From NCBI RefSeq assembly GCF_055900595.2, contig NZ_CM148325.1: a DNA stretch of 64,000 nt, one strand, 5' to 3'. Positions 1 through 64,000 of this stretch are shown here, piece after piece. Made by a program: the position numbers and the translations under genes. Each line of letters begins with the position of its first letter. The stretch's first letter is position 1. The notes below the pieces were generated by a model. It was not told where the DNA came from. It worked only from the letters and a program-made list of their open reading frames with translations, and did not search any database.

Positions 1-991
1 GTTGGTCGCTCATCCAGGCATCAATGTTAACGACGTCAATACGCGCCATCTCTTCTCGCGTACACAACCGCTGGAGATTAGCGCGAATATCTGCCGCCAG
101 GTTACGCGTAAAGGTCGTGAAAAGTACCTTCTTACCGGGTTTATCTACCAGACGCTGAGATAACCACCGCGCACGGTGCATTGCAACAACCGTTTTCCCT
201 GTACCTGCACCGCCCAGTACTCGTACCGGACCATTAGCGGGCGACTCCACCAGTTTTCGCTGGCTCGGGTGCAGAAATACACGCCATTTTTCTAAAGGCG
301 CATTAAGCATCTGCAATAGTTCCTGTTCATTTTCAACGACATGGAAGCGACGTTTACTTCGTTCAATCGCCTCCATAAAGTCGTTGGTATCAACAGGCTC
401 ATCACGATGATCGTTAAACTCTTCCAGCACTTCCTGGTAATCCAGCCCTTCTGCCAGCCAGTGCAGAGGTTCCCAGGCTTCTGCTGGCATTATGCTTTCA
501 AGTTGATTAAGCCCGGCTTCATCGGTAAGCGCCATCACCTGATCAATAAAGACAGGCGGCACACCCAGGGCCAGAATCTGTTCCGCGCTGTAAGCTGCGA
601 AGAGTTTCGGTTTATCAACCACCGTTTCCGCTGCCGGTTTGATATAGCTAATATCAATGACCTGAATCGCGCCAGTAACCGGGTGAATCGAACAATCATG
701 CCGCCGCGCCCAGTCATATGCTTCGTCGTGTTTATCCACCCACATCAGCATATACAGAGCACCCTGTTCAGGTTTCAGAACAATGCCGCGATAAGTTTGA
801 TCGATTCGCACCGAATGGACATTTTTACTGCGCGCATCGTGGATCTTTTCATAGTTAAGTCCATTACTGGTCGGGTCCTGACGGAATTTGGAGATGAATT
901 CCTGCACCTTTTTTTGCTGTGCTTTTGGGATCCGCGCGAATGCGCCCAGAAAACCATCAGAAAGTGCCACCTTGGGCGTTTGCACCGTCAT
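1..991 (-). CDS. SF1 (UvrD/Rep-like) P-loop ATPase/helicase, N-terminal part; C-terminus lies beyond the window start
   Basis: Minus-strand frame is open from ATG at 991..989 (MTVQTPKVALSDGFLGAF...) to position 1 with no stop; Walker A GGAGTGKTVVAMHRARW appears after a ~250-aa N-terminal region; start overlaps upstream stop as ATGA. Not in the ORF track because its stop is outside the window. Confidence 0.5.
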   Translation of the reverse strand, partial: MTVQTPKVALSDGFLGAFARIPKAQQKKVQEFISKFRQDPTSNGLNYEKIHDARSKNVHSVRIDQTYRGIVLKPEQGALYMLMWVDKHDEAYDWARRHDCSIHPVTGAIQVIDISYIKPAAETVVDKPKLFAAYSAEQILALGVPPVFIDQVMALTDEAGLNQLESIMPAEAWEPLHWLAEGLDYQEVLEEFNDHRDEPVDTNDFMEAIERSKRRFHVVENEQELLQMLNAPLEKWRVFLHPSQRKLVESPANGPVRVLGGAGTGKTVVAMHRARWLSQRLVDKPGKKVLFTTFTRNLAADIRANLQRLCTREEMARIDVVNIDAWMSDQ

Positions 992-3900
992 TTGTCACCT
1001 CCGGACAGATGTTGCAATGTAATTTCGTCAATTGGCCCGAATGCAACGTGCCAACCCCTGGTTGTGAATAATGGAATAAATTCTTGATTATCAATAATCA
1101 ATGCCCATTTTTGTGATGGCCAGGCGAGATCGGCTTCCGCAATAATTTCACCTTCATCATTTTGCAATTCGTAGCCGAGAGTCGGCGCAGAGAGAGAATG
1201 AGACTGAAGCAACGCGATCTCTTCAGCGCTTAATAAGCCAAACTCAATAATCTCAGCCCAACTTTCATCAGTCTCTGGTACTGCCTCTGGCGTTGCCGTA
1301 ACTTTAACGTCAACGCTTTCCTGCGGTAAATGCACGGCTTTACGGCTGGTAAAGGTCATATCCGGCAGGAACTGTAACAGGTTTACCAGTCGCCAGAAGC
1401 CATTGAGTCCCGCTTCATAACCGTCATCCTGCGTATAGCGATCGTCAAAACAGATATGCAAACGCAGCCAGCTGCGCATTTGTGCGACACTGGTCGTCGG
1501 TTTAATGGCTTGTTGTGGCAACACCGAAGCCAGCTCAATAAATTGCTGCGATGAGTTACAGCTATCGAGTAAACCACCAAAGACAAACGGTTCGTCTGGC
1601 AAAAGCTCTGCTAGCCGCCAGGCTGGCGCGTTTTCCTGCATTTCATAGGCATACTTTTGTTTCGTTCCCGCGTCCTGTGACTTCTTCACATCCAACCACA
1701 CCCAGGCATGTGCAGCAGCCATTCTCTGCCATAACTGCGTTCTTCCGCCCGGATCGGCGAGATAATCCAGCAGCAGTGCAAAACTGTTGCGTTCCCGGAA
1801 CGACGCTTCAAGGGCCGCAAAGTTGGTATCGTGAAACAGGTTATAAAACTTAGGCTGTTTCATATCCGGGTTATGCCCAAGCCCCAGGACATCCTGAACA
1901 TGTTTAAGCCCAGGCTCTTTGAGATCGGCCCACGTGACTGTCCACACCCAGAAATTATCGCTATCCCGAATCGCCTGGCGTTTTTGCACATCCTCTGCGA
2001 CGCTATTTTTGTGAAACGCAAAGCCATCAAGGAAAATAGCTACCGGTTTAATGGCATCAGACTGCATAAGCGGATATAGCACGTAATCCGGGCGACAAGG
2101 GATCCCCACTGCCTCTTTAGCGCCTAAATCCACCTGAGCTTTAAGATGCCAGCTCATCATCGGTTCGCTGCGGGTGTTAATAATCCACCCAGCGCCCTGA
2201 TGCGCGTAACTGCGACTGACAATCAGGTTTTTATTTTCTTGCAGGCAGCTAATAAACCGTTTTTCCAGCTCACTGCCCATCATGGCTTCGAGGGAAATGT
2301 TTTTGATGGAATCAATTACCCGTATCGAATCTCTTGCCTGCAAAATTTTCGCCAGCAAGAGACGCGCCTGATCGCGGGAGACATACTTCATGCGCCCACG
2401 GTCACGGTAAGCGTAAACGCAACGATAACAACCATCTTTATGCGTATCATGGTTGCAACTGCATTCCACTATCGCCTGATAGGCCAGTTCAAGTAATTTC
2501 AGCAAATTGTCGGGAGTGCGCATCAGCTCTTTAAGAGAACCAGTCCCCCCCGGGACGGTATCGTAAATCACCAGATACTGCCGCCAGGATTCGCCTTCAT
2601 TTTCCGGCTCGCGGTACACAACGCCTTTCAGGTGATCGACATTCCCCTTGAAGTAATGTTTAAGGCCGAGCTGGATCGCCGCCCCAAGAGAAGCCTCCAC
2701 GACACGGTCATTACTGTAACTGCTTACCGGGAGCAGAATTCGCAACGCTTCTGACTCCAGCTGGCGATAGAGATAGAGATAATCTTCGAACTTCGCCTTT
2801 TCCGGTTCCGTGCGATATTTGCAGCTCAAATCATGACGTGGTTCATGATCGCGAGGACGCTGTACCATGCCGCACCCCAGGCAAACTTTAAACCCGGTTC
2901 GCTTCTTCGCTTCTCCGGCAATCATCAACTCATTGGCATCATCCGCCATTTTGCCGAAGTTGATATCCCGCAGGGTGACTTTGCTTAAAAATTCAAAACC
3001 AAACGGAACTTCGCCTTCCTCAATCGCGTATGCCGCCGATACATCTTCTTTTTCGAAACTAACCAATAGCTGACGCTGGAAGAAAGCAGGTTCACGGCTG
3101 TCGCTCTCGTCGCTGATCTGGCTATCACGTGCGCTGGCGCGGGCATACACCTGGCGAAGTTTCAGCAGCGTGGTTTTTTGTCCGGCGTCGGCCCACCCCG
3201 GTGTGCCACATTTCGGGCAATATTTATGCTGGTCGCCCGTCTGGTCGATATTTTCGCTGTAGTTACAGTGGCTACAGATACGCCAGTTCTCCGGCTCAGA
3301 GACCTTCAGGTCTATCTGCTCAATTTCAACTTTATGCCCACCGGCATAGAAATTATTCAGCGGAGCCAGCTCAGCCAGCGCCGTTGATGCCGGGCGTTCA
3401 TATTCGAAAGTGGTGTTTTGATATTCACGCGCTTCCCCGCCTTCTTTACGCCGCCAGAGCACAGAACGTAACGTAATACCGGCTTCCGGAAAGGCGTAGT
3501 TAGGCAGCAGACCTTCATCCGTGAGGAAATTCAGCGTCTGCTTATTGTTGATTTGATTGACTAGCGCCATCAGCGCCTGCCGTTCTGAAGTTAACTCGCG
3601 CATATCGCTGTCAAAGTTTTGATCGCGCGGCGCGTTCTCCAGCTTATCGATACTGCGCTTGAGTTTATCGATGCGTGAACGCAGAGATTTGCGATCTTCC
3701 ACCAGCAGTTTTAACGCCTCTTCGATACGCTGCACCAGAGAGCGTTGTCCTGGCGCGCCCTGAAGATAAGACAACAACTGTTGGCGAGTTTCTGCGGCAA
3801 GATCGGGGAAGATCGCCGTAAATTGTGCAGCAATCTCCGCATGATGCTGTTCGATATATCTCAGTAAGTTATACGGAAAACCCGATTTACGCCCGAACTC

Positions 3901-6900
3901 CAGCTCATCCAGCATCTGTTTGACGTTTTTACAGATAGCGGATTCTGGTACACCGGTTTTCACCCAGTTATCCATACAAAAAGCTGCCAGCTGGCGTTCG
4001 AGAATAGCCGTTGCATTGAGGAAGACGCCAGGAGCCTGCACCTGGCCCTGCATCATCTCCAGCGGTTCTTCAAAGAAAAACTGATCGTGCGGGTTCCCTT
4101 CTGCCACGGTAATGTTTAACGCGTTACCATCTTTACGACCGGCGCGACCAATACGCTGCAAGTAGTTGGCCTGAGCAGGTGGGACAGAACAGAGTAAAAC
4201 GGTGGAAAGATCCCCAACGTCAATACCCATCTCCAGCGTCGGTGTTGCCGACAACAGGTTGATATTCCACGGTTGGTTGCCGCGGTAGAACGATTTTTCG
4301 GTGGCTTCGCGATCTTCACGGCTAAGCAGCCCCGTGTGTTCTGCGCCCTGCACGCGCGCGATGTCCATGTTCTCCCAACGCCAGGTCGCCATATTGTCGA
4401 CTTCCTGGTAACGACCTTCACAACGTAAAGAGAGACAAGGCGCATTACGCCACTGCCAGCCTTGATCGGCCGGAGCCCGGACAACCTCACGGCAACATGA
4501 ACAATTAAGCTGAACGACGTCACGGCTCACCACCAGCGCAGAAGGCACCAGTCCCCAGGCTTCACGCCCTTTGGTGTCAAAATCTTTTACTACTCCGGCT
4601 ATTTTCAACGCCGTAAACAGGCGTCGTAACACTGTTTCCGCAACGCTACTGATAAACAGATTATTGCCGTTACTCAGCGTGCGATTGATCCAATGCTGAT
4701 ACCAACTGGGGTTAGACTTCGCGCCAATCAGGCGATGGAAACCATTAATTTTTTCAAACGACGCATAAGCCGGTTTACGCGTTTTCGGACCGATAGAAGG
4801 CATATAGCGCGAGGTACGCTCTTTTTGCGTCATCATAAAGGTCGTGCCATCACGGCGATAACTTTCGAACGTCGGATGCATAACGGCCCCGGCCTGGCGT
4901 TGATACCAAATAACCCCCAGCGCCAGGTGCGCGACCTGCTCGACGCTCACACCGGACATCTCATCACCCAGCTCTTCACAAAGCTGTTGATGCAGGGCGG
5001 TAATTGCCGGATTAAAGCGTTCTTTATCCACTCCGGCAACGGCATAACCGGTGGCTTCCAGCGTACGTCCGATACGCGCGCGCAGGGTAAATTCGCTGTA
5101 CACCTCCCAGTCGAGGCGCAGGGAAACCAGCTCCGGCAGATCGGAGTTCTCCGCCAGTTTGCCTTCATTTTTCAGTGTCTGATAATCATTCAGCCACTGC
5201 ATATTTGGTGCGATGAAGTTCGCTGCAAAATGAGCATCGTCCGGTGAACGTTCACGCGTTTGTTGGCAAACACGCGCCGCGAACGCATCCAGCGGTAATG
5301 TCTCTTTTTCGCCAAGAACACTGGCGATTTGCCCACGAATCATCAGCGGCCAGGTACGGGCAGTAAAGAAGCTGGCACGATGCGCGGCGTCTTGTACCGA
5401 GTCAGAAAACGTAATCAGCTTTTTATGTTCGTTGAACTGGCTGCCATAAAGCTGGTGAATCATCACCGCCGACAGACTGGCAGCCCGTGACCCCAGAATC
5501 GAAATCCCCTGTTTGCTGTTGCAGTACGGGCATTCATTAGCAAACTCCAGCTCGTCCTTACGCTCTTTGAGCATATCCGGGATCAGTACCTGCAACAGTT
5601 CCGTATGACCGCAATGTCCACACTGGACGCTGGACTGTCGGTTCAGTTTCAGACAGATAGGGCACAGTTTCTGGTGTGCGCCACTGACCGCTTTTTCGTT
5701 GTTATCCGGGAAAGCAAGGACGATGGAGCGCCCTTTTTCAAAGAACTGGCGATAAATGCCGTCGAGGTCTGTTTCCAGCTGAACGCTTTGCCCATGACGC
5801 AGGCTGGCCCAGCCGGTTGCGTGGCAGTCACGGCAGTGGATAACCGGCAAATAGTGTTCGCGATCTTCCACCGCCACATCATCGGCAAACACCAGTCTCG
5901 GCGTTTTCGCCACGCTGGCGACCAGACGACGCATCTCACGAAGCCACAACTGGGAACGCAGTTGCACAAACGGCAACACCGGGCGCGCTTTCTTCGCCTG
6001 GAGACGTTTTTGCCGATCGTGTTCCGTTTCCGGTACTTCGAGACGTGCCTGCGCGATCAGCGCCAGAATGCTTTGCAGCACGCGTCGGGCATGGTCGGCG
6101 CTTTCTGCCAGCATGACCTGGAGATTTTCCAGACACTCTCGTTCAGAGAGGATCCCGCCTTGCAGATCATGGAGTAAGACATGCATCACGCTGTGGCGGC
6201 GTAACAGTGACCCCAGCGCAATACGCTTTTCGCGCCCGTCGTCGCTCTCCAGATCGTCCGGGAGTTGCAAGTCGCTGTCGGAGAACCACAAAGGGATTTG
6301 TCCGTTGAGATACGCCACCGGGGTAGCGTAACTCTGCGGGTCCAGCGCCGAAGCGACCTCCGGCCCCGGATACTGACTGTACGCAATGGCGTAATCCTGC
6401 AAGTACTCCGCTGCCGTGTAGCGATCTTCGCGAATAACGGCGTCATCGGTAAACGGCTGGTCAAAGATTGTTTTTGCGTAATCGAGCAGTTGCCCCAGTT
6501 CGTCGCCGACGGTAGCTGATGTCCCGACGCAGGCGAATCGTTGGTTATCCACACCTATGTGATGCTTCAGACGTCGCACCAGACAGGCCAGATCCGACCC
6601 TTGCGCGCCATCAAACGTATGCAATTCATCCACGACCAGGTAACGCAATGAACCGGGCTGGTTGTAACGCCAGAGCGGCTGATCGCCAGGGCGCATCAGT
6701 AGGTAGTCGAGCATTTTGTAGTTGGTCAACAGGATGTCCGGCGGGCTTTCGCGCAGCGTGTGCTTACAGGTAATGACCTTTTCTGCCGACATTTTTTTGC
6801 TGGGTTCGATTTCGCTGTCGCCGACAAACAATCCGACGGTCACCTTGCCATGCAGTTGTGGATCGCTGGCGATGGTTTTGGCGAAACGGCTGGCCTGATC

Positions 6901-7329
6901 GGTTGCCAGGGCGTTCATCGGGTAGATGATAATTGCTTTAACCCCGGCTTGTGACGCGCCCGCGCAGTGGTTGAGCAGCGGGAACATAAAGCATTCTGTT
7001 TTACCGGAGCCGGTACCGGTAGCGACCAGTGTCGGCTGTGGCGCGTCGCATCCCAGACGCTGAAATGCCCGGGCCTGATGCGCGTGCGGCGGGAACGGCA
7101 GCGTCAGATTAGGGAAAAAATTCAGCGGTAAGTCACTTTTACGAAACGGCAACTGGGCGGAAAGGTATGGTCCTTTCAGCAGCGTTTCGGGCTGGGCCAG
7201 AAATTGCTCCAGCATTGAGACATTATCGTTATTCTCACCGTTAAACAGCGGGCTGTTTAGCGGGAACGCCGCCCGTAAAAAGGCGGCAACGCTGTCGGCG
7301 ACCTGCCGACTGACAACGGACGGCAACAT
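988..7329 (-). CDS. Giant SF2 DEAD/DEAH-type helicase with Cys-cluster (Zn-ribbon/DUF1998-like) regions, DruE/DrmA-like, 2113 aa
   Basis: Motif I GTGSGKTE, motif II VVDELHTF, distant motif VI QRIGRAGR; several CxxC pairs (CRDCHATGW, CPICLK...CGHCGH, CSHC...CPKCG, CLGCG); start overlaps upstream stop (TGATG at 7327..7331). Confidence 0.65.
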   Translation of the reverse strand: MLPSVVSRQVADSVAAFLRAAFPLNSPLFNGENNDNVSMLEQFLAQPETLLKGPYLSAQLPFRKSDLPLNFFPNLTLPFPPHAHQARAFQRLGCDAPQPTLVATGTGSGKTECFMFPLLNHCAGASQAGVKAIIIYPMNALATDQASRFAKTIASDPQLHGKVTVGLFVGDSEIEPSKKMSAEKVITCKHTLRESPPDILLTNYKMLDYLLMRPGDQPLWRYNQPGSLRYLVVDELHTFDGAQGSDLACLVRRLKHHIGVDNQRFACVGTSATVGDELGQLLDYAKTIFDQPFTDDAVIREDRYTAAEYLQDYAIAYSQYPGPEVASALDPQSYATPVAYLNGQIPLWFSDSDLQLPDDLESDDGREKRIALGSLLRRHSVMHVLLHDLQGGILSERECLENLQVMLAESADHARRVLQSILALIAQARLEVPETEHDRQKRLQAKKARPVLPFVQLRSQLWLREMRRLVASVAKTPRLVFADDVAVEDREHYLPVIHCRDCHATGWASLRHGQSVQLETDLDGIYRQFFEKGRSIVLAFPDNNEKAVSGAHQKLCPICLKLNRQSSVQCGHCGHTELLQVLIPDMLKERKDELEFANECPYCNSKQGISILGSRAASLSAVMIHQLYGSQFNEHKKLITFSDSVQDAAHRASFFTARTWPLMIRGQIASVLGEKETLPLDAFAARVCQQTRERSPDDAHFAANFIAPNMQWLNDYQTLKNEGKLAENSDLPELVSLRLDWEVYSEFTLRARIGRTLEATGYAVAGVDKERFNPAITALHQQLCEELGDEMSGVSVEQVAHLALGVIWYQRQAGAVMHPTFESYRRDGTTFMMTQKERTSRYMPSIGPKTRKPAYASFEKINGFHRLIGAKSNPSWYQHWINRTLSNGNNLFISSVAETVLRRLFTALKIAGVVKDFDTKGREAWGLVPSALVVSRDVVQLNCSCCREVVRAPADQGWQWRNAPCLSLRCEGRYQEVDNMATWRWENMDIARVQGAEHTGLLSREDREATEKSFYRGNQPWNINLLSATPTLEMGIDVGDLSTVLLCSVPPAQANYLQRIGRAGRKDGNALNITVAEGNPHDQFFFEEPLEMMQGQVQAPGVFLNATAILERQLAAFCMDNWVKTGVPESAICKNVKQMLDELEFGRKSGFPYNLLRYIEQHHAEIAAQFTAIFPDLAAETRQQLLSYLQGAPGQRSLVQRIEEALKLLVEDRKSLRSRIDKLKRSIDKLENAPRDQNFDSDMRELTSERQALMALVNQINNKQTLNFLTDEGLLPNYAFPEAGITLRSVLWRRKEGGEAREYQNTTFEYERPASTALAELAPLNNFYAGGHKVEIEQIDLKVSEPENWRICSHCNYSENIDQTGDQHKYCPKCGTPGWADAGQKTTLLKLRQVYARASARDSQISDESDSREPAFFQRQLLVSFEKEDVSAAYAIEEGEVPFGFEFLSKVTLRDINFGKMADDANELMIAGEAKKRTGFKVCLGCGMVQRPRDHEPRHDLSCKYRTEPEKAKFEDYLYLYRQLESEALRILLPVSSYSNDRVVEASLGAAIQLGLKHYFKGNVDHLKGVVYREPENEGESWRQYLVIYDTVPGGTGSLKELMRTPDNLLKLLELAYQAIVECSCNHDTHKDGCYRCVYAYRDRGRMKYVSRDQARLLLAKILQARDSIRVIDSIKNISLEAMMGSELEKRFISCLQENKNLIVSRSYAHQGAGWIINTRSEPMMSWHLKAQVDLGAKEAVGIPCRPDYVLYPLMQSDAIKPVAIFLDGFAFHKNSVAEDVQKRQAIRDSDNFWVWTVTWADLKEPGLKHVQDVLGLGHNPDMKQPKFYNLFHDTNFAALEASFRERNSFALLLDYLADPGGRTQLWQRMAAAHAWVWLDVKKSQDAGTKQKYAYEMQENAPAWRLAELLPDEPFVFGGLLDSCNSSQQFIELASVLPQQAIKPTTSVAQMRSWLRLHICFDDRYTQDDGYEAGLNGFWRLVNLLQFLPDMTFTSRKAVHLPQESVDVKVTATPEAVPETDESWAEIIEFGLLSAEEIALLQSHSLSAPTLGYELQNDEGEIIAEADLAWPSQKWALIIDNQEFIPLFTTRGWHVAFGPIDEITLQHLSGGDK

Positions 7330-10300
7330 CAGGCGCTCTCCTTATCTTGTGCAAAGAACGCCCAGGCCACTTTGTAATCGTCTTCGCGATCCGGCTTGAT
7401 AAACGGAGCCTGCCAGGTGACGGTACGGCGCTCGCCTTCGTCGCTGCGGGTATAGTCATCAAAGGTGACGCTGACGGTACCGGTTTGCAGATGTTTGACA
7501 TCATCCCAGCCGATAGCCTGATCGGTGCAGTCACCGCCGGTCCAGTCCGGGCTGTCGACGTTAAAGACAAAGCCGTTTTTCAGGTCAGCTTTACGCGCAG
7601 TGCGAGGCAAGCCAACGCCCACCAGCCCTTTGCTTGGGGTAAAGATAATGCGACCGTTTTGATCGTACCAGGTATCCGCTTCGTACTGGCGCATCACCGG
7701 GAACTGAACGCGATAAATGGTAAGCAGTTCTTCGAGGGTTAACCCTAGCGCCTGCGCCACCAGTACGTCGATTTCCACCAGCGCCTGACGACGACTGTAG
7801 TCAGAGCGTAAGGCGCAGTTACGCTGCCACTCTGGGGTCAGATTGGTGAAGAAATCCTGGGGAAGCGGCGGGAGATCGCGGCTCCAGCGCTGGGTGTTGA
7901 AGTCTGGGGTGTAGCAGGATTGCCAGAGATCAGCGTAATCTTTCGTTAACACATTCAAAGCTAATGCTCTTGAGTTTGCACTCATTAACTCAACATAAGG
8001 GAAGCCACGCAATGTTGATTCATAAACATCCGCCCGCCCTGTTGTTTTCAAATAAAAATCAGCCACTATTGAATGGCAAAATGCAGAGAAACTTAGCAGG
8101 TTTATTGGCTCTCTAAATGTTGTTGAGAGTACAGGGTGTATATGAGCAACGTGCTTTGGAACTATGCTGGATATCATCGAGCGTTCTGATGATGCCCCAA
8201 ACATTCTTCGATTAACAAAACGATAATAGTCCGTCACCTTCCTCGGCTCGTCTTCATCCTGCTCTTTCCACGAAACCCGTGGGGTGCGCTTTGCATACTC
8301 CTGTGCATCACAGGCTGGAATATAGTTAGTGCGCGGCAAATAGTCGTCGGGCAGAGTTAGCAATTCTAGGTTATCGTATGCTTTATTCGTGTCACAAACC
8401 GCTCTAGGCGTATTGTAGAAAGGATTGCCAACAAAAAAATGAGGGCCAGACAAAACCCATTGTGATGCTTCTTCCGGGAACTGTGTATGTCGCTCAATTG
8501 TACCATCGCTTTGCTGATTAGTTTCATGCCACATTTCTAGAGAATAATATTGCCCCTGCAAATCACCTAATCGCCTAGGTTGTTTCGCAAACTTTTCAAG
8601 TACTGCAACCAATTGAGTAGCATGTAACGCAGGAAGACGGGCTTCATGTGCTGTAGTGCCAGCACTATCATAGAGACGCGAGAAAAGACCTAATTGCTTT
8701 AAATTTACATGCAAGACTCGATCGAAATGTCCCTGAAAATTCCATTTAACCTTTATTTTACCATCAATTTCAGTTTCTTCTTTTATCCCCGGAACAATGC
8801 CTTCCCCTTTATGTTCAAAACACGCATCAATAGTTTGAGGAATAAATAAATTTGCTATATTTGAGAATGCCACTATCTGAGAATAGGGGCCATACACATT
8901 AATGCTAAATAATGTCTGGTTATGCACCTCAGTGAATAATTTCGTTTCATTAATAAACTGAAAATGCGCCCTAAGCCTCGGATATACCGACGCACGCAGC
9001 TGCCCGCCTTTTGGGTCATCATAAATCCCTTCCGGGTGCAGGAACCCTGCCACGCCTTTCTCTGCCCCCAGACGCCAGGCCTGCGGCAGGAAGCATTTAT
9101 ACAAGTTGGTCTGCACCCCGCGCAGTACCGGGTAGTTCTGCTGCGCATTGAGGAAGTTTTGCATCCCTTCACAGCCTTCATACTCGCTGCGCCAGGCCGC
9201 TTCCAGCGCCGGGATCTGGTTAAAGGTATCAATACGCAACGTTGCCAGCTTCGATGCACTCAGCTTACGCAGCACAAATTCCGGCTCGTAATCACCCAGC
9301 ACGCCCGCTTCCTGCCATTCCACTTTCAGCCACGGCGGGTTTCCGAGCATCAGGTCAAAACCGCCACGCTCGGCAAACAAGTCGCAGAACTCCAGATCCC
9401 AGTGGAAGAAACGGTGCTGCTTTCTCAGGGCATCGACAATCGCCAGACGCGGCAAATGACGGAACAACACCTCGGTTTTCAGACGACCAGCAACGGAAAA
9501 CAGCGAAGACTCTTCTCGCAGCAGGCCGTCTTCGGCAAACAGATCGCCAGTGGTGTGCTCCGCAACTTCAGTGACTTTTTCCGTGATTACAATCCCGTCG
9601 AGCAGGGTTTCAATCTCAAACAACCAGGTGCCGCGATCCGGTAACTCATCGGCTTTGTCGATCGGCCAGAACCACAGCGCGCACCAGTAGTCCATCACCC
9701 AACGCAGCTTCTGGTAGGCGCTGTTATCTTCAAGACGACCGCTAAAGGTTTCATCTTTACTGCTCAGCGAAGAACGCGTCTGCTCGCTGTTTTCTGCCGG
9801 CCACACCGGGTAGCTGTCGGCGGTTTTCAGACGTTCTGCTTTAAGTTGCTGGCGATAGGTGTTCCACAGAGCTTCCACCTTTTCGCTGATACGCTGCACA
9901 TCAGCAATCTCATGCCCGGCAAAGCTTTTAATAAACTCTTTGCGCCAGCTGTCCAGGGCTTTGAAGTCATCCGGATAACGCTGCTTAACAGTTTTATCGC
10001 TGTAGTTAGCCATACCGCCGTCGGGCAGCAGGAAGTGAAAAATCTGCGTCTCTTCACGCGGCGTGTTCATCGCCAGTTCGACCGGCTCGCTGTTAAGCCA
10101 GCTCGGATCTTTGGCTTTTTTGTAGGTCAGTTCACTCTTGTTGAACACCTGACGGCGCGCGCCCACCAGTGAGTTACCGCAGTGCAGCTGGTAACCAAAC
10201 CACGGTACAAAGGCATCGCCACTGATGGCGTTCAACCACAGCGACACTTCCGCCAGTTCCACCGCCACCGGGTTTAAGTCCACGCCGAAAACGTTGTTGT

Positions 10301-12251
10301 CGGCAATGTACATTTTCACCCGCTGTAACTCCTGGGTGTAACGATCCTGCGGAATACGGCGACCTTCCGCCTGCTGCTTGTGGAACAGATACGCTTCCGC
10401 CAGCTGGTTGATGGCTTCGTTAAGGAACGCCGCGCTGCCCATCGCCGGTTCGCACACGGTGAGGTTTAAGATGGCATCAGCTTTGGCGTGCGGATCGCTA
10501 ATGGGATCAATCTGCTCCTTAAACAGTTCTTTCAGGGCATATTTAACCAGTGAGCGGGTCAGCACTTCCGGGGTGTAATAAGAGGCAGATTTCTCACGGT
10601 CGCGCCCGGCCATACGGTAGATAAAACTGCCTTTGCGGTGAATGCGCAGACTGCCGTCTTTCTCGTAGACCTTCTCGTCTTCGTGGTATTTGCCAATCTC
10701 ATCCTTACTGACGAAGTAACCCGTCTCCAGCTCGTTAAACTCTTCCCCGGCTTTCTTCACCTCGTAGAGATCTTCGCTGGCGAAGAATCCGCGATAGGAA
10801 AGCAGCGCCTCATACACCGCACCTAACTGGTTGATACCCAACTGGCGATAAGAAATACGTCCGCGGCGGTTAAAGCGCCCTTTGCCCGGGCGGCTTAACG
10901 ACATCGCCTGGATAATCTGTTGCAGGGTTTCGTTACGGAATACCACGCGGTTAAGAATGCGGGTGTTGTTGGCATCGAAAAGATGACTTTCCAGACGCGG
11001 GACGCTGAACTGATGACTATGGATGGTGATCCGGTCGCCGCTCTCCAGGTCACTCTGTATTTTCACGCCGCCGTTGTAGCCTTCGCGCACCAGTTTAAAC
11101 AGCATATTCAGGCTGTCGTGGAAGTAGCGCCCGTTGCGATCTTCTTCGCTGGTCAGCGGGATCATCTCCAGATCGCGCAACGTTTCCAGGCTGTAACCTT
11201 GCAGATAGGTTTTGGCGGTCATTGGCGCATAACCCAGCTCCGGGCGCGCTTCAATGTAGAACAGGAACAGCAGGCGGTACATGTAACGCAGACATTCGCG
11301 GCTCAGTTCATCCGGGTCCACCGCACGGTTACCGGTATAGTTTGCCAGGCCACGGTCGATCAGATAATGCATCGCTTCGTTGCCCAGCAGCTCAATACTT
11401 TCGCGCAGGGCATATTTCAGATCTTCCGAAACACCAAACGCATGTTTGTGCGAATTGTCATCCAGCGAGTCAAGATAAGGTGCCCCACTGCCCGGCAGCA
11501 GCGAATCTTTATGTAGCAACACTGCCGTCGCTTTCAGCGTATCCGTTTCACGACGACTTAAAATCTCTTCAAAATCAAAACGTAGCAGACGGTTTTGCGC
11601 CCACTTAGTACGGTCCAACAACAATAGCTGACGGTTACCGAGCAGCAGCACAAAACGCGGCGGTTCATTTTGAGTGAAGACCGCCGTAGAGAGCAGATCC
11701 TGCCAGCTGCGATATTCACCGTTGGCTTTTTTGCGCAGGCTGTCGCGCTTATGTTTGTCGGTATCCGCCGGGAATTGCGCGGTCAGTAAAGAGAGCGCCA
11801 GCGGATCCAGCGTTCCTTCTTCCTGATCGTGTGCTTCAACAATCCACAGCCACGGGCTACCGTCAGTGCTGTTGTAACGCGCCAGTACCGGCAGTGGTGT
11901 ATCGTCATCCAGCATTTGGATCTGCGGCGTAATTTCGTAGCCCAGCGCCTTTAACAATGGCTGCCAGCGATTACGTTGATCGGCCAGACGCTGCGGGATC
12001 TGACGCTGTTTTTCGTGCTCGGCAAGTTTGCGGAAAAACTCAGTCGCCAGACTGTTAAACTGGTTCCACGGAGCGCGGTATCCCGGCTCTACGTCTTTGC
12101 CCTGTTCACGAGCGGCACGCTCCGCTTCACGCGCTGCATTTTCCTGGGCTATCCAGGGTTCCAGCACATCGCGGATATCACTGGTGAATACCTCACCCAA
12201 ATAGTGGTTAGAGTAAAATTCGTTTTCGTTATTAATACCGACCAGCGCCAT
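7329..12251 (-). CDS. Large N6-adenine DNA methyltransferase (Eco57I/type IIG-like gamma class), 1640 aa
   Basis: AdoMet motif I-like VCEPAMGSAAFLNEA; catalytic-type motif GNPPWLK; HCGNSLVG motif; long N- and C-terminal extensions; start 2 nt after upstream stop. Confidence 0.65.
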   Translation of the reverse strand: MALVGINNENEFYSNHYLGEVFTSDIRDVLEPWIAQENAAREAERAAREQGKDVEPGYRAPWNQFNSLATEFFRKLAEHEKQRQIPQRLADQRNRWQPLLKALGYEITPQIQMLDDDTPLPVLARYNSTDGSPWLWIVEAHDQEEGTLDPLALSLLTAQFPADTDKHKRDSLRKKANGEYRSWQDLLSTAVFTQNEPPRFVLLLGNRQLLLLDRTKWAQNRLLRFDFEEILSRRETDTLKATAVLLHKDSLLPGSGAPYLDSLDDNSHKHAFGVSEDLKYALRESIELLGNEAMHYLIDRGLANYTGNRAVDPDELSRECLRYMYRLLFLFYIEARPELGYAPMTAKTYLQGYSLETLRDLEMIPLTSEEDRNGRYFHDSLNMLFKLVREGYNGGVKIQSDLESGDRITIHSHQFSVPRLESHLFDANNTRILNRVVFRNETLQQIIQAMSLSRPGKGRFNRRGRISYRQLGINQLGAVYEALLSYRGFFASEDLYEVKKAGEEFNELETGYFVSKDEIGKYHEDEKVYEKDGSLRIHRKGSFIYRMAGRDREKSASYYTPEVLTRSLVKYALKELFKEQIDPISDPHAKADAILNLTVCEPAMGSAAFLNEAINQLAEAYLFHKQQAEGRRIPQDRYTQELQRVKMYIADNNVFGVDLNPVAVELAEVSLWLNAISGDAFVPWFGYQLHCGNSLVGARRQVFNKSELTYKKAKDPSWLNSEPVELAMNTPREETQIFHFLLPDGGMANYSDKTVKQRYPDDFKALDSWRKEFIKSFAGHEIADVQRISEKVEALWNTYRQQLKAERLKTADSYPVWPAENSEQTRSSLSSKDETFSGRLEDNSAYQKLRWVMDYWCALWFWPIDKADELPDRGTWLFEIETLLDGIVITEKVTEVAEHTTGDLFAEDGLLREESSLFSVAGRLKTEVLFRHLPRLAIVDALRKQHRFFHWDLEFCDLFAERGGFDLMLGNPPWLKVEWQEAGVLGDYEPEFVLRKLSASKLATLRIDTFNQIPALEAAWRSEYEGCEGMQNFLNAQQNYPVLRGVQTNLYKCFLPQAWRLGAEKGVAGFLHPEGIYDDPKGGQLRASVYPRLRAHFQFINETKLFTEVHNQTLFSINVYGPYSQIVAFSNIANLFIPQTIDACFEHKGEGIVPGIKEETEIDGKIKVKWNFQGHFDRVLHVNLKQLGLFSRLYDSAGTTAHEARLPALHATQLVAVLEKFAKQPRRLGDLQGQYYSLEMWHETNQQSDGTIERHTQFPEEASQWVLSGPHFFVGNPFYNTPRAVCDTNKAYDNLELLTLPDDYLPRTNYIPACDAQEYAKRTPRVSWKEQDEDEPRKVTDYYRFVNRRMFGASSERSMISSIVPKHVAHIHPVLSTTFREPINLLSFSAFCHSIVADFYLKTTGRADVYESTLRGFPYVELMSANSRALALNVLTKDYADLWQSCYTPDFNTQRWSRDLPPLPQDFFTNLTPEWQRNCALRSDYSRRQALVEIDVLVAQALGLTLEELLTIYRVQFPVMRQYEADTWYDQNGRIIFTPSKGLVGVGLPRTARKADLKNGFVFNVDSPDWTGGDCTDQAIGWDDVKHLQTGTVSVTFDDYTRSDEGERRTVTWQAPFIKPDREDDYKVAWAFFAQDKESA

Positions 12252-12253
12252 GA

Positions 12254-15112
12254 TTAACCCTCCGCTCCGGTGATAACAGCAATTACCTGAATGTAGGGTT
12301 CTTTTTCAGTCGTCATGGTGTCCTCAATCCATTCGATATAGCTGTCAAAATTGTGTTCGATTTCGCGTTGTCTCTGCTCTTTACGGCTCTGCTTAACTGA
12401 CAATTGCTGTTTGTTATCGGCAAAATCCAGCTCAAGTTGGCTCAACTGCCGCCCACGCAAAACGTCCAGCTTTTGCAGATGCTCATTCAGTTGCTGGTTA
12501 ATGTGCGTTTCAAACGCATTCCGATCATGGATGAATACCTCCCGGGCATGAGCAATAGCCGCTTCCAGTAAATCCTGCTGGCGCTGGTGATTACGATCTT
12601 TACCGCCGCTGTTAGTCAGCTTGTTACTCAACTGCGGATGACGTTGTAAAAACTCAGCGAATGGCTGACTGCCGATTAGCGATTCACGGTTAAAGCTCAC
12701 CACTATCCACGGGTTCACCATCGGATGTGATTTACGGTTCGGGAATAACCCGGAAAGAATGAAGTGATCTTCATCGGGTTCAAGCAGGTATGGCAGACGG
12801 ATAACCGGTGCCTGATGACGACCAAAAGCCGAAGAGATTTTATCGTCCAGCCACTGCACTACCGGGTTGATTTGCCAGAGATACTGCACATCGGGCCAGG
12901 CATGTTGCTCACCGCGAGCGCGTGCAATCGCGTCGGTGATGACGGTTTTATCCTGACTTAAAAAGAGCTGCCAGTTCTCCGGGGCGATTTCAGGCGGTAG
13001 CTGGTTGAAGCGGCGGCGTAACTCCTCCGGTGCCACCAGCGACAAGGTATTATCAGGCAAGGTTTCATACTGGATAGTTTGACCACTGGCTTTCAGGTAA
13101 CCCAATGCTCTTTCACAGTACGCCTGTTCGCTGGCAAACAAGCTGGTGTCTGTTTCGATGACCATTGAGGCATCGCTGGAAACCGCACTGCATATTTCGC
13201 CAAACAGATCGTGTTCGGCGCTTTCCGAGACGTTGCTGTTCAGCAGTTGATCAAACAGGCTGGCACCATCATCCTGCATCATGAACTCTGCAACCTGCTC
13301 TTCTTCCTCTTCCTGGGTAAATTTGCCGGTAAACTCCGAACTGTCCCCAATGTTCTTCTGCGCCTGTTCGTCTTTGTTGATCAACACTTCCAGTACGCGC
13401 ATATCGCCATTGATCTGCGGTTCGCTGGCCTCGGTAAGCAGATAGCGGATTTGAGGCTGATGTTTTTGCCCATAGCGGTCAATACGCCCGTTACGTTGCT
13501 GGAATACCATCAACGACCACGGAATATCAAAGTGAATCATTTTGTGGCTAAGGTGATGCAGGTTGATCCCTTCAGATGCCACATCCGAACAAACCAGAAG
13601 ACGCAACGGCGACTGCGTTTTACCAAAGGCTTCTACGGTTTCCATCAACACCGTATCGCCCTGATCGCCGCGCAGCGTGGCGATCTGATCATCTTTCAAT
13701 TTCAGATCCGCTCGCAGTTGCTGTTCGAGGAACTCCAGCGTTTTAATGCTTTCGGTGAAGATCACCAGGCGATCTTCCGTGTTATTGGCTTTCCAGGCGA
13801 GGTCTTTTCGGATGGTGTCGAGCAGCAACTGGTATTTGCTAAACTGGCTGGCATCAATGTTATTCAGCGCCAACAGCAATGACTCCAGTTCGTTGATCTG
13901 GCTCTGGCTATTATGATCTTTACGGCTCTCAAGACGCTTCAGACGATTAGCCACTACGCTGGCACACGCCATCGGGCTGGAAAATAGCGCTTTTTCGAGG
14001 GTTATCTTGAACAGACGACCTTTGTTAGACTGGGCCTGTTCATCGTCATCATCACGGAACTGACTCTCAACCAGGCGACGGTATGCTTCTTCTTCGGCAC
14101 CGGATGCCAGGCGAGTCAGTTTGACAATATTGCGCTCGGGGAACTCGCCAGACATCTGATCTTTCACGTCTTTTTTGAAGCGACGGACAACCAGATTTTT
14201 ATCGGCAAAGTCGGCGTATTCATACTCTTTCGGGTTGGCGATCGCCGTCGGGTCAAGCATGTTCATCAGGCTGGCAAAACTTTCAGCTTTACCATCATGC
14301 GGCGTTGCTGAAAGCATAATCAGCGTATCGCTGCGCCCGGCGAGCAGTTTTGCCAGTTTACTGCGTAACGAACTGGTTCCACGTTCTGCGACGTTATGGG
14401 CCTCATCAATGACAATAATATCCCACCAGGCATTTTCCAGATGGTGACGATATTCAATATCTTGTTTCAGCGTATCGATGGAGATAATGGTCTTGTCAAA
14501 ATAGTGGAACGGGTTGTGGTTGGTAGGGATGCGGTTACGCACTTTTTGTAAACCAGCAGAATCCAGGCGGGTCAATGGGATCGCAAAACGGCTCCAGAAC
14601 TCCTTCTGGAATTGTGTCAGCATCGATTTAACCGCCAGAACCAGAATACGTTTTCCGCGCCCACGACGGATCAGTTCCGAAACCAGAATACCCGCTTCCA
14701 GCGTTTTACCCAGACCGACAGCGTCGGCAATGAGTATCCGCTGACGCGGTTGTGCCAGCGCCATCCGCGTAGGATCGAGCTGAAACGGCATGGAATCCAT
14801 CGCCGCCAGATGTCCAAAATGGACTTTACTGTCTGTCGGTACGCGTTGGCGTAACTGACTTTCAATATACAACTGTGCCGCCTGATAATTGGCGGATTCA
14901 TCTTCCACCAAATGCGTTTTTGCGGGATCAAGGATCTCTACTTTTTGTTCCAGTTTGGTCAGAAATAACCCTTCTTTACCGCGCACAAGCTCTGAAATAC
15001 CATCGCAGGTCAGCAAATACCCACCATCACCACTGTCATCCGCCCGGCGAATACGCCATTCGGCATCACGAATAACCACCCGCATACCAGGTGCATAATT
15101 TTGCTTATTCAT
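12254..15112 (-). CDS. SNF2-family (SF2) helicase/ATPase, 952 aa
   Basis: Walker A ADAVGLGKT, DEAH box IVIDEAHNV, helicase-C region with QQRNGRIDRYGQ; first gene of the coupled operon. Confidence 0.7.
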   Translation of the reverse strand: MNKQNYAPGMRVVIRDAEWRIRRADDSGDGGYLLTCDGISELVRGKEGLFLTKLEQKVEILDPAKTHLVEDESANYQAAQLYIESQLRQRVPTDSKVHFGHLAAMDSMPFQLDPTRMALAQPRQRILIADAVGLGKTLEAGILVSELIRRGRGKRILVLAVKSMLTQFQKEFWSRFAIPLTRLDSAGLQKVRNRIPTNHNPFHYFDKTIISIDTLKQDIEYRHHLENAWWDIIVIDEAHNVAERGTSSLRSKLAKLLAGRSDTLIMLSATPHDGKAESFASLMNMLDPTAIANPKEYEYADFADKNLVVRRFKKDVKDQMSGEFPERNIVKLTRLASGAEEEAYRRLVESQFRDDDDEQAQSNKGRLFKITLEKALFSSPMACASVVANRLKRLESRKDHNSQSQINELESLLLALNNIDASQFSKYQLLLDTIRKDLAWKANNTEDRLVIFTESIKTLEFLEQQLRADLKLKDDQIATLRGDQGDTVLMETVEAFGKTQSPLRLLVCSDVASEGINLHHLSHKMIHFDIPWSLMVFQQRNGRIDRYGQKHQPQIRYLLTEASEPQINGDMRVLEVLINKDEQAQKNIGDSSEFTGKFTQEEEEEQVAEFMMQDDGASLFDQLLNSNVSESAEHDLFGEICSAVSSDASMVIETDTSLFASEQAYCERALGYLKASGQTIQYETLPDNTLSLVAPEELRRRFNQLPPEIAPENWQLFLSQDKTVITDAIARARGEQHAWPDVQYLWQINPVVQWLDDKISSAFGRHQAPVIRLPYLLEPDEDHFILSGLFPNRKSHPMVNPWIVVSFNRESLIGSQPFAEFLQRHPQLSNKLTNSGGKDRNHQRQQDLLEAAIAHAREVFIHDRNAFETHINQQLNEHLQKLDVLRGRQLSQLELDFADNKQQLSVKQSRKEQRQREIEHNFDSYIEWIEDTMTTEKEPYIQVIAVITGAEG

Positions 15113-15182
15113 CGGTTTTTCTGTCTATTTGGGGCAGTGGCGGTAACGTCATCCTGAAAAATGTGGCGCGGCACACTGCGAT

Positions 15183-15216
15183 AAAAAAGAGGGCCTTAAA
15201 GATATCATGAAGGCCC
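15183..15216 (-). terminator. Putative rho-independent terminator downstream of the DruE-like gene
   Basis: Plus-strand AAAAAA run (15183..15188) followed by hairpin gggcctt / aaggccc (15191..15216); on the minus strand this reads as a stem-loop followed by a T-run. Confidence 0.4.
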
Positions 15217-15335
15217 CCGGCAAAGTGACAAAATGGGAGGGAATGCGCATAATTTGCGCATGATTTTCAAACAAAAATTATTAAAAAGTGAGCTGGGTCA
15301 ACTCCCCTGGAAGATATCCCCAGGGGAGCAATTAT

Positions 15336-18300
15336 TTATCCAGCGATAACATAACTCCTAAGGTCATTACCCGGGGCAACAGCTCGCGCTCGCGTGTTTG
15401 CCAGCCGTTCAACTTGCTGCGGTACTCGCAGAGCAAAATCAAAGAAGGTGTCTTCAATACAGCGCCAGTAGCTAAGCCCCATGTCGAGCAGGACATAATG
15501 CTGACTGCCATCGCTGAAGGTGACTGTCAGTTCTCGTCCATGCTCCGTACTCTGGTTATCCCCCGTTAACCAGCTAATTGCTCCCGGCCACGCAGGCCCC
15601 AGATATCCTTCTTCAAGTAAAGTGGTCACAACCTGCTGACGATCTTCCTCATTAAGCCACGCGTTATAGAGAGCGTTGTGTTGGCGAGAGTTGTAATCCA
15701 ATTTTTTGACGCAAACAGTGAGGCTGGCGCGTTCCGCCATTCCCTGTTCAACCAGCTCGGTTAAGATTTCACCTAACATACGCGCCGTGAATGGGCTATT
15801 AAGATAACGATCGCTGTACTCAACATGCGTTATCTCTTTGTGGCGGGTAAATGCCTGCTTCCAGCCAGCGTGCTGTTGCGTGACTAACGACCAGAAACGC
15901 GAACCAAACCCTTCCAGCGGCCCGTCCAGTTGCTCGCAGAGGTTGATGCGCACCGCCCCGGTGGGTAAGGCGGGCAGTAAATCTTCTGCACTTAAGGTCT
16001 GACCCGAGAAGGTTTTTCCGGACGTTCCTTTAAGTGTCACTACTGGTGAGGACGCACTTTGTCCCCATAATTCACCAGGTGCAACGGTAGCGCTGTCGTC
16101 TGCGGCCCACTGTTGGCTTTGCCCTTCGCGAGTCACCTGCGCAAGCCAGCGCCCCTTTCCTTGCATGAGTTGCGCAGTGGCAATGGATTTCACTTGTAAG
16201 CGTCCTCCCGGCATCGCCGCCAACGCGGAAAGCTGATGTCTGGAGCTATCAGTTAAGTTTTCCAGCGGCGTGGCCACCAGCAACTCAACATTCCCACCGG
16301 AGGAGGCAAACTGGAGCAACTCTTTAAATAATGGCCATTGGGCAAAGTCCCACTGTTCCTGCGGCCCCGCAAGAACCAGCGAGCAGGAGTCATAAATCTC
16401 GCTGTTCAGGCATTGCGCAATACGTAAACTCAGAGGGTTAGTTTCAACCCGGCTACCATCGACGAAGTACTGATATTCTGGCGCGAGGTTAAGTCGCTGC
16501 AACCGTACATTGGTAAGCAGGGTTAATGCATGGTGACGATCTAATCTGTTGACATAATGCTGACTGTCGTAGCTGAGCAAGCAGTGGTGACAGAATTTAT
16601 CGCAACTGCAATCGAGCAATTTTCTGGCGTAATTAAAGACATCAGCCCAATGGTCGATCAATTGCACTGCATAACCTGCACCACCCGCATTATTGTCGTA
16701 AATGAAGATGGAATATCCGGTATAGCCATTGATATCGCGCGCTTGCTGCGTCGTCACGCCCAGCTCAGTATTTTCGATACCCAATTTATGCGCTAACCCT
16801 TCACGCAAAGCGACCGCAAGGGAACGCGCGGCAACCTCATCACGGATCAACAGGCCATTATCATCATTGAGTTGCAGCTCAACCATATCTGTACGACTGC
16901 TATACCCCAACCACAGATCTTTATGCACATGACCGTGGCACAATTTATTGCTCCCCTGACGATCGTTACTGCCCCCTCGCAACAGGTAATGCGTATTTTC
17001 CCGCTCTGGGTTCTTTAGATTTTCAGGGGTACGCTGGGGTTGAGTTTGAGATTCTGCCCGACCACATGAGAGGCAAATTGCGTAGCCGTGCCCAAATTCC
17101 CCTTCACTGAAGTGGAACAATTCCCCACTATGGCTAAAACGGTAACGTCCTAGCCCAGCATCGGGTAAAGAAACCCACACCGAAGACGGTACAAGAACAC
17201 GTGGATCTTTCCAGGGAAGTTGTGCAGGCATGGATACATCATTATGTGCCTGATAACGAATATCTGTCGCAAAACCAACAGGCTGTAAATAACGCTTCAC
17301 ATCAAGTTGCTGTATATCCGCTTTGCAGTGACTACATTCGACAGGATGGGTAGCACTGGTTGCCCCCGCACCACATTTACGGCAATGCCAGAACCACGGA
17401 ATATGATGATCGCCTGACAGCTCCTGCCCGCTGGCAAGTACCTTGCCAAGCATAATGCCCGAGGAACGATATACTTTTCCGCCCAATACCACATCTGCAC
17501 CAGGCGCATACTCGCGTAATGCTGTAGGTAGATCACGGCAGGGCAATTTTTCAATACGACGAGAAAAGCTTTCTCCCCCTTCATTAGGGTCAGCCTGAGT
17601 AGCTTTTATTGCGCGACGTTTTTCCAGCTCATCTGCCGTCAGATAATTGAAATTGACGACACCAACCGGGAAACCATGCCCTGGCAGGAACGCTTCACTA
17701 ATGAGTTTAGAAAACAGATATGCACCGCGATAATCACGAAGCTGATAAGCGATGGCTTTACCTGCTGGCGTTTCTTCCCACGCGCTGTTATCCGCTTTCA
17801 ACGCTTCGATATTTTCCAACAGTATCGCAAGTTGGCTTCTCCAGCGGATATCAACCTGCTGCATCATTGCTTGTGTGCGGGTCAAGAGCTGGGTTGCCGT
17901 CAATGACATCAGGACGGTTCCCTGAGTAAGGCGTTTAAGTTTATCCGCCAGCTGATCGGCCTGGTTATTTAACCAATGGAGAAAACGAAGACACTGGCTC
18001 TCATCACCTTCAAAGAACCATTTGCAACTCAGTTTTGTCGCATCAGGAACTTCAGCTCGTAAAAACAGACCTAAAACCAGGGCATTAACATGTCGTTGAA
18101 CAATACTGCTGCTCCCAAAACGAACCCGTGGCGCACTGGCAGTAGTGTTGAACGCCCAGAGGGGGTCTTTGAATACCTCCATTCCATGCGCCGTGTTTTT
18201 ACATAACGTAATGGCAGCAGATGCACTCTCTCCACGTCGACCCGCGCGGCCTGCACGCTGCAAATAATTTGCCGGAGCTGGAGGAACGTTGTTCATTGCC

Positions 18301-21300
18301 ACCAAACTCATACCACCAATGTCCACCCCCATCTCCATGGTCGTGGAGCAGTTCAGCACATTAACTTTGCCTGACTTAAATTGTTTTTCATTAAACTGGT
18401 TCTGCTCAGGCGTTCTCTGCGCAGAGTGTTCCTCCAGACGATACCAGCTATCTTTCAGGGCCAGTCGGTCGCTGCGAGTAGACCATAATCCTTCCTCGCG
18501 GGCATGTTGAATCAGCGCATTACTTTCCAGCCACTCCAGGCGTTCTTCTCGGGCGATTTCTCCACCACCAGACAAACGCCAGTGACGTACAGGAAGCTCA
18601 GGCATTTCAATCAACACTGCTTTTTCAGGTGCAATTTCTTTGCTACCCGGCAAATACGGAGAGTATCCCAGCAACGTGACGTCTAACGCACGTCGAGTAT
18701 AGGGGCAACGCCACACTTGCTTTGGACTGTAAAATTCAGCCTGTTGTTTAATATCCAGCTGATAACCCGACTCAAACTGACGTAAGCAGGGTCGAATTGC
18801 ATCCCAGACCTCAATCATTAAGTGGTTAACTAACGATTTCCAGTGAGCCTGCTCAGGTTGTATTGCCGGAAAGACTGCAATTAATAGCTTAATGACCCGG
18901 TTATAATGGCGATCGCGTATTTGTGGCCAAAGTTGATCACGTTTCTGCCCTTTGTTTTTTTTATCTGGACCCTGGAGCATTTTTACCGGGAAACGAGCCC
19001 CCATCCAGCGAGGGTATTGCTCGTTTTCGTAAAAAACGGCACTGTTTTCACGTATAAAGAAATCAAGAGTAATCTTCAATAAATTACGCCATTCCGCTAA
19101 TTGCTTATCGGGATCGGGTAATAATGTCTTCCAGTCCTGCGGGCAGGTTGTAACTTTATCAATAAATGGATAGTGAATGGCTACCAGACCCAGACTTTCG
19201 AGGGTCCAGGCATTTTTAGGGCGGCGACCAAATTCACTGTATAAACAAAAATCTGCAAACTGTTGTTTAGTAAGATCAAGCCCAGACAATTCTTTAAAAC
19301 TGCCTCTCATTCTATCGGCAAGGTCCACACTGCCAACCAGCTGTTCAGACAGTGTTTGCCATGACATGGTTTTCTTCTGCTGATTGCCAGAGTTAGCCTG
19401 GAGTATTTGCATCGCTTCAGCATGATCCGGGCTTAAGGAACTCACCATCGGCTCGATAATTTTAAGTGCCTGAATGTCCGCCGGGCTAAGCTCTTCATTA
19501 GCAACCATCGATTTTTTCAGCGCGTCAATAGAGTTTTTTAAAGGAAGGATAGAAAACTGGGCAATAAAACTCTCTAACAATGCGCAGTGTGCCGGGCTGA
19601 GCTTTGCTGATGGCTCATTAATATTGGCCAACTCCTGGTAGCAAAGAGCTCGCAACGTCGCTTTATCGGCATCCTGCTGTAAGCGGGCAGAAATGCGGGC
19701 AGTGCCCTGACGTGAATCCGTAAAGGTGAGCAGACGTCGACCATTAAACGGTCCTAACTGCTCTTCTCTTGTCTGCGGTAATGGTGAAAACTCCAGCAGA
19801 GTAGGAATAATTTCATTTAAAAAAAAGGGCGCGCCAAGTCGAAGCGGACGGAATAAAGGATTATTTTTTCGTTGGGTGTCACCACAGCAAACACAAGCAA
19901 AGGAATTATTACGTCCCTCACCTCGAGATTCCGGTCTTAACAGGTTTATTTCATAGTGCTTTTGCGCTTCACTATCAATTTTCCCCGCCGTCGTTTCTTC
20001 CAGTGAAATGATATATTTTTCACCATCGCTCGCAATCAGACGATCAAATTGAGAGTTATTGTCTAATTCGTCGTTGTCTTCATCTTCAGAATAAACATCT
20101 ACATCAAGAGCAAACTCATCCACTTCGGCAGCGGCGGGTTGCGCTACCAACCAGTTCGTTCCATCACCGCGCATCTCCTCTTTGGCAGACAAATAAGCTG
20201 AACCACACCCGGAGCAACGTAAAACTTCAAATACCGGCGCACCACAGTCACAATATTGGCGCTGCTCAAACCATACCTGACCAAATGGCCAGTCACTCTG
20301 ATTTAATTCATGTGCTTTATGTGAGCATTGTTTGTTTGAACATGCCCATAGACCCGCCAGTGTTCTGATAAATCCATGCATACGTAATGGCGTAAAAGCC
20401 AGTTCACCTTCTCGCGATCTTGCCATTAGATCGAGGAGTTGCAGTAGCTCACGGTGATTAATATCTGGCCAGGTTCTTCTGGCAACATTGAGCAACTCAC
20501 TCAAACGTACTGCCTGCCGTCCGGGATGAGTTAACGCCTGACGCAATTGCTGGGCCACACGGTAATGACAAAGCTGTTGGTAAAGATCCTGAGGGCTCAG
20601 AGATTTAAGAGAAGTTAAAGATGTGGGGTATTCATGACGAATCAGCGACTCCGATACCCGCGGTATTTGTCGATAGCCGCGAACCACTTTGACATCACGT
20701 TCTGTAACGCCCGCAAGATCAGCGACAAATTTAGCAAGCTCCTTATTACCTTCAGGAGAGTCTTCACCAATAGTGGCAGAGGTCGCGATAATCTGCACAG
20801 GTTTATCTGTGCCAGGTCCAACATTGAAAGCCTGCATAACACGACGTAAAAGCAGCGCTAACTCAGCAGCCTGAGAACCAATATAACTATGGGCTTCATC
20901 CAGGACGATATACTTTAACATCCCCTGAGACTTTTCGATGATTGGGGCATCTTTACGACGAATCAGCATATATTCCAGCATGGTGGTATTCGTCACCATG
21001 ATGGAAGGTGGTGCTTCGTAAATGGCTTCCCGACTCAAAGCTTGTTCAGGTACTTTCAACTGATCTTCCTGAACTTCGTATTTGGTATGCCGGGTTTCGC
21101 CATTATATAGCGCGAAGCGTATTTTCCCCTTAAATCCGCGCGTCCATTCGCGAAGCCGCTCCTGTTGGCTGTTAATTAATGCATTTAACGGATACAAGAA
21201 AATAGCTTGTGTCCCTGTTAGTGACTGACGGGTCGATTTTTGCTGACGAATAAGATCTTCCAGGACCGGTACCATAAAGCATTCTGTTTTCCCGGATCCC

Positions 21301-30250: not shown

Positions 30251-31180
30251 TTGAACAGCAGAAAATTTGCGAGCATGATCGCAATTATTTCACTGCCAGG
30301 GATATCAATGGCTTCCAGTAAATCGCTACAGCAGGCAATTGCCAATATAAAAATCTGGCACAAGGGTGAACAGCGCGCGCCGCATAAGCCATTGTTATTG
30401 CTATACGTATTAGCGGGATACCTGAATGGACATCCGCGCCTTTTCGATTATGGCTCGGAAATCTACGAACCTCTGCACAGTTTACTGGAACGTTTTGGGC
30501 CACAGCGTTCACAGTACCGACCTGATATGCCGTTCTGGCGATTACAAGGCGACGGATTCTGGCAATTACACAATGCCGAGCTTTGCTCAACAGCAGGGAG
30601 CAGCCGACAACCGCCAGTGAAGGAACTGAACGAATACCACGTTGCAGGCGGTTTCGATGAACAGCACTACGCCCTGGTAACCGGCAATAAAAAACTCATC
30701 AATACTCTGGCGCAACAGATACTCGAAGCGCACTTCACCGAGAGTATTCAGGAAGAAATTGCTGACGAGCTGGGTTTTGATCTCCAGCAAATCCGTAAAC
30801 AGCGCGACCCGTTATTTCGCAAAAATGTATTACGCGCTTATAAATACCAGTGCGCGATATGTGGCTTTAATATGCGCCACGATGACACCACCGTCGCGTT
30901 GGAAGCGGCGCATATAAAATGGAAACAGCACGGCGGTCCTTGTGAAATTCCTAATGGCCTGGCGCTTTGCGCAATTCACCATAAAGCCTTTGATAAAGGA
31001 TCGATTGGCCTGGATGAAAATATGCGGGTACTGGTCTCGGATGCGGTAAACGGCGGAGGGATCGTTGAGAAACTATTCTGGGATTTTGACGGGAAAACTA
31101 TTGCGTTGCCGCAGGTGCGTAAAAATTACCCTTATGAGGGGTTTGTGGAGTGGCATCGGAAAGAGGTTTTTAGGGGGTGA
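30251..31180 (+). CDS. HNH endonuclease, putative restriction-type; true start may be an internal Met
   Basis: HNH motif CAICGFN...EAAHIKWKQHGG...LCAIHHKAFD at the C-terminus; divergent from the neighbouring HNH gene. Confidence 0.5.
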   Translation: MNSRKFASMIAIISLPGISMASSKSLQQAIANIKIWHKGEQRAPHKPLLLLYVLAGYLNGHPRLFDYGSEIYEPLHSLLERFGPQRSQYRPDMPFWRLQGDGFWQLHNAELCSTAGSSRQPPVKELNEYHVAGGFDEQHYALVTGNKKLINTLAQQILEAHFTESIQEEIADELGFDLQQIRKQRDPLFRKNVLRAYKYQCAICGFNMRHDDTTVALEAAHIKWKQHGGPCEIPNGLALCAIHHKAFDKGSIGLDENMRVLVSDAVNGGGIVEKLFWDFDGKTIALPQVRKNYPYEGFVEWHRKEVFRG

Positions 31181-31798
31181 GTTTGATAACTATCGCAGTA
31201 TGTTCAATATTGCTGACATAATCAGTGCAGGATCTTGCCGCTAGTTTACAACCCGCCTTCGATAGCGGCGCAAAACGAGTTCTGTTGCCGATATCCTCGG
31301 CTATGGATATTCCAACAGTTCCGGCAGGTTTACCAAGTTTCAGGTAAGTTTTTACTCAGAACCGGTTGATGCGGTTTATAAGGCGCTGGATGTGAATTAA
31401 CACATTCCTCAGCTTATTTACAAAAGGATTATTCCCATTTGATATAATATCAGTGCCAATTTACTTTTTTCAATGGAATATATCTCGGCTAAATAACAAT
31501 AAAACTTATCGCTAATGGATTAAATAAACAATTTTCTAATTTATTTCACCACCTTTGATATAGAAATTGATGGTGTTGTCGCTGCCATTGCTTATGGTGA
31601 TGATAAAATCCACGTTTCTGGATCGGTGCGTAGAAAATCATCACTACCTTGATATTTTGATGCGATATGATCATACCGTTCCGTAGTACCAATTTCAACT
31701 TCAGGCTAAACCCCAACATTAATAAAATTAGAGTTATTCACTGATTATATTATCAATAATATAATCAGTGAATAACATGGAGTATATAATAAATTGCT

Positions 31799-33844
31799 CT
31801 AATCATTTCCCTTACGAATATATGGGCCAAAAGCCCAAGAATCATAATAAGGGTGATGGACTAATTTTTCATTAAATCGAACACTATAAGTTAATTTTTT
31901 TATATTTTTACGTACAGCATTAATACTGGGCAAAGAGGAAAGATAATCTATAAACTTATCGATAGTGATTTTCCCTTCGCAACACTCAAACCCATCAATG
32001 ATATTTTTCGCCATTTTTCCATTTTCATTTGTTTGATATATCACTCCAGGTATTCGTTGAAAAAAACTAGATAATGCATATTTGTCCGCTACATATGTAT
32101 CATCCACATGATATTTCCCACCGAGCATAGTTGTAGTAACAATAAGCTTATACACACCTTTGGGTTGCCATGTTGATGGTAGTTCGAATTCTTTAATGAT
32201 CACATCAAGATGATTAAGATAATGTTCAGAAATTCGATTTATTTGTTGAAAATAAGAACGCATAAATTTATTATTATGATCATGTATTAATGAGCTATCT
32301 CCAACGATGTTACACACTTGCTGATAGTACTTACCATAATATATTGGTTGACCATTTGATTTTAGTTCTGTAAAAATCAAACAATCATCCAGGAGAATCA
32401 CGCAATCGCACTGATAATTAGCATGAGCATCAATTGGAGAAGCTTTAATCCCCGCATCACGAACTTGTTTTATAAATTGTTGCTCATGAAATCGCCCTTT
32501 ACTTGCTTGAGAAATTTTTTTGGAACCAAATAATGACATTAGAGAGCGAGTCACTGAGCTATTTGCTATTAATGCAGGCATTAAGCATAAACCGTCCATA
32601 CAGGGAATAAATGGGCAATCATTAAGATCATGTGATTTTGAATTGAAGGTAAAATAATCTATCAGTTTTTTTGCTGCATCTGCTGCAATCCCCTTACGTT
32701 GAAAGAATGATAACCAACTCTCACGGTTTTTTATGACCAGCCAGCGATCCAACTGTAGGGGTATAGGTTTTGTCGATGAAAATCTTTTGCTCATTTCTTC
32801 TTTAGATAACTCGACTAAACATTGATAAGCGTGCACCCAATTAAATAATGATATATTCCCATATTCTTCATGAAGGTCATCAGGAGACATATTTTCCAAC
32901 TCGCTTAAATGAAATGAGCTAAAAACGCCATCAGAATTTAAGTAAGATGGCATATGATCCTTTACCCAACTATTTAGATGAAAATGTTTGTTACTAAATT
33001 CATGAACTTCGCTATATAGATGTGACGCTCTCATCATTAGTCTATTTCTTGCAATCTCATAATCTCGGTATAAACAAAAACTATCAACCTCAAGAGAGTA
33101 AATGTTATTATCCAATTTTGTAAATACTGCACTACTTAGTCTGAAAAAGTCTCTTACTCTGCTTAATGAGTCAAAAACATTCCACTCATTAAGGTACCCT
33201 CCCATTGAAAGCAAGGTTTGTTTATTCACACAAGAAGTTAGTTTCAATGGCCCATGAGTCCGTAAATAAGAAAATATTCTTCCGGTGTAATTGGCTACCT
33301 CATCAAATGCCCTATCGATAACTCGAAAATATTCGATATCAGGTTCAGCATGAATATTAATATTTTCAGTAACGATAAATAATGGAAAAATCCTCTTCAT
33401 TTTTTTAGGATCATTGACCACAACCAAGGATGATAATGATGATAAAAACATCTCACAAAACATGATGAGATTAAGTATTAATGCATGTGATTTTTTTGTA
33501 TTTTTACGCCAAATACCAGCACATTTTGCAGCCGCAAAGAAAGAATTATTTATATCATGCATAATTTTACATTGACTCTCGAACTCAGAGATTAGTTCAA
33601 TGTTATCAGGAAATGAGTTTACTAGCTCATTAATACATTTTTTGAATGTATTGTTATACTCAACTTCAGTCTGAACTGAAAATCTATTATAATAGATGGA
33701 AGATATTCTCAGCACATCCAAGGCGATATCTATACTAATATCATCTCTTTTTATGTACTCACAAAAAAAAAGAACAAAACTGTTTCGGGTCGTTAGCAAG
33801 ATTACTAATTCTAGTGGTATCATAAACTTTTTCCATTTTTCCAT
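31799..33844 (-). CDS. Hypothetical protein, 681 aa, AT-rich orphan
   Basis: Long uninterrupted ORF, K/N/I/F-rich composition typical of low-GC foreign DNA; no motif recognised. Confidence 0.45.
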   Translation of the reverse strand: MEKWKKFMIPLELVILLTTRNSFVLFFCEYIKRDDISIDIALDVLRISSIYYNRFSVQTEVEYNNTFKKCINELVNSFPDNIELISEFESQCKIMHDINNSFFAAAKCAGIWRKNTKKSHALILNLIMFCEMFLSSLSSLVVVNDPKKMKRIFPLFIVTENINIHAEPDIEYFRVIDRAFDEVANYTGRIFSYLRTHGPLKLTSCVNKQTLLSMGGYLNEWNVFDSLSRVRDFFRLSSAVFTKLDNNIYSLEVDSFCLYRDYEIARNRLMMRASHLYSEVHEFSNKHFHLNSWVKDHMPSYLNSDGVFSSFHLSELENMSPDDLHEEYGNISLFNWVHAYQCLVELSKEEMSKRFSSTKPIPLQLDRWLVIKNRESWLSFFQRKGIAADAAKKLIDYFTFNSKSHDLNDCPFIPCMDGLCLMPALIANSSVTRSLMSLFGSKKISQASKGRFHEQQFIKQVRDAGIKASPIDAHANYQCDCVILLDDCLIFTELKSNGQPIYYGKYYQQVCNIVGDSSLIHDHNNKFMRSYFQQINRISEHYLNHLDVIIKEFELPSTWQPKGVYKLIVTTTMLGGKYHVDDTYVADKYALSSFFQRIPGVIYQTNENGKMAKNIIDGFECCEGKITIDKFIDYLSSLPSINAVRKNIKKLTYSVRFNEKLVHHPYYDSWAFGPYIRKGND

Positions 33845-34525
33845 ACATCCTATTGTCTAAATTACTATAAAACTAGCCACTTAACTAATAATTATAAATT
33901 TCATCTTTTACACCTTGCATTTTTATAACCAATGAAATCTACAACAAGCAACTGATGGATAATCCGATATTGGTCGCATTTAATGGCATGGTAGCAAAGT
34001 TTTCATCACATACCTCCTTTGCACCAGAATAAACGCCAGAGACCTGAAATTGCGAGTACACTACAGAAATTGTACTGCCGGTCCCATCAGCATAAAACCA
34101 TAGTTACACAGGTAATCATCATTATTCACCAAGATAATAAATATTATTCGGTAGAATAGCGTTCTCAGGTGGTCAGTAAAATTGTCTTCAACAAGATGTC
34201 TGCGCATCTCGTCTGCTAGCCCTACATAACTGCTCTCGACCGAAACTATTTATTGAATGTTCACCAAGGTGGGCGTGGAGACAAAATGACGTCTTTTGAT
34301 ATTAGCTACCTGAGCCACATGGTCAAAACGTTCAAGTAGCATAGCGAAACCACCCTGCCCACGTAATGTGGACGATGCAGCTCCCAGCCAGAGCAAACTT
34401 GGGACCATCGACTACAAAATGAAGAATACTGAACTGCTTTTCTGGCAGGCCTATATACTGCACGGATATGGGTGATTTCAGACACAAAAAAAGCCGCTCT
34501 TAAGCGACTCGATTTGCATACGGTG

Positions 34526-34610
34526 TGGTGCCGAAGGCCGGACTCGAACCGGCACGTATTTCTACGGTTGATTTTGAATCAACTGCGTCTACCGATTTCG
34601 CCACTTCGGC
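34526..34610 (-). tRNA. leuX: tRNA-Leu (anticodon CAA)
   Basis: Reverse complement reads GCCGAAGTGGCGAAATCGGTAGACGCAGTTGATTCAAAATCAACCGTAGAAATACGTGCCGGTTCGAGTCCGGCCTTCGGCACCA, 85 nt with CCA end and CAA anticodon in the loop. Confidence 0.9.
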
Positions 34611-34805
34611 ACTGAAGAGGTATGCGGAAAACGTTGTGGATTATACCTGTCACGCGCCACCATGCAAGCGCCAGCTTGCTCCCACCTCGCTAAGTGCTGA
34701 AATTTTCAGCATTGCATACAGCGATGTGTAACCTTTGTCACACTCCAGGCACCCCGCCCTACCATGCTCTACACTTCCCAGACAACACCAGAGAAGGACA
34801 AAAAT

Positions 34806-35825
34806 ATGTCGATGATAAAAAGCTATGCCGCAAAAGAGGCTGGCGGCAAACTGGAAGTTTATGAGTACGATCCCGGTGAACTGAAACCACAAGATGTCGA
34901 AGTGCAGGTGGATTACTGCGGGATCTGCCATTCCGATCTGTCGATGATCGACAACGAATGGGGATTTTCACAATATCCGCTGGTTGCCGGGCATGAGGTG
35001 ATTGGTCGCGTGGTGGCGCTCGGGAGCGCCGCGCAGGATAAAGGTTTGCAGGTCGGTCAGCGTGTCGGGATTGGCTGGACGGCGCGAAGCTGTGGTCACT
35101 GCGATGCCTGTATTAGCGGTAATCAGATCAACTGCGAGCAAGGTGCGGTGCCAACAATTATGAATCACGGCGGTTTTGCCGAGAAGTTGCGTGCAGACTG
35201 GCAATGGGTGATTCCACTGCCGGAAAATATCGATATCGAATCCGCCGGGCCGCTGCTGTGTGGTGGTATCACGGTCTTCAAACCACTGTTAATGCACCAT
35301 ATCACTGCCACCAGCCGCGTTGGGGTAATTGGTATTGGCGGGCTGGGGCATATCGCTATAAAACTTCTGCACGCAATGGGATGCGAGGTGACGGCCTTTA
35401 GTTCTAATCCGGCGAAAGAGCAGGAAGTGCTGGCGATGGGTGCCGATAAAGTAGTGAATAGCCGCGATCCGCAGGCACTGAAAGCACTGGCGGGGCAGTT
35501 TGATCTCATTATCAACACCGTCAACGTCAGCCTCGACTGGCAGCCTTATTTTGAGACGCTGACGTATGGCGGTAATTTCCATACAGTCGGCGCGGTCCTC
35601 ACGCCGCTGTCTGTTCCGGCCTTTACGTTAATTGCGGGCGACCGCAGCGTCTCTGGTTCAGCAACAGGTACACCTTATGAGCTGCGTAAGCTGATGCGCT
35701 TTGCCGCCCGCAGCAAGGTTGCGCCGACTACCGAACTGTTCCCGATGTCGAAAATTAACGACGCCATTCAGCATGTACGCGATGGTAAAGCGCGCTACCG
35801 CGTGGTGTTGAAAGCAGATTTTTGA
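34806..35825 (+). CDS. ahr: NADPH-dependent aldehyde reductase (Zn-dependent ADH family)
   Basis: Translation [14 protein letters not shown]...CGICHSDL...GHEVIG matches Ahr/YjgB; start taken at the internal Met of ORF 34764..35825. Confidence 0.85.
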
Positions 35826-35828
35826 AAA

Positions 35829-36392
35829 TCATTCGCAGCGCTGATCTGAGGCGCTGCCCTCTTTCGCACATATTCTGTTTTGTCTTATCGCCAGCACAGC
35901 CTGCCGACATTGTTCGGTGACATTGGCAATATCATGGTTGATATCAATGCGCACAATATCCTGTTCATCTGCTTGTGGTCGCTCCAGCGCCTCAAACTGA
36001 CTTTTTAGTAACGCTACCGGCATAAAATGCCCAGCCCGACGCTGCATTCGCGCGAGAATAGTTTCATAATCGCCATCTAACCAGAGGAAATGAACATGGG
36101 GGCTACCCTTGCGTAAAATATCACGATACTGTTTTTTTAATGATGAACAGACAATAAATCCTGTTTCATTCTTTTTATAAAGACTGTATGAAGCATCATT
36201 TAAGCGTTCCAGCCAGGGAAGTCGATCTTCATCAGATAATGGAATGCCTTGCGACATTTTATCTATATTTTTGGCTGGATGAAGATCGTCACCATCAATA
36301 AATTTCGCAGACAATAACGCGGCAACCTTGCTACCAATTAATGTTTTACCACTCCCTGATACGCCCATCAAAATAAAGCTTTCACCCGCCAT
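35829..36392 (-). CDS. idnK: Gluconokinase (thermosensitive)
   Basis: P-loop GVSGSGKT; matches IdnK; synteny with idnDOTR. Confidence 0.85.
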   Translation of the reverse strand: MAGESFILMGVSGSGKTLIGSKVAALLSAKFIDGDDLHPAKNIDKMSQGIPLSDEDRLPWLERLNDASYSLYKKNETGFIVCSSLKKQYRDILRKGSPHVHFLWLDGDYETILARMQRRAGHFMPVALLKSQFEALERPQADEQDIVRIDINHDIANVTEQCRQAVLAIRQNRICAKEGSASDQRCE

Positions 36393-36608
36393 TTAAAATC
36401 TCCTGAATCATCTTACCTGCGGCGATACTACGCCTGGCGGCATAATAATTTCACGTTTTTTTATTTCTGTTGATAAGAATTACAAGGCACATCACGTTAT
36501 GCGTAACATAGTAATGTAACAATTTTCTGACGTGATCTTCATCACAAATAATGACAATTAAAACCGCTTAAATGCTTCCGAGGTGTCTACCTGACCAGTG
36601 AGGAATTT
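36393..36608. promoter_or_regulatory. Divergent idnK / idnDOTR promoter-operator region
   Basis: Intergenic AT-rich region between divergently transcribed idnK and idnD; expected IdnR/GntR operator location. Confidence 0.4.
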
Positions 36609-37640
36609 ATGCAAGTGAAAACACAGTCCTGCGTTGTTGCGGGCAAGAAAACTGTTGCCGTTACCGAGCAGACGATAGATTGGAATAATAATGGAACATT
36701 AGTACAAATAACCCGAGGTGGAATTTGCGGTTCCGATTTACATTATTATCAGGAAGGAAAAGTAGGTAATTTCATGATAAAGGCACCGATGGTGTTAGGT
36801 CATGAAGTTATCGGTAAAGTTATTCATAGCGACTCATCAGAATTACATGAAGGGCAAACGGTAGCCATTAATCCGTCTAAACCTTGCGGTCACTGCAAAT
36901 ACTGCATTGAACATAACGAGAATCAGTGTACAGAGATGCGTTTTTTTGGCAGTGCCATGTATTTCCCTCATGTTGATGGTGGCTTTACCCGTTATAAAAT
37001 GGTCGAAACGTCGCAATGTGTCCCTTATCCGGCCAAAGCTGACGAAAAGGTTATGGCTTTTGCCGAACCTTTAGCCGTCGCGATTCATGCCGCACATCAG
37101 GCCGGCGAGTTACAGGGCAAGCGAGTATTTATTTCCGGTGTTGGGCCCATTGGCTGCCTGATTGTCAGTGCTGTGAAAACACTGGGGGCCTCGGAAATTG
37201 TCTGTGCCGATGTGAGTCCCCGTTCCCTTTTGCTGGCCAAAGAGATGGGGGCGGATGTGCTCGTAAACCCACAAAACGACGATATGGATCACTGGAAAGC
37301 GGAAAAAGGCTATTTCGATGTCAGCTTTGAAGTGTCCGGTCATCCTTCATCAGTGAATACCTGTCTGGAAGTCACTCGTGCACGCGGCGTAATGGTGCAG
37401 GTAGGTATGGGAGGCGCGATGGCAGAATTCCCAATGATGACGTTGATTGGTAAGGAGATTTCACTCAAAGGCTCTTTCCGTTTTACCAGCGAATTTAATA
37501 CCGCAGTGTCATGGCTGGCGAATGGCGTTATCAATCCACTGCCTTTACTGAGTGCTGAATATCCCTTCACTGACCTGGAAGAGGCGCTACGTTTCGCCGG
37601 TGATAAAACCCAGGCAGCAAAAGTCCAGCTTGTTTTCTAA
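36609..37640 (+). CDS. idnD: L-idonate 5-dehydrogenase
   Basis: Zn-ADH motifs (GICGSDLHYY, GHEVIG); synteny. Confidence 0.85.
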   Translation: MQVKTQSCVVAGKKTVAVTEQTIDWNNNGTLVQITRGGICGSDLHYYQEGKVGNFMIKAPMVLGHEVIGKVIHSDSSELHEGQTVAINPSKPCGHCKYCIEHNENQCTEMRFFGSAMYFPHVDGGFTRYKMVETSQCVPYPAKADEKVMAFAEPLAVAIHAAHQAGELQGKRVFISGVGPIGCLIVSAVKTLGASEIVCADVSPRSLLLAKEMGADVLVNPQNDDMDHWKAEKGYFDVSFEVSGHPSSVNTCLEVTRARGVMVQVGMGGAMAEFPMMTLIGKEISLKGSFRFTSEFNTAVSWLANGVINPLPLLSAEYPFTDLEEALRFAGDKTQAAKVQLVF

Positions 37641-37663
37641 GAGATAAATAAAGGAATAATACA

Positions 37664-38428
37664 ATGAACGATCTATTTTCACTGGCAGGAAAAAATATCT
37701 TGATTACCGGTTCAGCACAGGGCATTGGCTTTTTACTGGCAACCGGCCTGGGTAAATATGGCGCACAAATAATTATTAATGATATTACTGCCGAACGCGC
37801 AGAACTTGCTGTAGAAAAACTCCGCCAGGAGGGTATTCGGGCCGTTGCCGCACCTTTTAATGTTACCCATAAACATGAAATTGATACCGCCGTTGAACAT
37901 ATCGAAAAGGACATCGGCCCCATTGATGTGCTGGTGAATAACGCCGGTATCCAGCGCCGTCATCCTTTTACTGAGTTCCCTGAACAAGAGTGGAATGATG
38001 TGATCGCAGTAAACCAGACCGCCGTGTTCCTGGTGTCGCAAGCGGTAACTCGTCACATGGTTGAACGCAAGGCGGGTAAAGTTATTAATATTTGCTCGAT
38101 GCAAAGCGAACTGGGACGTGACACCATCACCCCTTATGCCGCATCGAAAGGAGCGGTAAAAATGCTCACCCGCGGCATGTGCGTCGAGCTGGCGCGCCAC
38201 AATATTCAGGTCAACGGTATTGCGCCGGGCTATTTCAAAACAGAAATGACTAAAGCACTGGTTGAGGACGAAGCCTTCACCGCCTGGTTGTGCAAACGGA
38301 CCCCCGCCGCACGCTGGGGCGATCCGCAGGAACTGATTGGTGCTGCGGTGTTCCTTTCTTCAAAAGCCTCTGATTTCGTAAACGGCCACCTGTTGTTTGT
38401 TGATGGCGGCATGTTGGTGGCTGTTTAA
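37664..38428 (+). CDS. idnO: 5-keto-D-gluconate 5-reductase (SDR family)
   Basis: SDR Rossmann motif TGSAQGIG and catalytic YAASK; synteny. Confidence 0.85.
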   Translation: MNDLFSLAGKNILITGSAQGIGFLLATGLGKYGAQIIINDITAERAELAVEKLRQEGIRAVAAPFNVTHKHEIDTAVEHIEKDIGPIDVLVNNAGIQRRHPFTEFPEQEWNDVIAVNQTAVFLVSQAVTRHMVERKAGKVINICSMQSELGRDTITPYAASKGAVKMLTRGMCVELARHNIQVNGIAPGYFKTEMTKALVEDEAFTAWLCKRTPAARWGDPQELIGAAVFLSSKASDFVNGHLLFVDGGMLVAV

Positions 38429-38492
38429 CAGCCACTACCCTGCGTGCAGCGCGAAAGCGCTGCTTTTCTGGCACTAATAAGAGATAAAGACT

Positions 38493-39812
38493 ATGCCATT
38501 AATCATTATTGCGGCAGGCGTCGCGCTGCTTCTTATCCTGATGATCGGCTTTAAAGTTAACGGCTTTATTGCCCTCGTTCTGGTAGCTGCCGTCGTCGGA
38601 TTTGCCGAAGGGATGGATGCACAGGCCGTCCTGCACTCTATACAAAATGGTATCGGCAGCACGCTCGGCGGGCTGGCAATGATCCTCGGTTTCGGGGCCA
38701 TGTTAGGCAAGCTGATTTCTGATACGGGCGCGGCACAACGTATCGCCACTACGCTGATTGCTACTTTTGGTAAAAAACGCGTGCAATGGGCGCTAGTGAT
38801 CACCGGTCTGGTTGTGGGCCTCGCCATGTTTTTTGAAGTGGGTTTTGTCCTGCTGTTGCCGTTGGTATTTACCATCGTAGCATCATCAGGATTACCCCTG
38901 TTGTATGTTGGCGTACCAATGGTAGCAGCGCTCTCTGTAACCCACTGTTTTCTGCCGCCACATCCTGGTCCTACTGCCATCGCGACTATCTTTGAGGCTA
39001 ATCTCGGAACGACTCTACTGTATGGATTTATCATTACCATTCCGACAGTTATTGTCGCAGGACCGCTGTTTTCTAAACTGCTAACTCGCTTTGAGAAAGC
39101 ACCACCAGAAGGCTTATTTAATCCTCATCTGTTTAGCGAAGAGGAGATGCCCTCCTTCTGGAACAGTATTTTCGCTGCCGTGATCCCGGTCATCCTGATG
39201 GCTATCGCCGCCGTTTGTGAAATTACGTTACCGAAAACTAACACCGTGCGCCTCTTCTTTGAATTTGTCGGTAACCCTGCCGTTGCACTGTTTATTGCCA
39301 TTGTTATTGCGATTTTCACACTGGGCCGACGTAATGGACGCACCATCGAGCAAATCATGGATATCATTGGGGATTCTATAGGCGCTATCGCGATGATTGT
39401 GTTTATTATCGCTGGCGGCGGCGCGTTTAAGCAGGTATTAGTAGATAGCGGTGTCGGGCAGTATATTTCACACTTAATGACCGGAACTACGCTTTCGCCG
39501 TTATTGATGTGCTGGACTGTTGCGGCGCTGTTGCGTATCGCTCTGGGCTCTGCCACCGTCGCGGCCATTACCACCGCGGGTGTGGTGTTGCCGATTATCA
39601 ACGTTACCCATGCCGATCCCGCTTTAATGGTACTGGCAACCGGTGCGGGCAGCGTGATCGCGTCACACGTAAACGACCCTGGCTTCTGGCTATTTAAAGG
39701 GTATTTTAATCTGACGGTTGGTGAAACGTTGCGTACCTGGACGGTGATGGAAACCCTTATTTCTATTATGGGTTTGCTGGGCGTGTTAGCCATTAACGCC
39801 GTATTGCACTGA
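38493..39812 (+). CDS. idnT: Gluconate/L-idonate transporter (GntP family)
   Basis: 439-aa polytopic membrane protein; synteny. Confidence 0.85.
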   Translation: MPLIIIAAGVALLLILMIGFKVNGFIALVLVAAVVGFAEGMDAQAVLHSIQNGIGSTLGGLAMILGFGAMLGKLISDTGAAQRIATTLIATFGKKRVQWALVITGLVVGLAMFFEVGFVLLLPLVFTIVASSGLPLLYVGVPMVAALSVTHCFLPPHPGPTAIATIFEANLGTTLLYGFIITIPTVIVAGPLFSKLLTRFEKAPPEGLFNPHLFSEEEMPSFWNSIFAAVIPVILMAIAAVCEITLPKTNTVRLFFEFVGNPAVALFIAIVIAIFTLGRRNGRTIEQIMDIIGDSIGAIAMIVFIIAGGGAFKQVLVDSGVGQYISHLMTGTTLSPLLMCWTVAALLRIALGSATVAAITTAGVVLPIINVTHADPALMVLATGAGSVIASHVNDPGFWLFKGYFNLTVGETLRTWTVMETLISIMGLLGVLAINAVLH

Positions 39813-39878
39813 AAGAATAAAATATTGTGATGTAGTTTCGGGGGAAGATTGAAGATTCCCCCGACGTTGGGAGAAGTT

Positions 39879-40877
39879 ATGCGCAATCACAGAATTTCTT
39901 TACAGGATATCGCTACGCTGGCTGGCGTAACAAAAATGACCGTGAGTCGTTATATCCGCTCGCCGAAAAAGGTGGCAAAGGAAACAGGCGAGCGCATCGC
40001 CAAAATTATGGAAGAGATCAATTATATCCCTAATCGCGCTCCCGGCATGTTGTTGAATGCACAAAGTTATACCCTCGGTATCTTGATTCCGTCATTTCAA
40101 AATCAACTCTTCGCTGACATTCTCGCGGGAATAGAATCCGTCACCTCTGAGCATAATTATCAGACCCTTATTGCTAATTACAATTACGATCGCGATTCCG
40201 AAGAAGAGTCGGTGATTAACCTGCTCTCTTATAACATTGACGGGATTATTCTTTCGGAAAAATATCACACCATCAGGACGGTGAAATTTCTGCGTTCAGC
40301 CACCATTCCGGTCGTGGAATTGATGGATGTACAGGGAGAACGGCTGGATATGGAGGTCGGTTTTGATAATCGGCAGGCCGCTTTTGACATGGTGTGTACC
40401 ATGCTGGATAAGCGAGTCAGGCGCAAAATTCTGTATCTCGGTTCCAAAGATGACACCCGCGATGAACAGCGTTATCAGGGGTATTGCGATGCGATGATGC
40501 TGCATAATCTTTCCCCGTTACGCATGAATCCACGCGCCATCTCATCCATTCATTTAGGAATGCAATTAATGCGTGATGCCCTTAGCGCAAACCCGGATTT
40601 AGACGGTGTATTTTGCACCAATGACGATATTGCGATGGGTGCGCTTCTGCTGTGCCGCGAGCGAAACCTCGCCGTGCCAGAACAAATTTCCATTGCGGGT
40701 TTTCATGGGCTGGAGATTGGCAGGCAAATGATCCCAAGCCTCGCCAGCGTAATTACTCCCCGTTTTGATATTGGTCGGATGGCCGCCCAAATGTTGCTGA
40801 GAAAAATTAAAAATAACGATCACAACCACAACACTGTTGACCTCGGGTATCAGATTTATCACGGTAACACGCTTTAG
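39879..40877 (+). CDS. idnR: LacI-family transcriptional regulator of the idn operon
   Basis: N-terminal [22 protein letters not shown]; start taken at internal Met MRNHRISL of ORF 39849..40877. Confidence 0.8.
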
Positions 40878-40954
40878 GTTATTTTCTCTTCATTACACGT
40901 ATTCTCTTTGCCGGACGTTGCCTATACTCCAGGCAGGAAACTGGAGGAAATCTC

Positions 40955-42457
40955 ATGAGCGAACCCCTGTTAATTGCCCGCACGTCGGACACAGAACTGT
41001 TTTTACTGCCGGGAATGGCTAACCGTCACGGGCTGATTACTGGCGCAACGGGGACGGGTAAAACCGTTACGCTGCAAAAACTGGCGGAGTCATTGTCGGA
41101 AATCGGTGTTCCGGTGTTTATGGCCGATGTAAAAGGCGATCTGACCGGCGTCGCGCAGGCAGGAACTGCGTCGGAAAAACTGCTCGCAAGGCTGAAAAAC
41201 ATCGGCGTCAACGACTGGCAACCGCATGCTAATCCGGTGGTGGTGTGGGATATCTTTGGCGAGAAAGGCCATCCGGTGCGGGCGACGGTTTCAGACCTGG
41301 GGCCGCTGTTGCTGGCGCGACTGTTGAATCTCAACGATGTGCAATCTGGCGTGCTGAATATTATCTTCCGCATTGCTGATGATCAGGGGCTGTTACTGCT
41401 CGACTTTAAAGATTTGCGGGCGATTACCCAGTACATCGGCGATAACGCCAAATCCTTCCAGAATCAGTACGGTAATATCAGTAGCGCATCGGTTGGTGCC
41501 ATCCAGCGCGGGCTGTTGTCGCTGGAACAACAAGGCGCAGCACACTTTTTTGGCGAGCCGATGCTGGATATCAAAGACTGGATGCGCACCGATGCCAATG
41601 GTAAAGGGGTTATCAATATCCTCAGCGCCGAGAAGCTCTACCAGATGCCGAAACTGTATGCCGCCAGCCTGCTGTGGATGCTTTCAGAGTTATATGAACA
41701 ATTACCTGAAGCGGGCGATCTGGAGAAACCAAAACTGGTGTTTTTCTTCGACGAAGCACATCTGCTGTTTAACGATGCGCCACAGGTACTGCTGGATAAG
41801 ATTGAGCAGGTGATAAGGCTTATTCGCTCAAAAGGCGTGGGCGTCTGGTTCGTTTCGCAAAACCCGTCAGATATTCCGGATAATGTGCTCGGACAGCTAG
41901 GTAATCGCGTTCAACACGCTTTGCGGGCTTTTACGCCCAAAGATCAGAAAGCAGTAAAAGCTGCGGCGCAAACCATGCGGGCCAATCCGGCGTTTGATAC
42001 CGAAAAGGCAATCCAGGAACTGGGGACCGGCGAGGCGTTAATCTCGTTTCTCGATGCGAAAGGAAGTCCTTCAGTGGTGGAACGGGCGATGGTTATCGCG
42101 CCTTGTTCGCGAATGGGGCCGGTGACGGAAGATGAGCGTAACGGCCTGATTAATCACTCCCCGGTGTATGGCAAGTACGAGGATGACGTGGACCGGGAAT
42201 CCGCCTATGAGATGTTGCAAAAAGGCTTTCAGGCCAGTACCGGGCAGCAAAATAATCCTCCTGCGAAAGGGAAAGAGGTGGCGGTGGATGACGGTATTCT
42301 TGGTGGATTGAAGGATATTTTGTTTGGCACTACCGGACCACGCGGCGGGAAGAAAGATGGTGTGGTGCAAACAATGGCGAAAAGCGCCGCCCGCCAGGTG
42401 ACGAATCAGATTGTACGCGGTGTGCTGGGGAGTTTGCTGGGGGGGAGAAAAAGGTAA
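40955..42457 (+). CDS. yjgR: DUF853-family P-loop ATPase
   Basis: Walker A GATGTGKT; 500 aa; synteny. Confidence 0.8.
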
Positions 42458-42617
42458 GTCAGGTGCGATTTGTCTTTGCTTGATGCGACGCTGGCGCGTC
42501 TTATCATGCCTACACCACTGCAATATATTGAATTTTCATGATTTTTCAGGCATGAACAAAGCACACTTTGCTAACAATAATAAAGGGAGCTTTCGCTCCC
42601 CTTATACGTTCATCCAG

Positions 42618-43700
42618 TTACGATTTTCTCATTAACAGCCACAGGCTGATTAAGAAGAAGCTGGCGCTTGGCAACAGTGCGCCGATGATCGGCGGGATGC
42701 CGTAAACCAGCGTCAGCGGGCCGAAGATCTGGTCCAGTACGTAGAAGACAAAACCGAAGCTGATACCGGTGACCACACGCACGCCCATCGGCACGCTACG
42801 CAGTGGGCCGAAGATGAACGACAGCGCCATCAGCATCATCACCGCCACAGATAGCGGCTGGAAGATTTTGCTCCACATGTTGAGCTGATAACGTCCGGCA
42901 TCCTGACCGCTCGACTTCAGATACTTCACATAGTTGTGCAAACCACTGATGGAGAGTGCATCCGGGTCCAGCGCCACCACGCCCAGTTTGTCCGGCGTGA
43001 GGTTGGTTTTCCAGGTACCGCTCACCGTCTGTGAACCAGTGATCTGTTTCGGATTGGTCAGATCAGATTCATCAACCTGCGACAGACGCCATACTTTATG
43101 TTCCGGGTCAAACTTCGCGGTAGCGGCATAGCGTACAGATTGCAGACGACGATTCTCATTAAAGGCATAGATACTGATGCCACTTAACTCTTCGTCACCT
43201 TTAACCCGCTCAATGTAGACGAAGTTGTTGCCATCTTTTGCCCATAAGCCTTGCTGGGTAGAGAGCAACGAGCCACCGTACATCGCCTGCGCACGGTAGT
43301 TACGCGCCATCTGCTCGCCCTGCGGTGCGACCCATTCGCCAATCGCCATCGTCAACAAGACCAGCGGAATGGCGGTTTTCATCACCGACAGCGCCACCTG
43401 CATACGGGTAAAACCAGAAGCCTGCATGACCACCAGTTCGCTGCGCTGTGCCAGCATCCCCAACCCAAGTAATGCACCCAGCAGAGCCGCCATCGGGAAG
43501 AAGATTTGCACATCTTTCGGCACGCTCAGCAAGGTATACATTCCTGCGCCTAACGCGTCGTAACTCCCCTGCCCGGCTTTTTTCAGCTGATCGACAAACT
43601 TGATAATGCCCGACAGCGACACCAGCATGAACAGCGTCATCATGATGGTGGTGAAAATAGTTTTACCGATATAGCGGTCAAGTACGCCAAAAGGTTGCAT
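42618..43700 (-). CDS. lptG: LPS export ABC transporter permease LptG
   Basis: Translation MQPFGVLDRYIGKTIF... matches LptG; start at second Met of the ORF. Confidence 0.9.
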   Translation of the reverse strand: MQPFGVLDRYIGKTIFTTIMMTLFMLVSLSGIIKFVDQLKKAGQGSYDALGAGMYTLLSVPKDVQIFFPMAALLGALLGLGMLAQRSELVVMQASGFTRMQVALSVMKTAIPLVLLTMAIGEWVAPQGEQMARNYRAQAMYGGSLLSTQQGLWAKDGNNFVYIERVKGDEELSGISIYAFNENRRLQSVRYAATAKFDPEHKVWRLSQVDESDLTNPKQITGSQTVSGTWKTNLTPDKLGVVALDPDALSISGLHNYVKYLKSSGQDAGRYQLNMWSKIFQPLSVAVMMLMALSFIFGPLRSVPMGVRVVTGISFGFVFYVLDQIFGPLTLVYGIPPIIGALLPSASFFLISLWLLMRKS

Positions 43701-44800
43701 CACACCGCTCCTTTACGCGAAAAACTGGCGCGCAGGCGGCGGACCGGCACGGTGTCCCAAAGGTTGAGAACAATCGCCAAAGCCAGATAAATCAGGTTTA
43801 CGGTCCACATCCACAGCGTCGGGTCCAGCTTACCTTTACCGCCGTTCGATTTCAGGGAGGTCTGGATCAGGAAGAACAACAGATACAGCAGCATGGCTGG
43901 CAGCATCGACAGTACGCGCCCCTGACGCGGGTTAACCACGCTCAGCGGAACGACCATAAGCGCCATCATAAACACGGTGAATACCAGCGTGATACGCCAG
44001 TTCAGTTCTGCGCGGGCACGATCGGTGTCAGTGTTCCACAATGTGCGCATGTCCATCTGGTCGGTATCGTTCGGGTCGAGCGCCACCGCCTGGTGACCAA
44101 TGATCGCCTGATAATCCTGGAAGTCCGTAATGCGGAAATCGCGTAACAGTGCAGTACCTTCGAAGCGCGTTCCCTGGTTGAGAGTGACGACCTGGGAGCC
44201 GTCGCGCAGCTGGGTTAAATGTCCGGAATCGGCCACCACCACAGAAGGACGTGCATTACCTTTTGGTCGAATTTGCGCGAGGAACACATCTTTGAAATCG
44301 CTGCCGTCAACGCTTTCGATGAACAGCACCGAGCTGCCATTAGTCGCTTGCTGGAATTGCCCTTGCGCCAGCGCCGCCATGCCAGGGTTCGCTTTCGCTT
44401 CTGCTAACACTTCATCCTGATGACGCGATGACCACGGTCCCGCCCACATCACGTTAACCGCCGCGACGATTGCCGTGAATACCGCAAGGATCATTGCCGC
44501 TTTCACCAGCACCGCTTTGCTCAGGCCGCAGGCATGCATTACCGTAATTTCACTTTCGGTATACAGTTTGCCCAGCGTCATCAGCAGCCCGAGGAACAGG
44601 CTTAATGGCAGGATAAGCTGCGCCATTTCCGGCACGCCCAACCCGAGAAGGGAGAGCACCAGATTCGCCGGAATATCGCCGTCAACCGCTGCGCCGAGGA
44701 TCCTCACTAACTTTTGACAGAAAAAGATCAAAAGCAAGATGAAGAGTATCGCCAGCTGGCTTTTGAGCGTCTCCCGCACCAGATATCTTATGATTATCAC
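43700..44800 (-). CDS. lptF: LPS export ABC transporter permease LptF
   Basis: Translation MIIIRYLVRETLKSQL... matches LptF; coupled to lptG. Confidence 0.9.
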   Translation of the reverse strand: MIIIRYLVRETLKSQLAILFILLLIFFCQKLVRILGAAVDGDIPANLVLSLLGLGVPEMAQLILPLSLFLGLLMTLGKLYTESEITVMHACGLSKAVLVKAAMILAVFTAIVAAVNVMWAGPWSSRHQDEVLAEAKANPGMAALAQGQFQQATNGSSVLFIESVDGSDFKDVFLAQIRPKGNARPSVVVADSGHLTQLRDGSQVVTLNQGTRFEGTALLRDFRITDFQDYQAIIGHQAVALDPNDTDQMDMRTLWNTDTDRARAELNWRITLVFTVFMMALMVVPLSVVNPRQGRVLSMLPAMLLYLLFFLIQTSLKSNGGKGKLDPTLWMWTVNLIYLALAIVLNLWDTVPVRRLRASFSRKGAV

Positions 44801-45063
44801 TTTAAATACGCCCGTAAAAACTCGTCTTTTGCAGGATTTTAGCTTGTTTCATGGCTTAAACGTCATTTATTCTCTTGAGTCGTCGAAATCGTCGCTAAGA
44901 TAATTATACTCAACGGATTCACCTCTCAGATTTTGTTCTGACGTGCCAATGCCGTAATAACGTTAAGATTAACACGAAGTCATCGCAACAGCGGACATGA
45001 GTTACGAAAGCTTGCAATTCTATCTGTAGCCACCGCCGTTGTCTTTAAGATTCAGGAGCGTAG

Positions 45064-46578
<1,515 letters not shown>

Positions 46579-46580
46579 TT

Positions 46581-46800
46581 GCATCAGGCAAGGCTGTTAT
46601 TGTCGGATGCGGCGTAAACGCCTTATCCGACCTACACAGAGCACCGGACCCGTAGGCCTGATAAGACGCGGCAGCGTCGCATCAGGCAAAGTTGTTATTG
46701 TCGGATGCGGCGTGAGCGCCTTATCCGACCTACACAGCAATGAACTCGTAGGCCTGATAAGACGCGGCAGCGTCGCATCAGGCAATGCTGTGTATTACCA
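46581..46800. repeat. Tandem REP/BIME palindromic elements between pepA and holC
   Basis: About 98-bp unit repeated twice plus a partial third copy (gcatcaggcaa...gtcggatgcggcgt...gccttatccgacctaca...gtaggcctgataagacgcggcagcgtc); imperfect palindromes typical of REP. Confidence 0.75.
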
Positions 46801-46836
46801 AATGCATATTTAAATCCACCACAAGAAGCCCCATTT

Positions 46837-47280
46837 ATGAAAAACGCGACGTTCTATCTTCTGGACAATGACACCACCGTCGATGGCTTAAGCGCCGTTG
46901 AGCAACTGGTGTGTGAAATTGCCGCAGAACGTTGGCGCAGCGGTAAGCGCGTGCTCATCGCTTGTGAAGATGAAAAGCAGGCTTACCGGCTGGATGAAGC
47001 CCTGTGGGCGCGTCCGGCAGAAAGCTTTGTTCCGCATAATTTAGCGGGAGAAGGACCGCGCGGCGGTGCGCCGGTGGAGATCGCCTGGCCGCAAAAGCGT
47101 AGCAGCAGCCCGCGCGATATATTGATTAGTCTGCGAACAAGCTTTGCAGATTTTGCCACCGCTTTCACAGAAGTGGTAGACTTCGTTCCTTATGAAGATT
47201 CTCTGAAACAACTGGCGCGCGAACGCTATAAAGCCTACCGCGTGGCTGGTTTCAACCTGAATACGGCAACCTGGAAATAA
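46837..47280 (+). CDS. holC: DNA polymerase III chi subunit
   Basis: 147-aa protein [24 protein letters not shown]...; position immediately upstream of valS. Confidence 0.9.
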
Positions 47281-50135
47281 TGGAAAAGACATACAACCCA
47301 CAAGATATCGAACAGCCGCTTTACGAGCACTGGGAAAAGCAGGGCTACTTTAAGCCTAATGGCGATGAAAGCCAGGAAAGTTTCTGCATCATGATCCCGC
47401 CGCCGAACGTCACCGGCAGTTTGCATATGGGTCACGCCTTCCAGCAAACCATCATGGATACCATGATCCGCTATCAGCGCATGCAGGGCAAAAACACCCT
47501 GTGGCAGGTCGGTACTGACCACGCCGGGATCGCTACCCAGATGGTCGTTGAGCGCAAGATTGCCGCAGAAGAAGGTAAAACCCGTCACGACTACGGCCGC
47601 GAAGCTTTCATCGACAAAATCTGGGAATGGAAAGCGGAATCCGGCGGCACCATTACCCGTCAGATGCGCCGTCTCGGCAACTCCGTGGACTGGGAGCGTG
47701 AACGCTTCACCATGGACGAAGGTCTGTCCAATGCGGTGAAAGAAGTTTTCGTTCGTCTGTATAAAGAAGACCTGATTTACCGTGGCAAGCGCCTGGTAAA
47801 CTGGGACCCGAAACTGCGCACCGCTATCTCTGACCTGGAAGTGGAAAACCGCGAATCGAAAGGTTCGATGTGGCACATCCGCTATCCGCTGGCTGACGGC
47901 GCGAAAACCGCAGATGGTAAAGATTATCTGGTGGTTGCGACTACCCGTCCGGAAACCCTACTGGGCGATACCGGCGTAGCCGTTAACCCGGAAGATCCGC
48001 GTTACAAAGATCTGATTGGCAAATATGTCATTCTGCCGCTGGTTAACCGTCGTATTCCGATCGTTGGCGACGAACACGCCGACATGGAAAAAGGCACCGG
48101 CTGCGTGAAAATCACTCCGGCGCACGACTTTAACGACTATGAAGTCGGTAAACGTCACGCGCTGCCGATGATCAACATCCTGACCTTTGACGGTGATATC
48201 CGTGAAAGCGCCCAGGTGTTCGATACCAAAGGTAACGAATCTGACGTTTATTCCAGCGAAATCCCGGCAGAGTTCCAGAAACTCGAGCGTTTTGCTGCAC
48301 GTAAAGCAGTCGTTGCTGCGGTTGATGCACTCGGCCTGCTGGAAGAAATTAAACCGCACGACCTGACCGTTCCTTACGGCGACCGTGGCGGCGTGGTTAT
48401 CGAACCGATGCTGACCGACCAGTGGTACGTGCGTGCCGATGTACTGGCGAAACCGGCAGTTGAAGCGGTTGAGAACGGCGACATTCAGTTCGTACCGAAG
48501 CAGTACGAAAACATGTACTTCTCCTGGATGCGCGATATTCAGGACTGGTGTATCTCTCGTCAGCTGTGGTGGGGTCACCGCATCCCGGCATGGTATGACG
48601 ACGCGGGTAACGTTTATGTTGGCCGCAACGAAGACGAAGTGCGTAAAGAAAATAACCTCGGTGCTGATGTTGCCCTGCGTCAGGACGAAGATGTTCTCGA
48701 CACCTGGTTCTCCTCCGCACTGTGGACCTTCTCTACCCTTGGCTGGCCGGAAAACACCGACGCCCTGCGTCAGTTCCACCCAACCAGCGTGATGGTATCT
48801 GGTTTCGACATCATCTTCTTCTGGATTGCCCGCATGATCATGATGACCATGCACTTCATCAAAGATGAAAATGGCAAACCGCAGGTGCCGTTCCACACCG
48901 TTTACATGACCGGTCTGATTCGTGATGACGAAGGTCAAAAGATGTCCAAATCCAAGGGTAACGTGATTGACCCGCTGGATATGGTTGACGGTATTTCGCT
49001 GCCGGAACTGCTGGAAAAACGTACCGGTAATATGATGCAGCCGCAGTTGGCGGACAAAATCCGTAAGCGCACCGAGAAGCAGTTCCCGAACGGCATTGAG
49101 CCGCACGGTACTGACGCGCTGCGCTTCACCCTGGCGGCGCTGGCTTCTACCGGTCGTGACATCAACTGGGATATGAAGCGTCTGGAAGGCTACCGTAACT
49201 TCTGTAACAAGCTGTGGAACGCCAGCCGCTTTGTGCTGATGAACACAGAAGGTCAGGATTGCGGCTTTAACGGCGGTGAAATGACGCTGTCGCTGGCGGA
49301 CCGCTGGATTCTGGCAGAATTCAACCAGACCATCAAAGCATACCGCGAAGCGCTGGACAGCTTCCGCTTCGATATCGCCGCAGGCATTCTGTATGAATTC
49401 ACATGGAACCAGTTCTGCGACTGGTATCTGGAGCTGACCAAGCCGGTAATGAACGGTGGCACCGAAGCCGAACTGCGCGGTACTCGCCATACACTGGTGA
49501 CTGTACTGGAAGGTCTGCTGCGCCTCGCGCATCCGATCATTCCGTTCATCACCGAAACCATCTGGCAGCGTGTGAAAGTACTTTGCGGTATCACTGCCGA
49601 CACCATCATGCTGCAACCGTTCCCGCAGTATGATGCATCTCAGGTTGATGAAGCCGCACTGGCCGACACCGAGTGGCTGAAACAGGCGATCGTTGCTGTA
49701 CGTAACATCCGTGCAGAAATGAACATCGCGCCGGGCAAACCGCTGGAGCTGTTGCTTCGTGGTTGCAGCGCGGATGCAGAGCGTCGCGTAAATGAAAACC
49801 ATGGCTTCCTGCAAACGCTGGCGCGTCTGGAAAGCATCACCGTGCTGCCTGCCGATGACAAAGGTCCGGTTTCCGTTACCAAGATCATCGACGGTGCAGA
49901 GCTGCTGATCCCGATGGCTGGCCTCATCAACAAAGAAGATGAGCTGGCGCGTCTGGCGAAAGAAGTGGCGAAGATTGAAGGTGAAATCAGCCGTATCGAG
50001 AACAAACTGGCGAATGAAGGCTTTGTAGCGCGCGCACCAGAAGCGGTCATCGCGAAAGAGCGTGAGAAGCTGGAAGGTTATGCGGAAGCGAAAGCGAAAC
50101 TGATTGAGCAGCAGGCTGTTATCGCCGCGCTGTAA
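47280..50135 (+). CDS. valS: Valyl-tRNA synthetase
   Basis: Class I aaRS HMGH ([10 protein letters not shown]) and KMSKS motifs; 951 aa. Confidence 0.95.
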
Positions 50136-50159
50136 TCAACACCGTGATGAAAACGAAGG

Positions 50160-50186
50160 CCGGAGCATGCTCCGGCCTTTTTTATC
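50160..50186. terminator. Rho-independent terminator after valS, possibly bidirectional with convergent yjgN
   Basis: GC hairpin ggccggagc-atg-ctccggcc followed by TTTTTT. Confidence 0.75.
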
Positions 50187-50188
50187 TC

Positions 50189-51385
50189 TTACAGAAATGG
50201 TAAAGAAGGCATAACTCCCCGAGAAATACTGGCTAAGAAGCCTTTATCTGGTTGTTCTTCTTTATTGATTAAAGGAAGGTCATCCAAATCGCCCAGCAAA
50301 TACGTATTTTTTGCCTGCCAGTCAATCATCCATATTTTCAACAGTGGATAAGCCAGACCGCCCGTAATCCCGGATATCACCACCAACGCACACATGCGAT
50401 AAAGCATACCGTGGTACGTTAAAGTTGAGCGAAAACGAATACGCCCATCATTCAGTGACAGGTTGCTCATAAAATGGTTTCGCAACGACACCGTTAAATA
50501 ACTGGTGCTAACAGCAATCCCAAAATAATAGATTAACTGCGCGATTATCATTTTACGTTGCATTTCCATAAATTGCTGTAAATTCTCAATGTCATCATTT
50601 GCATATACAGAACTATCATACGCATTTAATATTTGATCGAAGATAATATAACCAGCAACAGCGAGAAAAGGCAATAAAGCTAAAAATGCGAGAATGGCAT
50701 ATTTTATACAATACGTAGTATCTAATTTCACCTTGAAACGATGTATACCGAAACTGGTATTGCTCCAGAGAAAACTCATTACCAGACTATATAAAGTACC
50801 ATTAAAAATACCAATGGAAACAATACCAACTATTGCCATCAGAACCATAGATATAATAACACTACTTGAACTATTGGCATGTAGCATCTTTGTCGAGATA
50901 AAGAAAACAGTCCCCATCCCAACGGCCATTAAAATCGGCAAGAAAAAGGTCACCCACCAGAACCCTTTCATAGAGCAATTAAAACTAAATCTTACGCCAT
51001 TGAGACTGGTCATTAAGGCCTGATGACGCAGTCCTTTTGCTGCCATAAATATAAGCAAAACCAACAGTAACAAAGTCAAAACACAACCAACAAGCGGCAT
51101 ATCTGCTGACACTGTCATTAAGATTGCGAAATAGAAAAAAACAAAAACAAGACAACTAACAAAAACATTCCCACCGGTAATTCCATAAGAAAATCGTTGT
51201 CCGTTAACTTCCATATTAGCATAAAGATAACGCTTACATTTCATTAATGCCCATGGTAAATAGATACCTAACGTTATAATCGTTAACAACACATTCACCA
51301 CACAAATAAGAAAATACCTCTCACCTGTACCATGAAAAACAAACGAATGGGACGGAACATCCATTTCATTAATAACTTGAGCCAT
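50189..51385 (-). CDS. yjgN: DUF898-family inner membrane protein
   Basis: Polytopic membrane protein; start taken at internal Met MAQVINEMDV; synteny. Confidence 0.7.
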   Translation of the reverse strand: MAQVINEMDVPSHSFVFHGTGERYFLICVVNVLLTIITLGIYLPWALMKCKRYLYANMEVNGQRFSYGITGGNVFVSCLVFVFFYFAILMTVSADMPLVGCVLTLLLLVLLIFMAAKGLRHQALMTSLNGVRFSFNCSMKGFWWVTFFLPILMAVGMGTVFFISTKMLHANSSSSVIISMVLMAIVGIVSIGIFNGTLYSLVMSFLWSNTSFGIHRFKVKLDTTYCIKYAILAFLALLPFLAVAGYIIFDQILNAYDSSVYANDDIENLQQFMEMQRKMIIAQLIYYFGIAVSTSYLTVSLRNHFMSNLSLNDGRIRFRSTLTYHGMLYRMCALVVISGITGGLAYPLLKIWMIDWQAKNTYLLGDLDDLPLINKEEQPDKGFLASISRGVMPSLPFL

Positions 51386-51577
51386 AAAAAATCCCTGAAT
51401 TAAAAAATCCATTGATATAACTTATATATACAGACAGTAAAATGTTCTGCCACGTTACAATACTCTTATCAGTAATAGGCTGGCAAAAACTTTATTACTT
51501 TATAAGTCGCTTGCGCACGTAAGAAGAGAGTGGTATTAAACAAATGTATAATTACTTTATTTTTATTGGGTTAAACT

Positions 51578-52081
51578 ATGAATAACATTGCGCCGCAATC
51601 ACCTGTAATGCGTCGCCTGACGCTGCAGGATAATCCTGCTATCGCCCGCGTCATTCGTCAGGTATCCGCCGAATACGGTCTTACCGCTGATAAAGGCTAC
51701 ACCGTCGCCGATCCGAATCTTGACGAGCTGTATCAAGTGTATAGTCAGCCTGGCCATGCATATTGGGTAGTTGAGTACGAGGGTGAAGTGGTCGGCGGCG
51801 GTGGGATAGCGCCATTAACCGGGAGTGAGTCGGACATTTGCGAACTGCAAAAGATGTATTTTCTTCCGGCTATCCGCGGCAAAGGGCTGGCAAAAAAACT
51901 GGCCTTAATGGCGATGGAGCAGGCGCGAGAGATGGGTTTCAAACGCTGCTATCTGGAAACGACAGCTTTTTTAAAGGAAGCCATTGCGCTTTATGAGCAT
52001 TTGGGCTTTGAGCATATCGACTATGCGCTTGGCTGCACGGGCCATGTCGATTGTGAAGTGCGGATGTTGCGCGAACTCTAA
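51578..52081 (+). CDS. yjgM: GNAT-family N-acetyltransferase
   Basis: 167 aa with acetyl-CoA binding-like motif RGKGLAKKL; synteny. Confidence 0.75.
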
Positions 52082-52225
52082 AAAAATGCCCGCGTGTTCA
52101 ACTCGCGGGCATTCGAACATTAACAACGTACGTTTTGTTTATGCCGGATGTGACATGAATGCCTTATCCGGGCAACAAATTCACCAGGTTGCAGGAACTA
52201 CCTGGGCCTGATGCGCTACGCTTAA

Positions 52226-52642
52226 TTAGTGGCGAACTCCGTCATCGTCTTCATCGACAAAATCTTCATCGTCGCCATCTTCGCCGTTAGGATCTTCAAA
52301 GTAAGTGCCCCAACCGTCGTACTCAACGTCAAATTTCTCTGCCAGCGTCATCAGTTGTTCAACCTGGGCATCGATCAGATCGGCATTCAACGCGCACTCG
52401 CTGAGGATGTCGCAGCAAATCACGATATCACCATCTTCAACTTCCAGCTCTTCTGGATCGGTCACTTCGTAACCGAGTTTAAACGCTTCAACTGCCGATT
52501 TTTCCAGAGTTTCCAGATCGTCTGCGGAAAGATGGTGTTCGATGGTGTACAGCGCGTCCGGATCGCTGCCATCTTCCAGTAATTCTTCAATAATCAAACG
52601 TGTTTCTTCACGCTGTTCTTCCAGTTGTTCCGGGTTTGCCAT
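52226..52642 (-). CDS. rraB: Regulator of RNase E activity B
   Basis: 138-aa highly acidic protein [29 protein letters not shown]...; synteny. Confidence 0.8.
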
Positions 52643-52804
52643 GGCTCATTCCTCTTAATGTCCTGCCGATACTCTTATTGTCACACACCACTGACATTGC
52701 CTCCACCTTTGTCACAAAGTTTTATTTATCAAGCTTGCAAATGAATAATCATTCATATAGATTGAATTTTAATTCATCAAAGGCGTATGCCATGGGAGGG
52801 AAGT

Positions 52805-53809
52805 ATGTCCAGTTTTTATCAGAAGCATTTTTTGAAGTTACTCGATTTTACCTCTTCAGATCTCACCACCCTGCTACAACTTGCCGCAACACTGAAATCC
52901 GCGAAGAAAAACGGCACTGAAGAAGCCAAACTCACTGGTAAAAACATCGCGCTCATCTTCGAAAAAGACTCGACTCGTACACGATGCTCTTTCGAAGTTG
53001 CCGCATATGATCAAGGGGCACGTGTCACTTATCTCGGTTCAAGCGGTAGCCAGATCGGTCATAAAGAATCGATTAAAGATACGGCTCGTGTTCTTGGTCG
53101 GATGTACGACGGGATTCAGTATCGCGGCTACGGTCAGGAAATTGTCGAAACACTGGCTGAATATGCGGGAGTACCTGTGTGGAATGGCCTGACGGATGAG
53201 TTTCACCCGACACAGCTGCTGGCAGATCTCCTCACGATGCAGGAACATCTGCCAGGTAAAGCGTTCAATGAAATGACGCTGGTATACGCCGGAGATGCTC
53301 GTAACAACATGGGGAACTCAATGCTGGAAGCTGCGGCGTTGACCGGGCTGGATCTGCGTTTAGTCGCGCCGAAAGCCTGCTGGCCGGAAGCATCGCTGGT
53401 CGCCGAATGCAGTGCTCTGGCACAAAAACACGGGGGTAAAATCACCTTGACGGAAGATATCGCCTCTGGGGTTAAAGGCGCAGATTTTATCTATACCGAT
53501 GTCTGGGTATCGATGGGTGAGCCCAAAGAGAAATGGGCGGAGCGTATTGCCCTGCTGCGTGACTATCAGGTGAATAGCAAAATGATGGCCCTGACCGGTA
53601 ATCCGCAGGTTAAATTCCTCCACTGTCTGCCTGCATTTCATGATGATCAAACCACGCTAGGTAAAAAAATGGCCGCAGAATTTGGTCTGCATGGTGGAAT
53701 GGAAGTCACCGATGAAGTCTTTGAATCTCCGGCAAGTATTGTCTTTGACCAGGCAGAAAACCGGATGCACACCATAAAAGCGGTGATGGTAGCGACACTC
53801 AGTAAATAA
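52805..53809 (+). CDS. argI: Ornithine carbamoyltransferase
   Basis: STRTR carbamoyl-phosphate motif and HCLP motif; start taken at internal Met [10 protein letters not shown]. Confidence 0.9.
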
Positions 53810-53860
53810 TTTGTACCTCTATAACGATGCCGGGAAATACAATATTATCCCGGCATCCTA

Positions 53861-64000: not shown

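Follow-up and report, generated by a model that had tools for sequence, protein, structure and literature searches.

The open reading frame that runs off the left edge of the window, i.e. the 64,000 nucleotides of contig NZ_CM148325.1 (assembly GCF_055900595.2) analysed here, is almost without doubt armD, which comes fourth and last in the ARMADA type II anti-phage operon armABCD. ArmD has already been named and genetically validated, so that the feature itself is known and little is gained by its rediscovery. What is added here concerns the conservation of a RelE-type site in its N-terminus, a helical domain, a UvrD/PcrA-like motor lacking the 2B domain, adjacency of ArmD to ArmC, and the nesting of further systems between armB and armC. 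The explanation as a whole, comprising the identity of ArmD, its three modules, the partnership with ArmC and the proposed function, is regarded as very probable.

Results

The truncated frame is an intact and conserved gene at the end of its operon

The features at the window edge are as follows.

1–991, minus strand: 5' part of armD, codons 1–330 of 704, the remainder lying beyond the window edge (open frame and full-length relative)
997–1002, minus strand: Shine-Dalgarno sequence GGAGGT of armD within the 3' end of armC, ~5–6 bases before the ATG (read from the sequence)
988–991, minus strand: ATGA overlap of the armD start codon (991–989) with the armC stop codon (990–988) (sequence and ORF list)

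Translation of the minus strand from the ATG at 991 to position 1 yielded 330 codons free of stops, as claimed previously in a sequence-only reading of this DNA. The product starts with MTVQTPK and carries VLGGAGTGKTVVAMHRARW, which is exactly the Walker A motif quoted there. That reading had attributed the absence of the gene from the ORF list to the window edge, and the list indeed places the 2113-aa neighbor at 988..7329 on the minus strand. The reported overlap of the start codon with the stop codon of this helicase gene (ATGA) could be read directly in the DNA, with the ATG at 991–989 and the TGA at 990–988. In addition to this genuine overlap, armD possesses its own strong ribosome-binding site.

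The first 2.5 kb of the window have a match of at least 95% identity in 525 out of 5426 complete E. coli genomes, the best reaching 99.7%. In NZ_CP043414 (99.7% identical), armD is intact, comprises 2115 nt encoding 704 aa, and is annotated as “UvrD-helicase domain-containing protein”; its first 330 residues are identical to those of the window protein. The possibility that an early stop codon or frameshift follows beyond position 1 had been raised as an argument against the gene. Neither was seen in the closest relatives, in which the 704-aa frame is intact, while the continuation of the window itself cannot be read. The N-terminal 237 aa matched 1825 protein clusters (50% identity) at E≤0.001, and the match is almost invariably N-terminal in a protein of ~700 aa. 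This breadth, together with the recurrence of the 2.5 kb in E. coli, argues that armD is not a chance ORF. A plus-strand ORF of 248 aa (window 341–1087) lies wholly antisense to armD and is most likely a shadow ORF, given how deeply the armD frame is conserved.

At the 3' side in NZ_CP043414, armD is followed ~20 nt past its stop codon by a perfect 10-bp GC-rich hairpin, which was read directly from the sequence and which, being devoid of a T-tract, was not flagged by a terminator scan. Beyond it, an AT-rich spacer of ~500 bp leads to an oppositely oriented gene, after which come nanM/nanC and fimB. armD is the final gene of its operon, and its earlier description as an operon-terminal SF1 ATPase holds, more precisely as an SF1A protein of the UvrD family according to Pfam.

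Operon architecture and published mutants identify the gene as armD of ARMADA type II

The operon and the adjoining island comprise the following genes.

988–7329, minus strand: armC, 2113-aa helicase of YprA-like DEAD/DEAH type, bearing an MZB (DUF1998) domain and, at the C-terminus, a ZorE-like HNH region
7329–12251, minus strand: armB, 1640-aa PglX-like/type IIG-like DNA methyltransferase (PADLOC REase_MTase_IIG, 6.6e-288; DrmMI matches)
12254–15112, minus strand: armA, 952-aa SNF2/BrxHII/DrmD-like helicase (PADLOC DrmD, 1.5e-99)
15336–21659, minus strand: DruE of Druantia III (PADLOC/NCBIfam)
21650–25009, minus strand: DruH of Druantia III (PADLOC/NCBIfam)
25221–28694, plus strand: zorA2/zorB2/zorE of Zorya II, divergent from druH/druE
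29521–30171 (minus), 30251–31180 (plus) and 31799–33844 (minus): three genes between Zorya II and leuX (annotation of a related genome)
34526–34610, minus strand: leuX, tRNA-Leu(CAA), which the island adjoins

The product of armA matched NCBIfam DISARM_DrmD at 4.4e-104, a score under the curated cut-off. The armC product gave partial matches to DruE and DrmA and a ZorE2 match at aa 2021–2096 (PADLOC), and ArmC orthologues bear the Pfam domains DEAD, Helicase_C and MZB. The names ArmA, ArmB and ArmC were given in two preprints (PMC12458937; 10.1101/2025.09.22.677730). As judged from the ORFs, PADLOC, NCBIfam and RefSeq's annotation of the locus with 99.7% identity, the order armA (SNF2/BrxHII-like), armB (PglX-like), armC (YprA-like) and armD is the layout of ARMADA II. 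A RelE-like domain fused to a helicase, which characterizes the fourth component of this type, is found at the N-terminus of ArmD. It is this agreement of operon architecture and neighbor assignments with ARMADA II that identifies the truncated gene.

Both preprints, PMC12458937 and bioRxiv 10.1101/2025.09.22.677730, date from 2025 and describe exactly this array. The ArmD proteins tested stem from E. coli NCTC 12900, ATCC 8739 and EDL933 (z5902) (PMC12458937; 10.1101/2025.09.22.677730). The published mutant positions K266 and D454 coincide with GTGK266T (Walker A) and VVD454EAQD (Walker B) in the present protein; since K266 is the Walker A lysine and D454 begins Walker B, the numbering matches that of the published protein. 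No substantive difference from ArmD of ARMADA type II is apparent, and the window protein is almost certainly an allele of the tested one.

Loss of any one of the four arm genes abolishes protection against phage HK022, the K266A exchange in ArmD likewise abolishes and D454N weakens it, and defense is non-abortive, i.e. the host is not killed (PMC12458937). In EHEC EDL933, deletion of armD sensitizes to phage Bas18, less so than the other arm deletions (10.1101/2025.09.22.677730). Given this milder defect and the partial effect of D454N, ArmD may be accessory for some phages. A literature search found no account of its mechanism.

Several observations concern the operon and island beyond armD. 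The armB stop and the armC start share base 7329 and the gap between armA and armB measures 2 nt (12251–12254), which suggests translational coupling through the entire armABCD operon rather than at armC/armD alone. The C-terminus of ArmC (aa ~2021–2096; window 988–1270) matches the HNH region of ZorE from Zorya II (PADLOC, 4.5e-9), and the same tail is C-terminal in TmtA proteins encoded near ArmD- or ArmC-like genes (locus L021, 4958–9796; L023, 2–3532). As far as these matches tell, the ZorE-like tail is a module common to Zorya II, ARMADA II and Tmt. The arrangement of Zorya II and Druantia III together with ARMADA II beside leuX is the published array, O-island 172 of EHEC. In the related genome, two of the three genes between Zorya II and leuX bear annotations, one as HNH endonuclease and the other as “phosphorothioated DNA-binding restriction endonuclease”; the remaining gene encodes a 681-aa hypothetical protein for which PADLOC gave no match.

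The motor of ArmD resembles UvrD and PcrA and lacks the 2B domain

The part of the motor that lies within the window comprises two features.

2–286, minus strand: start of the SF1A motor of ArmD (aa 236–330), with W236, Q-motif HPSQ (241–244), Walker A and motif Ia
191–211, minus strand: Walker A, GAGTGKT (aa 261–267), K266 at 194–196 (read from the sequence)

Pfam analysis of the 704-aa protein detected UvrD-helicase at 241–490 (7e-23) and UvrD_C at 509–615 and 620–693. The sequence-only reading had advised a search for nuclease domains in the missing C-terminus; Pfam found no nuclease domain there, the C-terminus being simply the remainder of the helicase core, and the nuclease-like module is N-terminal instead. 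W236, H241, Q244 and G260–K266 are invariant in the alignments of ArmD homologues, GTGK266T and D454-E455 are invariant in sets of 54 and 71 homologues, and all SF1 motifs are invariant. When a profile built from 54 ArmD sequences was compared with PDB, the nearest entries were UvrD1, UvrD, PcrA and Rep (1e-40 to 1e-31), followed by helicase IV and HelD. The segment corresponding to 2B is skipped: Pfam UvrD_C model positions ~103–279 are left out, and the alignment to UvrD jumps from ~374 to ~545. By these alignments, the ArmD motor is predicted to be a compact SF1A motor (1A, 1B, 2A) without 2B, spanning residues ~236–704.

UvrD, Rep and PcrA are thus the nearest solved relatives of this motor, which keeps all their helicase motifs. 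In contrast to them, ArmD has an N-terminal extension of its own, no 2B and a defense-operon context. Assignment as a housekeeping helicase was rejected, as scores stayed far under the NCBIfam equivalog cut-offs (UvrD, 89.7 vs. 965; PcrA, 99.6 vs. 911; Rep, 91.4 vs. 951). Helicase IV and HelD were dismissed likewise (69.2 vs. 543 and 45.5 vs. 419, respectively, with the 2B segment absent).

Both preprints label ArmD as GajB-like (PMC12458937; 10.1101/2025.09.22.677730). In agreement, its best matches in the defense library PADLOC are GajB models (PDLC00132, 2.7e-36), which are numerous and generic. GajB (PDB 8j4t, 8sm3, 8u7i) and ArmD are alike in that each is a compact UvrD-family SF1A ATPase and an accessory subunit of a defense complex. 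Hence ArmD might, instead of translocating as a helicase, sense DNA ends and hydrolyze nucleotides, either depleting (d)NTPs or switching on a nuclease partner as in Gabija, and a partner with a nuclease-like C-terminus does exist in the form of ArmC with its ZorE-like HNH region. However, the ArmD profile matched solved GajB at 4e-11 and only across aa 439–569, as compared to 1e-40 to 1e-37 for UvrD1, UvrD and PcrA, whose matches extend over the full core. An OLD-family GajA partner is missing from the operon, in which PADLOC found no GajA match, so that the Gabija system could be discarded. In addition, GajB has no counterpart of the 235-aa extension made up of the RelE-like and helical domains, and the non-abortive phenotype speaks against general nucleotide depletion. 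We therefore consider such a GajB-type role improbable. Since UvrD and PcrA are far closer and GajA is lacking, “GajB-like” is a loose label: the profile comparisons place ArmD in the UvrD family and lend no support to membership in the GajB family.

The N-terminus of ArmD comprises a predicted RelE/YoeB-fold domain and a helical domain

The extension preceding the motor measures ~235 aa, the Q-motif region beginning at ~236 and the Pfam UvrD-helicase domain at 241. It contains two domains.

647–991, minus strand: RelE/YoeB-fold domain of ArmD (aa 1–115), with conserved E48, R62, R68, H88, D89, W94 and Q110
302–586, minus strand: helical domain of ArmD (aa 136–230), no recognized relative

An N-terminal domain of ~250 aa with unknown function had been proposed for this region. 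The size was close. The lack of an assignable function stands for residues ~136–230, for which no solved relative was found, but not for residues ~6–113, which are predicted to form a RelE/YoeB-fold domain, as already published. In the predicted structure, the N-terminal domain displays a RelE/ParE fold, i.e. a beta-alpha-alpha unit followed by an antiparallel sheet. The N-terminal 237 aa gave no match in Pfam or among PDB sequences, and the family HMM of the N-terminus reached no RelE-family toxin among PDB sequences. Because these sequence searches failed, the assignment rests on the predicted structure; some JGI annotations of N-terminal homologues bear a RelE label as well.

Residues were mapped using hhalign, comparing the family alignment with single YoeB and RelE sequences and with a low-diversity YoeB alignment obtained by homologue search, with weak scores throughout. 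The global profile alignment lays YoeB 1–84 on ArmD 6–89 with a weak score (E 0.02–0.16). At these values, E46, R59, R65, H83 and Y84 of YoeB would correspond to E48, R62, R68, H88 and D89 of ArmD. Catalysis involves E46, R65, H83 and Y84 in YoeB, and K52, K54, R61, R81 and Y87 in RelE. The register is additionally backed by fold superposition scores.

Conservation was assessed in 71 full-length ArmD homologues, taken from genomes that represent species of many phyla. E48, R62, R68, H88, W94, G107 and Q110 are kept in all 71 and D89 in 70, so that conservation of the RelE-type site equals that of the Walker residues K266, D454 and E455 in the same set. Mean column conservation amounts to 0.66 in the RelE-like domain, as compared to 0.72 in the segment 236–340 including Walker A and 0.54–0.57 in the rest of the motor. 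Such strong constraint favors a working active site over a relic. Nonetheless, one would not expect a non-abortive phenotype from an active RelE-type toxin; a role without catalysis would be compatible with it, and we put the chances that the ArmD domain is catalytically active at even.

According to the non-catalytic alternative, the RelE-fold domain would serve in docking to ArmC, as a sensor of nucleic acid or ribosomes, or in ParE-like protein binding, leaving the motor as the sole contribution of ArmD. This accommodates the non-abortive phenotype more easily. It is less readily reconciled with E48, R62, R68 and H88, which are kept in every homologue and fall on the YoeB positions Glu46, Arg65 and His83 in the best alignment, as a docking surface seldom needs an invariant Glu/Arg/Arg/His set across phyla. 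We regard this alternative as a serious one, though with a chance well short of even.

Comparison with known toxins revealed further differences. YoeB, RelE and YafQ (PDB 2a6q, 4fxe, 4q2u) are free-standing, whereas the domain of ArmD is part of a helicase polypeptide, and an antitoxin gene is lacking. In the ORF list and at the related locus no small ORF adjoins that could encode a cognate antitoxin, the upstream gene being that of the 2113-aa ArmC. Sequence similarity of ArmD to these three toxins is below HMM detection, and ARMADA is neither toxic nor abortive. As compared to YoeB, ArmD carries an extra helix and a beta-hairpin (aa 88–113) past the core, and the position of Y84 is held by the Asp residue D89, near-invariant at 70 of 71. 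Cami1, a CRISPR ancillary ribosome-dependent RNase composed of CARF and RelE domains (PDB 8phb, 8phj), is gated by cyclic tetra-adenylate via CARF and arrests growth; in ArmD, an ATPase motor is attached to the domain instead and the system is non-abortive. A 923-aa variant with the ArmD N-terminal domain is encoded in locus L011 (3409–6180; P0129), preceded by two unannotated genes (666 and 355 aa) and with no ArmC in view; it may show the domain in another architecture or context.

ArmD is coupled to ArmC across phyla

Species-representative genomes were scanned with the N-terminal alignment, yielding at least 559 carriers, from which 80 loci of many phyla were kept with 10-kb flanks. ORFs were called in these loci and scored against the window proteins, and 77 loci proved informative. 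An ArmC-like ORF was present upstream of ArmD in 70 of the 77 (~90%): in 60 cases within 150 nt and in 7 at a distance of 152–2298 nt, while 3 ArmD genes abut short C-terminal ArmC fragments. The gap exceeded 700 nt in just two of the 70, namely L065, in which a 416-aa ORF occupies it, and L086. Among the 60 adjacent pairs, 23 show the 4-nt start/stop overlap seen in the window.

ArmC was absent upstream in 7 of the 77 loci, and neighbors were annotated in four of these. In L018 (Vibrio ezurae, 334–12148), a split DISARM-type DrmA/DrmB is found 4.6 kb upstream of the ArmD-like gene, and three genes intervene, one of them encoding a NERD-helicase. In L020 (Holophagaceae MAG, 9980–20585), the ArmD-like gene is followed by those of a 1014-aa protein and of a DruE-like helicase (1792 aa). 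TmtA is upstream of the ArmD-like gene in L021, with no ArmC directly upstream, and in L047 the single neighboring ORF tested gave no match.

Thus, the 2113-aa helicase and the co-translated fourth component postulated for it earlier are recognized as ArmC and ArmD of ArmABCD, tightly coupled across phyla. We consider it likely that ArmD is an obligate partner motor of ArmC, and gene order suggests that both proteins probably form a physical complex.

Could armD rather be simply a neighbor of ARMADA, either a separate single-gene module, toxin-like or abortive, or a housekeeping repair helicase? It is a terminal gene, defense islands pack unrelated systems together, and RelE-fold domains are typical of toxin-antitoxin modules. 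However, its start overlaps the armC stop, ~90% of the homologues across phyla abut an ArmC-like gene, housekeeping equivalog scores are far under cut-off, and an antitoxin gene is lacking. Above all, deletion of armD or mutation of K266 abolishes ARMADA defense (PMC12458937). This possibility is extremely improbable and effectively refuted by the published genetics.

On the other side of armD, candidate PDC-M27 A, B and C genes (C being SNF2-like) follow co-directionally in L012–L016 (Citrobacter, Siccibacter, Mangrovibacter, Enterobacter; 12305–18226); in E. coli, the island boundary follows ArmD instead.

Further defense systems are nested between armB and armC

The region upstream of ArmC was informative in 40 loci: ArmB is adjacent in 16, ArmB precedes an insert of 0.7–3.1 kb in 7, an ArmA-like gene alone is present in one, and 16 have no ArmB. 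The last class means none within the 3–4 kb in view, and with 10-kb flanks armAB located further upstream is indistinguishable from absent armAB. The genes found before ArmC belong to defense systems, namely Zorya II, PsyrTA, TmtA, HEC-01, PDC-M16 and SoFic, and further comprise Lamassu-like, HEC-05, DRT4/6-type reverse transcriptase and pAgo-like genes. In P. aeruginosa (L092, GCA_025003405.1, 1–19875), ArmB is followed co-directionally by a 379-aa protein, a 962-aa UvrD-like protein, GmrSD, ZorA, ZorB, ZorE, ArmC and ArmD. Aliidiomarina indica (L094, 1–19692) has ArmB, two small ORFs, GmrSD, ZorABE, ArmC and ArmD, and Shewanella algae carries a 1020-aa gene between ArmB and ArmC.

With no ArmB in view (3–4 kb), defense genes also precede ArmC-ArmD in L091, L026, L084, L067, L087, L023 and L025; the systems in this set are PsyrT/PsyrA, PDC-M29A plus HEC-01A, PDC-M16B, AriA-like plus SoFic, LmuB/PDC-M68B, TmtA and HEC-05. 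Other loci noted for the context upstream of ArmC are L002 (583–3645), L038, L050 and L088.

The armC-armD pair is kept even where up to ~10 kb of defense genes part armB from armC. Thus, armC and armD are almost never parted, while the armB|armC junction accommodates whole nested systems. The text of the ARMADA preprint (PMC12458937) portrays the gene order as strict and is silent on nesting.

Discussion

The mechanism that we propose for ArmD would proceed as follows. ArmD would be a dedicated subunit of ArmC, made in step with it and probably bound to it. On phage DNA intermediates, ArmD would act as a second motor or as a clamp driven by ATP hydrolysis; the related DruE is a ssDNA helicase of 3'-to-5' polarity. 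The N-terminal YoeB-type site would most likely be an endoribonuclease acting locally on RNA at the tracked phage nucleic acid, not a cell-wide toxin. Put together, ArmD might be an ATP-gated YoeB-type endoribonuclease carried by ArmC to phage nucleic acid, armCD an effector pair that is portable, and the junction of armB and armC a recurrent insertion hotspot for Zorya II, GmrSD, DRT, pAgo-like, HEC-05 and other systems. In this full form the proposal is tentative and may well not hold. If it is true, tracking of DNA by two helicases would be combined in ARMADA II with local cleavage of RNA, and the infection would be cleared without harm to the host.

ArmD offers testable handles, i.e. the conserved Glu/Arg/Arg/His set, the 2B-less motor, the helical domain without a relative and the near-obligate coupling to ArmC. 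Should nesting at the armB|armC junction prove general, it would be relevant to the assembly of composite defense islands and to the question why Zorya II travels along with ARMADA II. ARMADA II reportedly makes the dominant contribution to the resistance of EHEC O157:H7 against phages, acting in synergy with Druantia III, and is relevant to phage therapy as well as to the understanding of the defense systems that employ YprA helicases (DISARM, Druantia, Dpd and ARMADA).

Follow-up and report, generated by a model that had tools for sequence, protein, structure and literature searches.

An integrase-free defence island at leuX in Escherichia coli, probably composed of two layers with different histories

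The window analysed here, a 64,000-nt stretch of RefSeq contig NZ_CM148325.1 (assembly GCF_055900595.2), carries a defence island on the left side of leuX. We consider it probable that this region represents E. coli defence hotspot #37 on leuX, free of an integrase and with an empty attachment site, and that it consists of two layers of differing history. The first layer (28884..34525, 5.6 kb) would be the old leuX flank, comprising a nanM'/'nanS scar, an HNH endonuclease and a phosphorothioate-dependent restriction endonuclease (PT-RE), a BrxL relic, a NERD-like gene and the native leuX terminator. [quoted passage not shown]

The leuX gene, encoding tRNA-Leu(CAA) (34526..34610, minus strand, Rfam tRNA match), marks the boundary of the conserved chromosome. 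By synteny with annotated genomes, the core genes ahr, idnKDOTR, yjgR, lptGF, pepA, holC and valS lie to its right, and the DNA to its left is variable throughout the window, as anticipated by an earlier sequence-only reading, which took everything beyond the leuX 3' end to be accessory. Hotspot #37 has been described at leuX and reported to favour Zorya (Hochhauser et al. 2023, PMC10121019; review PMC12707154). Synteny together with presence/absence counts shows that the window shares its layout, with leuX as anchor and a defence content that varies in the interval from leuX/ahr to the nan/fim genes. The review places a mobilising integrase at the tRNA anchor (PMC12707154), whereas here there is no integrase and the site is unoccupied.

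The NERD-like gene and leuX are separated by a 681-bp spacer (33845..34525). The sequence-only reading had described ~680 bp without an integrase-sized ORF, and the longest ORF is indeed only 59 aa. A tblastn search with the P4-like leuX integrase of CFSAN061763 returned no window match at E ≤ 10 and, over the window and the distal region of strain EC42405, only chance matches (E > 1) and no integrase remnant. In K-12, intB lies beside leuX as stated in that reading, in the form of a pseudogene ~260 bp away. The final ~52 bp of the spacer (34474-34525) contain the leuX intrinsic terminator, with its stem at 34491-34510, and are common to K-12; in a promoter and terminator scan, only this terminator exceeded expectation, and Rfam detected no structured RNA in the spacer or island besides leuX.

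The last 24 nt of leuX (34526-34549) form the attachment core, which is repeated at element borders in other strains: perfectly in Sakai, with one substitution and one deletion in CFSAN061763, and with two deletions in 536. A fuzzy search (≤4 errors) detected no second copy, either in the window or across 50 kb on the distal side of EC42405; the same search recovered the repeats of Sakai and CFSAN061763, and that of 536 at ≤5 errors. The far end of the island (the last ~4.5 kb and the border) lies beyond the window and was inferred from EC42405, the closest complete genome; its identity to the window is 98.9% across the alignable parts of the island, 99.9% at positions 1-1200 and only 95-98.5% in the flanking core. 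From leuX past nan, fim and beyond, EC42405 contains no P4-type integrase and no second leuX 3' end (≤4 errors per 24 nt). Of the two hallmarks of a tRNA-integrated island, a tyrosine integrase beside the tRNA is thus absent from the window and the EC42405 distal region, and a distal direct repeat of the tRNA 3' end is absent from a far border that is read only in this proxy. The joint absence of integrase and repeat is also what an immobilised element predicts, and would agree with a rival account in which 1..34525 is a single tRNA-integrated element that lost its integrase by deletion and then gathered defence systems one by one in place. Evidence given below makes this account unlikely.

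The attachment site is unoccupied in the window, where the NERD-like gene, leuX and ahr are contiguous. The contiguous 25000-35000 stretch occurs in 7 of 5,426 genomes and the junction of the NERD-like gene with leuX alone in 104, so that this flank directly adjoins leuX in only ~2% of complete genomes, a count confined to the NERD flank among integrase-free flanks. In 86 of 93 block-bearing genomes, block and leuX are kept apart by an inserted element, and the match to the window stops 24 nt into leuX. Elements thus occupy the leuX 3' end in most carriers, and the idea that the site itself is dead could not be sustained. Integrases were present in both inserted elements inspected (2 of the 86 genomes). 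At this junction, CFSAN061763, 536 and Sakai each have a leuX 3' repeat, either partial or perfect. The element of CFSAN061763, ~48 kb long and situated between leuX and the same block, has an integrase at its leuX end and a CbtA/YeeU module at its far end, and terminates at a degenerate 23-nt leuX repeat; the PAI II junction of strain 536 is analogous.

The ARMADA type II genes lie on the minus strand in the order armA-armB-armC-armD, as assigned from domain matches and gene order, with armD only partly in the window. armA (12254..15112, 952 aa) encodes a DrmD/BrxHII-like SNF2 helicase (PADLOC DrmD, E = 1.5e-99), armB (7329..12251, 1640 aa) a PglX/DrmMI-like adenine methyltransferase (PADLOC type IIG REase/MTase, E = 6.6e-288; DrmMI, E = 5e-57), and armC (988..7329, 2113 aa) a YprA/DruE-like DExH helicase with a C-terminal nuclease region (PADLOC DruE3, E = 2.1e-103), where PADLOC also matched a ZorE-like HNH stretch to residues 2021-2096. 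The first 330 codons of armD (1..991), which continues past the left window end, encode a GajB-like UvrD helicase (PADLOC GajB, down to E = 3e-9) and are 99.9% identical to a UvrD-helicase gene of EC42405 that overlaps armC by 4 bp. The arm genes are ~98% identical to Sakai ECs5261-5264, the O157:H7 ARMADA system, and armC shares 98.5% nucleotide identity with ECs5263, corresponding to the z5901-class armC of EDL933. Comparison of alleles revealed a hypervariable segment in armB (residues ~1100-1450, nt ~7900-8950); GC falls to 0.42 at 8001-9000, within the same gene. Assignment to DISARM class 1, which comprises drmD, drmMI, drmA, drmB (a separate DUF1998 protein) and drmC (PLD), was rejected: armA scored 349.7 bits against NCBIfam DISARM_DrmD, below the cut-off of 610, and in place of separate drmB and drmC genes there is a single DruE-like fused helicase.

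Adjacent to ARMADA are druE (15336..21659, minus strand, 2107 aa), encoding the Druantia type III helicase-nuclease (PADLOC DruE3, 2173 bits, full length), and druH (21650..25009, minus strand, 1119 aa), of the STY4851/ECs_5259 family (PADLOC DruH3, 2545 bits, full length) and named in the RefSeq annotation. The order druH then druE, the latter a large YprA-like helicase, is that of Druantia type III, and the two genes overlap by 10 nt. Divergent from druHE, zorA2 (25221-26873), zorB2 (26880-27587) and zorE (27591-28694) follow one another on the plus strand (25221..28694), the order of Zorya type II. The sequence-only reading had called these genes Zorya-like, and the full-length PADLOC matches (E = 2.6e-302, 2.2e-104 and 1.9e-176, respectively), together with orthologues named in RefSeq, bear this out.

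Base composition divides the island into at least three blocks, as that reading had proposed, here measured as per-gene GC and third-position GC (GC3). The armD fragment, armC, armB and armA have GC 0.50-0.53 and GC3 0.55-0.65, followed by druE (0.488 and 0.46), druH (0.397 and 0.32), zorA/B/E (0.38 and 0.30-0.32) and the 681-aa NERD-like gene (0.328 and 0.26), which is the orphan gene correctly singled out as very AT-rich; the HNH and PT-RE genes have GC 0.49, and the core genes mostly 0.47-0.56. The proposed GC-balanced block spanning 1..25009 had to be redrawn, since druH groups with AT-rich genes such as Zorya. The different GC of each system suggests different sources, consistent with gathering in place by a single element. 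In 1-kb windows, the island has a mean GC of 0.466 (sd 0.070, minimum 0.315) and the core side, also heterogeneous, 0.494 (sd 0.054, minimum 0.345); the island is not definable from composition alone. The sequence-only reading had named uniform composition, or an intact integrase with att repeats, as decisive against it; GC in the window is not uniform, and no such integrase or repeats were found in the window or in EC42405.

The array of all three systems was found in ~500-520 of 5,426 genomes, and the NERD flank in 331. The three systems move as one block at 97-99% identity in ~500 genomes, and the block has a further chromosomal location near cadC; assembly therefore preceded arrival, contrary to piecemeal accumulation of cargo in place. 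The array is 98.7-99.0% identical to that of ATCC 8739 and 97.4-98.5% identical to Sakai ECs5256-5264. Its borders are made of nan sequence. A pseudogene consisting of a 5' fragment of nanM, the nanC stop codon and intergenic bases (28884..29399, plus strand; 94% identity to nanM of K-12, 536, SCU-115 and EC42405) accompanies the array, and is kept beside the cadC-side copies of ATCC 8739, 2452 and D7, which are bounded by IS1 and ISKpn26. Next to it is the right copy (29396..29567, plus strand) of a ~185-bp direct repeat formed by the nanS 3' end and downstream sequence, 85.9% identical to positions 41491-41674 of L002. SCU-115 has a single copy of this repeat (L017 9681-9865), which matches both flanks. 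The ~32-kb array is thus bracketed by a nanS 3' repeat, with copies 86% identical, and a nanM fragment, and not by the tRNA repeat expected at the borders of a tRNA element.

On the leuX side of the scar, a 216-aa HNH endonuclease gene (29521..30171, minus strand; Pfam HNH, E = 2.5e-4, and weak type IV REase matches) is the partner of a gene for a phosphorothioated-DNA-binding type IV restriction endonuclease (30251..31180, plus strand; RefSeq start ~30308). The latter matched NCBIfam NF045808 at 437.9 bits (cut-off 180) over profile positions 2-284 of 284, a class read from sequence. Judging from homology, fold and gene neighbourhood, the pair would probably add modification-dependent restriction. 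The HNH gene is truncated in 536 and deleted in Sakai, and PT-RE remnants adjoin nanS in K-12. The C-terminal relic of BrxL, a BREX Lon-like protease, follows (31225..31347, plus strand; PADLOC BrxL, E = 1.4e-7, profile positions 622-657 of 680), and annotations of related genomes give it as a pseudogene truncated at its N-terminus. Strains 536 and SCU-115 have the proximal 5.6 kb (28884..34525) but not the large array, in the arrangement nanC-nanM-nanS'-HNH-PT-RE-BrxL'-NERD, and K-12 has remnants of this stretch.

The occurrence of this flank without the array, and the nanM and nanS fragments that separate the two layers, argue against one element spanning the region, as does the co-movement of the three systems in two contexts. 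Of the proposal of an immobilised, decayed element that accumulated cargo, the mosaic character and the missing integrase of the leuX defence island are upheld, and the single decayed element is not. The comparison with O157:H7 Sakai bears on the same point. SpLE6/OI-172 has the same gene order as the window, with 97.4-98.5% nucleotide identity from armD to zorE, and shares the nanM scar, the PT-dependent endonuclease and the left border at the nanS 3' end. At the place taken in the window by the NERD-like gene and the native terminator, SpLE6 has a P4-like integrase truncated to 276 aa (ECs5253) and a perfect leuX repeat of 24 nt; it also lacks the HNH gene, has a 339-bp deletion in the nanM scar and a different armB variable region, and SpLE5 lies between its block and leuX. 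This integrase vestige adjoining the same array would favour a single decayed element, but it replaces the NERD-like gene, with HNH also gone, which fits later deletion from a different, adjacent element. In uropathogenic strain 536, the distal flank of PAI II536 matches the window from nanS' through HNH', PT-RE and BrxL' to NERD and a degenerate leuX 3' repeat (98.9% identity to 30198-34549); unlike the window, 536 has no ARMADA, Druantia or Zorya array, its HNH gene is truncated, and PAI II separates the flank from leuX.

ARMADA islands at tRNA-Leu have been read as "frequently immobilized" mobile elements with integrase vestiges in a 2025 preprint (PMC12458937), whose model of successive mobile elements inserted, immobilised and then selected for supports the single-element account. 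The element shown there as immobilised (Bell et al., PMC12458937, Fig. 5B) is the same array at the same site, and the idea that later active elements enter at the tRNA ahead of an immobile block is also applied here. Integrase fragments were often found in that study, whereas the window has none. For ARMADA copies at tRNA-Phe, it proposes separate delivery, whereas their nanM scar points to descent from the nan/leuX context. Some ARMADA-bearing elements at tRNA-Leu were described as "not immobilized" (PMC12458937); an active element of this kind at leuX was sought in three further carriers (2452, D7 and ATCC 8739), and none was found, all copies being cadC-side and IS-bounded.

It is very improbable that the array has kept its mobility in the absence of a leuX integrase, either as an IS1-bounded composite or as a circle that recombines once within the ~185 bp of nanS homology, perhaps with a helper acting in trans: the bracketing direct repeat, the IS-flanked copies with their nanM scar near cadC and the satellite-like mobilisation proposed for related elements (PMC12458937) speak for it, but IS elements and transposases are absent from the window and the EC42405 island, the repeat copies, only 86% identical, make a recent Campbell-type integration in this lineage hard to uphold, and a chromosomal rearrangement between IS1 copies could also yield the cadC-side copies.

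The 681-aa gene (31799..33844, minus strand) encodes a predicted NERD-like PD-(D/E)xK nuclease with a helical N-terminal half. The protein had no match in PADLOC, NCBIfam, Pfam or PDB sequence profiles, and was identified only by family alignment and fold search, which revealed a conserved D...ExK catalytic motif in a restriction-endonuclease-like fold. Pfam NERD (PF08378) was unmatched even at E ≤ 10, and only one of 44 family members reached E ≤ 0.001; the protein is a fold-level relative of NERD and not a Pfam member. Its family, with members of ~650-700 aa, comprises 224 representatives at 50% identity in Proteobacteria and Firmicutes. Of four homologue neighbourhoods that were informative, three contain defence or mobile-element cargo: a type I RM system with Cap4, Gabija in a Tn7-like element, and an integrase with a KAP NTPase and Mrr. 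The gene and its spacer are at least 99% conserved in 331 genomes. Homology, fold and neighbourhood suggest that it probably adds a stand-alone nuclease. Tentatively, it may be the E. coli representative of an undescribed family of single-gene anti-phage nucleases, in which a helical N-terminal sensor or regulatory half precedes a C-terminal PD-(D/E)xK half resembling NERD. Its D-13-ExK spacing equals that of ZwsA, which defends against RNA phages and has a NERD domain (bioRxiv 10.64898/2026.04.06.716636); none of 242 retrieved proteins shows the residue numbering described for ZwsA, and kinship to it is a lead only.

In the two-layer reading, the three large systems would defend against phage and partly synergise. 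Defence and synergy of the same systems have been shown experimentally with near-identical copies from EDL933, NCTC 12900 and ATCC 8739, whose ARMADA copies, with an anti-phage activity that depends on all four proteins, are alleles other than that of the window (bioRxiv 10.1101/2025.09.22.677730; PMC12458937). The block would have no means of moving itself, and integrase-bearing elements would come and go at the leuX 3' end ahead of it. Its architecture suggests that homologous recombination in the conserved flanks, nan/fim on one side and leuX/ahr on the other, is its most likely means of spread, occasionally with IS elements. An ultimate origin of the array in a tRNA-integrating element is plausible, with no trace in the window; the Sakai integrase vestige and the tRNA-Leu elements described as not immobilized (PMC12458937) speak for the involvement of a mobile element in its delivery at some point.

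The leuX hotspot, the three-system array and the immobilised-element reading are already published; the two-layer structure and the array borders made of nan sequence are new details. The empty attachment site allows the flank to be separated clearly from the delivered element. Leads that could be tested cheaply are the NERD-like nuclease and the hypervariable segment of armB, and the nan-sequence borders, together with the nanM scar in the cadC copies, bear on how integrase-less defence islands spread.

The defence island at leuX is real and was correctly located by the sequence-only reading. The tRNA-Leu(CAA) gene leuX, the sole tRNA placed by ARAGORN and Rfam, lies at 34526..34610 on the minus strand. 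To its right, ahr, idnKDOTR, yjgR, lptGF, pepA, holC and valS follow in the order of annotated E. coli genomes, so the variable side is 1..34525. The far border of the island is outside the window; EC42405, which among complete genomes comes closest to the window (95-98.5% identity in the core), served as a proxy and has the same gene order. Its island ends at a nanS pseudogene ~38 kb from leuX, and no integrase or transposase was found between leuX and the fim operon.

PADLOC and NCBIfam searches identified a four-gene operon for three helicases and a methyltransferase: the helicases are of the SNF2 (DrmD/BrxHII-like), YprA (DruE-like, with a nuclease region at the C-terminus) and UvrD (GajB-like) types, the last of them continuing past the left window end, and the methyltransferase resembles PglX/DrmMI. 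This operon is ARMADA type II (armABCD), and is accompanied by Druantia type III (druH, druE) and Zorya type II (zorA2, zorB2, zorE). Two preprints of 2025 gave ARMADA type II its name and tested it; they also describe the Zorya-Druantia-ARMADA array on EDL933 O-island 172, in NCTC 12900 and in ATCC 8739, and report additive or synergistic protection (bioRxiv 10.1101/2025.09.22.677730; PMC12458937). The window array is 97.4-98.5% identical to ECs5256-5264 of O157:H7 Sakai and 98.7-99.0% identical to that of ATCC 8739.

In the leuX-proximal flank, PADLOC, NCBIfam and Pfam searches revealed a 216-aa HNH protein and a phosphorothioated-DNA-binding restriction endonuclease (PT-RE; NF045808, 438 bits, cut-off 180), putative functions in the case of these small genes. 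Between the PT-RE gene and a 681-aa ORF (31799..33844) lies a 40-aa relic of the C-terminus of the BREX Lon-like protease BrxL (BrxL'; 31225-31347, plus strand). The relic persists in pseudogene form in 536, SCU-115 and EC42405 and points to the loss by deletion of a BREX system that this flank once carried. The 681-aa protein, earlier called an orphan, had no match in PADLOC, NCBIfam or Pfam. Its family nevertheless comprises 224 cluster representatives at E ≤ 1e-3, with D480, E493 and K495 invariant in a 44-member alignment, a PD-(D/E)xK signature. AlphaFold2 produced a confident model (pLDDT 89.8, pTM 0.89), and AFDB neighbours from Salmonella, Bacillus, Listeria and others are automatically named "NERD domain-containing protein"; Pfam NERD makes weak contact with only a few family members. 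Among distant homologues, one is isolated; the others neighbour a type I RM system plus Cap4, a Gabija system carried by a Tn7-like element, or an integrase together with a KAP NTPase and Mrr. The label orphan therefore does not apply to this protein, an uncharacterised candidate defence nuclease encoded by what we refer to as the NERD gene.

Gene-by-gene calculation of GC (GC3 in brackets) recovered the compositional blocks noticed by inspection: 0.50-0.53 (0.55-0.65) for armD'/C/B/A, 0.488 (0.46) for druE, 0.397 (0.32) for druH, 0.38 (0.30-0.32) for zorA/B/E, 0.49 (0.49-0.51) for the HNH and PT-RE genes and 0.328 (0.26) for the NERD gene. The AT-rich genes read as Zorya-like are the Zorya type II genes, and the description of 1..25009 as GC-balanced stands in part, but druH falls into the AT-rich set. 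The core side is also uneven (1-kb GC s.d. 0.054, minimum 0.345), and the island would not be definable by composition alone. An AT-rich 525-aa ORF beyond argF (53861-55438, minus strand, GC ~0.34; also 54124-54795), presumably yjgL from its position, is only 77% identical to its EC42405 counterpart, against 95-98% for its neighbours, and marks a second variable spot, a small one. On the core side, the Rfam matches are ordinary features: the antisense RNA Ysr276 inside pepA (45625-45819, minus strand), naRNA4 between pepA and holC (46655-46730, minus strand), and a magnesium riboswitch (63343-63458, minus strand) upstream of an 898-aa ORF at 60553-63249, presumably mgtA.

Comparison with other leuX islands supported a mosaic, but one in which the array borders nan sequence, not tRNA sequence. 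Strains 536 and SCU-115 carry nanC-nanM-nanS'-HNH-PT-RE-BrxL'-NERD without the large array, and K-12 retains PT-RE remnants beside nanS. Relative to SCU-115, the window lineage has a ~32-kb insertion containing two hypothetical genes, armDCBA, druEH, zorABE and a nanM 5' fragment (~94% identical to each nanM allele checked), flanked by two copies of a 185-bp nanS 3'-end segment that share 86% identity. The array-free strains and the nan-bracketed insertion argue for a two-layered island: a 5.6-kb flank adjoining leuX, present in 331 of 5,426 genomes at ≥99% identity, and the array, present in ~500-520.

The nanM 5' scar (window 28884-29567) is also carried by the array copies that lie in the cadC/tRNA-Phe region, bounded by IS1 and ISKpn26, in ATCC 8739 (locus L008, 31719-31963), 2452 (L009, 36229-36478) and D7 (L018, 30720-30968). 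The shared scar suggests the nan/leuX context as the source of the cadC-side copies, whereas separate delivery to the tRNA-Phe region was inferred previously (PMC12458937).

The 681 bp between the NERD gene and leuX contain no ORF longer than 59 aa, confirming that no integrase-sized ORF adjoins the tRNA. The intB invoked for K-12 is present ~260 bp from leuX, but as a pseudogene. Searches by tblastn with a leuX integrase as query gave only chance matches in the window and the EC42405 distal region. The leuX 3' 24-mer (≤4 errors) did not recur in the window or in 50 kb of the EC42405 distal side; the same search recovered the known repeats of Sakai and CFSAN061763 and, with ≤5 errors allowed, that of 536. 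Because the window runs unbroken from the NERD gene, across the native terminator (stem 34491-34510), into leuX and ahr, its attachment site is intact and empty, not destroyed. This contiguity is shared by 7 genomes for the whole stretch (25000..35000) and by 104 for the junction alone. Window 25000..35000 is held at ≥80% in 93 genomes; in 86 of these the match ends 24 nt into leuX, with another element between block and leuX.

In 536 this element is PAI II. In CFSAN061763 it is ~48 kb long: its integrase adjoins leuX, a CbtA/YeeU module occupies the opposite end, and it terminates at a degenerate 23-nt leuX repeat. The element brings its own terminator-like hairpin 3' of the rebuilt tRNA (locus L004, 31575-31623, against window 34474-34525); the two regions are ~89% similar over 150 nt including leuX and differ in stem sequence, so that tRNA termination would be preserved after integration. 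The Sakai order is array, PT-RE, truncated 276-aa P4-like integrase, perfect 24-nt repeat, SpLE5 (with its own integrase) and leuX; the NERD and HNH genes are both absent. The SpLE6 "integrase" ECs5253 (locus L007, 33347-34174) is an N-terminal fragment abutting the PT-RE gene, where other strains carry BrxL', the NERD gene and the native terminator. The junction is consistent with a deletion by which the old flank became joined to the integrase of a later element, and SpLE6 as annotated may therefore be composite.

The locus is "hotspot #37" of an E. coli defence-island survey that noted that Zorya prefers this site (PMC10121019), and a 2025 review ranks it the most occupied, 97% of isolates having defence genes there (PMC12707154). 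The content of the island and its general interpretation are already known. The proposal of an immobilised, decayed element agrees with the published model for the same island (PMC12458937), and the lack of an intact integrase or leuX repeat in the window and EC42405, like the non-uniform composition, is in keeping with it; the stretch is, however, not one element. Accumulation of cargo in place was not borne out: the big array came pre-assembled. A mobile-element origin of the array, of which no trace is left in the window, is plausible because of the Sakai integrase vestige and the "not always immobilized" cases (PMC12458937). The block would now be inherited passively, with exchange through homologous recombination between conserved flanking sequences, while integrase-bearing elements enter and leave at leuX in front of it.

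A mosaic hypervariable stretch was observed in armB (window 7900-8950, aa ~1100-1450), overlapping a GC dip to 0.42. Its protein identity to the EC42405 and Sakai alleles is 30-36%, against 98-100% elsewhere in armB, and it closely resembles the 2452 allele. The term "TRD" is absent from the ARMADA preprint, where "target recognition" and "specificity" are used only incidentally (PMC12458937). Of remaining interest are the NERD-like nuclease, the nan-bounded borders and this armB segment, which looks like a shuffled target-recognition region and as such would imply differing methylation specificities.

Follow-up and report, generated by a model that had tools for sequence, protein, structure and literature searches.

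Domain organization and two hypervariable modules of an ArmB-type DNA methyltransferase encoded in an ARMADA type II defence island

The 1640-codon open reading frame found in the 64,000-nt stretch of NZ_CM148325.1 analysed here (the window) is almost certainly armB, the gene for the DNA N6-adenine methyltransferase subunit of the antiviral system ARMADA type II. Comparison with near-identical homologues showed that its variation is concentrated in two low-GC blocks of the C-terminal half, which bear the signature of exchangeable target-recognition domains. Taken together, the identity of the gene and an explanation in which ArmB marks the DNA of its own host are likely to be correct. The gene and the system have already been described, and their discovery is not new; only the domain map of ArmB and its two-module, low-GC, mosaic specificity region are added here, which is a modest detail.

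The armB gene and its identity

The armB frame opens with an ATG preceded by a GGAGG Shine-Dalgarno sequence, contains no internal stop codon (ORF list and translation) and ends in a stop codon that shares one base with the armC start. A frame open over 4.9 kb in DNA of ~50% GC cannot have arisen by chance. The sequence CEPAMGSAAFL occupies residues 600-610, with 599 residues ahead of it, and NPPW, the sole [NDS]PP[YFW] motif of the protein, lies at residues 971-974, at a spacing of 360 residues. The first-pass annotation of this DNA had given coordinates, a length, a motif spacing and a figure of ~590 preceding residues, all of which were correct according to the ORF list, the translation and the motif positions. 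It had also described an unusually large protein, and here the database told otherwise: 1295 cluster representatives (among 1.84 billion) were related to ArmB at E<=1e-30, and the full-length relatives are mostly of 1550-1700 aa and align end to end. Conservation spans the whole length of the protein (80 of the 1295 representatives), and the size of ArmB is ordinary for its class. DISARM DrmMI, BREX PglX and the type IIG enzymes have a similar build.

The PADLOC model REase_MTase_IIG PDLC03614 matched residues 98-1558 of ArmB (E 6.6e-288, 957 bits), and the DrmMI profiles gave partial matches (down to E 5e-57, 191 bits). The best database match was 95% identical overall, and proteins from E. 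coli, Salmonella, Klebsiella, Serratia and Enterobacter were 88-95% identical, including a 473-member O157:H7 cluster; identity to the O157:H7 protein cluster P0062 was 90%. DNA related to armB was present in 525 of 5426 complete E. coli genomes (~10%). RefSeq names the product only as a 'class I SAM-dependent DNA methyltransferase'. A homologue of 3104 aa (P0201) was considered as a possible methyltransferase-helicase fusion; its extra ~1500 residues had no match to the island proteins or to any PADLOC model.

ARMADA was described by Bell et al. (bioRxiv 10.1101/2025.09.15.676423) as a DISARM-related antiviral defence array. In type II, the order of the components is fixed: ArmA (BrxHII-like SNF2), ArmB (PglX-like methyltransferase), ArmC (YprA-like helicase with a C-terminal, predicted active Vsr-type nuclease) and ArmD (GajB-like UvrD helicase). 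Loss of any one of the four arm genes abolishes protection, the ATPase motifs of ArmA and ArmC are needed for defence, and ARMADA-Druantia-Zorya islands are found at tRNA-Leu and tRNA-Phe genes (10.1101/2025.09.15.676423). Within ArmB, the NPPW substitution N971A abolishes protection, while G605A, in the GxG of the SAM site, lowers it partly (10.1101/2025.09.15.676423). A paper on EHEC (bioRxiv 10.1101/2025.09.22.677730) places the armABCD operon of EDL933 (z5899-z5902) on O-island 172, where it is the dominant defence of the strain and synergises with Druantia III, and locates the diversity of the OI-172 island among 426 genomes mostly in armB. Mutants with armB deleted were made in both studies and lose defence (10.1101/2025.09.15.676423; 10.1101/2025.09.22.677730).

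Compared with the published ArmB proteins of NCTC 12900, EDL933 and ATCC 8739, the window ArmB has the same gene order, the same neighbours (Druantia III, Zorya II and a tRNA-Leu gene), the same length class and ~90% identity, and differs in two hypervariable modules. The published mutation sites G605 and N971 are at identical positions. The identity as ArmB is secure because the locus layout, the neighbours, these two positions and the overall identity all agree with the published locus. The published phage defence is that of ~90% identical homologues rather than of the window allele.

The ARMADA operon and its defence island

The genes armA-armB-armC-armD follow the strict type II order, all on the minus strand, with stops and starts that overlap or abut (Table 1); this operon context had been missed by the first-pass annotation. 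The NCBIfam model DISARM_DrmD scored 350 bits against ArmA (cutoff 610). In ArmC, the Pfam domain MZB (PF09369/DUF1998) was found at ~residues 1549-1638 (E 8.4e-13), together with Helicase_C and DruE-like PADLOC matches, so that ArmC is a YprA-family helicase with a fused DUF1998, in keeping with the OB-CON-DUF1998 module that is characteristic of ARMADA type II. The ArmD part present in the window has a UvrD-helicase match at residues 241-320 and no Pfam match in residues 1-240 of this partial gene, where a RelE-like N-terminus was expected.

The Druantia type III genes lie immediately upstream of armA and are co-directional with it. Strain EC42405 carries the same row from armD through zorE, in which armD is annotated in full and the arm-to-zor genes have generic RefSeq names. 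The shared 28 kb is 99% identical except for a 280-nt gap in armB, and block 2 of ArmB (see below) differs completely between the two. Relative to a nanM fragment, the island of the window is arranged differently from the published ARMADA II locus.

Table 1. Features of the ARMADA type II island and domains of ArmB, in positions of the window.
Feature	Coordinates	Strand	Description	Evidence
armD, 5' part	1..991	-	UvrD/GajB-like helicase; cut by the window edge	Walker A GAGTGKT
armC	988..7329	-	2113-aa YprA-family DEAD/DEAH helicase with MrfA Zn-binding (DUF1998) domain and C-terminal nuclease region	
armB	7329..12251	-	1640-aa PglX/DrmMI-like N6-adenine DNA methyltransferase of ARMADA type II	ORF, PADLOC, O157:H7 identity, G605/N971 positions
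ArmB 1466-1640	7332..7856	-	Conserved C-terminal domain, RRQALVEIDVLVA..LGLTLEEL..Y..QFPV	Conservation, high pLDDT
ArmB 1340-1465	7857..8234	-	Hypervariable module 2, putative second specificity module	Types, blastn gap, GC
ArmB 1095-1305	8337..8969	-	Hypervariable module 1, beta-rich, putative target-recognition domain	Entropy profile, types, GC
ArmB 951-1094	8970..9401	-	Rest of the methyltransferase fold, with motif IV GNPPW (970-974)	NPPW at nt 9330-9341
ArmB 706-950	9402..10136	-	~245-residue, mostly helical insertion between motifs III and IV	Split Eco57I, model, conservation
ArmB 541-705	10137..10631	-	Methyltransferase N-lobe	Motifs; Pfam MmeI_Mtase, N6_Mtase, Eco57I
ArmB 321-540	10632..11291	-	Helical HsdM-N-like region	Conserved LG.NQLGAVYE (471-481)
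ArmB 1-320	11292..12251	-	Alpha/beta restriction-endonuclease-like fold plus helices; catalytic motif degenerate	
armA	12254..15112	-	952-aa SNF2/BrxHII/DrmD-like helicase	PADLOC DrmD E 1.5e-99
druE (Druantia type III)	15336..21659	-		PADLOC DruE3 2173 bits
druH (Druantia type III)	21650..25009	-		PADLOC DruH3 2545 bits
zorA, zorB, zorE (Zorya type II)	25221..28694	+	Divergent	PADLOC, RefSeq annotation of EC42405 homologue
tRNA-Leu(CAA)	34526..34610	-	Adjoins the island	ARAGORN

Domain organization of ArmB

Two alignments (A1 and A2) were built for ArmB, and its structure was predicted in two overlapping models, of residues 1-600 (pLDDT 85.5) and 541-1640 (AF2, pLDDT 89.9, pTM 0.86). The PDB was searched by sequence and by profile, with ArmB and alignment A2 as queries; nothing matched even at E<=1, and relatives there were reached only by fold comparison. 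Pfam gave only weak, split Eco57I matches and is, used alone, nearly blind here. The closest solved structures are BREX PglX/BrxX, CamA and DrdV.

Residues 541-1094 are a gamma-class N6-adenine methyltransferase, split by a conserved helical insertion of ~245 residues. The motifs follow the gamma-class order, X-I-II-III-IV..VIII: SYYTPE (556-561), motif I EPAMGSAAF (601-609, nt 10425-10451), GVDLNP (656-661) and GNSL (692-695) in the N-lobe, followed after the insertion by GNPPW. EPA.GS.AF and GNPPW show little or no variation in 50-55 homologues whose overall identity is as low as 34-64%, and GNPPW is identical in all 55 sequences in which it was compared. The adenine methyltransferase seen by the first-pass annotation is thus supported as a member of the N6-adenine class by both motifs and fold, and its NPPW is a true motif IV. 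The AF2 model and the invariance of the gamma-class motifs at 34-64% identity were counted in favour of an active methyltransferase; that all SAM-binding and catalytic motifs are invariant across the deep ArmB family argues for retained catalysis.

The Pfam Eco57I (PF07669) match is in two pieces, residues 652-738 (model positions 1-25) and 938-978 (48-88), which reveals a large insertion in the catalytic domain. The wide gap between motifs I and IV is explained by the ~245 residues (706-950) inserted between motifs III and IV. The helices of the insertion (residues 213-345 of the model, 753-885 of the protein) were predicted with high pLDDT, and the insertion is conserved in the ArmB family, for example in the stretches FHFLLPDGGM and VMDYWCALWFWP.

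In the structural model, residues 541-1640 are a gamma-class methyltransferase followed by a predicted DNA-recognition region. Foldseek matched this part to BrxX, PglX, CamA, M.BseCI and M.TaqI (E 1e-11 to 1e-7), and the best folds were E. coli BrxX and Salmonella PglX (E ~1e-11, ~1040 columns).

The ~590 residues ahead of motif I had been regarded as of unknown function; they comprise a restriction-endonuclease-like fold and a helical domain resembling HsdM-N, an arrangement shared with DrdV, MmeI and PglX. The proposal that a methyltransferase is fused to further domains fared better, since the extra length does consist of added domains, plausibly for recognition or scaffolding. The N-terminal domain matched the folds of DrdV, BpuSI and MmeI. 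The D-X9-E-X-K register of MmeI is not kept in the ArmB family: among 81 homologues, D130 is found in 28%, lysine is not one of the five commonest residues at position 141, and position 139 (E in ArmB) is acidic in 75%. Like its counterpart in PglX, this endonuclease-like domain probably has no catalytic activity. The residues E139, D213 and K216 are fairly well conserved (75-88% of homologues), which leaves a small doubt that they could form a non-canonical nuclease site.

Two hypervariable modules in the C-terminal half

The ArmB query and its 120 closest database relatives (121 near-identical homologues) were compared along their length. Identity was 97-100% outside two blocks, at residues ~1100-1300 and ~1340-1460. 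Clustered at a threshold of 85% identity, block 1 fell into 13 or more types among these 121 homologues and block 2 into 15 or more, and the types of the two blocks were combined in 33 ways; the block-2 types are only 30-60% identical among themselves. The GC content was 0.393 in block 1 and 0.447 in block 2, as against 0.53-0.58 in the conserved parts of armB. The gap in the EC42405 alignment is in block 2, where positions 7938-8217 of the window had no blastn match in that strain and the flanks were 99% identical.

This pattern of sequence variation is the signature of exchangeable target-recognition domains, which the two blocks would represent, swapped by recombination. The DNA-contact role of the blocks is proposed from the pattern of variation and from overall fold similarity rather than from a residue-level superposition on a DNA complex. 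In the available passages of the two ARMADA papers there is neither a domain map of ArmB nor a placement of the armB variation within the protein; the diversity of armB reported in the EHEC paper can now be assigned to the two modules.

Comparison with known systems

ArmB is like BREX PglX, DISARM DrmMI and the type IIG enzymes in its build, and probably in its working. DrmMI of class 1 DISARM (Serratia sp. SCBI) is likewise a large gamma-class methyltransferase of the PglX kind whose N-terminal region is just as long, and it is paired with SNF2 (DrmD) and YprA-family helicases as ArmB is with ArmA and ArmC. Positions 539-723 of a DrmMI profile align to ArmB residues 538-701. However, the DrmMI profiles match ArmB only partially, with 191 bits against the 957 bits of the ArmB-like IIG model. 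The ARMADA system found here lacks a separate DrmB and a PLD-type DrmC; its DUF1998 is fused into ArmC and its nuclease is Vsr-like. Moreover, defence fails without ArmB, whereas DISARM tolerates the loss of single genes. Neither DrmC nor any other PLD-nuclease family was detected among the island ORFs with PADLOC and NCBIfam. An assignment to class 1 DISARM was rejected on the absence of a separate DrmB and of a PLD-type DrmC and on a DrmD score below the 610-bit cutoff.

The PglX/BrxX structures (PDB 9ewz, 8q56, 8c45, 8zek) share ~11% identity with ArmB, which is larger by ~440 residues and has an extended N-terminus and the insertion between motifs III and IV. The BREX partners PglZ, BrxC and BrxL are absent beside ArmB, and no BREX partner gene (PglZ, BrxC, BrxB) was found in the island. 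BREX PglX was rejected with scores, in the curated NCBIfam models, of 25 bits for BREX_1_MTaseX (cutoff 500) and 27.5 bits for BREX_6 (cutoff 900).

MmeI, DrdV and BpuSI share with ArmB the series of an endonuclease-fold N-terminus, a helical connector, a gamma-class methyltransferase and a target-recognition domain. Unlike them, ArmB needs three helicase partners, has the insertion and is ~600-700 residues longer. The type IIG/IIL (MmeI) family was rejected on the lack of conservation of the catalytic D-X9-E-X-K and on the dependence of ArmB on its partners. CamA, M.BseCI and M.TaqI superpose on ArmB in their catalytic core and in where the C-terminal DNA-recognition domain lies (Foldseek E 4e-11 to 1e-7), but these proteins, of 380-580 residues, have no N-terminal extension, insertion or helicase partners.

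Published methylation data

Neither of the two ARMADA papers reports that ArmB methylates DNA, or a motif at which it would do so (10.1101/2025.09.15.676423; 10.1101/2025.09.22.677730), and Bell et al. do not use the word 'methylation' in their main text. No usable methylome was found in the literature for O157:H7, EDL933, Sakai or ATCC 8739, nor were methylome data found for any strain that carries ARMADA. SMRT methylomes of the E. coli O145:H28 strains RM13514 and RM13516 show only GATC and CTGCAG/DTGCAG. In both strains, other cargo occupies the fim-proximal and tRNA-Phe islands, and searches for armB with chimeric queries were confounded by IS elements and by tRNA and integrase paralogues. 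RM13516 is probably without armB and its carriage in RM13514 is ambiguous; with neither strain established as a carrier, these methylomes were set aside. DrmMI, the closest relative of ArmB to have been characterised, writes m6A at the asymmetric sequence ACACAG.

Proposed mechanism and alternative explanations

We propose that ArmB is the sequence-reading subunit of ARMADA, in which the two C-terminal modules (1095-1305 and 1340-1465) would together recognise a short, probably asymmetric motif. The gamma-class domain would flip the target adenine out and methylate it in host DNA, leaving a self mark, and on unmodified invading DNA the same recognition would license the SNF2 translocase ArmA, the YprA helicase-nuclease ArmC and the UvrD-like helicase ArmD to degrade or block that DNA. 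Most likely, ArmA, ArmC and ArmD would be scaffolded by three catalytically silent parts of ArmB: its endonuclease-like domain, its helical region and the insertion of 245 residues. The roles given here to the N-terminal domain and to the insertion are purely conjectural. By analogy with PglX in BREX and with type I and type III systems, the data point to ArmB being needed for restriction as well as for modification. We somewhat favour this mechanism of self-marking by a specificity subunit. The more specific idea, that ArmB is a programmable subunit whose two exchangeable low-GC modules jointly set one motif for methylation and for restriction alike, is put forward tentatively, with slightly less than an even chance of being right.

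The mutagenesis of NPPW that the first-pass annotation had asked for is already published, and N971A abolishes phage defence. One alternative takes ArmB to be an orphan or regulatory methyltransferase that merely resides in a defence island, without an immune role, as the generic RefSeq name would allow; yet armB is translationally coupled to armA and armC in a conserved gene order, and its deletion or N971A abolished defence in two independent studies (10.1101/2025.09.15.676423; 10.1101/2025.09.22.677730). This reading is refuted by the published genetics, and we give it practically no credence. An autonomous type IIG enzyme of the MmeI/DrdV kind, cutting near its site with its own PD-(D/E)xK nuclease and using the helicases as accessories, would agree with REase_MTase_IIG PDLC03614 being the top PADLOC model over nearly the full length, with the N-terminal fold and with the conservation of E139, D213 and K216. 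Nevertheless, the IIG label in PADLOC and REBASE reflects sequence similarity and not an assay, the MmeI register is lost at positions 130 and 141, all four arm genes are required, as are the ATPase motifs in ArmA and ArmC, and the predicted active Vsr-type nuclease sits in ArmC (10.1101/2025.09.15.676423), which makes such an enzyme improbable.

A further alternative is that ArmB writes no self mark, and that its methyltransferase fold works as a base-flipping DNA sensor and scaffold, setting off ArmA, ArmC and ArmD; the distinction of self from non-self would then rest on other cues, such as DNA ends, replication intermediates or the structure of phage DNA, as has been suggested for Druantia III. 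The mutants speak for it, in that a change in the SAM site (G605A) causes a partial loss and one in the adenine pocket (N971A) a full loss, and for our own proposal this difference means that methyl transfer may be dispensable for restriction. In the same direction are the lack of a reported methylation motif for ARMADA and the deletion of the DISARM methylases, which likewise is without autoimmunity. Against it stand the invariance of every SAM-binding and catalytic motif across the deep ArmB family, the methylation carried out by the homologues DrmMI and PglX, and the hypervariable recognition modules, which would best fit a mark-and-read system with matched specificities for modification and restriction. 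A sensor without a mark is therefore doubtful in our view, and a self-marking specificity subunit is the explanation that we prefer.

Implications

ARMADA II has been reported as the dominant phage-resistance determinant of EHEC O157:H7 (10.1101/2025.09.22.677730). With the variation of ArmB confined to two swappable modules, there is a direct route to the recognition motifs, and the existing module combinations are a ready-made swap experiment. If the proposal is true, recombination has made dozens of specificities on a nearly identical ArmB scaffold, and in E. coli, Salmonella, Klebsiella and Serratia the ARMADA island of one lineage would see the DNA of another as non-self. Knowledge of the modules could help to predict which phages and plasmids are restricted in each strain, which bears on phage therapy against EHEC.

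Base composition and homologues of ArmB

The two hypervariable blocks of armB, which are putative target-recognition modules of this adenine methyltransferase and lie within 7857-8969, have GC contents of 39% and 45%, compared with 53-58% for the armB sequence around them. This low GC content suggests that the blocks originated in a different gene pool and were imported. In the metagenomic homologue P0201 (3104 aa), residues 1-1580 are ArmB-like and are followed by a fused extension of ~1500 residues, which matched no protein of the defence island described here and no PADLOC model.

Additional genes in the island and its flank

Other ORFs were found in the defence island and in the core-genome flank (see table). 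With the 309-aa ORF and the 216-aa ORF beside it, the defence island gains a further modification-dependent nuclease. The 681-aa ORF has a GC content of ~33%, and searches of PADLOC, NCBIfam and Pfam yielded no match with the threshold loosened to E<=10; it may be an undescribed gene of defence or of the island. Local GC falls to 0.38-0.41 in the stretches that hold the 407-aa and 525-aa ORFs, neither of which had an NCBIfam match at E<=1e-5.

Additional ORFs in the defence island and core-genome flank
Feature	Coordinates	Strand	Location or match
ORF, 216 aa	29521-30171	-	neighbour of the 309-aa ORF; weak PADLOC matches, type IV restriction-like
Phosphorothioated-DNA-binding restriction endonuclease, 309 aa	30251-31180	+	NCBIfam NF045808, 438 bits
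ORF, 681 aa	31799-33844	-	inside defence island, directly adjoining tRNA-Leu gene
ORF, 407 aa	50189-51412	-	low-GC stretch, core-genome flank
ORF, 525 aa	53861-55438	-	low-GC stretch, core-genome flank

Island arrangement among strains

Immediately right of zorE, positions 28884-29567 match the 5' part of nanM and its neighbouring DNA in the comparison strain EC42405. EC42405 carries nanM on the island's armD side. The interval separating the tRNA-Leu gene from the defence genes showed no integrase ORF. The island arrangement therefore differs from strain to strain, and the island in the window may be immobilised.

In the E. coli O145:H28 strains RM13516 and RM13514, espL2, nleB, nleE and efa1 are located on the tRNA-Phe island of both. 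The tRNA-Phe island of RM13516 continues directly into nanM and fim, and therefore the cadC to leuX segment, of roughly 130 kb, must be located elsewhere in this strain, a layout that points to a large inter-island rearrangement.

Follow-up and report, generated by a model that had tools for sequence, protein, structure and literature searches.

The closest described counterpart of the locus analysed here is the Zorya II–Druantia III–ARMADA II island of Escherichia coli (O-island 172 of O157:H7; PMC12458937, Fig. 4). Its ARMADA type II operon, armABCD, has been published (PMC12458937; bioRxiv 10.1101/2025.09.22.677730), ArmA has been named in E. coli ATCC 8739 itself (PMC12458937), and the synergy of Druantia III with ARMADA II has also been reported. 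How the spacer that separates them is built is not described in the Druantia and ARMADA papers searched by keyword, where neither 'intergenic' nor 'terminator' occurs. In the same search, 'promoter' referred to vector promoters and to ARMADA cloned under 'native promoters', and to nothing else. Whether the two systems are co-transcribed or separately controlled matters for the interpretation of deletion mutants and of single-system clones.

Several kinds of RNA hairpin are established in bacterial mRNAs. REP-type hairpins and the stem-loops at trimmed 3' ends of Rho-terminated transcripts are stabilising mRNA stem-loops. The ompA-type 5' hairpin and fourU-type thermometers are 5'-UTR elements that affect mRNA stability or translation.

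Genomic context

The window, a stretch of 64,000 nucleotides from contig NZ_CM148325.1 (assembly GCF_055900595.2), holds the published island's locus from the same strain: a 1.1-kb query that runs from druE across the spacer into armA matches NC_010468, the genome of the published island, with 100% identity. On the E. coli ATCC 8739 chromosome, the minus strand carries druH, druE, the spacer and armABCD. RefSeq also annotates a Zorya II operon here, in divergent orientation.

The initial annotation had proposed a Druantia III-like pair upstream of the spacer, and PADLOC bears this out. The druH gene (25009..21650, minus strand) matches DruH with 2544 bits, and druE (21659..15336, minus strand; WP_000383121.1), which encodes the Druantia type III helicase-nuclease, matches DruE3 with 2173 bits. 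Pfam assigns DEAD, Helicase_C and MZB domains to DruE, and an NCBIfam YjiT_fam match of 988 bits also falls within the pair. The two genes thus show the Druantia type III arrangement of an adjacent, co-directional DruH and a YprA-like DruE with an MZB/DUF1998 domain. The druE stop codon, TAA, occupies 15338..15336 on the minus strand.

The SNF2-led operon downstream, which had been taken for a separate system, is indeed one and is the published ARMADA type II. Its first gene, armA (15112..12254, minus strand), encodes a 952-aa SNF2 or BrxHII-like helicase with a Pfam SNF2-rel_dom and a PADLOC match to DrmD (332 bits). It is followed, in order, by genes for a 1640-aa methyltransferase and a 2113-aa DruE-like helicase and by a UvrD-like gene that crosses the window edge. 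PADLOC and Pfam together describe a DISARM-like set here, composed of a DrmD-like SNF2 protein, a type IIG-like methyltransferase and a DruE-like helicase. Domain matches, together with the RefSeq annotation, reproduce the gene order of ARMADA type II: SNF2/BrxHII-like helicase, PglX-like methyltransferase, YprA-like helicase-nuclease and GajB-like UvrD helicase.

Since the druE TAA ends at 15336 and the armA ATG begins at 15112, the spacer measures 223 bp (15335..15113, minus strand), the distance first given for these co-oriented systems. Two hairpins had been noticed within it. Both are real, their coordinates were correct to within 1-2 nt, and the T-run does lie on the minus strand, which is also the coding strand of both stems. 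Below, hairpin 1 is the one next to druE and hairpin 2 the one with the T-run. The spacer as a whole folds with z = -3.71, and 1 of 200 shuffled sequences folds as well. An Rfam 15 scan of the spacer returned no match at gathering score; the best was to suhB/mmgR over 15176..15266, which scored 23.4 bits (E 0.023) where the family's gathering score is 41. The C/G ratio in the spacer, 1.3-1.9, is only weakly suggestive of a Rho utilisation signal.

Distribution and conservation of the spacer

We distinguish three spacer types: A, that of E. coli; B, that of Siccibacter; and C, that of Yersinia. Type A is found in approximately 527 of 5426 complete E. coli genomes, and of the 528 E. coli records that match the 1.1-kb query spanning druE, spacer and armA, all but one (527) cover at least 80% of it. 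The spacer is single-copy per genome in 534 of the 5426. Seven E. coli genomes carry a copy that is 74% identical; in one of these, 1218KP, the copy follows a pair of genes encoding 1569 and 743 aa, and hairpin 1 is present with compensatory changes.

A scan of one genome per species for the motif adjoining hairpin 1 gave five further loci. The order is druE, spacer, armA in Siccibacter and Escherichia sp. E1V33, and 743-aa gene, spacer, armA in Mangrovibacter, Enterobacter wuhouensis and Citrobacter sp. FP75. Among the contexts of ArmA homologues, those of Yersinia, Pectobacterium and Serratia comprise DruH, DruE, a 223-nt spacer and armA. In Pantoea and Aeromonas, armA stands beside divergent neighbours without Druantia, and the Shewanella and Vibrio armA contexts show no homology to the spacer. 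A metagenome scan that used the first armA codons alone, and was therefore blind to the spacer, yielded 45 loci. Scans of viral contigs with the armA start and with the leader block gave no matches.

The gene pair encoding 1569 and 743 aa is uncharacterised. In other genera it takes the place of Druantia III before the same spacer, and neither similarity to DruH or DruE nor membership of any family was found for it.

The spacer is exactly 223 nt long in three diverged enterobacterial lineages. Its identity between E. coli and Yersinia is 63%, and between E. coli and Siccibacter 78%. The third codon positions of armA are less conserved than this (47% for Yersinia and 65% for Siccibacter, each against E. 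coli), and the conservation of the spacer is close to that of the druE 3' end. The junction is ordinary in kind but well conserved.

Two smaller elements lie between the features described below. Directly 3' of hairpin 1 is a conserved box, TGACCCAGCTCACT (15287..15300, minus strand; alignments A1, A2 and A5), whose Yersinia-type form is TGACGAAGCGCACT and whose TGAC is invariant (alignment A3). The minimum-free-energy fold also contains an imperfect palindrome or hairpin, AUGCGCA-AAUUA-UGCGCAU (15243..15261, minus strand). It is limited to the E. coli and Siccibacter-type lineages, type B keeping part of it through G.U pairing and type C having none, and it is missing from the RNAalifold output.

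A covarying hairpin past the druE stop codon

Hairpin 1 (15301..15329, minus-strand RNA) begins 6 nt past the druE stop codon. It has a 9-bp core, extended to 12 bp by G.U pairs, with the arms CUCCCCUGG (15328..15320) and CCAGGGGAG (15310..15302) and the loop AUAUC. Its folding energy is -21.2 kcal/mol (z = -4.08), which none of 200 shuffled sequences matches.

Three sequence classes of this hairpin occupy one position, -217..-189 from the armA ATG. The arms are CTCCCCTGG and CCAGGGGAG in the E. coli type, CTCCCCCAC and GTGGGGGAG in the Siccibacter type, and CCCCCCTGCC and GGCAGGGGGG in that of Yersinia. Among 16 distinct variants, paired cells make up 95.5% of the total, and both sides have changed in 5 of 10 pairs. 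The covariation score of 0.483 compares with 0.264 +/- 0.027 in shuffles, none of 500 reaching it, and controls with slid partners score 0.11-0.23, all below the observed value. RNAalifold, run on 12 full spacers from the three types, recovers hairpin 1 independently; it returns only one other helix, the leader stem described below. At the eight outer variable pairs, all seven one-sided changes are C-to-U and give U.G pairs, and three of these changes are found together in a single variant, L047. Such U.G pairs are tolerated only in minus-strand RNA, which argues that the hairpin functions on that strand.

The hairpin travels with the upstream genes. In L029, a diverged DruH-DruE-armA locus, an unrelated perfect 11-bp hairpin lies just past the druE stop, and in E. 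coli A1_136, where the 1569/743-aa pair (NZ_CP040390, 4558567..4565504) occurs without ARMADA, hairpin 1 is still present. Pantoea and Aeromonas, in which no gene upstream of armA shares its direction, do not have it. Hairpin 1 thus follows whichever co-directional gene precedes armA, which indicates that it belongs to the 3' end of the upstream operon.

After the stem, UUGACCCAGCUCAC intervenes before the first U-run, and type C has no U-run at all; no lineage has a U-tract directly after the hairpin. Hairpin 1 is therefore conserved but differs from canonical intrinsic terminators, in which a U-tract directly follows the stem, and strong intrinsic termination at this site is doubtful. It is closer to 3'-terminal or intercistronic stabilising stem-loops: likewise GC-rich and stable, located just past the last stop codon, with compensatory changes and without a U-tract. 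REP-type hairpins are dispersed repeats, whereas hairpin 1 is present in one copy per genome, which rules out an origin from a REP-like repeat. From its position and covariation in the compared sequences, we infer that hairpin 1 defines or stabilises the 3' end of the upstream operon.

A terminator-like hairpin in the E. coli lineage

Hairpin 2 and its U6 tract span 15183..15218 on the minus strand. The 9-bp stem, with arms GGGGGCCUU (15218..15210) and AAGGCCCUC (15197..15189), contains six G-C pairs and encloses a 12-nt loop; U6 occupies 15188..15183. The hairpin has a folding energy of -15.1 kcal/mol (z = -2.28), and 5 of 200 shuffled sequences fold as well.

Like Rho-independent terminators, hairpin 2 lies downstream of a stop codon and has a GC-rich 9-bp stem that runs directly into U6 on the coding strand. 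It differs from them in its loop, which at 12 nt exceeds the typical 3-8 nt and contains a candidate -10 element, and in a stem that is not conserved beyond the E. coli lineage. A terminator consensus scan that allowed loops of up to 8 nt missed it. A strong stem is confined to the E. coli type and one recombinant, L044, where a G.U pair is improved to A-U. Type B has a weak stem of about 4 bp, and none was found in type C or in Pantoea, Aeromonas, L020 or L055. Hairpin 2 is not part of the RNAalifold consensus and is not kept in orthologous spacers. The T-run itself belongs to an invariant block, CTTTTTTATCGCAGT.

The description of this element as a terminator-like hairpin with a T-run stands for the 9-bp stem and U6 on the coding strand, with the restriction that the stem is specific to the E. 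coli lineage. Judged by the spacers compared, hairpin 2 is peculiar to the E. coli type and is not a conserved terminator.

Candidate promoter and leader of armABCD

The loop of hairpin 2 contains a candidate extended -10 element, TGaTATCTT (15199..15207, minus strand). Its TG (-15/-14), A(-11) and T(-7) do not vary among 27 unique leaders, distant lineages included. As in extended -10 (TGn) sigma-70 promoters, these positions are kept and no usable -35 accompanies them; there is no good -35 at the correct spacing. The candidate differs from such promoters in its poor hexamer (TATCTT here, TACCCT or TACTCT in other leaders) and in having a start that is predicted only. Promoter prediction, which had been put forward as a check on this region, made a single call on the minus strand, TTGTCA-16-CATGAT (9/12). 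This call overlaps TGaTATCTT but is offset from it. TGaTATCTT is probably the extended -10 of armABCD, with a predicted start at about 15192 (15195..15191), inside the 3' arm of hairpin 2. In strain EDL933 (NZ_CP008957), positions of about 5422577..5422597 correspond to 15200..15180 of the window.

Next comes the invariant block CTCTTTTTTATCGCAGTG (15174..15191, minus strand), which occurs once in the window; hairpin 2 takes its T-run from this block, and a leader stem its 5' arm. From the block to the ATG there are exactly 62 nt in each of the three main types, whereas a few distant types have 63-75 nt. The block is present in every locus with enough upstream DNA that was retrieved by the armA start alone, a search blind to the spacer.

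The predicted armA 5' UTR contains a stem-loop, S3 (15134..15179, minus strand), with an outer stem of GCAGUGUG and CG.CACUGC and a variable interior. This is the second of the two helices returned by RNAalifold (15179..15134), in which 3 of 11 pairs have changed on both sides. In 16 variants, among them those of Aeromonas, L020 and L029, pairing of the outer 6 positions is complete (100%). Because the stem is mostly invariant, it provides modest covariation, and the folding energy of the leader does not stand out (z = -1.25 for 15113..15180). Immediately ahead of the armA ATG lies an A-rich invariant translation-initiation region, AGACAGAAAAACCG (15113..15126, minus strand; from alignments), with no Shine-Dalgarno sequence. 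The U-rich block is complementary to the AUG region at 10 of 11 positions and 93% paired. Both sides are nearly invariant and show no covariation, so this pairing is best regarded as a possibility.

The armA leader resembles ompA-type and fourU-type 5'-UTR stem-loops in placing a conserved stem between the predicted start and an AUG without a Shine-Dalgarno sequence, a likeness that we take as a lead only. It differs from these elements in that the U-block/AUG pairing shows no covariation and the leader matches no Rfam family. A regulatory role of the leader may be suspected. The proximal half of the spacer, comprising the -10 motif and the leader, accompanies armA even where Druantia is not upstream (Pantoea, Aeromonas), and no motif is common to the druH upstream region and the armA leader.

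The published constructs bear on this region. Primer FN1701 opens the ARMADA amplicon at ATAATTGCTCCCCTGGGGATATC, which corresponds to window position 15335, the first base past the druE stop. The resulting plasmid, pARMADA (in pBeloBAC11), carries the exact 223-bp spacer and armABCD, is described by its authors as under 'native promoters', and protected against 13 phages. From the primer tails and the lacZ-alpha region of pBeloBAC11, the insert is presumably antisense to Plac. Some vector-derived transcription into the insert is possible. As ARMADA was cloned with exactly this spacer and is active, the spacer very likely carries armABCD's own promoter. The published Druantia deletion strains retain the whole spacer and the druH promoter. 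ARMADA activity in these druHE deletions consequently says nothing on read-through.

Discussion

The spacer anatomy described here is new relative to the Druantia and ARMADA literature searched: a covarying 3' hairpin, a conserved candidate -10 and leader stem, a lineage-specific terminator-like hairpin that wraps the -10, and a swappable upstream module. We propose, with a probability of about 0.6, that the spacer is a composite junction of two separately expressed transcription units. Hairpin 1 would form in the druHE transcript and mark or protect its 3' end; as it lacks a U-tract, druHE termination would probably be Rho-dependent or lie further downstream. The proximal ~110 nt would be ARMADA II's own control region, with the extended -10 TGaTATCTT (15207..15199), a start near 15192 and a leader of ~80 nt. 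This leader would open with the invariant U-rich block, continue with the stem-loop at 15179..15134 and end in the A-rich start region, which lacks a Shine-Dalgarno sequence. A GC stem would have arisen around the -10, beside the conserved T-run, in the E. coli lineage alone, giving a hairpin like an intrinsic terminator. Since armA transcripts would start within its 3' arm, hairpin 2 would form only in RNA arriving from upstream. It could then stop druHE read-through while sparing armA mRNA, a selective termination that we consider conceivable for E. coli.

The main competing account is that druH, druE and armABCD, five to six genes, approximate one operon, with read-through from the druH promoter and the hairpins acting as processing or stability elements that set relative levels. 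The genes are co-directional, 527 of the 528 E. coli genomes that match keep their junction intact, the 223-nt length is held in three diverged lineages, and the published synergy would suit joint expression. The lack of a U-tract after hairpin 1 in every lineage and the loss of hairpin 2 outside E. coli point the same way. Yet cloned armABCD is active with the spacer alone, the proximal spacer and its -10-like motif are kept before armA in Druantia-free genomes, and the E. coli type has a canonical stem and U6 on the coding strand; we therefore regard a single operon as unlikely. The read-through or shared regulation that the initial annotation had called plausible thus finds no positive support, although some read-through is conceivable, above all in lineages that lack hairpin 2. 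The leader and -10 conserved with armA, the active clone and the lack of a motif shared with druH lean towards independent expression of armABCD. A further account would place the function of hairpin 1 in DNA, as a recombination or cassette-exchange site for defence modules upstream of ARMADA II. Two unrelated modules, DruHE and the 1569/743-aa pair, do end at the same hairpin, the shared sequence starts at most 7 nt before it, and in E. coli LS4 the homology breaks inside its loop. Ordinary homologous recombination in conserved flanks fits these breakpoints equally well, however, and no recombinase is associated with the hairpin. The C-to-U changes on the coding strand keep G.U pairs in RNA, whereas the other DNA strand, or a cruciform, would have A.C mismatches at these positions, and the unrelated hairpin of L029 at the same position fits a function at the transcript end, which makes an exchange site very improbable.

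The spacer might instead encode a small RNA, either on the minus strand, from TTGACC at 15300 to hairpin 2, or on the plus strand, from GTGACA-17-CATAAT (15225..15253) to hairpin 1. The plus-strand element is the best sigma-70-like match of the region (10/12), an invariant TTGAC lies directly 3' of hairpin 1 with, in type B, a TATCGT hexamer 16 nt downstream, and the weak suhB match over 15176..15266 is to an sRNA-like family. That match, at 23.4 bits, is far under its gathering score of 41, though, and the interior of the putative RNA is the least conserved part of the spacer. We reject the plus-strand version because types B and C do not keep its promoter hexamers and because the U.G changes point to the minus strand and would break a plus-strand hairpin 1. 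The distal minus-strand promoter at TTGACC was likewise discarded, as it has a plausible -10 in type B only, and the supposed terminator, hairpin 2, exists only in E. coli. A small RNA is thus highly improbable on either strand. Attenuation at hairpin 2 under translation of a leader peptide is hardly credible. The 18-codon ORF MRKLCAFPPILSLCRGPS (ATG at 15261) ends at a TGA in the hairpin 2 loop, where a ribosome would cover the 5' arm, but its start is lost (ATA) in Mangrovibacter/L009 and in E. coli 1218KP, type B has 13 codons and another stop, and type C has no ORF. The ORF also lacks a Shine-Dalgarno sequence and hairpin 2 is itself lineage-specific, so that neither the peptide nor the terminator is conserved, and we rejected this candidate.

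Returning to the two-unit reading, a wider interpretation is that the spacer is a conserved 'docking' junction of ARMADA II. The proximal regulatory leader would act post-initiation, the distal hairpin would mark a slot for partner systems, and the 1569/743-aa pair would be an undescribed anti-phage system that cooperates with ARMADA II in the manner of Druantia III. We offer this as speculation and hold it with rather low confidence.

For groups studying this island, the anatomy is of practical value in that it gives concrete coordinates on the spacer. The comparisons suggest that the 223-bp spacer includes a conserved promoter and leader belonging to ARMADA II itself, and a conserved RNA hairpin appears to close off the system upstream. 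The uncharacterised pair in the Druantia slot may be a more interesting lead than the junction itself.

Length and internal features of the druE–armA spacer

The spacer between druE and armA is exactly 223 nt long in three lineages (window 15113..15335; comparison loci L008, 9497..9719, and L012, L015, L017, 8778..9000). The three sequences are just 58-78% identical, and their alignment takes 26-40 gap columns. The distance from hairpin 1, which follows the druE stop codon, to the armA ATG is also identical across all three. The constant length possibly reflects a spacing constraint.

A box, TGACCCAGCTCACT, adjoins hairpin 1 on its 3' side (window 15287..15300, minus strand). It is kept in every spacer type and reads TGACGAAGCGCACT in the Yersinia type. 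Its TTGAC resembles a -35 element, and a plausible -10 element at 16 nt occurs in the Siccibacter type only. The spacer's best sigma-70-like match, GTGACA-17-CATAAT (10/12; window 15225..15253, plus strand), lies in antisense orientation, pointing to druE, and is not conserved in the remaining spacer types. Outside the spacer, the divergent zorA2-druH control region (window 25010..25220) is AT-rich and carries promoter-like matches on both strands, with five found versus 1.1 expected.

Hairpins 1 and 2 of the E. coli type share the 8-mer GATATCTT in their loops (window 15311..15318 and 15199..15206). It contains an EcoRV site, and CCT...AGG flanks both copies. The repeat could be a trace of copying between the two hairpins, or it may mean nothing, because about 0.4 repeated 8-mers are expected by chance in 223 nt. 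An 18-codon ORF, MRKLCAFPPILSLCRGPS, lies on the minus strand (window 15205..15261), and its TGA stop codon falls in the loop of hairpin 2. This is probably not a gene, since the start codon is replaced by ATA in two relatives.

Altered and distant loci

E. coli CT29 (L003, 724..1223) has an intact spacer and an intact armA, while its druE annotation is that of a truncated pseudogene. Each hairpin has a weakening substitution in this strain: hairpin 1 reads GGAG in place of GGGG, and hairpin 2 reads GGGAG in place of GGGGG. In E. coli LS4 (L006, ~12000..12060), homology to the spacer, 3' of a 743-aa gene described below, ends within the loop of hairpin 1. The hairpin keeps its 5' arm and has other sequence in place of its 3' arm, which therefore puts a rearrangement breakpoint inside it.

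Shewanella indica (L016, 8582..9004) and Vibrio furnissii (L021) carry more distant ARMADA II loci whose upstream arrangement differs. The leader block, the invariant U-rich element before the armA start codon, is absent from both. The Shewanella locus has a 140-aa ORF overlapping the start of armA, and in both Shewanella and Aeromonas armB and armC are separated by an additional UvrD-like gene.

A two-gene module in the position of Druantia III

Immediately 5' of the same spacer and armA, a two-gene module encoding proteins of ~1569 and ~743 aa replaces Druantia III. It was located in E. coli 1218KP (L002, 12237..19174) and in seven further comparison loci (L005, L006, L007, L009, L010, L030, and L042). 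Hosts of the module together with the spacer and armA include Mangrovibacter, Enterobacter wuhouensis, Citrobacter sp. FP75, and metagenome contigs. About 130 further E. coli genomes also contain a match to the 743-aa gene at its 3' end, with 80-95% identity. The two inspected among these, A1_136 and LS4, carry the pair without ARMADA, in a setting of fim/nan or integrase remnants. Neither protein resembles DruH or DruE, and searches of Pfam, PADLOC, NCBIfam, PHROGs, and PDB sequences returned no match. We consider the pair a candidate for an undescribed defence system or for a partner of ARMADA.

Follow-up and report, generated by a model that had tools for sequence, protein, structure and literature searches.

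Intrinsic terminators of Enterobacteria are stable hairpins that lie soon after a stop codon, are co-oriented with the gene they follow, and are succeeded by a U-rich stretch. The 3' stabilising stem-loops (e.g., those of the REP type, which block 3' exonucleases) are strong hairpins in 3' untranslated RNA for which a perfect U-tract is unneeded; REP/BIME elements are multi-copy and G+C-rich. At the junctions of insertion sequence (IS) circles and of tandem ISs, two inverted arms are found 2 bp apart, one carrying a -35-like hexamer and the other a -10-like hexamer. An internal -35/-10 pair between abutted inverted ends is reminiscent of the junction promoters of IS circles.

The palindrome described here lies on an E. 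coli chromosome beside the tRNA-Leu gene leuX, downstream of an uncharacterised gene for a 681-aa protein, within a stretch of 64,000 nucleotides that was analysed as a whole and is called the window. With intrinsic terminators it has in common a stable hairpin soon after the stop codon, the co-orientation with the gene and a following U-rich stretch, and it is the sole such signal downstream of that gene. In contrast to them, its stem is far longer (20 bp, about twice the usual length) and more A/U-rich, its U-run lies 5 nt off the stem base, its tail score is mediocre, and it is known here from sequence. It shares with the stabilising stem-loops a strong hairpin in 3' untranslated RNA; it differs from REP/BIME elements in being single-copy and A/T-rich, and its sequence is not similar to theirs. 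The spacing of its arms and their hexamers is that of the IS junctions, but no IS carrying these arms occurs in the scanned collections, no transposase is nearby, and the palindrome is single-copy. It is probably an ordinary feature: an unannotated hairpin at the 3' end of an uncharacterised island gene, or that gene's terminator.

Structure of the palindrome and its place in the leuX hotspot

The features of the locus, in window coordinates, are as follows.

31225 to 31683, plus strand: remnants of an older occupant of the site (brxL 3' end, intergenic stretch, PLD-like 5' end)
31684 to 31732, no strand: 49 bp from the left edge of the module to the palindrome; the BREX/PLD locus of other E. 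coli is homologous up to 31683 only
31717 to 31732, minus strand: A/U-rich tail beyond the stem, read along the gene as TCTAATTTTATTAATG in the window; 35 of 37 other copies have TCTAATTTTTTTAATG
31733 to 31776, no strand: perfect inverted repeat with arms at 31733-31753 and 31756-31776 and a 2-nt centre (CA)
31777 to 31798, minus strand: 22-nt 3' untranslated spacer from the UAG stop codon to the stem
31799 to 33844, minus strand: uncharacterised 681-aa open reading frame (about 33% G+C over 32001-34000)
34526 to 34610, minus strand: tRNA-Leu (CAA), leuX

The sequence of the palindrome is GTTATTCACTGATTATATTAT-CA-ATAATATAATCAGTGAATAAC, and the repeat finder gives its two 21-nt arms (left arm GTTATTCACTGATTATATTAT, right arm ATAATATAATCAGTGAATAAC) as 100% complementary. 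The Watson-Crick symmetry is perfect, with zero G-U pairs. Folded as RNA or as single-stranded DNA, either strand forms a 20-bp stem with a 4-nt loop. The RNA fold has a free energy of -23.2 kcal/mol on both strands (z = -8.1 and -9.8), the DNA fold one of -17.3 kcal/mol (z = -8.3), and none of the shuffles folds as well. This is the longest perfect hairpin of the window, the runner-up having a stem of 13 bp; the longest stem in 30 composition-preserving local shuffles reaches only 8-13 bp. The palindrome is thus confirmed as real and far beyond chance. The preliminary description had reported a near-perfect 14-bp stem with a 4-nt loop at 31739-31770, about 30 bp after the stop codon. The place of that repeat holds, but its size was underestimated: the 14-bp stem is present as the inner part of the 20-bp stem, and the arms are perfect. 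The distance of about 30 bp agrees with the 28 nt that separate the inner core from the stop codon (UAG at 31801-31799, minus strand), whereas the full stem begins after only 22 nt.

The palindrome is situated between two convergent genes, the 681-aa open reading frame on the minus strand and an HNH restriction gene on the plus strand that ends at 31180. The window as a whole belongs to a patchwork defence island beside leuX, with ahr, idnK and idnDOTR to the right of the tRNA gene. UTI89, SCU-115 and other strains with an integrase island at leuX lose their homology to the window at 34543-34549, within the last 18-24 nt of the tRNA; the repeat at the leuX 3' end (34526-34549) is the expected island attachment repeat. 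The window strain itself has no integrase island at leuX. Homology breaks at 31683 and again inside the leuX 3' end, so the 681-aa gene with its flanks (about 31684-34525) forms one variable module in the hotspot. The palindrome sits at the 3' end of the only gene of this module, 49 bp inside its left edge.

To the left of this edge, the 3' end of brxL (31225-31404) is followed by the 5' end of a PLD-like gene (first ~60 codons, about 31520-31683), and the segment from 31225 to 31683 is 84% identical to the intact BREX locus of strain UTAK-18. These sequences are the remnants of a BREX system, an earlier occupant of the hotspot severed at 31683. In many other E. coli, homology to the window is lost as early as ~31181-31196, where different defence genes (e.g., McrBC) take over.

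Farther left, the window holds an OI-172-like defence island (988-28694), a fragment of nanM and a divergent pair of HNH genes, the fragment lying between the other two.

988 to 15112: ARMADA-II-like genes (DrmD/DrmMI/DruE-like PADLOC matches)
15336 to 21659: DruE
21650 to 25009: DruH
25221 to 28694: ZorA2/B2/E2
29521 to 31180: divergent HNH pair, a 216-aa HNH endonuclease (minus strand) and a 309-aa restriction endonuclease (plus strand, ending at 31180)

The stretch from 988 to 28694 matches the OI-172 island of bioRxiv 10.1101/2025.09.22.677730, a paper that makes no mention of leuX, terminators or the 681-aa gene. The HNH pair is widespread in E. coli beside truncated nanS/nanM, and RefSeq annotates its 309-aa protein as a phosphorothioated-DNA-binding restriction endonuclease. 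A perfect 11-bp hairpin (28705-28730, plus strand; TCCGTGAAAGT-TAAG-ACTTTCACGGA, -15 kcal/mol) is found 10 nt past the stop codon of zorE, and no T-run comes after it on the plus strand.

The 3' tail and a possible end of the 681-aa transcript

The palindrome's position, its strand and its tail are all consistent with a 3' hairpin or an intrinsic terminator of the 681-aa gene. The RNA hairpin is stable (-23.2 kcal/mol, z = -8.1 for the palindrome as RNA), it is co-oriented with the gene on the minus strand, and it follows the stop codon by only 22 nt. A pattern scan finds the palindrome to be the sole terminator-like site on the minus strand between the 681-aa gene and position 31000. The site 49 bp from the breakpoint at the module edge is also where a cassette's own terminator is expected, which counts for the terminator reading.

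On the minus strand, the tail of 35 of the 37 aligned copies reads TCTAATTTTTTTAATG or is one T longer, with a T-run of 7-8, and the RNA next to the stem is UCUAAUUUUUUU in these copies and UCUAAUUUUAUU in the window. The window copy has a private T instead of A at 31723 (present in the window and in the copy L031), which interrupts the run of seven T on the gene's strand. The tail holds 5 U in its first 8 nt and passes a simple terminator scan. The onset of the T-run is 5 nt past the stem base rather than abutting the stem. On a score of the d'Aubenton-Carafa type, the tail reaches 2.06-2.23 on the gene's strand versus 0.66 on the opposite strand, where the tail (ATGGAGTATATAAT) is not T-rich. 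The terminator of leuX and two other canonical terminators in the window score 3.8-4.3, and ~10% of local 15-mers in this A/T-rich region match or exceed the tail score of the window copy.

The stem departs from the textbook form as well. A G+C-rich stem, especially at the base, is lacking: the G+C content is 20% over the 44 nt, the scan counts 4 G-C pairs among 20, and the base of the stem is GUUAUU/AAUAAC. The canonical terminators of the window have stems of 8-13 bp with 41-67% G+C, as against 20 bp and 20% G+C in the palindrome. The earlier suggestion of a weak, A/T-rich terminator thus fits the anatomy of the locus (co-oriented, 22 nt away, the only site, with a T-run), while the G+C content, the offset of the T-run and the tail score fall short of the textbook form. 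The long A/T-rich stem, the displaced T-run and the mediocre tail score therefore leave the reading of the palindrome as a 3' hairpin or weak intrinsic terminator of the 681-aa gene at about an even chance.

Were this reading correct, RNA polymerase that passes the 681-aa stop codon would transcribe the 44-nt segment, which would fold into the 20-bp hairpin, and the A/U-rich tail (UCUAAUUUUUUU in most strains) would come after it. The hairpin would most likely act as a moderately efficient intrinsic (Rho-independent) terminator, as an mRNA hairpin that blocks 3' exonucleases, or as both, and would also prevent read-through antisense into the convergent phosphorothioate-dependent HNH restriction gene. 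From the sequence, we infer that transcription may end or pause at the palindrome.

Distribution, variation and competing readings

In E. coli, the palindrome and the 681-aa gene occur together essentially always, which speaks for the reading as a 3' hairpin or terminator; UTI89, 536, IHE3034 and the O145:H28 strain RM13514 are among the carriers. A 211-bp query around the palindrome is found in 339 of 5426 complete E. coli genomes, one per genome and always on the chromosome, and the 681-aa coding sequence at an identity of at least 99% is found in 340 genomes of the same set. A sensitive 81-bp search recovers no further loci; the two places per genome that it reports are both strands of one palindrome. 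Beyond E. coli genomes, the exact 20-mer arm is present in one contig among 100,044 species genomes, with both arms at the palindrome's own locus (the contig is labelled as a Lachnospiraceae MAG, and 3.6 kb of it are 99% identical to the window), and in four contigs of the viral collection, each again the palindrome's own locus with both arms. A gapped half-site pattern retrieves 29 metagenome contigs, 27 of which hold the palindrome locus and two of which are unrelated. In both unrelated contigs, the 12-mer half-site TTCACTGATTAT forms inverted pairs and is all that is shared: in L024 (10349-10391), as a hairpin directly after lepA that is flanked by further copies of CACTGATT; in L025 (578-610), as a palindrome between divergent IS200-like tnpA and tnpB genes. 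These two matches are judged to be coincidence.

Since a single locus is seen everywhere in the scanned collections, the palindrome does not count as a repeated element, and no insertion sequence there ends in its arms; it is not a REP, ERIC or IS-type repeat. The search for the same palindrome elsewhere in the genome, proposed at the outset as a check, came back empty: the palindrome is single-copy in each genome, and no further half-site stands above chance in the window. Rfam at permissive thresholds gives only a chance-level match to a microRNA model (21 bits versus a gathering threshold of 99, E = 0.4), and searching the plasmid and phage collections with the 117-bp 3' flank gives only chance-level A/T-rich matches.

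Homologues of the 681-aa protein occur in Salmonella enterica (72-75% amino-acid identity), a metagenomic sequence (56%), Izhakiella, Xenorhabdus and Pectobacterium (50-52%), Pantoea (40%) and further metagenomic sequences (37-38%). Nucleotide homology to Salmonella is 76% and confined to the coding sequence (31803-33830), ending at the stop codon; the Salmonella DNA downstream of the homologue is unrelated to the window. Salmonella, Izhakiella, Xenorhabdus and Pectobacterium lack the palindrome downstream of their homologous gene, and a terminator-like site on the same strand is found near the homologue in Pectobacterium only, ~100 nt downstream. The distant homologues share the coding sequence alone, so covariation across genera cannot be assessed. 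Absence from homologous islands had been named beforehand as evidence against the hairpin; the palindrome is kept in the E. coli carriers (339 versus 340 genomes) and is absent in other genera, a split outcome, and it belongs to the E. coli version of the module. The Salmonella enterica contig L011 has an unrelated palindrome of its own (8237-8285), A/T-rich and perfect over 20 bp around a 9-nt loop, which abuts the stop codon of a YebC-like gene, ~190 nt downstream of the 681-aa homologue, with no T-run on either side.

The E. coli copies are about 99% identical to one another. Across the 37 aligned copies, the 44-bp palindrome carries five rare SNPs and one 5-bp duplication, all of them one-sided or in the loop.

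31754, C>T: palindrome centre, in two copies (L027 and L031), yielding a spacer-less 44-bp perfect palindrome
31756, A>T: within the palindrome
31768, G>T: within the palindrome
31773, T>C: palindrome arm, in LCP30S3_I5
31774, A>T: within the palindrome
5-bp duplication in one arm: L022 7146-7194, a copy that also has a T8 run

No compensatory pair was found in these 37 E. coli copies, so the variants lend no support to the pairing. By manual reading of the alignment, the change at 31773 gives a G-U pair in the minus-strand RNA and an A-C mismatch in the plus-strand RNA, a single, weak hint that favours the gene's strand.

The foremost rival explanation is that the palindrome has no selected function and is a by-product of the history of an A/T-rich, horizontally acquired segment. 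Its origin could be an inverted duplication or a hairpin-templated correction near an illegitimate recombination joint, and at 44 bp it would be too short for instability. The breakpoint 49 bp away, in a patchwork of gene remnants, agrees with such an origin, although it is not at the palindrome itself. A recent duplication at the DNA level would give the perfect Watson-Crick symmetry without G-U pairs; the variants are all one-sided, including the arm duplication of L022 and the change at the centre of L027 and L031 that removes the spacer; and other genera lack the palindrome at their homologous loci, which resemble the window no further than the stop codon. The unrelated A/T-rich palindrome of the Salmonella locus suggests that such palindromes may be common in DNA of this kind. 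Selection leaves no clear trace, either: common polymorphisms number 0 inside the 44 bp versus eight in 195 bp of non-coding flanks, which points against neutrality but is not significant (~1.8 expected inside), and the contrast is biased, as the pattern by which 29 of the 37 copies were retrieved leaves no freedom at 24 of the 44 positions. The palindrome is thus not demonstrably more conserved than its flanks. Neutrality would, however, make a coincidence of a perfect 21-bp repeat that begins 22 nt after a stop codon and has a T-run on the correct strand. A palindrome without function is considered doubtful, if the most tenable of the alternatives.

A second alternative is regulation of the module through the palindrome, as the operator of a dimeric protein or as a nucleoid-protein or cruciform site. 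Its dyad symmetry, perfect over 44 bp, is of the kind typical for operators, and sigma-70-like elements (TTCACT, 17 nt, TATAAT) are placed symmetrically on both strands; these motifs, however, follow from the symmetry, and promoter-like sites are not in excess (19 versus 15.8 in shuffles). The module has no regulator gene, and the palindrome occupies the gene's 3' end, outside the promoter region, with only pseudogene remnants beyond. Matches to the full or half site with at most 2 mismatches number 5 in the window, including 2 self-matches, versus an expectation of 1.6; a count of 5 was seen in 1 of 100 shuffles. Fifteen consensus strings of known regulators and sites (Fur, LexA, CRP, ArgR, IHF, FNR, ArcA, Lrp, DnaA, Fis, NagC, MetJ, TyrR, PurR and dif), were also tried, and none scored above shuffles. 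The protein-binding palindrome offered as the other option in the preliminary description thus finds no support in extra sites above chance, a regulator in the module or a consensus match, and the locus lacks what marks a transcription-factor operator, namely a promoter region together with a cognate regulator or further sites. An operator is improbable.

Still less probable is a DNA-level rather than RNA element, e.g., a cruciform-prone or recognition site that serves the neighbouring candidate NERD-like nuclease gene or the exchange of cassettes in the leuX-distal defence hotspot, in which case the perfect symmetry would be kept for protein recognition or recombination.

Two features speak for a mobile element: the palindrome has the edge of a variable cassette of the island hotspot close by, and its abutted arms with their -35/-10-like pair are similar to IS-circle junction promoters. 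It would then be a remnant or site of such an element, either the terminal inverted repeats of an IS or MITE in abutment, or an att/dif-like site for insertion of the 681-aa cassette. This reading is already largely refuted and extremely improbable: there is one locus per genome in 339 E. coli, where an IS or MITE would show multiple copies or solo arms at element ends; the arm and half-site scans (100,044 species genomes, viral and metagenome contigs) yielded one locus, always with both arms, plus the two chance 12-mer matches; the flanks (...AAATTAGA and ATGGAGTA...) hold no direct repeat and thus no target duplication; neither a transposase nor an integrase adjoins, and hence no recombinase at an element boundary as an Xer/dif or integrase att site would have; the match to dif is 16 of 28, equalled by 34% of shuffles; and the cassette edge is 49 bp away, while the island attachment repeat is at leuX (34526-34549).

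The 681-aa protein and the meaning of the hairpin

Searches of Pfam, NCBIfam, PADLOC and PDB sequences assign the 681-aa protein to no significant family; its sole PADLOC match is weak, to the candidate family PDC-M29B (E = 0.0012). The motif D480...E493-L-K495 is invariant among eleven homologues, the most distant of them at 36% identity, and a weak NERD match is seen in the homologue from Pantoea. Together, the invariant D...ELK motif and the Pantoea match make the protein a candidate PD-(D/E)xK, NERD-like nuclease. The gene is found in islands or ICE in E. coli, Salmonella and Pectobacterium, and these contexts in several genera suggest that it may be an undescribed defence gene.

If the palindrome is a terminator, it would simply mark the 3' boundary of the transcription unit of a candidate defence nuclease gene and would introduce no new principle. 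The native 3' end would be useful for annotating or cloning the 681-aa gene. As an unusually long, A/T-rich, perfect hairpin, it could also serve to probe how much departure in stem composition and U-tract spacing is tolerated in horizontally acquired DNA. The more interesting object is the 681-aa protein, with its invariant D...ELK motif and its presence in the islands of several enterobacterial genera.

Follow-up and report, generated by a model that had tools for sequence, protein, structure and literature searches.

A gene beside leuX in Escherichia coli belongs to a widespread, uncharacterised family of NERD-type nucleases with a possible role in anti-phage defence

The open reading frame (ORF) at positions 31799-33844 of the window, i.e., the whole stretch of 64,000 nucleotides analysed here, is a real gene of a widespread, uncharacterised protein family of about 650-700 residues, in which a variable helical domain is combined with a NERD-type nuclease. 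With moderate confidence, the gene is taken to encode a single-polypeptide, Mg2+-dependent PD-(D/E)xK (NERD-type) nuclease that serves as a standalone anti-phage defence protein. We infer this immune function from a conserved nuclease site, a nucleic-acid-binding-type module, two fast-evolving domains, the lack of a partner gene, and the genomic contexts. The effector chemistry is conventional, the case for a defence role of the family is circumstantial, and the copy in the window may be non-functional. A standalone defence protein in a defence island had already been suggested in the initial annotation, and this is still the best-supported reading; its premise of an orphan without recognisable motif was wrong, because the ORF belongs to a broad NERD-domain family.

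The locus in the window

The earlier description of an AT-rich gene between an HNH pair and leuX agrees with the present analysis in coordinates, GC content, HNH genes, and tRNA. The GC content of the ORF is 0.30-0.35, versus about 0.45-0.55 on both flanks. The features of the locus are as follows.

28904-29513: frameshifted remnant of nanM (N-acetylneuraminate epimerase, kelch repeats)
29521-31180: divergent HNH gene pair, encoding a 216-aa HNH protein and a 309-aa PT-DNA-binding HNH restriction endonuclease (SBD-HNH type)
31225-31683, plus strand: decayed 3' end of brxL and start of an END-nuclease/PLD-like gene, 84% identity to TW10828 and O111 08-4377
31733-31776, minus strand: perfect 21-nt inverted repeat, 22 nt past the stop codon of the ORF, then a T-rich tail
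31799-33844, minus strand: NERD-family ORF, 681 codons, uninterrupted; T9 frameshift allele
33759-33848, minus strand: 29-aa stub MYGKMEKVYDTTRISNLANDPKQFCSFFL followed by a stop; the family-conserved N-terminus, ended by the frameshift in the window copy
33763-33771, minus strand: poly-T run, recurrent frameshift site at codons about 24-26; T9 in the window, T8 in the in-frame majority allele
33845-34525, minus strand: upstream region of 681 bp, restricted to genomes with the gene
34526-34610, minus strand: leuX, tRNA-Leu(CAA), an integration hotspot, with its own terminator at 34491-34510

With 438 bits, the 309-aa HNH protein strongly matches the model NF045808 of NCBIfam ('phosphorothioated DNA-binding restriction endonuclease'), and leuX was the sole match when the flanks were scanned with Rfam. 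The spacers on both sides had been called non-coding, which needs to be qualified: the downstream one (31181-31798, 618 bp) is not featureless and contains the decayed brxL/END-nuclease junction, and the upstream one is a block co-inherited with the gene. Within the ORF, a 100-bp segment (window 32636-32735, query positions 838-937) is 86% identical to unannotated DNA in a few E. coli plasmids and chromosomes. Plasmid and other matches at '80-90% identity' in E. coli were rejected as copies of the gene, as they represent just this fragment.

A broadly distributed protein family

Of 5426 complete E. coli genomes, 359 carry the gene with an identity of at least 99%, and its product is always annotated as 'hypothetical protein'. 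A relative with 75% identity was found in Salmonella, and identities are 37-56% for relatives in Izhakiella, Xenorhabdus, Pectobacterium, and Pantoea. An exhaustive phmmer search yielded 224 representative clusters at E<=1e-3, mostly of 600-700 aa and aligned nearly end to end, and a second homologue search with alignment A2 returned the same 95 close relatives. At the structural level, Foldseek retrieved 349 AFDB50 matches at E<=1e-3. Those that rank highest superpose over their full length (TM 0.65-0.97) and come from Bacillus, Paenibacillus, Listeria, Streptococcus, Enterococcus, Legionella, Agrobacterium, Paracidovorax, and one planctomycete, and nearly all of them bear the UniProt name 'NERD domain-containing protein'. 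These sequence and structural relatives contradict the designation of the gene as an orphan. The query itself has no match in Pfam, NCBIfam, PHROGs, or the PDB sequences, and a search of 50,697 phage genomes yielded no homologue. PADLOC gave a marginal, sub-threshold 17-bit match of residues 465-514, on the nuclease core, to the candidate model PDC-M29B; no discussion of PDC-M29 was found in the searchable literature.

An AlphaFold2 model built with the family alignment (mean pLDDT 92.6, pTM 0.91) consists of four parts, all encoded on the minus strand.

32780-33844, minus strand: N-terminal domain, residues 1-355, all-helical with one beta-hairpin (240-252)
32510-32767, minus strand: winged-helix-like module, residues 360-445, H-b-H-H-b-b, with a near-invariant DLxDCP (D406, D409, P411)
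32045-32506, minus strand: NERD-type PD-(D/E)xK core, residues 447-600, alpha-beta-beta-beta-alpha...beta, then QP...R..Y after ExK
31829-32044, minus strand: C-terminal domain, residues 601-672, small alpha/beta, with a conserved Y-x-G-x-I-T-x-x-K-L...PPQI block

Both the catalytic signature and the restriction-endonuclease-like fold of the PD-(D/E)xK/NERD superfamily are present. In the model, G450 and E454 lie on helix 1, D480 on strand 2, and E493-x-K495 on strand 3, which gives the canonical signature E454...D480...E493-x-K495; the earlier statement that no motif was recognisable is thus not confirmed. Across 79 members with about 20% identity to the query, P411, G450, D480, E493, and K495 are the sole invariant residues, and 90% or more of the members share E454, D406, D409, Q534, R537, D587, and R597. 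The local motif FKGxxFE ... YECD ... (L/F)xxECK ... QPxxxRxxY corresponds to the classical PD-(D/E)xK arrangement. At E<=1e-3, Pfam NERD (PF08378) matches 4 of these 79 members, a number that rises to 13 at E<=0.1, and the query has no match to it even at E<=10; weaker Pfam matches among the members are Card1_endonuc and Mrr_cat. The same scan found nothing over the first ~445 or the last ~75 residues. The family is unannotated, with no Pfam family over about 75% of its length. Profile searches of the PDB with alignments A1 and A2 gave no meaningful match. The closest solved folds are all DNA nucleases.

No other part of the family diverges as much as the N-terminal domain (14-19% identity), which has no match in Pfam or the PDB; the most remote phmmer matches align only from about residue 300 on. 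The N-terminal domain is proposed to serve in recognition/regulation. For the C-terminal domain, an S4-like identity, prompted by an 'ITIDKFI' block, was considered but gained no support: matches in the PDB-sequence profile search with the C-terminal alignment A4 were at chance level, uS4 appeared at E=1.4 on a different segment, and Pfam S4 has no match in the 79 members.

Comparison with known nucleases and defence systems

One-protein defence nucleases that join a sensor to a PD-(D/E)xK core are a known kind, and the N-terminal domain of the present family is unlike any characterised one. The closest solved structure is that of Upx (Gao_Upx; SeUpx, PDB 9wuf), with which the NERD-family protein has in common a divergent C-terminal PD-(D/E)xK core of the Upx CTD type. 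In Upx, the nuclease toxicity is triggered by a phage terminase (or gp16), and both defence and terminase-induced toxicity need E1176 of the ExK motif. However, the Upx family was defined by its N-terminal sensor region in PSI-BLAST-based family building (Evans et al., methods), and this region (NTD + MD, about 715 aa) is absent from the query, which totals 681 aa. PADLOC found no Upx match for the query or for 10 members, nor was 9wuf matched in PDB sequence or profile searches. The protein is therefore not an Upx member, as it lacks the defining NTD and MD and any detectable sequence similarity; at most, it 'works like the Upx CTD'.

ZwsA (Zowangsin) of P. aeruginosa is a standalone protein of about 82 kDa with helical N-terminal domains, a NERD domain, and a small C-terminal domain; its catalytic residues are E535/D567/E580/K582, and it cleaves structured RNA of ssRNA phages while sparing host mRNA (bioRxiv 10.64898/2026.04.06.716636). 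Compared by published description alone, ZwsA and the NERD-family protein share a length of about 700 aa, the domain order, and the E...D-x12-E-x-K tetrad, and both genes occur in genomic islands or defence hotspots. In contrast, the ZwsA numbering was found in none of the 150 listed representatives, the lengths before/after the catalytic Lys are 582/about 143 in ZwsA versus 495/186 in the query, and the S4 RNA-binding C-terminus of ZwsA is not supported in the NERD-family protein.

DS-26 ('NERD', WP_054626965.1) is a validated single-gene defence protein of E. coli from the DefensePredictor study (PMC13092281, Tables S6 and S8) and has a remote HHblits link to Upx. It contains a NERD-type PD-(D/E)xK domain like the query but differs from it in its length of 532 aa and its D...D-S-K motif. 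Identity of the two was rejected (BLASTP E>=17; hhalign 20 columns at a probability of 0.2%), and peptide strings of the NERD-family gene are absent from the tables of PMC13092281. DS-26 has no match in the PDB. Unlike FokI-type, type IIS, and END nucleases, the NERD-family protein has no FokI recognition or iEndoIII domain, has a different domain order, and shows no sequence similarity to them. It likewise differs from other PD-(D/E)xK defence effectors (Nhi, Hna, Shedu SduA, Can2/Card1, and McrC), as it lacks helicase, CARF, and DUF4263 modules as well as a partner protein. As opposed to classical type II/IIS restriction-modification, no adjacent cognate methyltransferase was found in the E. 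coli, Izhakiella, Pantoea, Bacillus, or plasmid loci, and the methyltransferases encoded in the vicinity are components of type I or IIG systems in their own right.

Defence-cargo turnover at the leuX site of E. coli

The island in the window is O-island 172 (OI-172) of EHEC, with the following genes in 988-28694.

988-7329: ARMADA II, DruE/YprA-like helicase-nuclease
7329-12251: ARMADA II, type IIG MTase-REase-like
12254-15112: ARMADA II, DrmD-like SNF2
15336-21659: Druantia III druE (PADLOC DruE3)
21650-25009: Druantia III druH (PADLOC DruH3)
25221-28694: Zorya II zorA2/B2/E, after the RefSeq annotation of the syntenic EC42405 region

PADLOC reported a set of a DrmD-like helicase, a type IIG MTase-REase, and a DruE-like helicase in the island, and this set was equated with armA-C of ARMADA II as described in bioRxiv 10.1101/2025.09.22.677730. 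The sole scope of that preprint is z5894-z5902, and the leuX-proximal genes go unmentioned. According to recent preprints, ARMADA II, Druantia III, and Zorya II act in synergistic defence in EHEC. The armD gene would be expected at the left border of the window or outside it.

TW10828 and O111 08-4377 are strains in which this slot at leuX holds BREX-1 and AbiE, together with an 'anti-phage END nuclease'/PLD-like gene and the remnant of an integrase. Since the window carries a relic of the brxL/END junction and other strains carry intact BREX-1/END/AbiE in this slot, the NERD-family gene sits where defence cargo is exchanged. The relic at 31225-31683 is direct evidence of defence-cargo turnover at the leuX site, and the link to a defence island is strong in E. 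coli, where the slot alternates with BREX-1/END/AbiE and adjoins OI-172.

An obligate pairing of the NERD-family gene with the PT-dependent restriction endonuclease was rejected, given that the latter (309 aa) is found in 1705 of the 5426 E. coli genomes at a coverage of at least 80%, versus about 335-359 genomes with the gene. Only a fragment of the gene for the 216-aa HNH protein remains in UTI89. This strain has intact nanC-nanM/nanS beside the same HNH'/PT-REase/NERD module, genes whose place in the window has been taken by the OI-172 block.

Genomic contexts in other lineages

The gene is horizontally scattered. It is monocistronic in every lineage examined, no neighbour is conserved between lineages, and a methyltransferase, NTPase, or antitoxin partner was found in none of them. 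It is flanked by entD and sugar-utilisation genes in Izhakiella, and by flagellar genes and an Hcp/Ntox44 pair in Pantoea. On a metagenomic contig, it immediately precedes a type I R-M system together with a Lamassu-like pair (Cap4-nuclease/SMC), and on another contig it is cargo of a Tn7-like element, directly after an OLD-TOPRIM/UvrD (Gabija) pair. One homologue resides in an element with integrase, KAP NTPase, and Mrr/PIN genes; further copies are solitary on a Bacillus-type chromosome, at the accessory end of a prophage in a Clostridia genome, and on plasmids of Bacillus, Priestia, and Exiguobacterium. Recognised defence systems are adjacent in 3 of the 11 lineages sampled (including E. 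coli), a sample too small for statistics. The remaining 8 comprise 2 mobile or defence-type contexts (the integrase/KAP/Mrr element and the prophage end) and 6 plasmid or housekeeping ones.

A heritable unit of about 2.8 kb

The 681-bp upstream region was found only in ~337 gene-carrying genomes and presumably holds the promoter/regulatory region; a promoter scan was not above background and gave no confident call. Although UTI89 has a CP4-type island (CbtA/YeeU and others) that separates the gene from leuX, the complete upstream region is retained. Downstream, the 21-nt inverted repeat with its T-rich tail is likely to be the transcription terminator of the gene. As the upstream region is tied to the gene and a palindrome follows the stop codon, the heritable unit is about 2.8 kb, made up of the upstream region, the ORF, and the hairpin. 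Terminal repeats of a transposable unit were not found at the gene.

Recurrent frameshifts in a 5' poly-T tract

The window copy of the NERD-family gene is FRAMESHIFTED, in which the conserved N-terminus is replaced. The majority allele in E. coli (cluster P0024, 3303 member sequences) has 678 aa, begins with MEKVYDTTRISNLANDPKQFCSFFCEY, and starts at an ATG equivalent to window position 33836; this start matches the family-wide N-terminal consensus M..YD...I..LA.....F. In a DNA alignment, the run at 33763-33771 is T9 in the window and T8 in EC42405 (FZN31_RS21065); O145 RM8843 (EW648_RS26015) is another carrier of the in-frame T8 allele. The conserved start in the window therefore reads merely 25-29 codons to a TGA, and the 681-aa frame is kept open solely by an out-of-frame ATG at 33844. 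The window ORF begins with MEKWKKFMIPLELVILLTTRNSFVLFFCEY, its first ~26 residues being non-homologous. The earlier description of a long intact ORF holds insofar as 681 codons are open, but not for the conserved N-terminus. Since this +1 frameshift removes the conserved N-terminal ~26 residues, the window copy may be weakly expressed or inactive.

The tract was surveyed in a spread sample of 60 out of 335 genomes with the segment, indels being implied from match lengths. There is no net indel (T8) in 48 of them, whereas 9 are one base short (T7), 2 have one extra base, and 1 has two; in-frame alleles thus make up about 80% of the E. coli carriers, and frame-disrupting indels about 20%. The T7 group includes the original Sanger record of UTI89. 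An extra G may also occur upstream of the tract, at a distance of about 30 nt: on direct inspection, alleles with an excess of one or two bases were T9 alone, T8 with this G, or T9 with this G. The backgrounds of the T9 window allele and the T8 allele of EC42405 are 3 SNPs apart, those of TUM14697 (T7) and SCU-115 (T9 with extra G) 0 SNPs, and those of UTI89 (T7) and 82.0311 (T8 with extra G) 2 SNPs. The tract indels are therefore recurrent, independent events on at least three near-identical SNP backgrounds. PGAP labels the 82.0311 allele 'frameshifted' and shortens T7 alleles to 587 aa. The variation could reflect a phase-variable switch, continuing decay with recurrent pseudogenisation, or, in some of the assemblies, errors in sequencing the homopolymer. 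Among four E. coli alleles compared, 13 changes are non-synonymous and 6 synonymous, a count that, small as the numbers are, suggests weak recent constraint.

Proposed function and alternative explanations

In the favoured reading of a standalone immune nuclease, the variable N- and C-terminal domains would keep the nuclease inactive, or set its target, until a phage-derived cue appears; this might be an unusual feature of a nucleic acid or, as in the case of Upx, a protein of the phage. With nucleic acid positioned by the winged helix, the NERD core would then cleave phage and/or host DNA. A bolder version is considered quite unlikely, namely that the family forms a new class of single-protein phage sensor-nucleases whose fast-evolving helical N-domain, unlike any solved fold, recognises a conserved phage component, with expression in E. 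coli switched ON/OFF by 5' poly-T slippage (T7/T8/T9).

Other functions were considered as well. The protein might be a modification-dependent (type IV-like) or type IIS-like restriction nuclease, in which a FokI-like core cuts modified or unusual phage DNA that is directly recognised by the winged-helix and helical domains, with neither a protein trigger nor a methyltransferase; this is regarded as rather improbable. That it is an RNA-targeting NERD endonuclease, which like ZwsA would cleave structured RNA of ssRNA phages (MS2/Qbeta-type, F+ hosts), is very unlikely. The D-to-E spacing of 13 and the ExK motif are the same in D480/E493/K495 as in ZwsA, the E-to-D spacing of 32 in ZwsA is close to about 26-35 in the family (a hand count in few members), and the domains are similarly ordered; yet the ZwsA numbering is missing from the listed representatives, the segments around the catalytic Lys differ in length, profile searches of PDB sequences did not support an S4-like C-terminus, and the closest solved folds are DNA nucleases throughout.

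A non-immune role, either as a selfish or mobile-element-associated nuclease (element maintenance, competition) or as a decaying relic in E. coli with a pseudogene in the window, is unlikely but has to be weighed. The frame-disrupting indels in about one fifth of the E. coli carriers, which arose independently in at least three SNP backgrounds, the alleles that are frameshifted or N-terminally truncated according to PGAP, and the 13:6 ratio all point in this direction, as do the many contexts that are plasmid or IS-flanked without recognisable defence genes, or solitary among housekeeping genes. However, most E. coli alleles are in frame, and costly defence genes also often show loss-of-function alleles. 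In favour of a selected function, both the full-length architecture and the catalytic residues have been maintained across Enterobacterales, Bacillota, and Planctomycetes. Moreover, the unit contains no transposase, integrase, or terminal repeats, and no homologue was found in the phage genomes searched.

If the in-frame allele protects, a broadly distributed family would join the one-protein 'sensor + PD-(D/E)xK' immune nucleases (Upx, DS-26, ZwsA, END). The gene is a credible candidate in much-studied strains, beside an island under active study, and could confound or contribute to phage-resistance phenotypes credited to that island. The recurrent 5' homopolymer frameshifts provide natural ON/OFF alleles for weighing cost and benefit. 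If the tract does act as an ON/OFF switch, it would represent a phase-variable innate-immunity gene in E. coli, where, to our knowledge, contingency loci are rare.

Small reading frames next to the gene

In two loci of distant homologues, a small upstream gene directly adjoins the NERD-family gene or overlaps its start, i.e., a 177-aa hypothetical gene in the Priestia pBEH5 locus (L016, 8402-8932) and a 325-aa HTH_17 gene in locus L009 (7020-7997). These genes are not conserved elsewhere and could be lineage-specific regulators. The co-inherited upstream region of the window contains, at 33981-34020 on the minus strand, a near-perfect Shine-Dalgarno sequence, AAGGAGGT, after which come an ATG and an 8-codon mini-ORF (MKTLLPCH, then stop). 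This element lies about 160 nt upstream of the gene start and could be a leader peptide or a relic of a former gene start.
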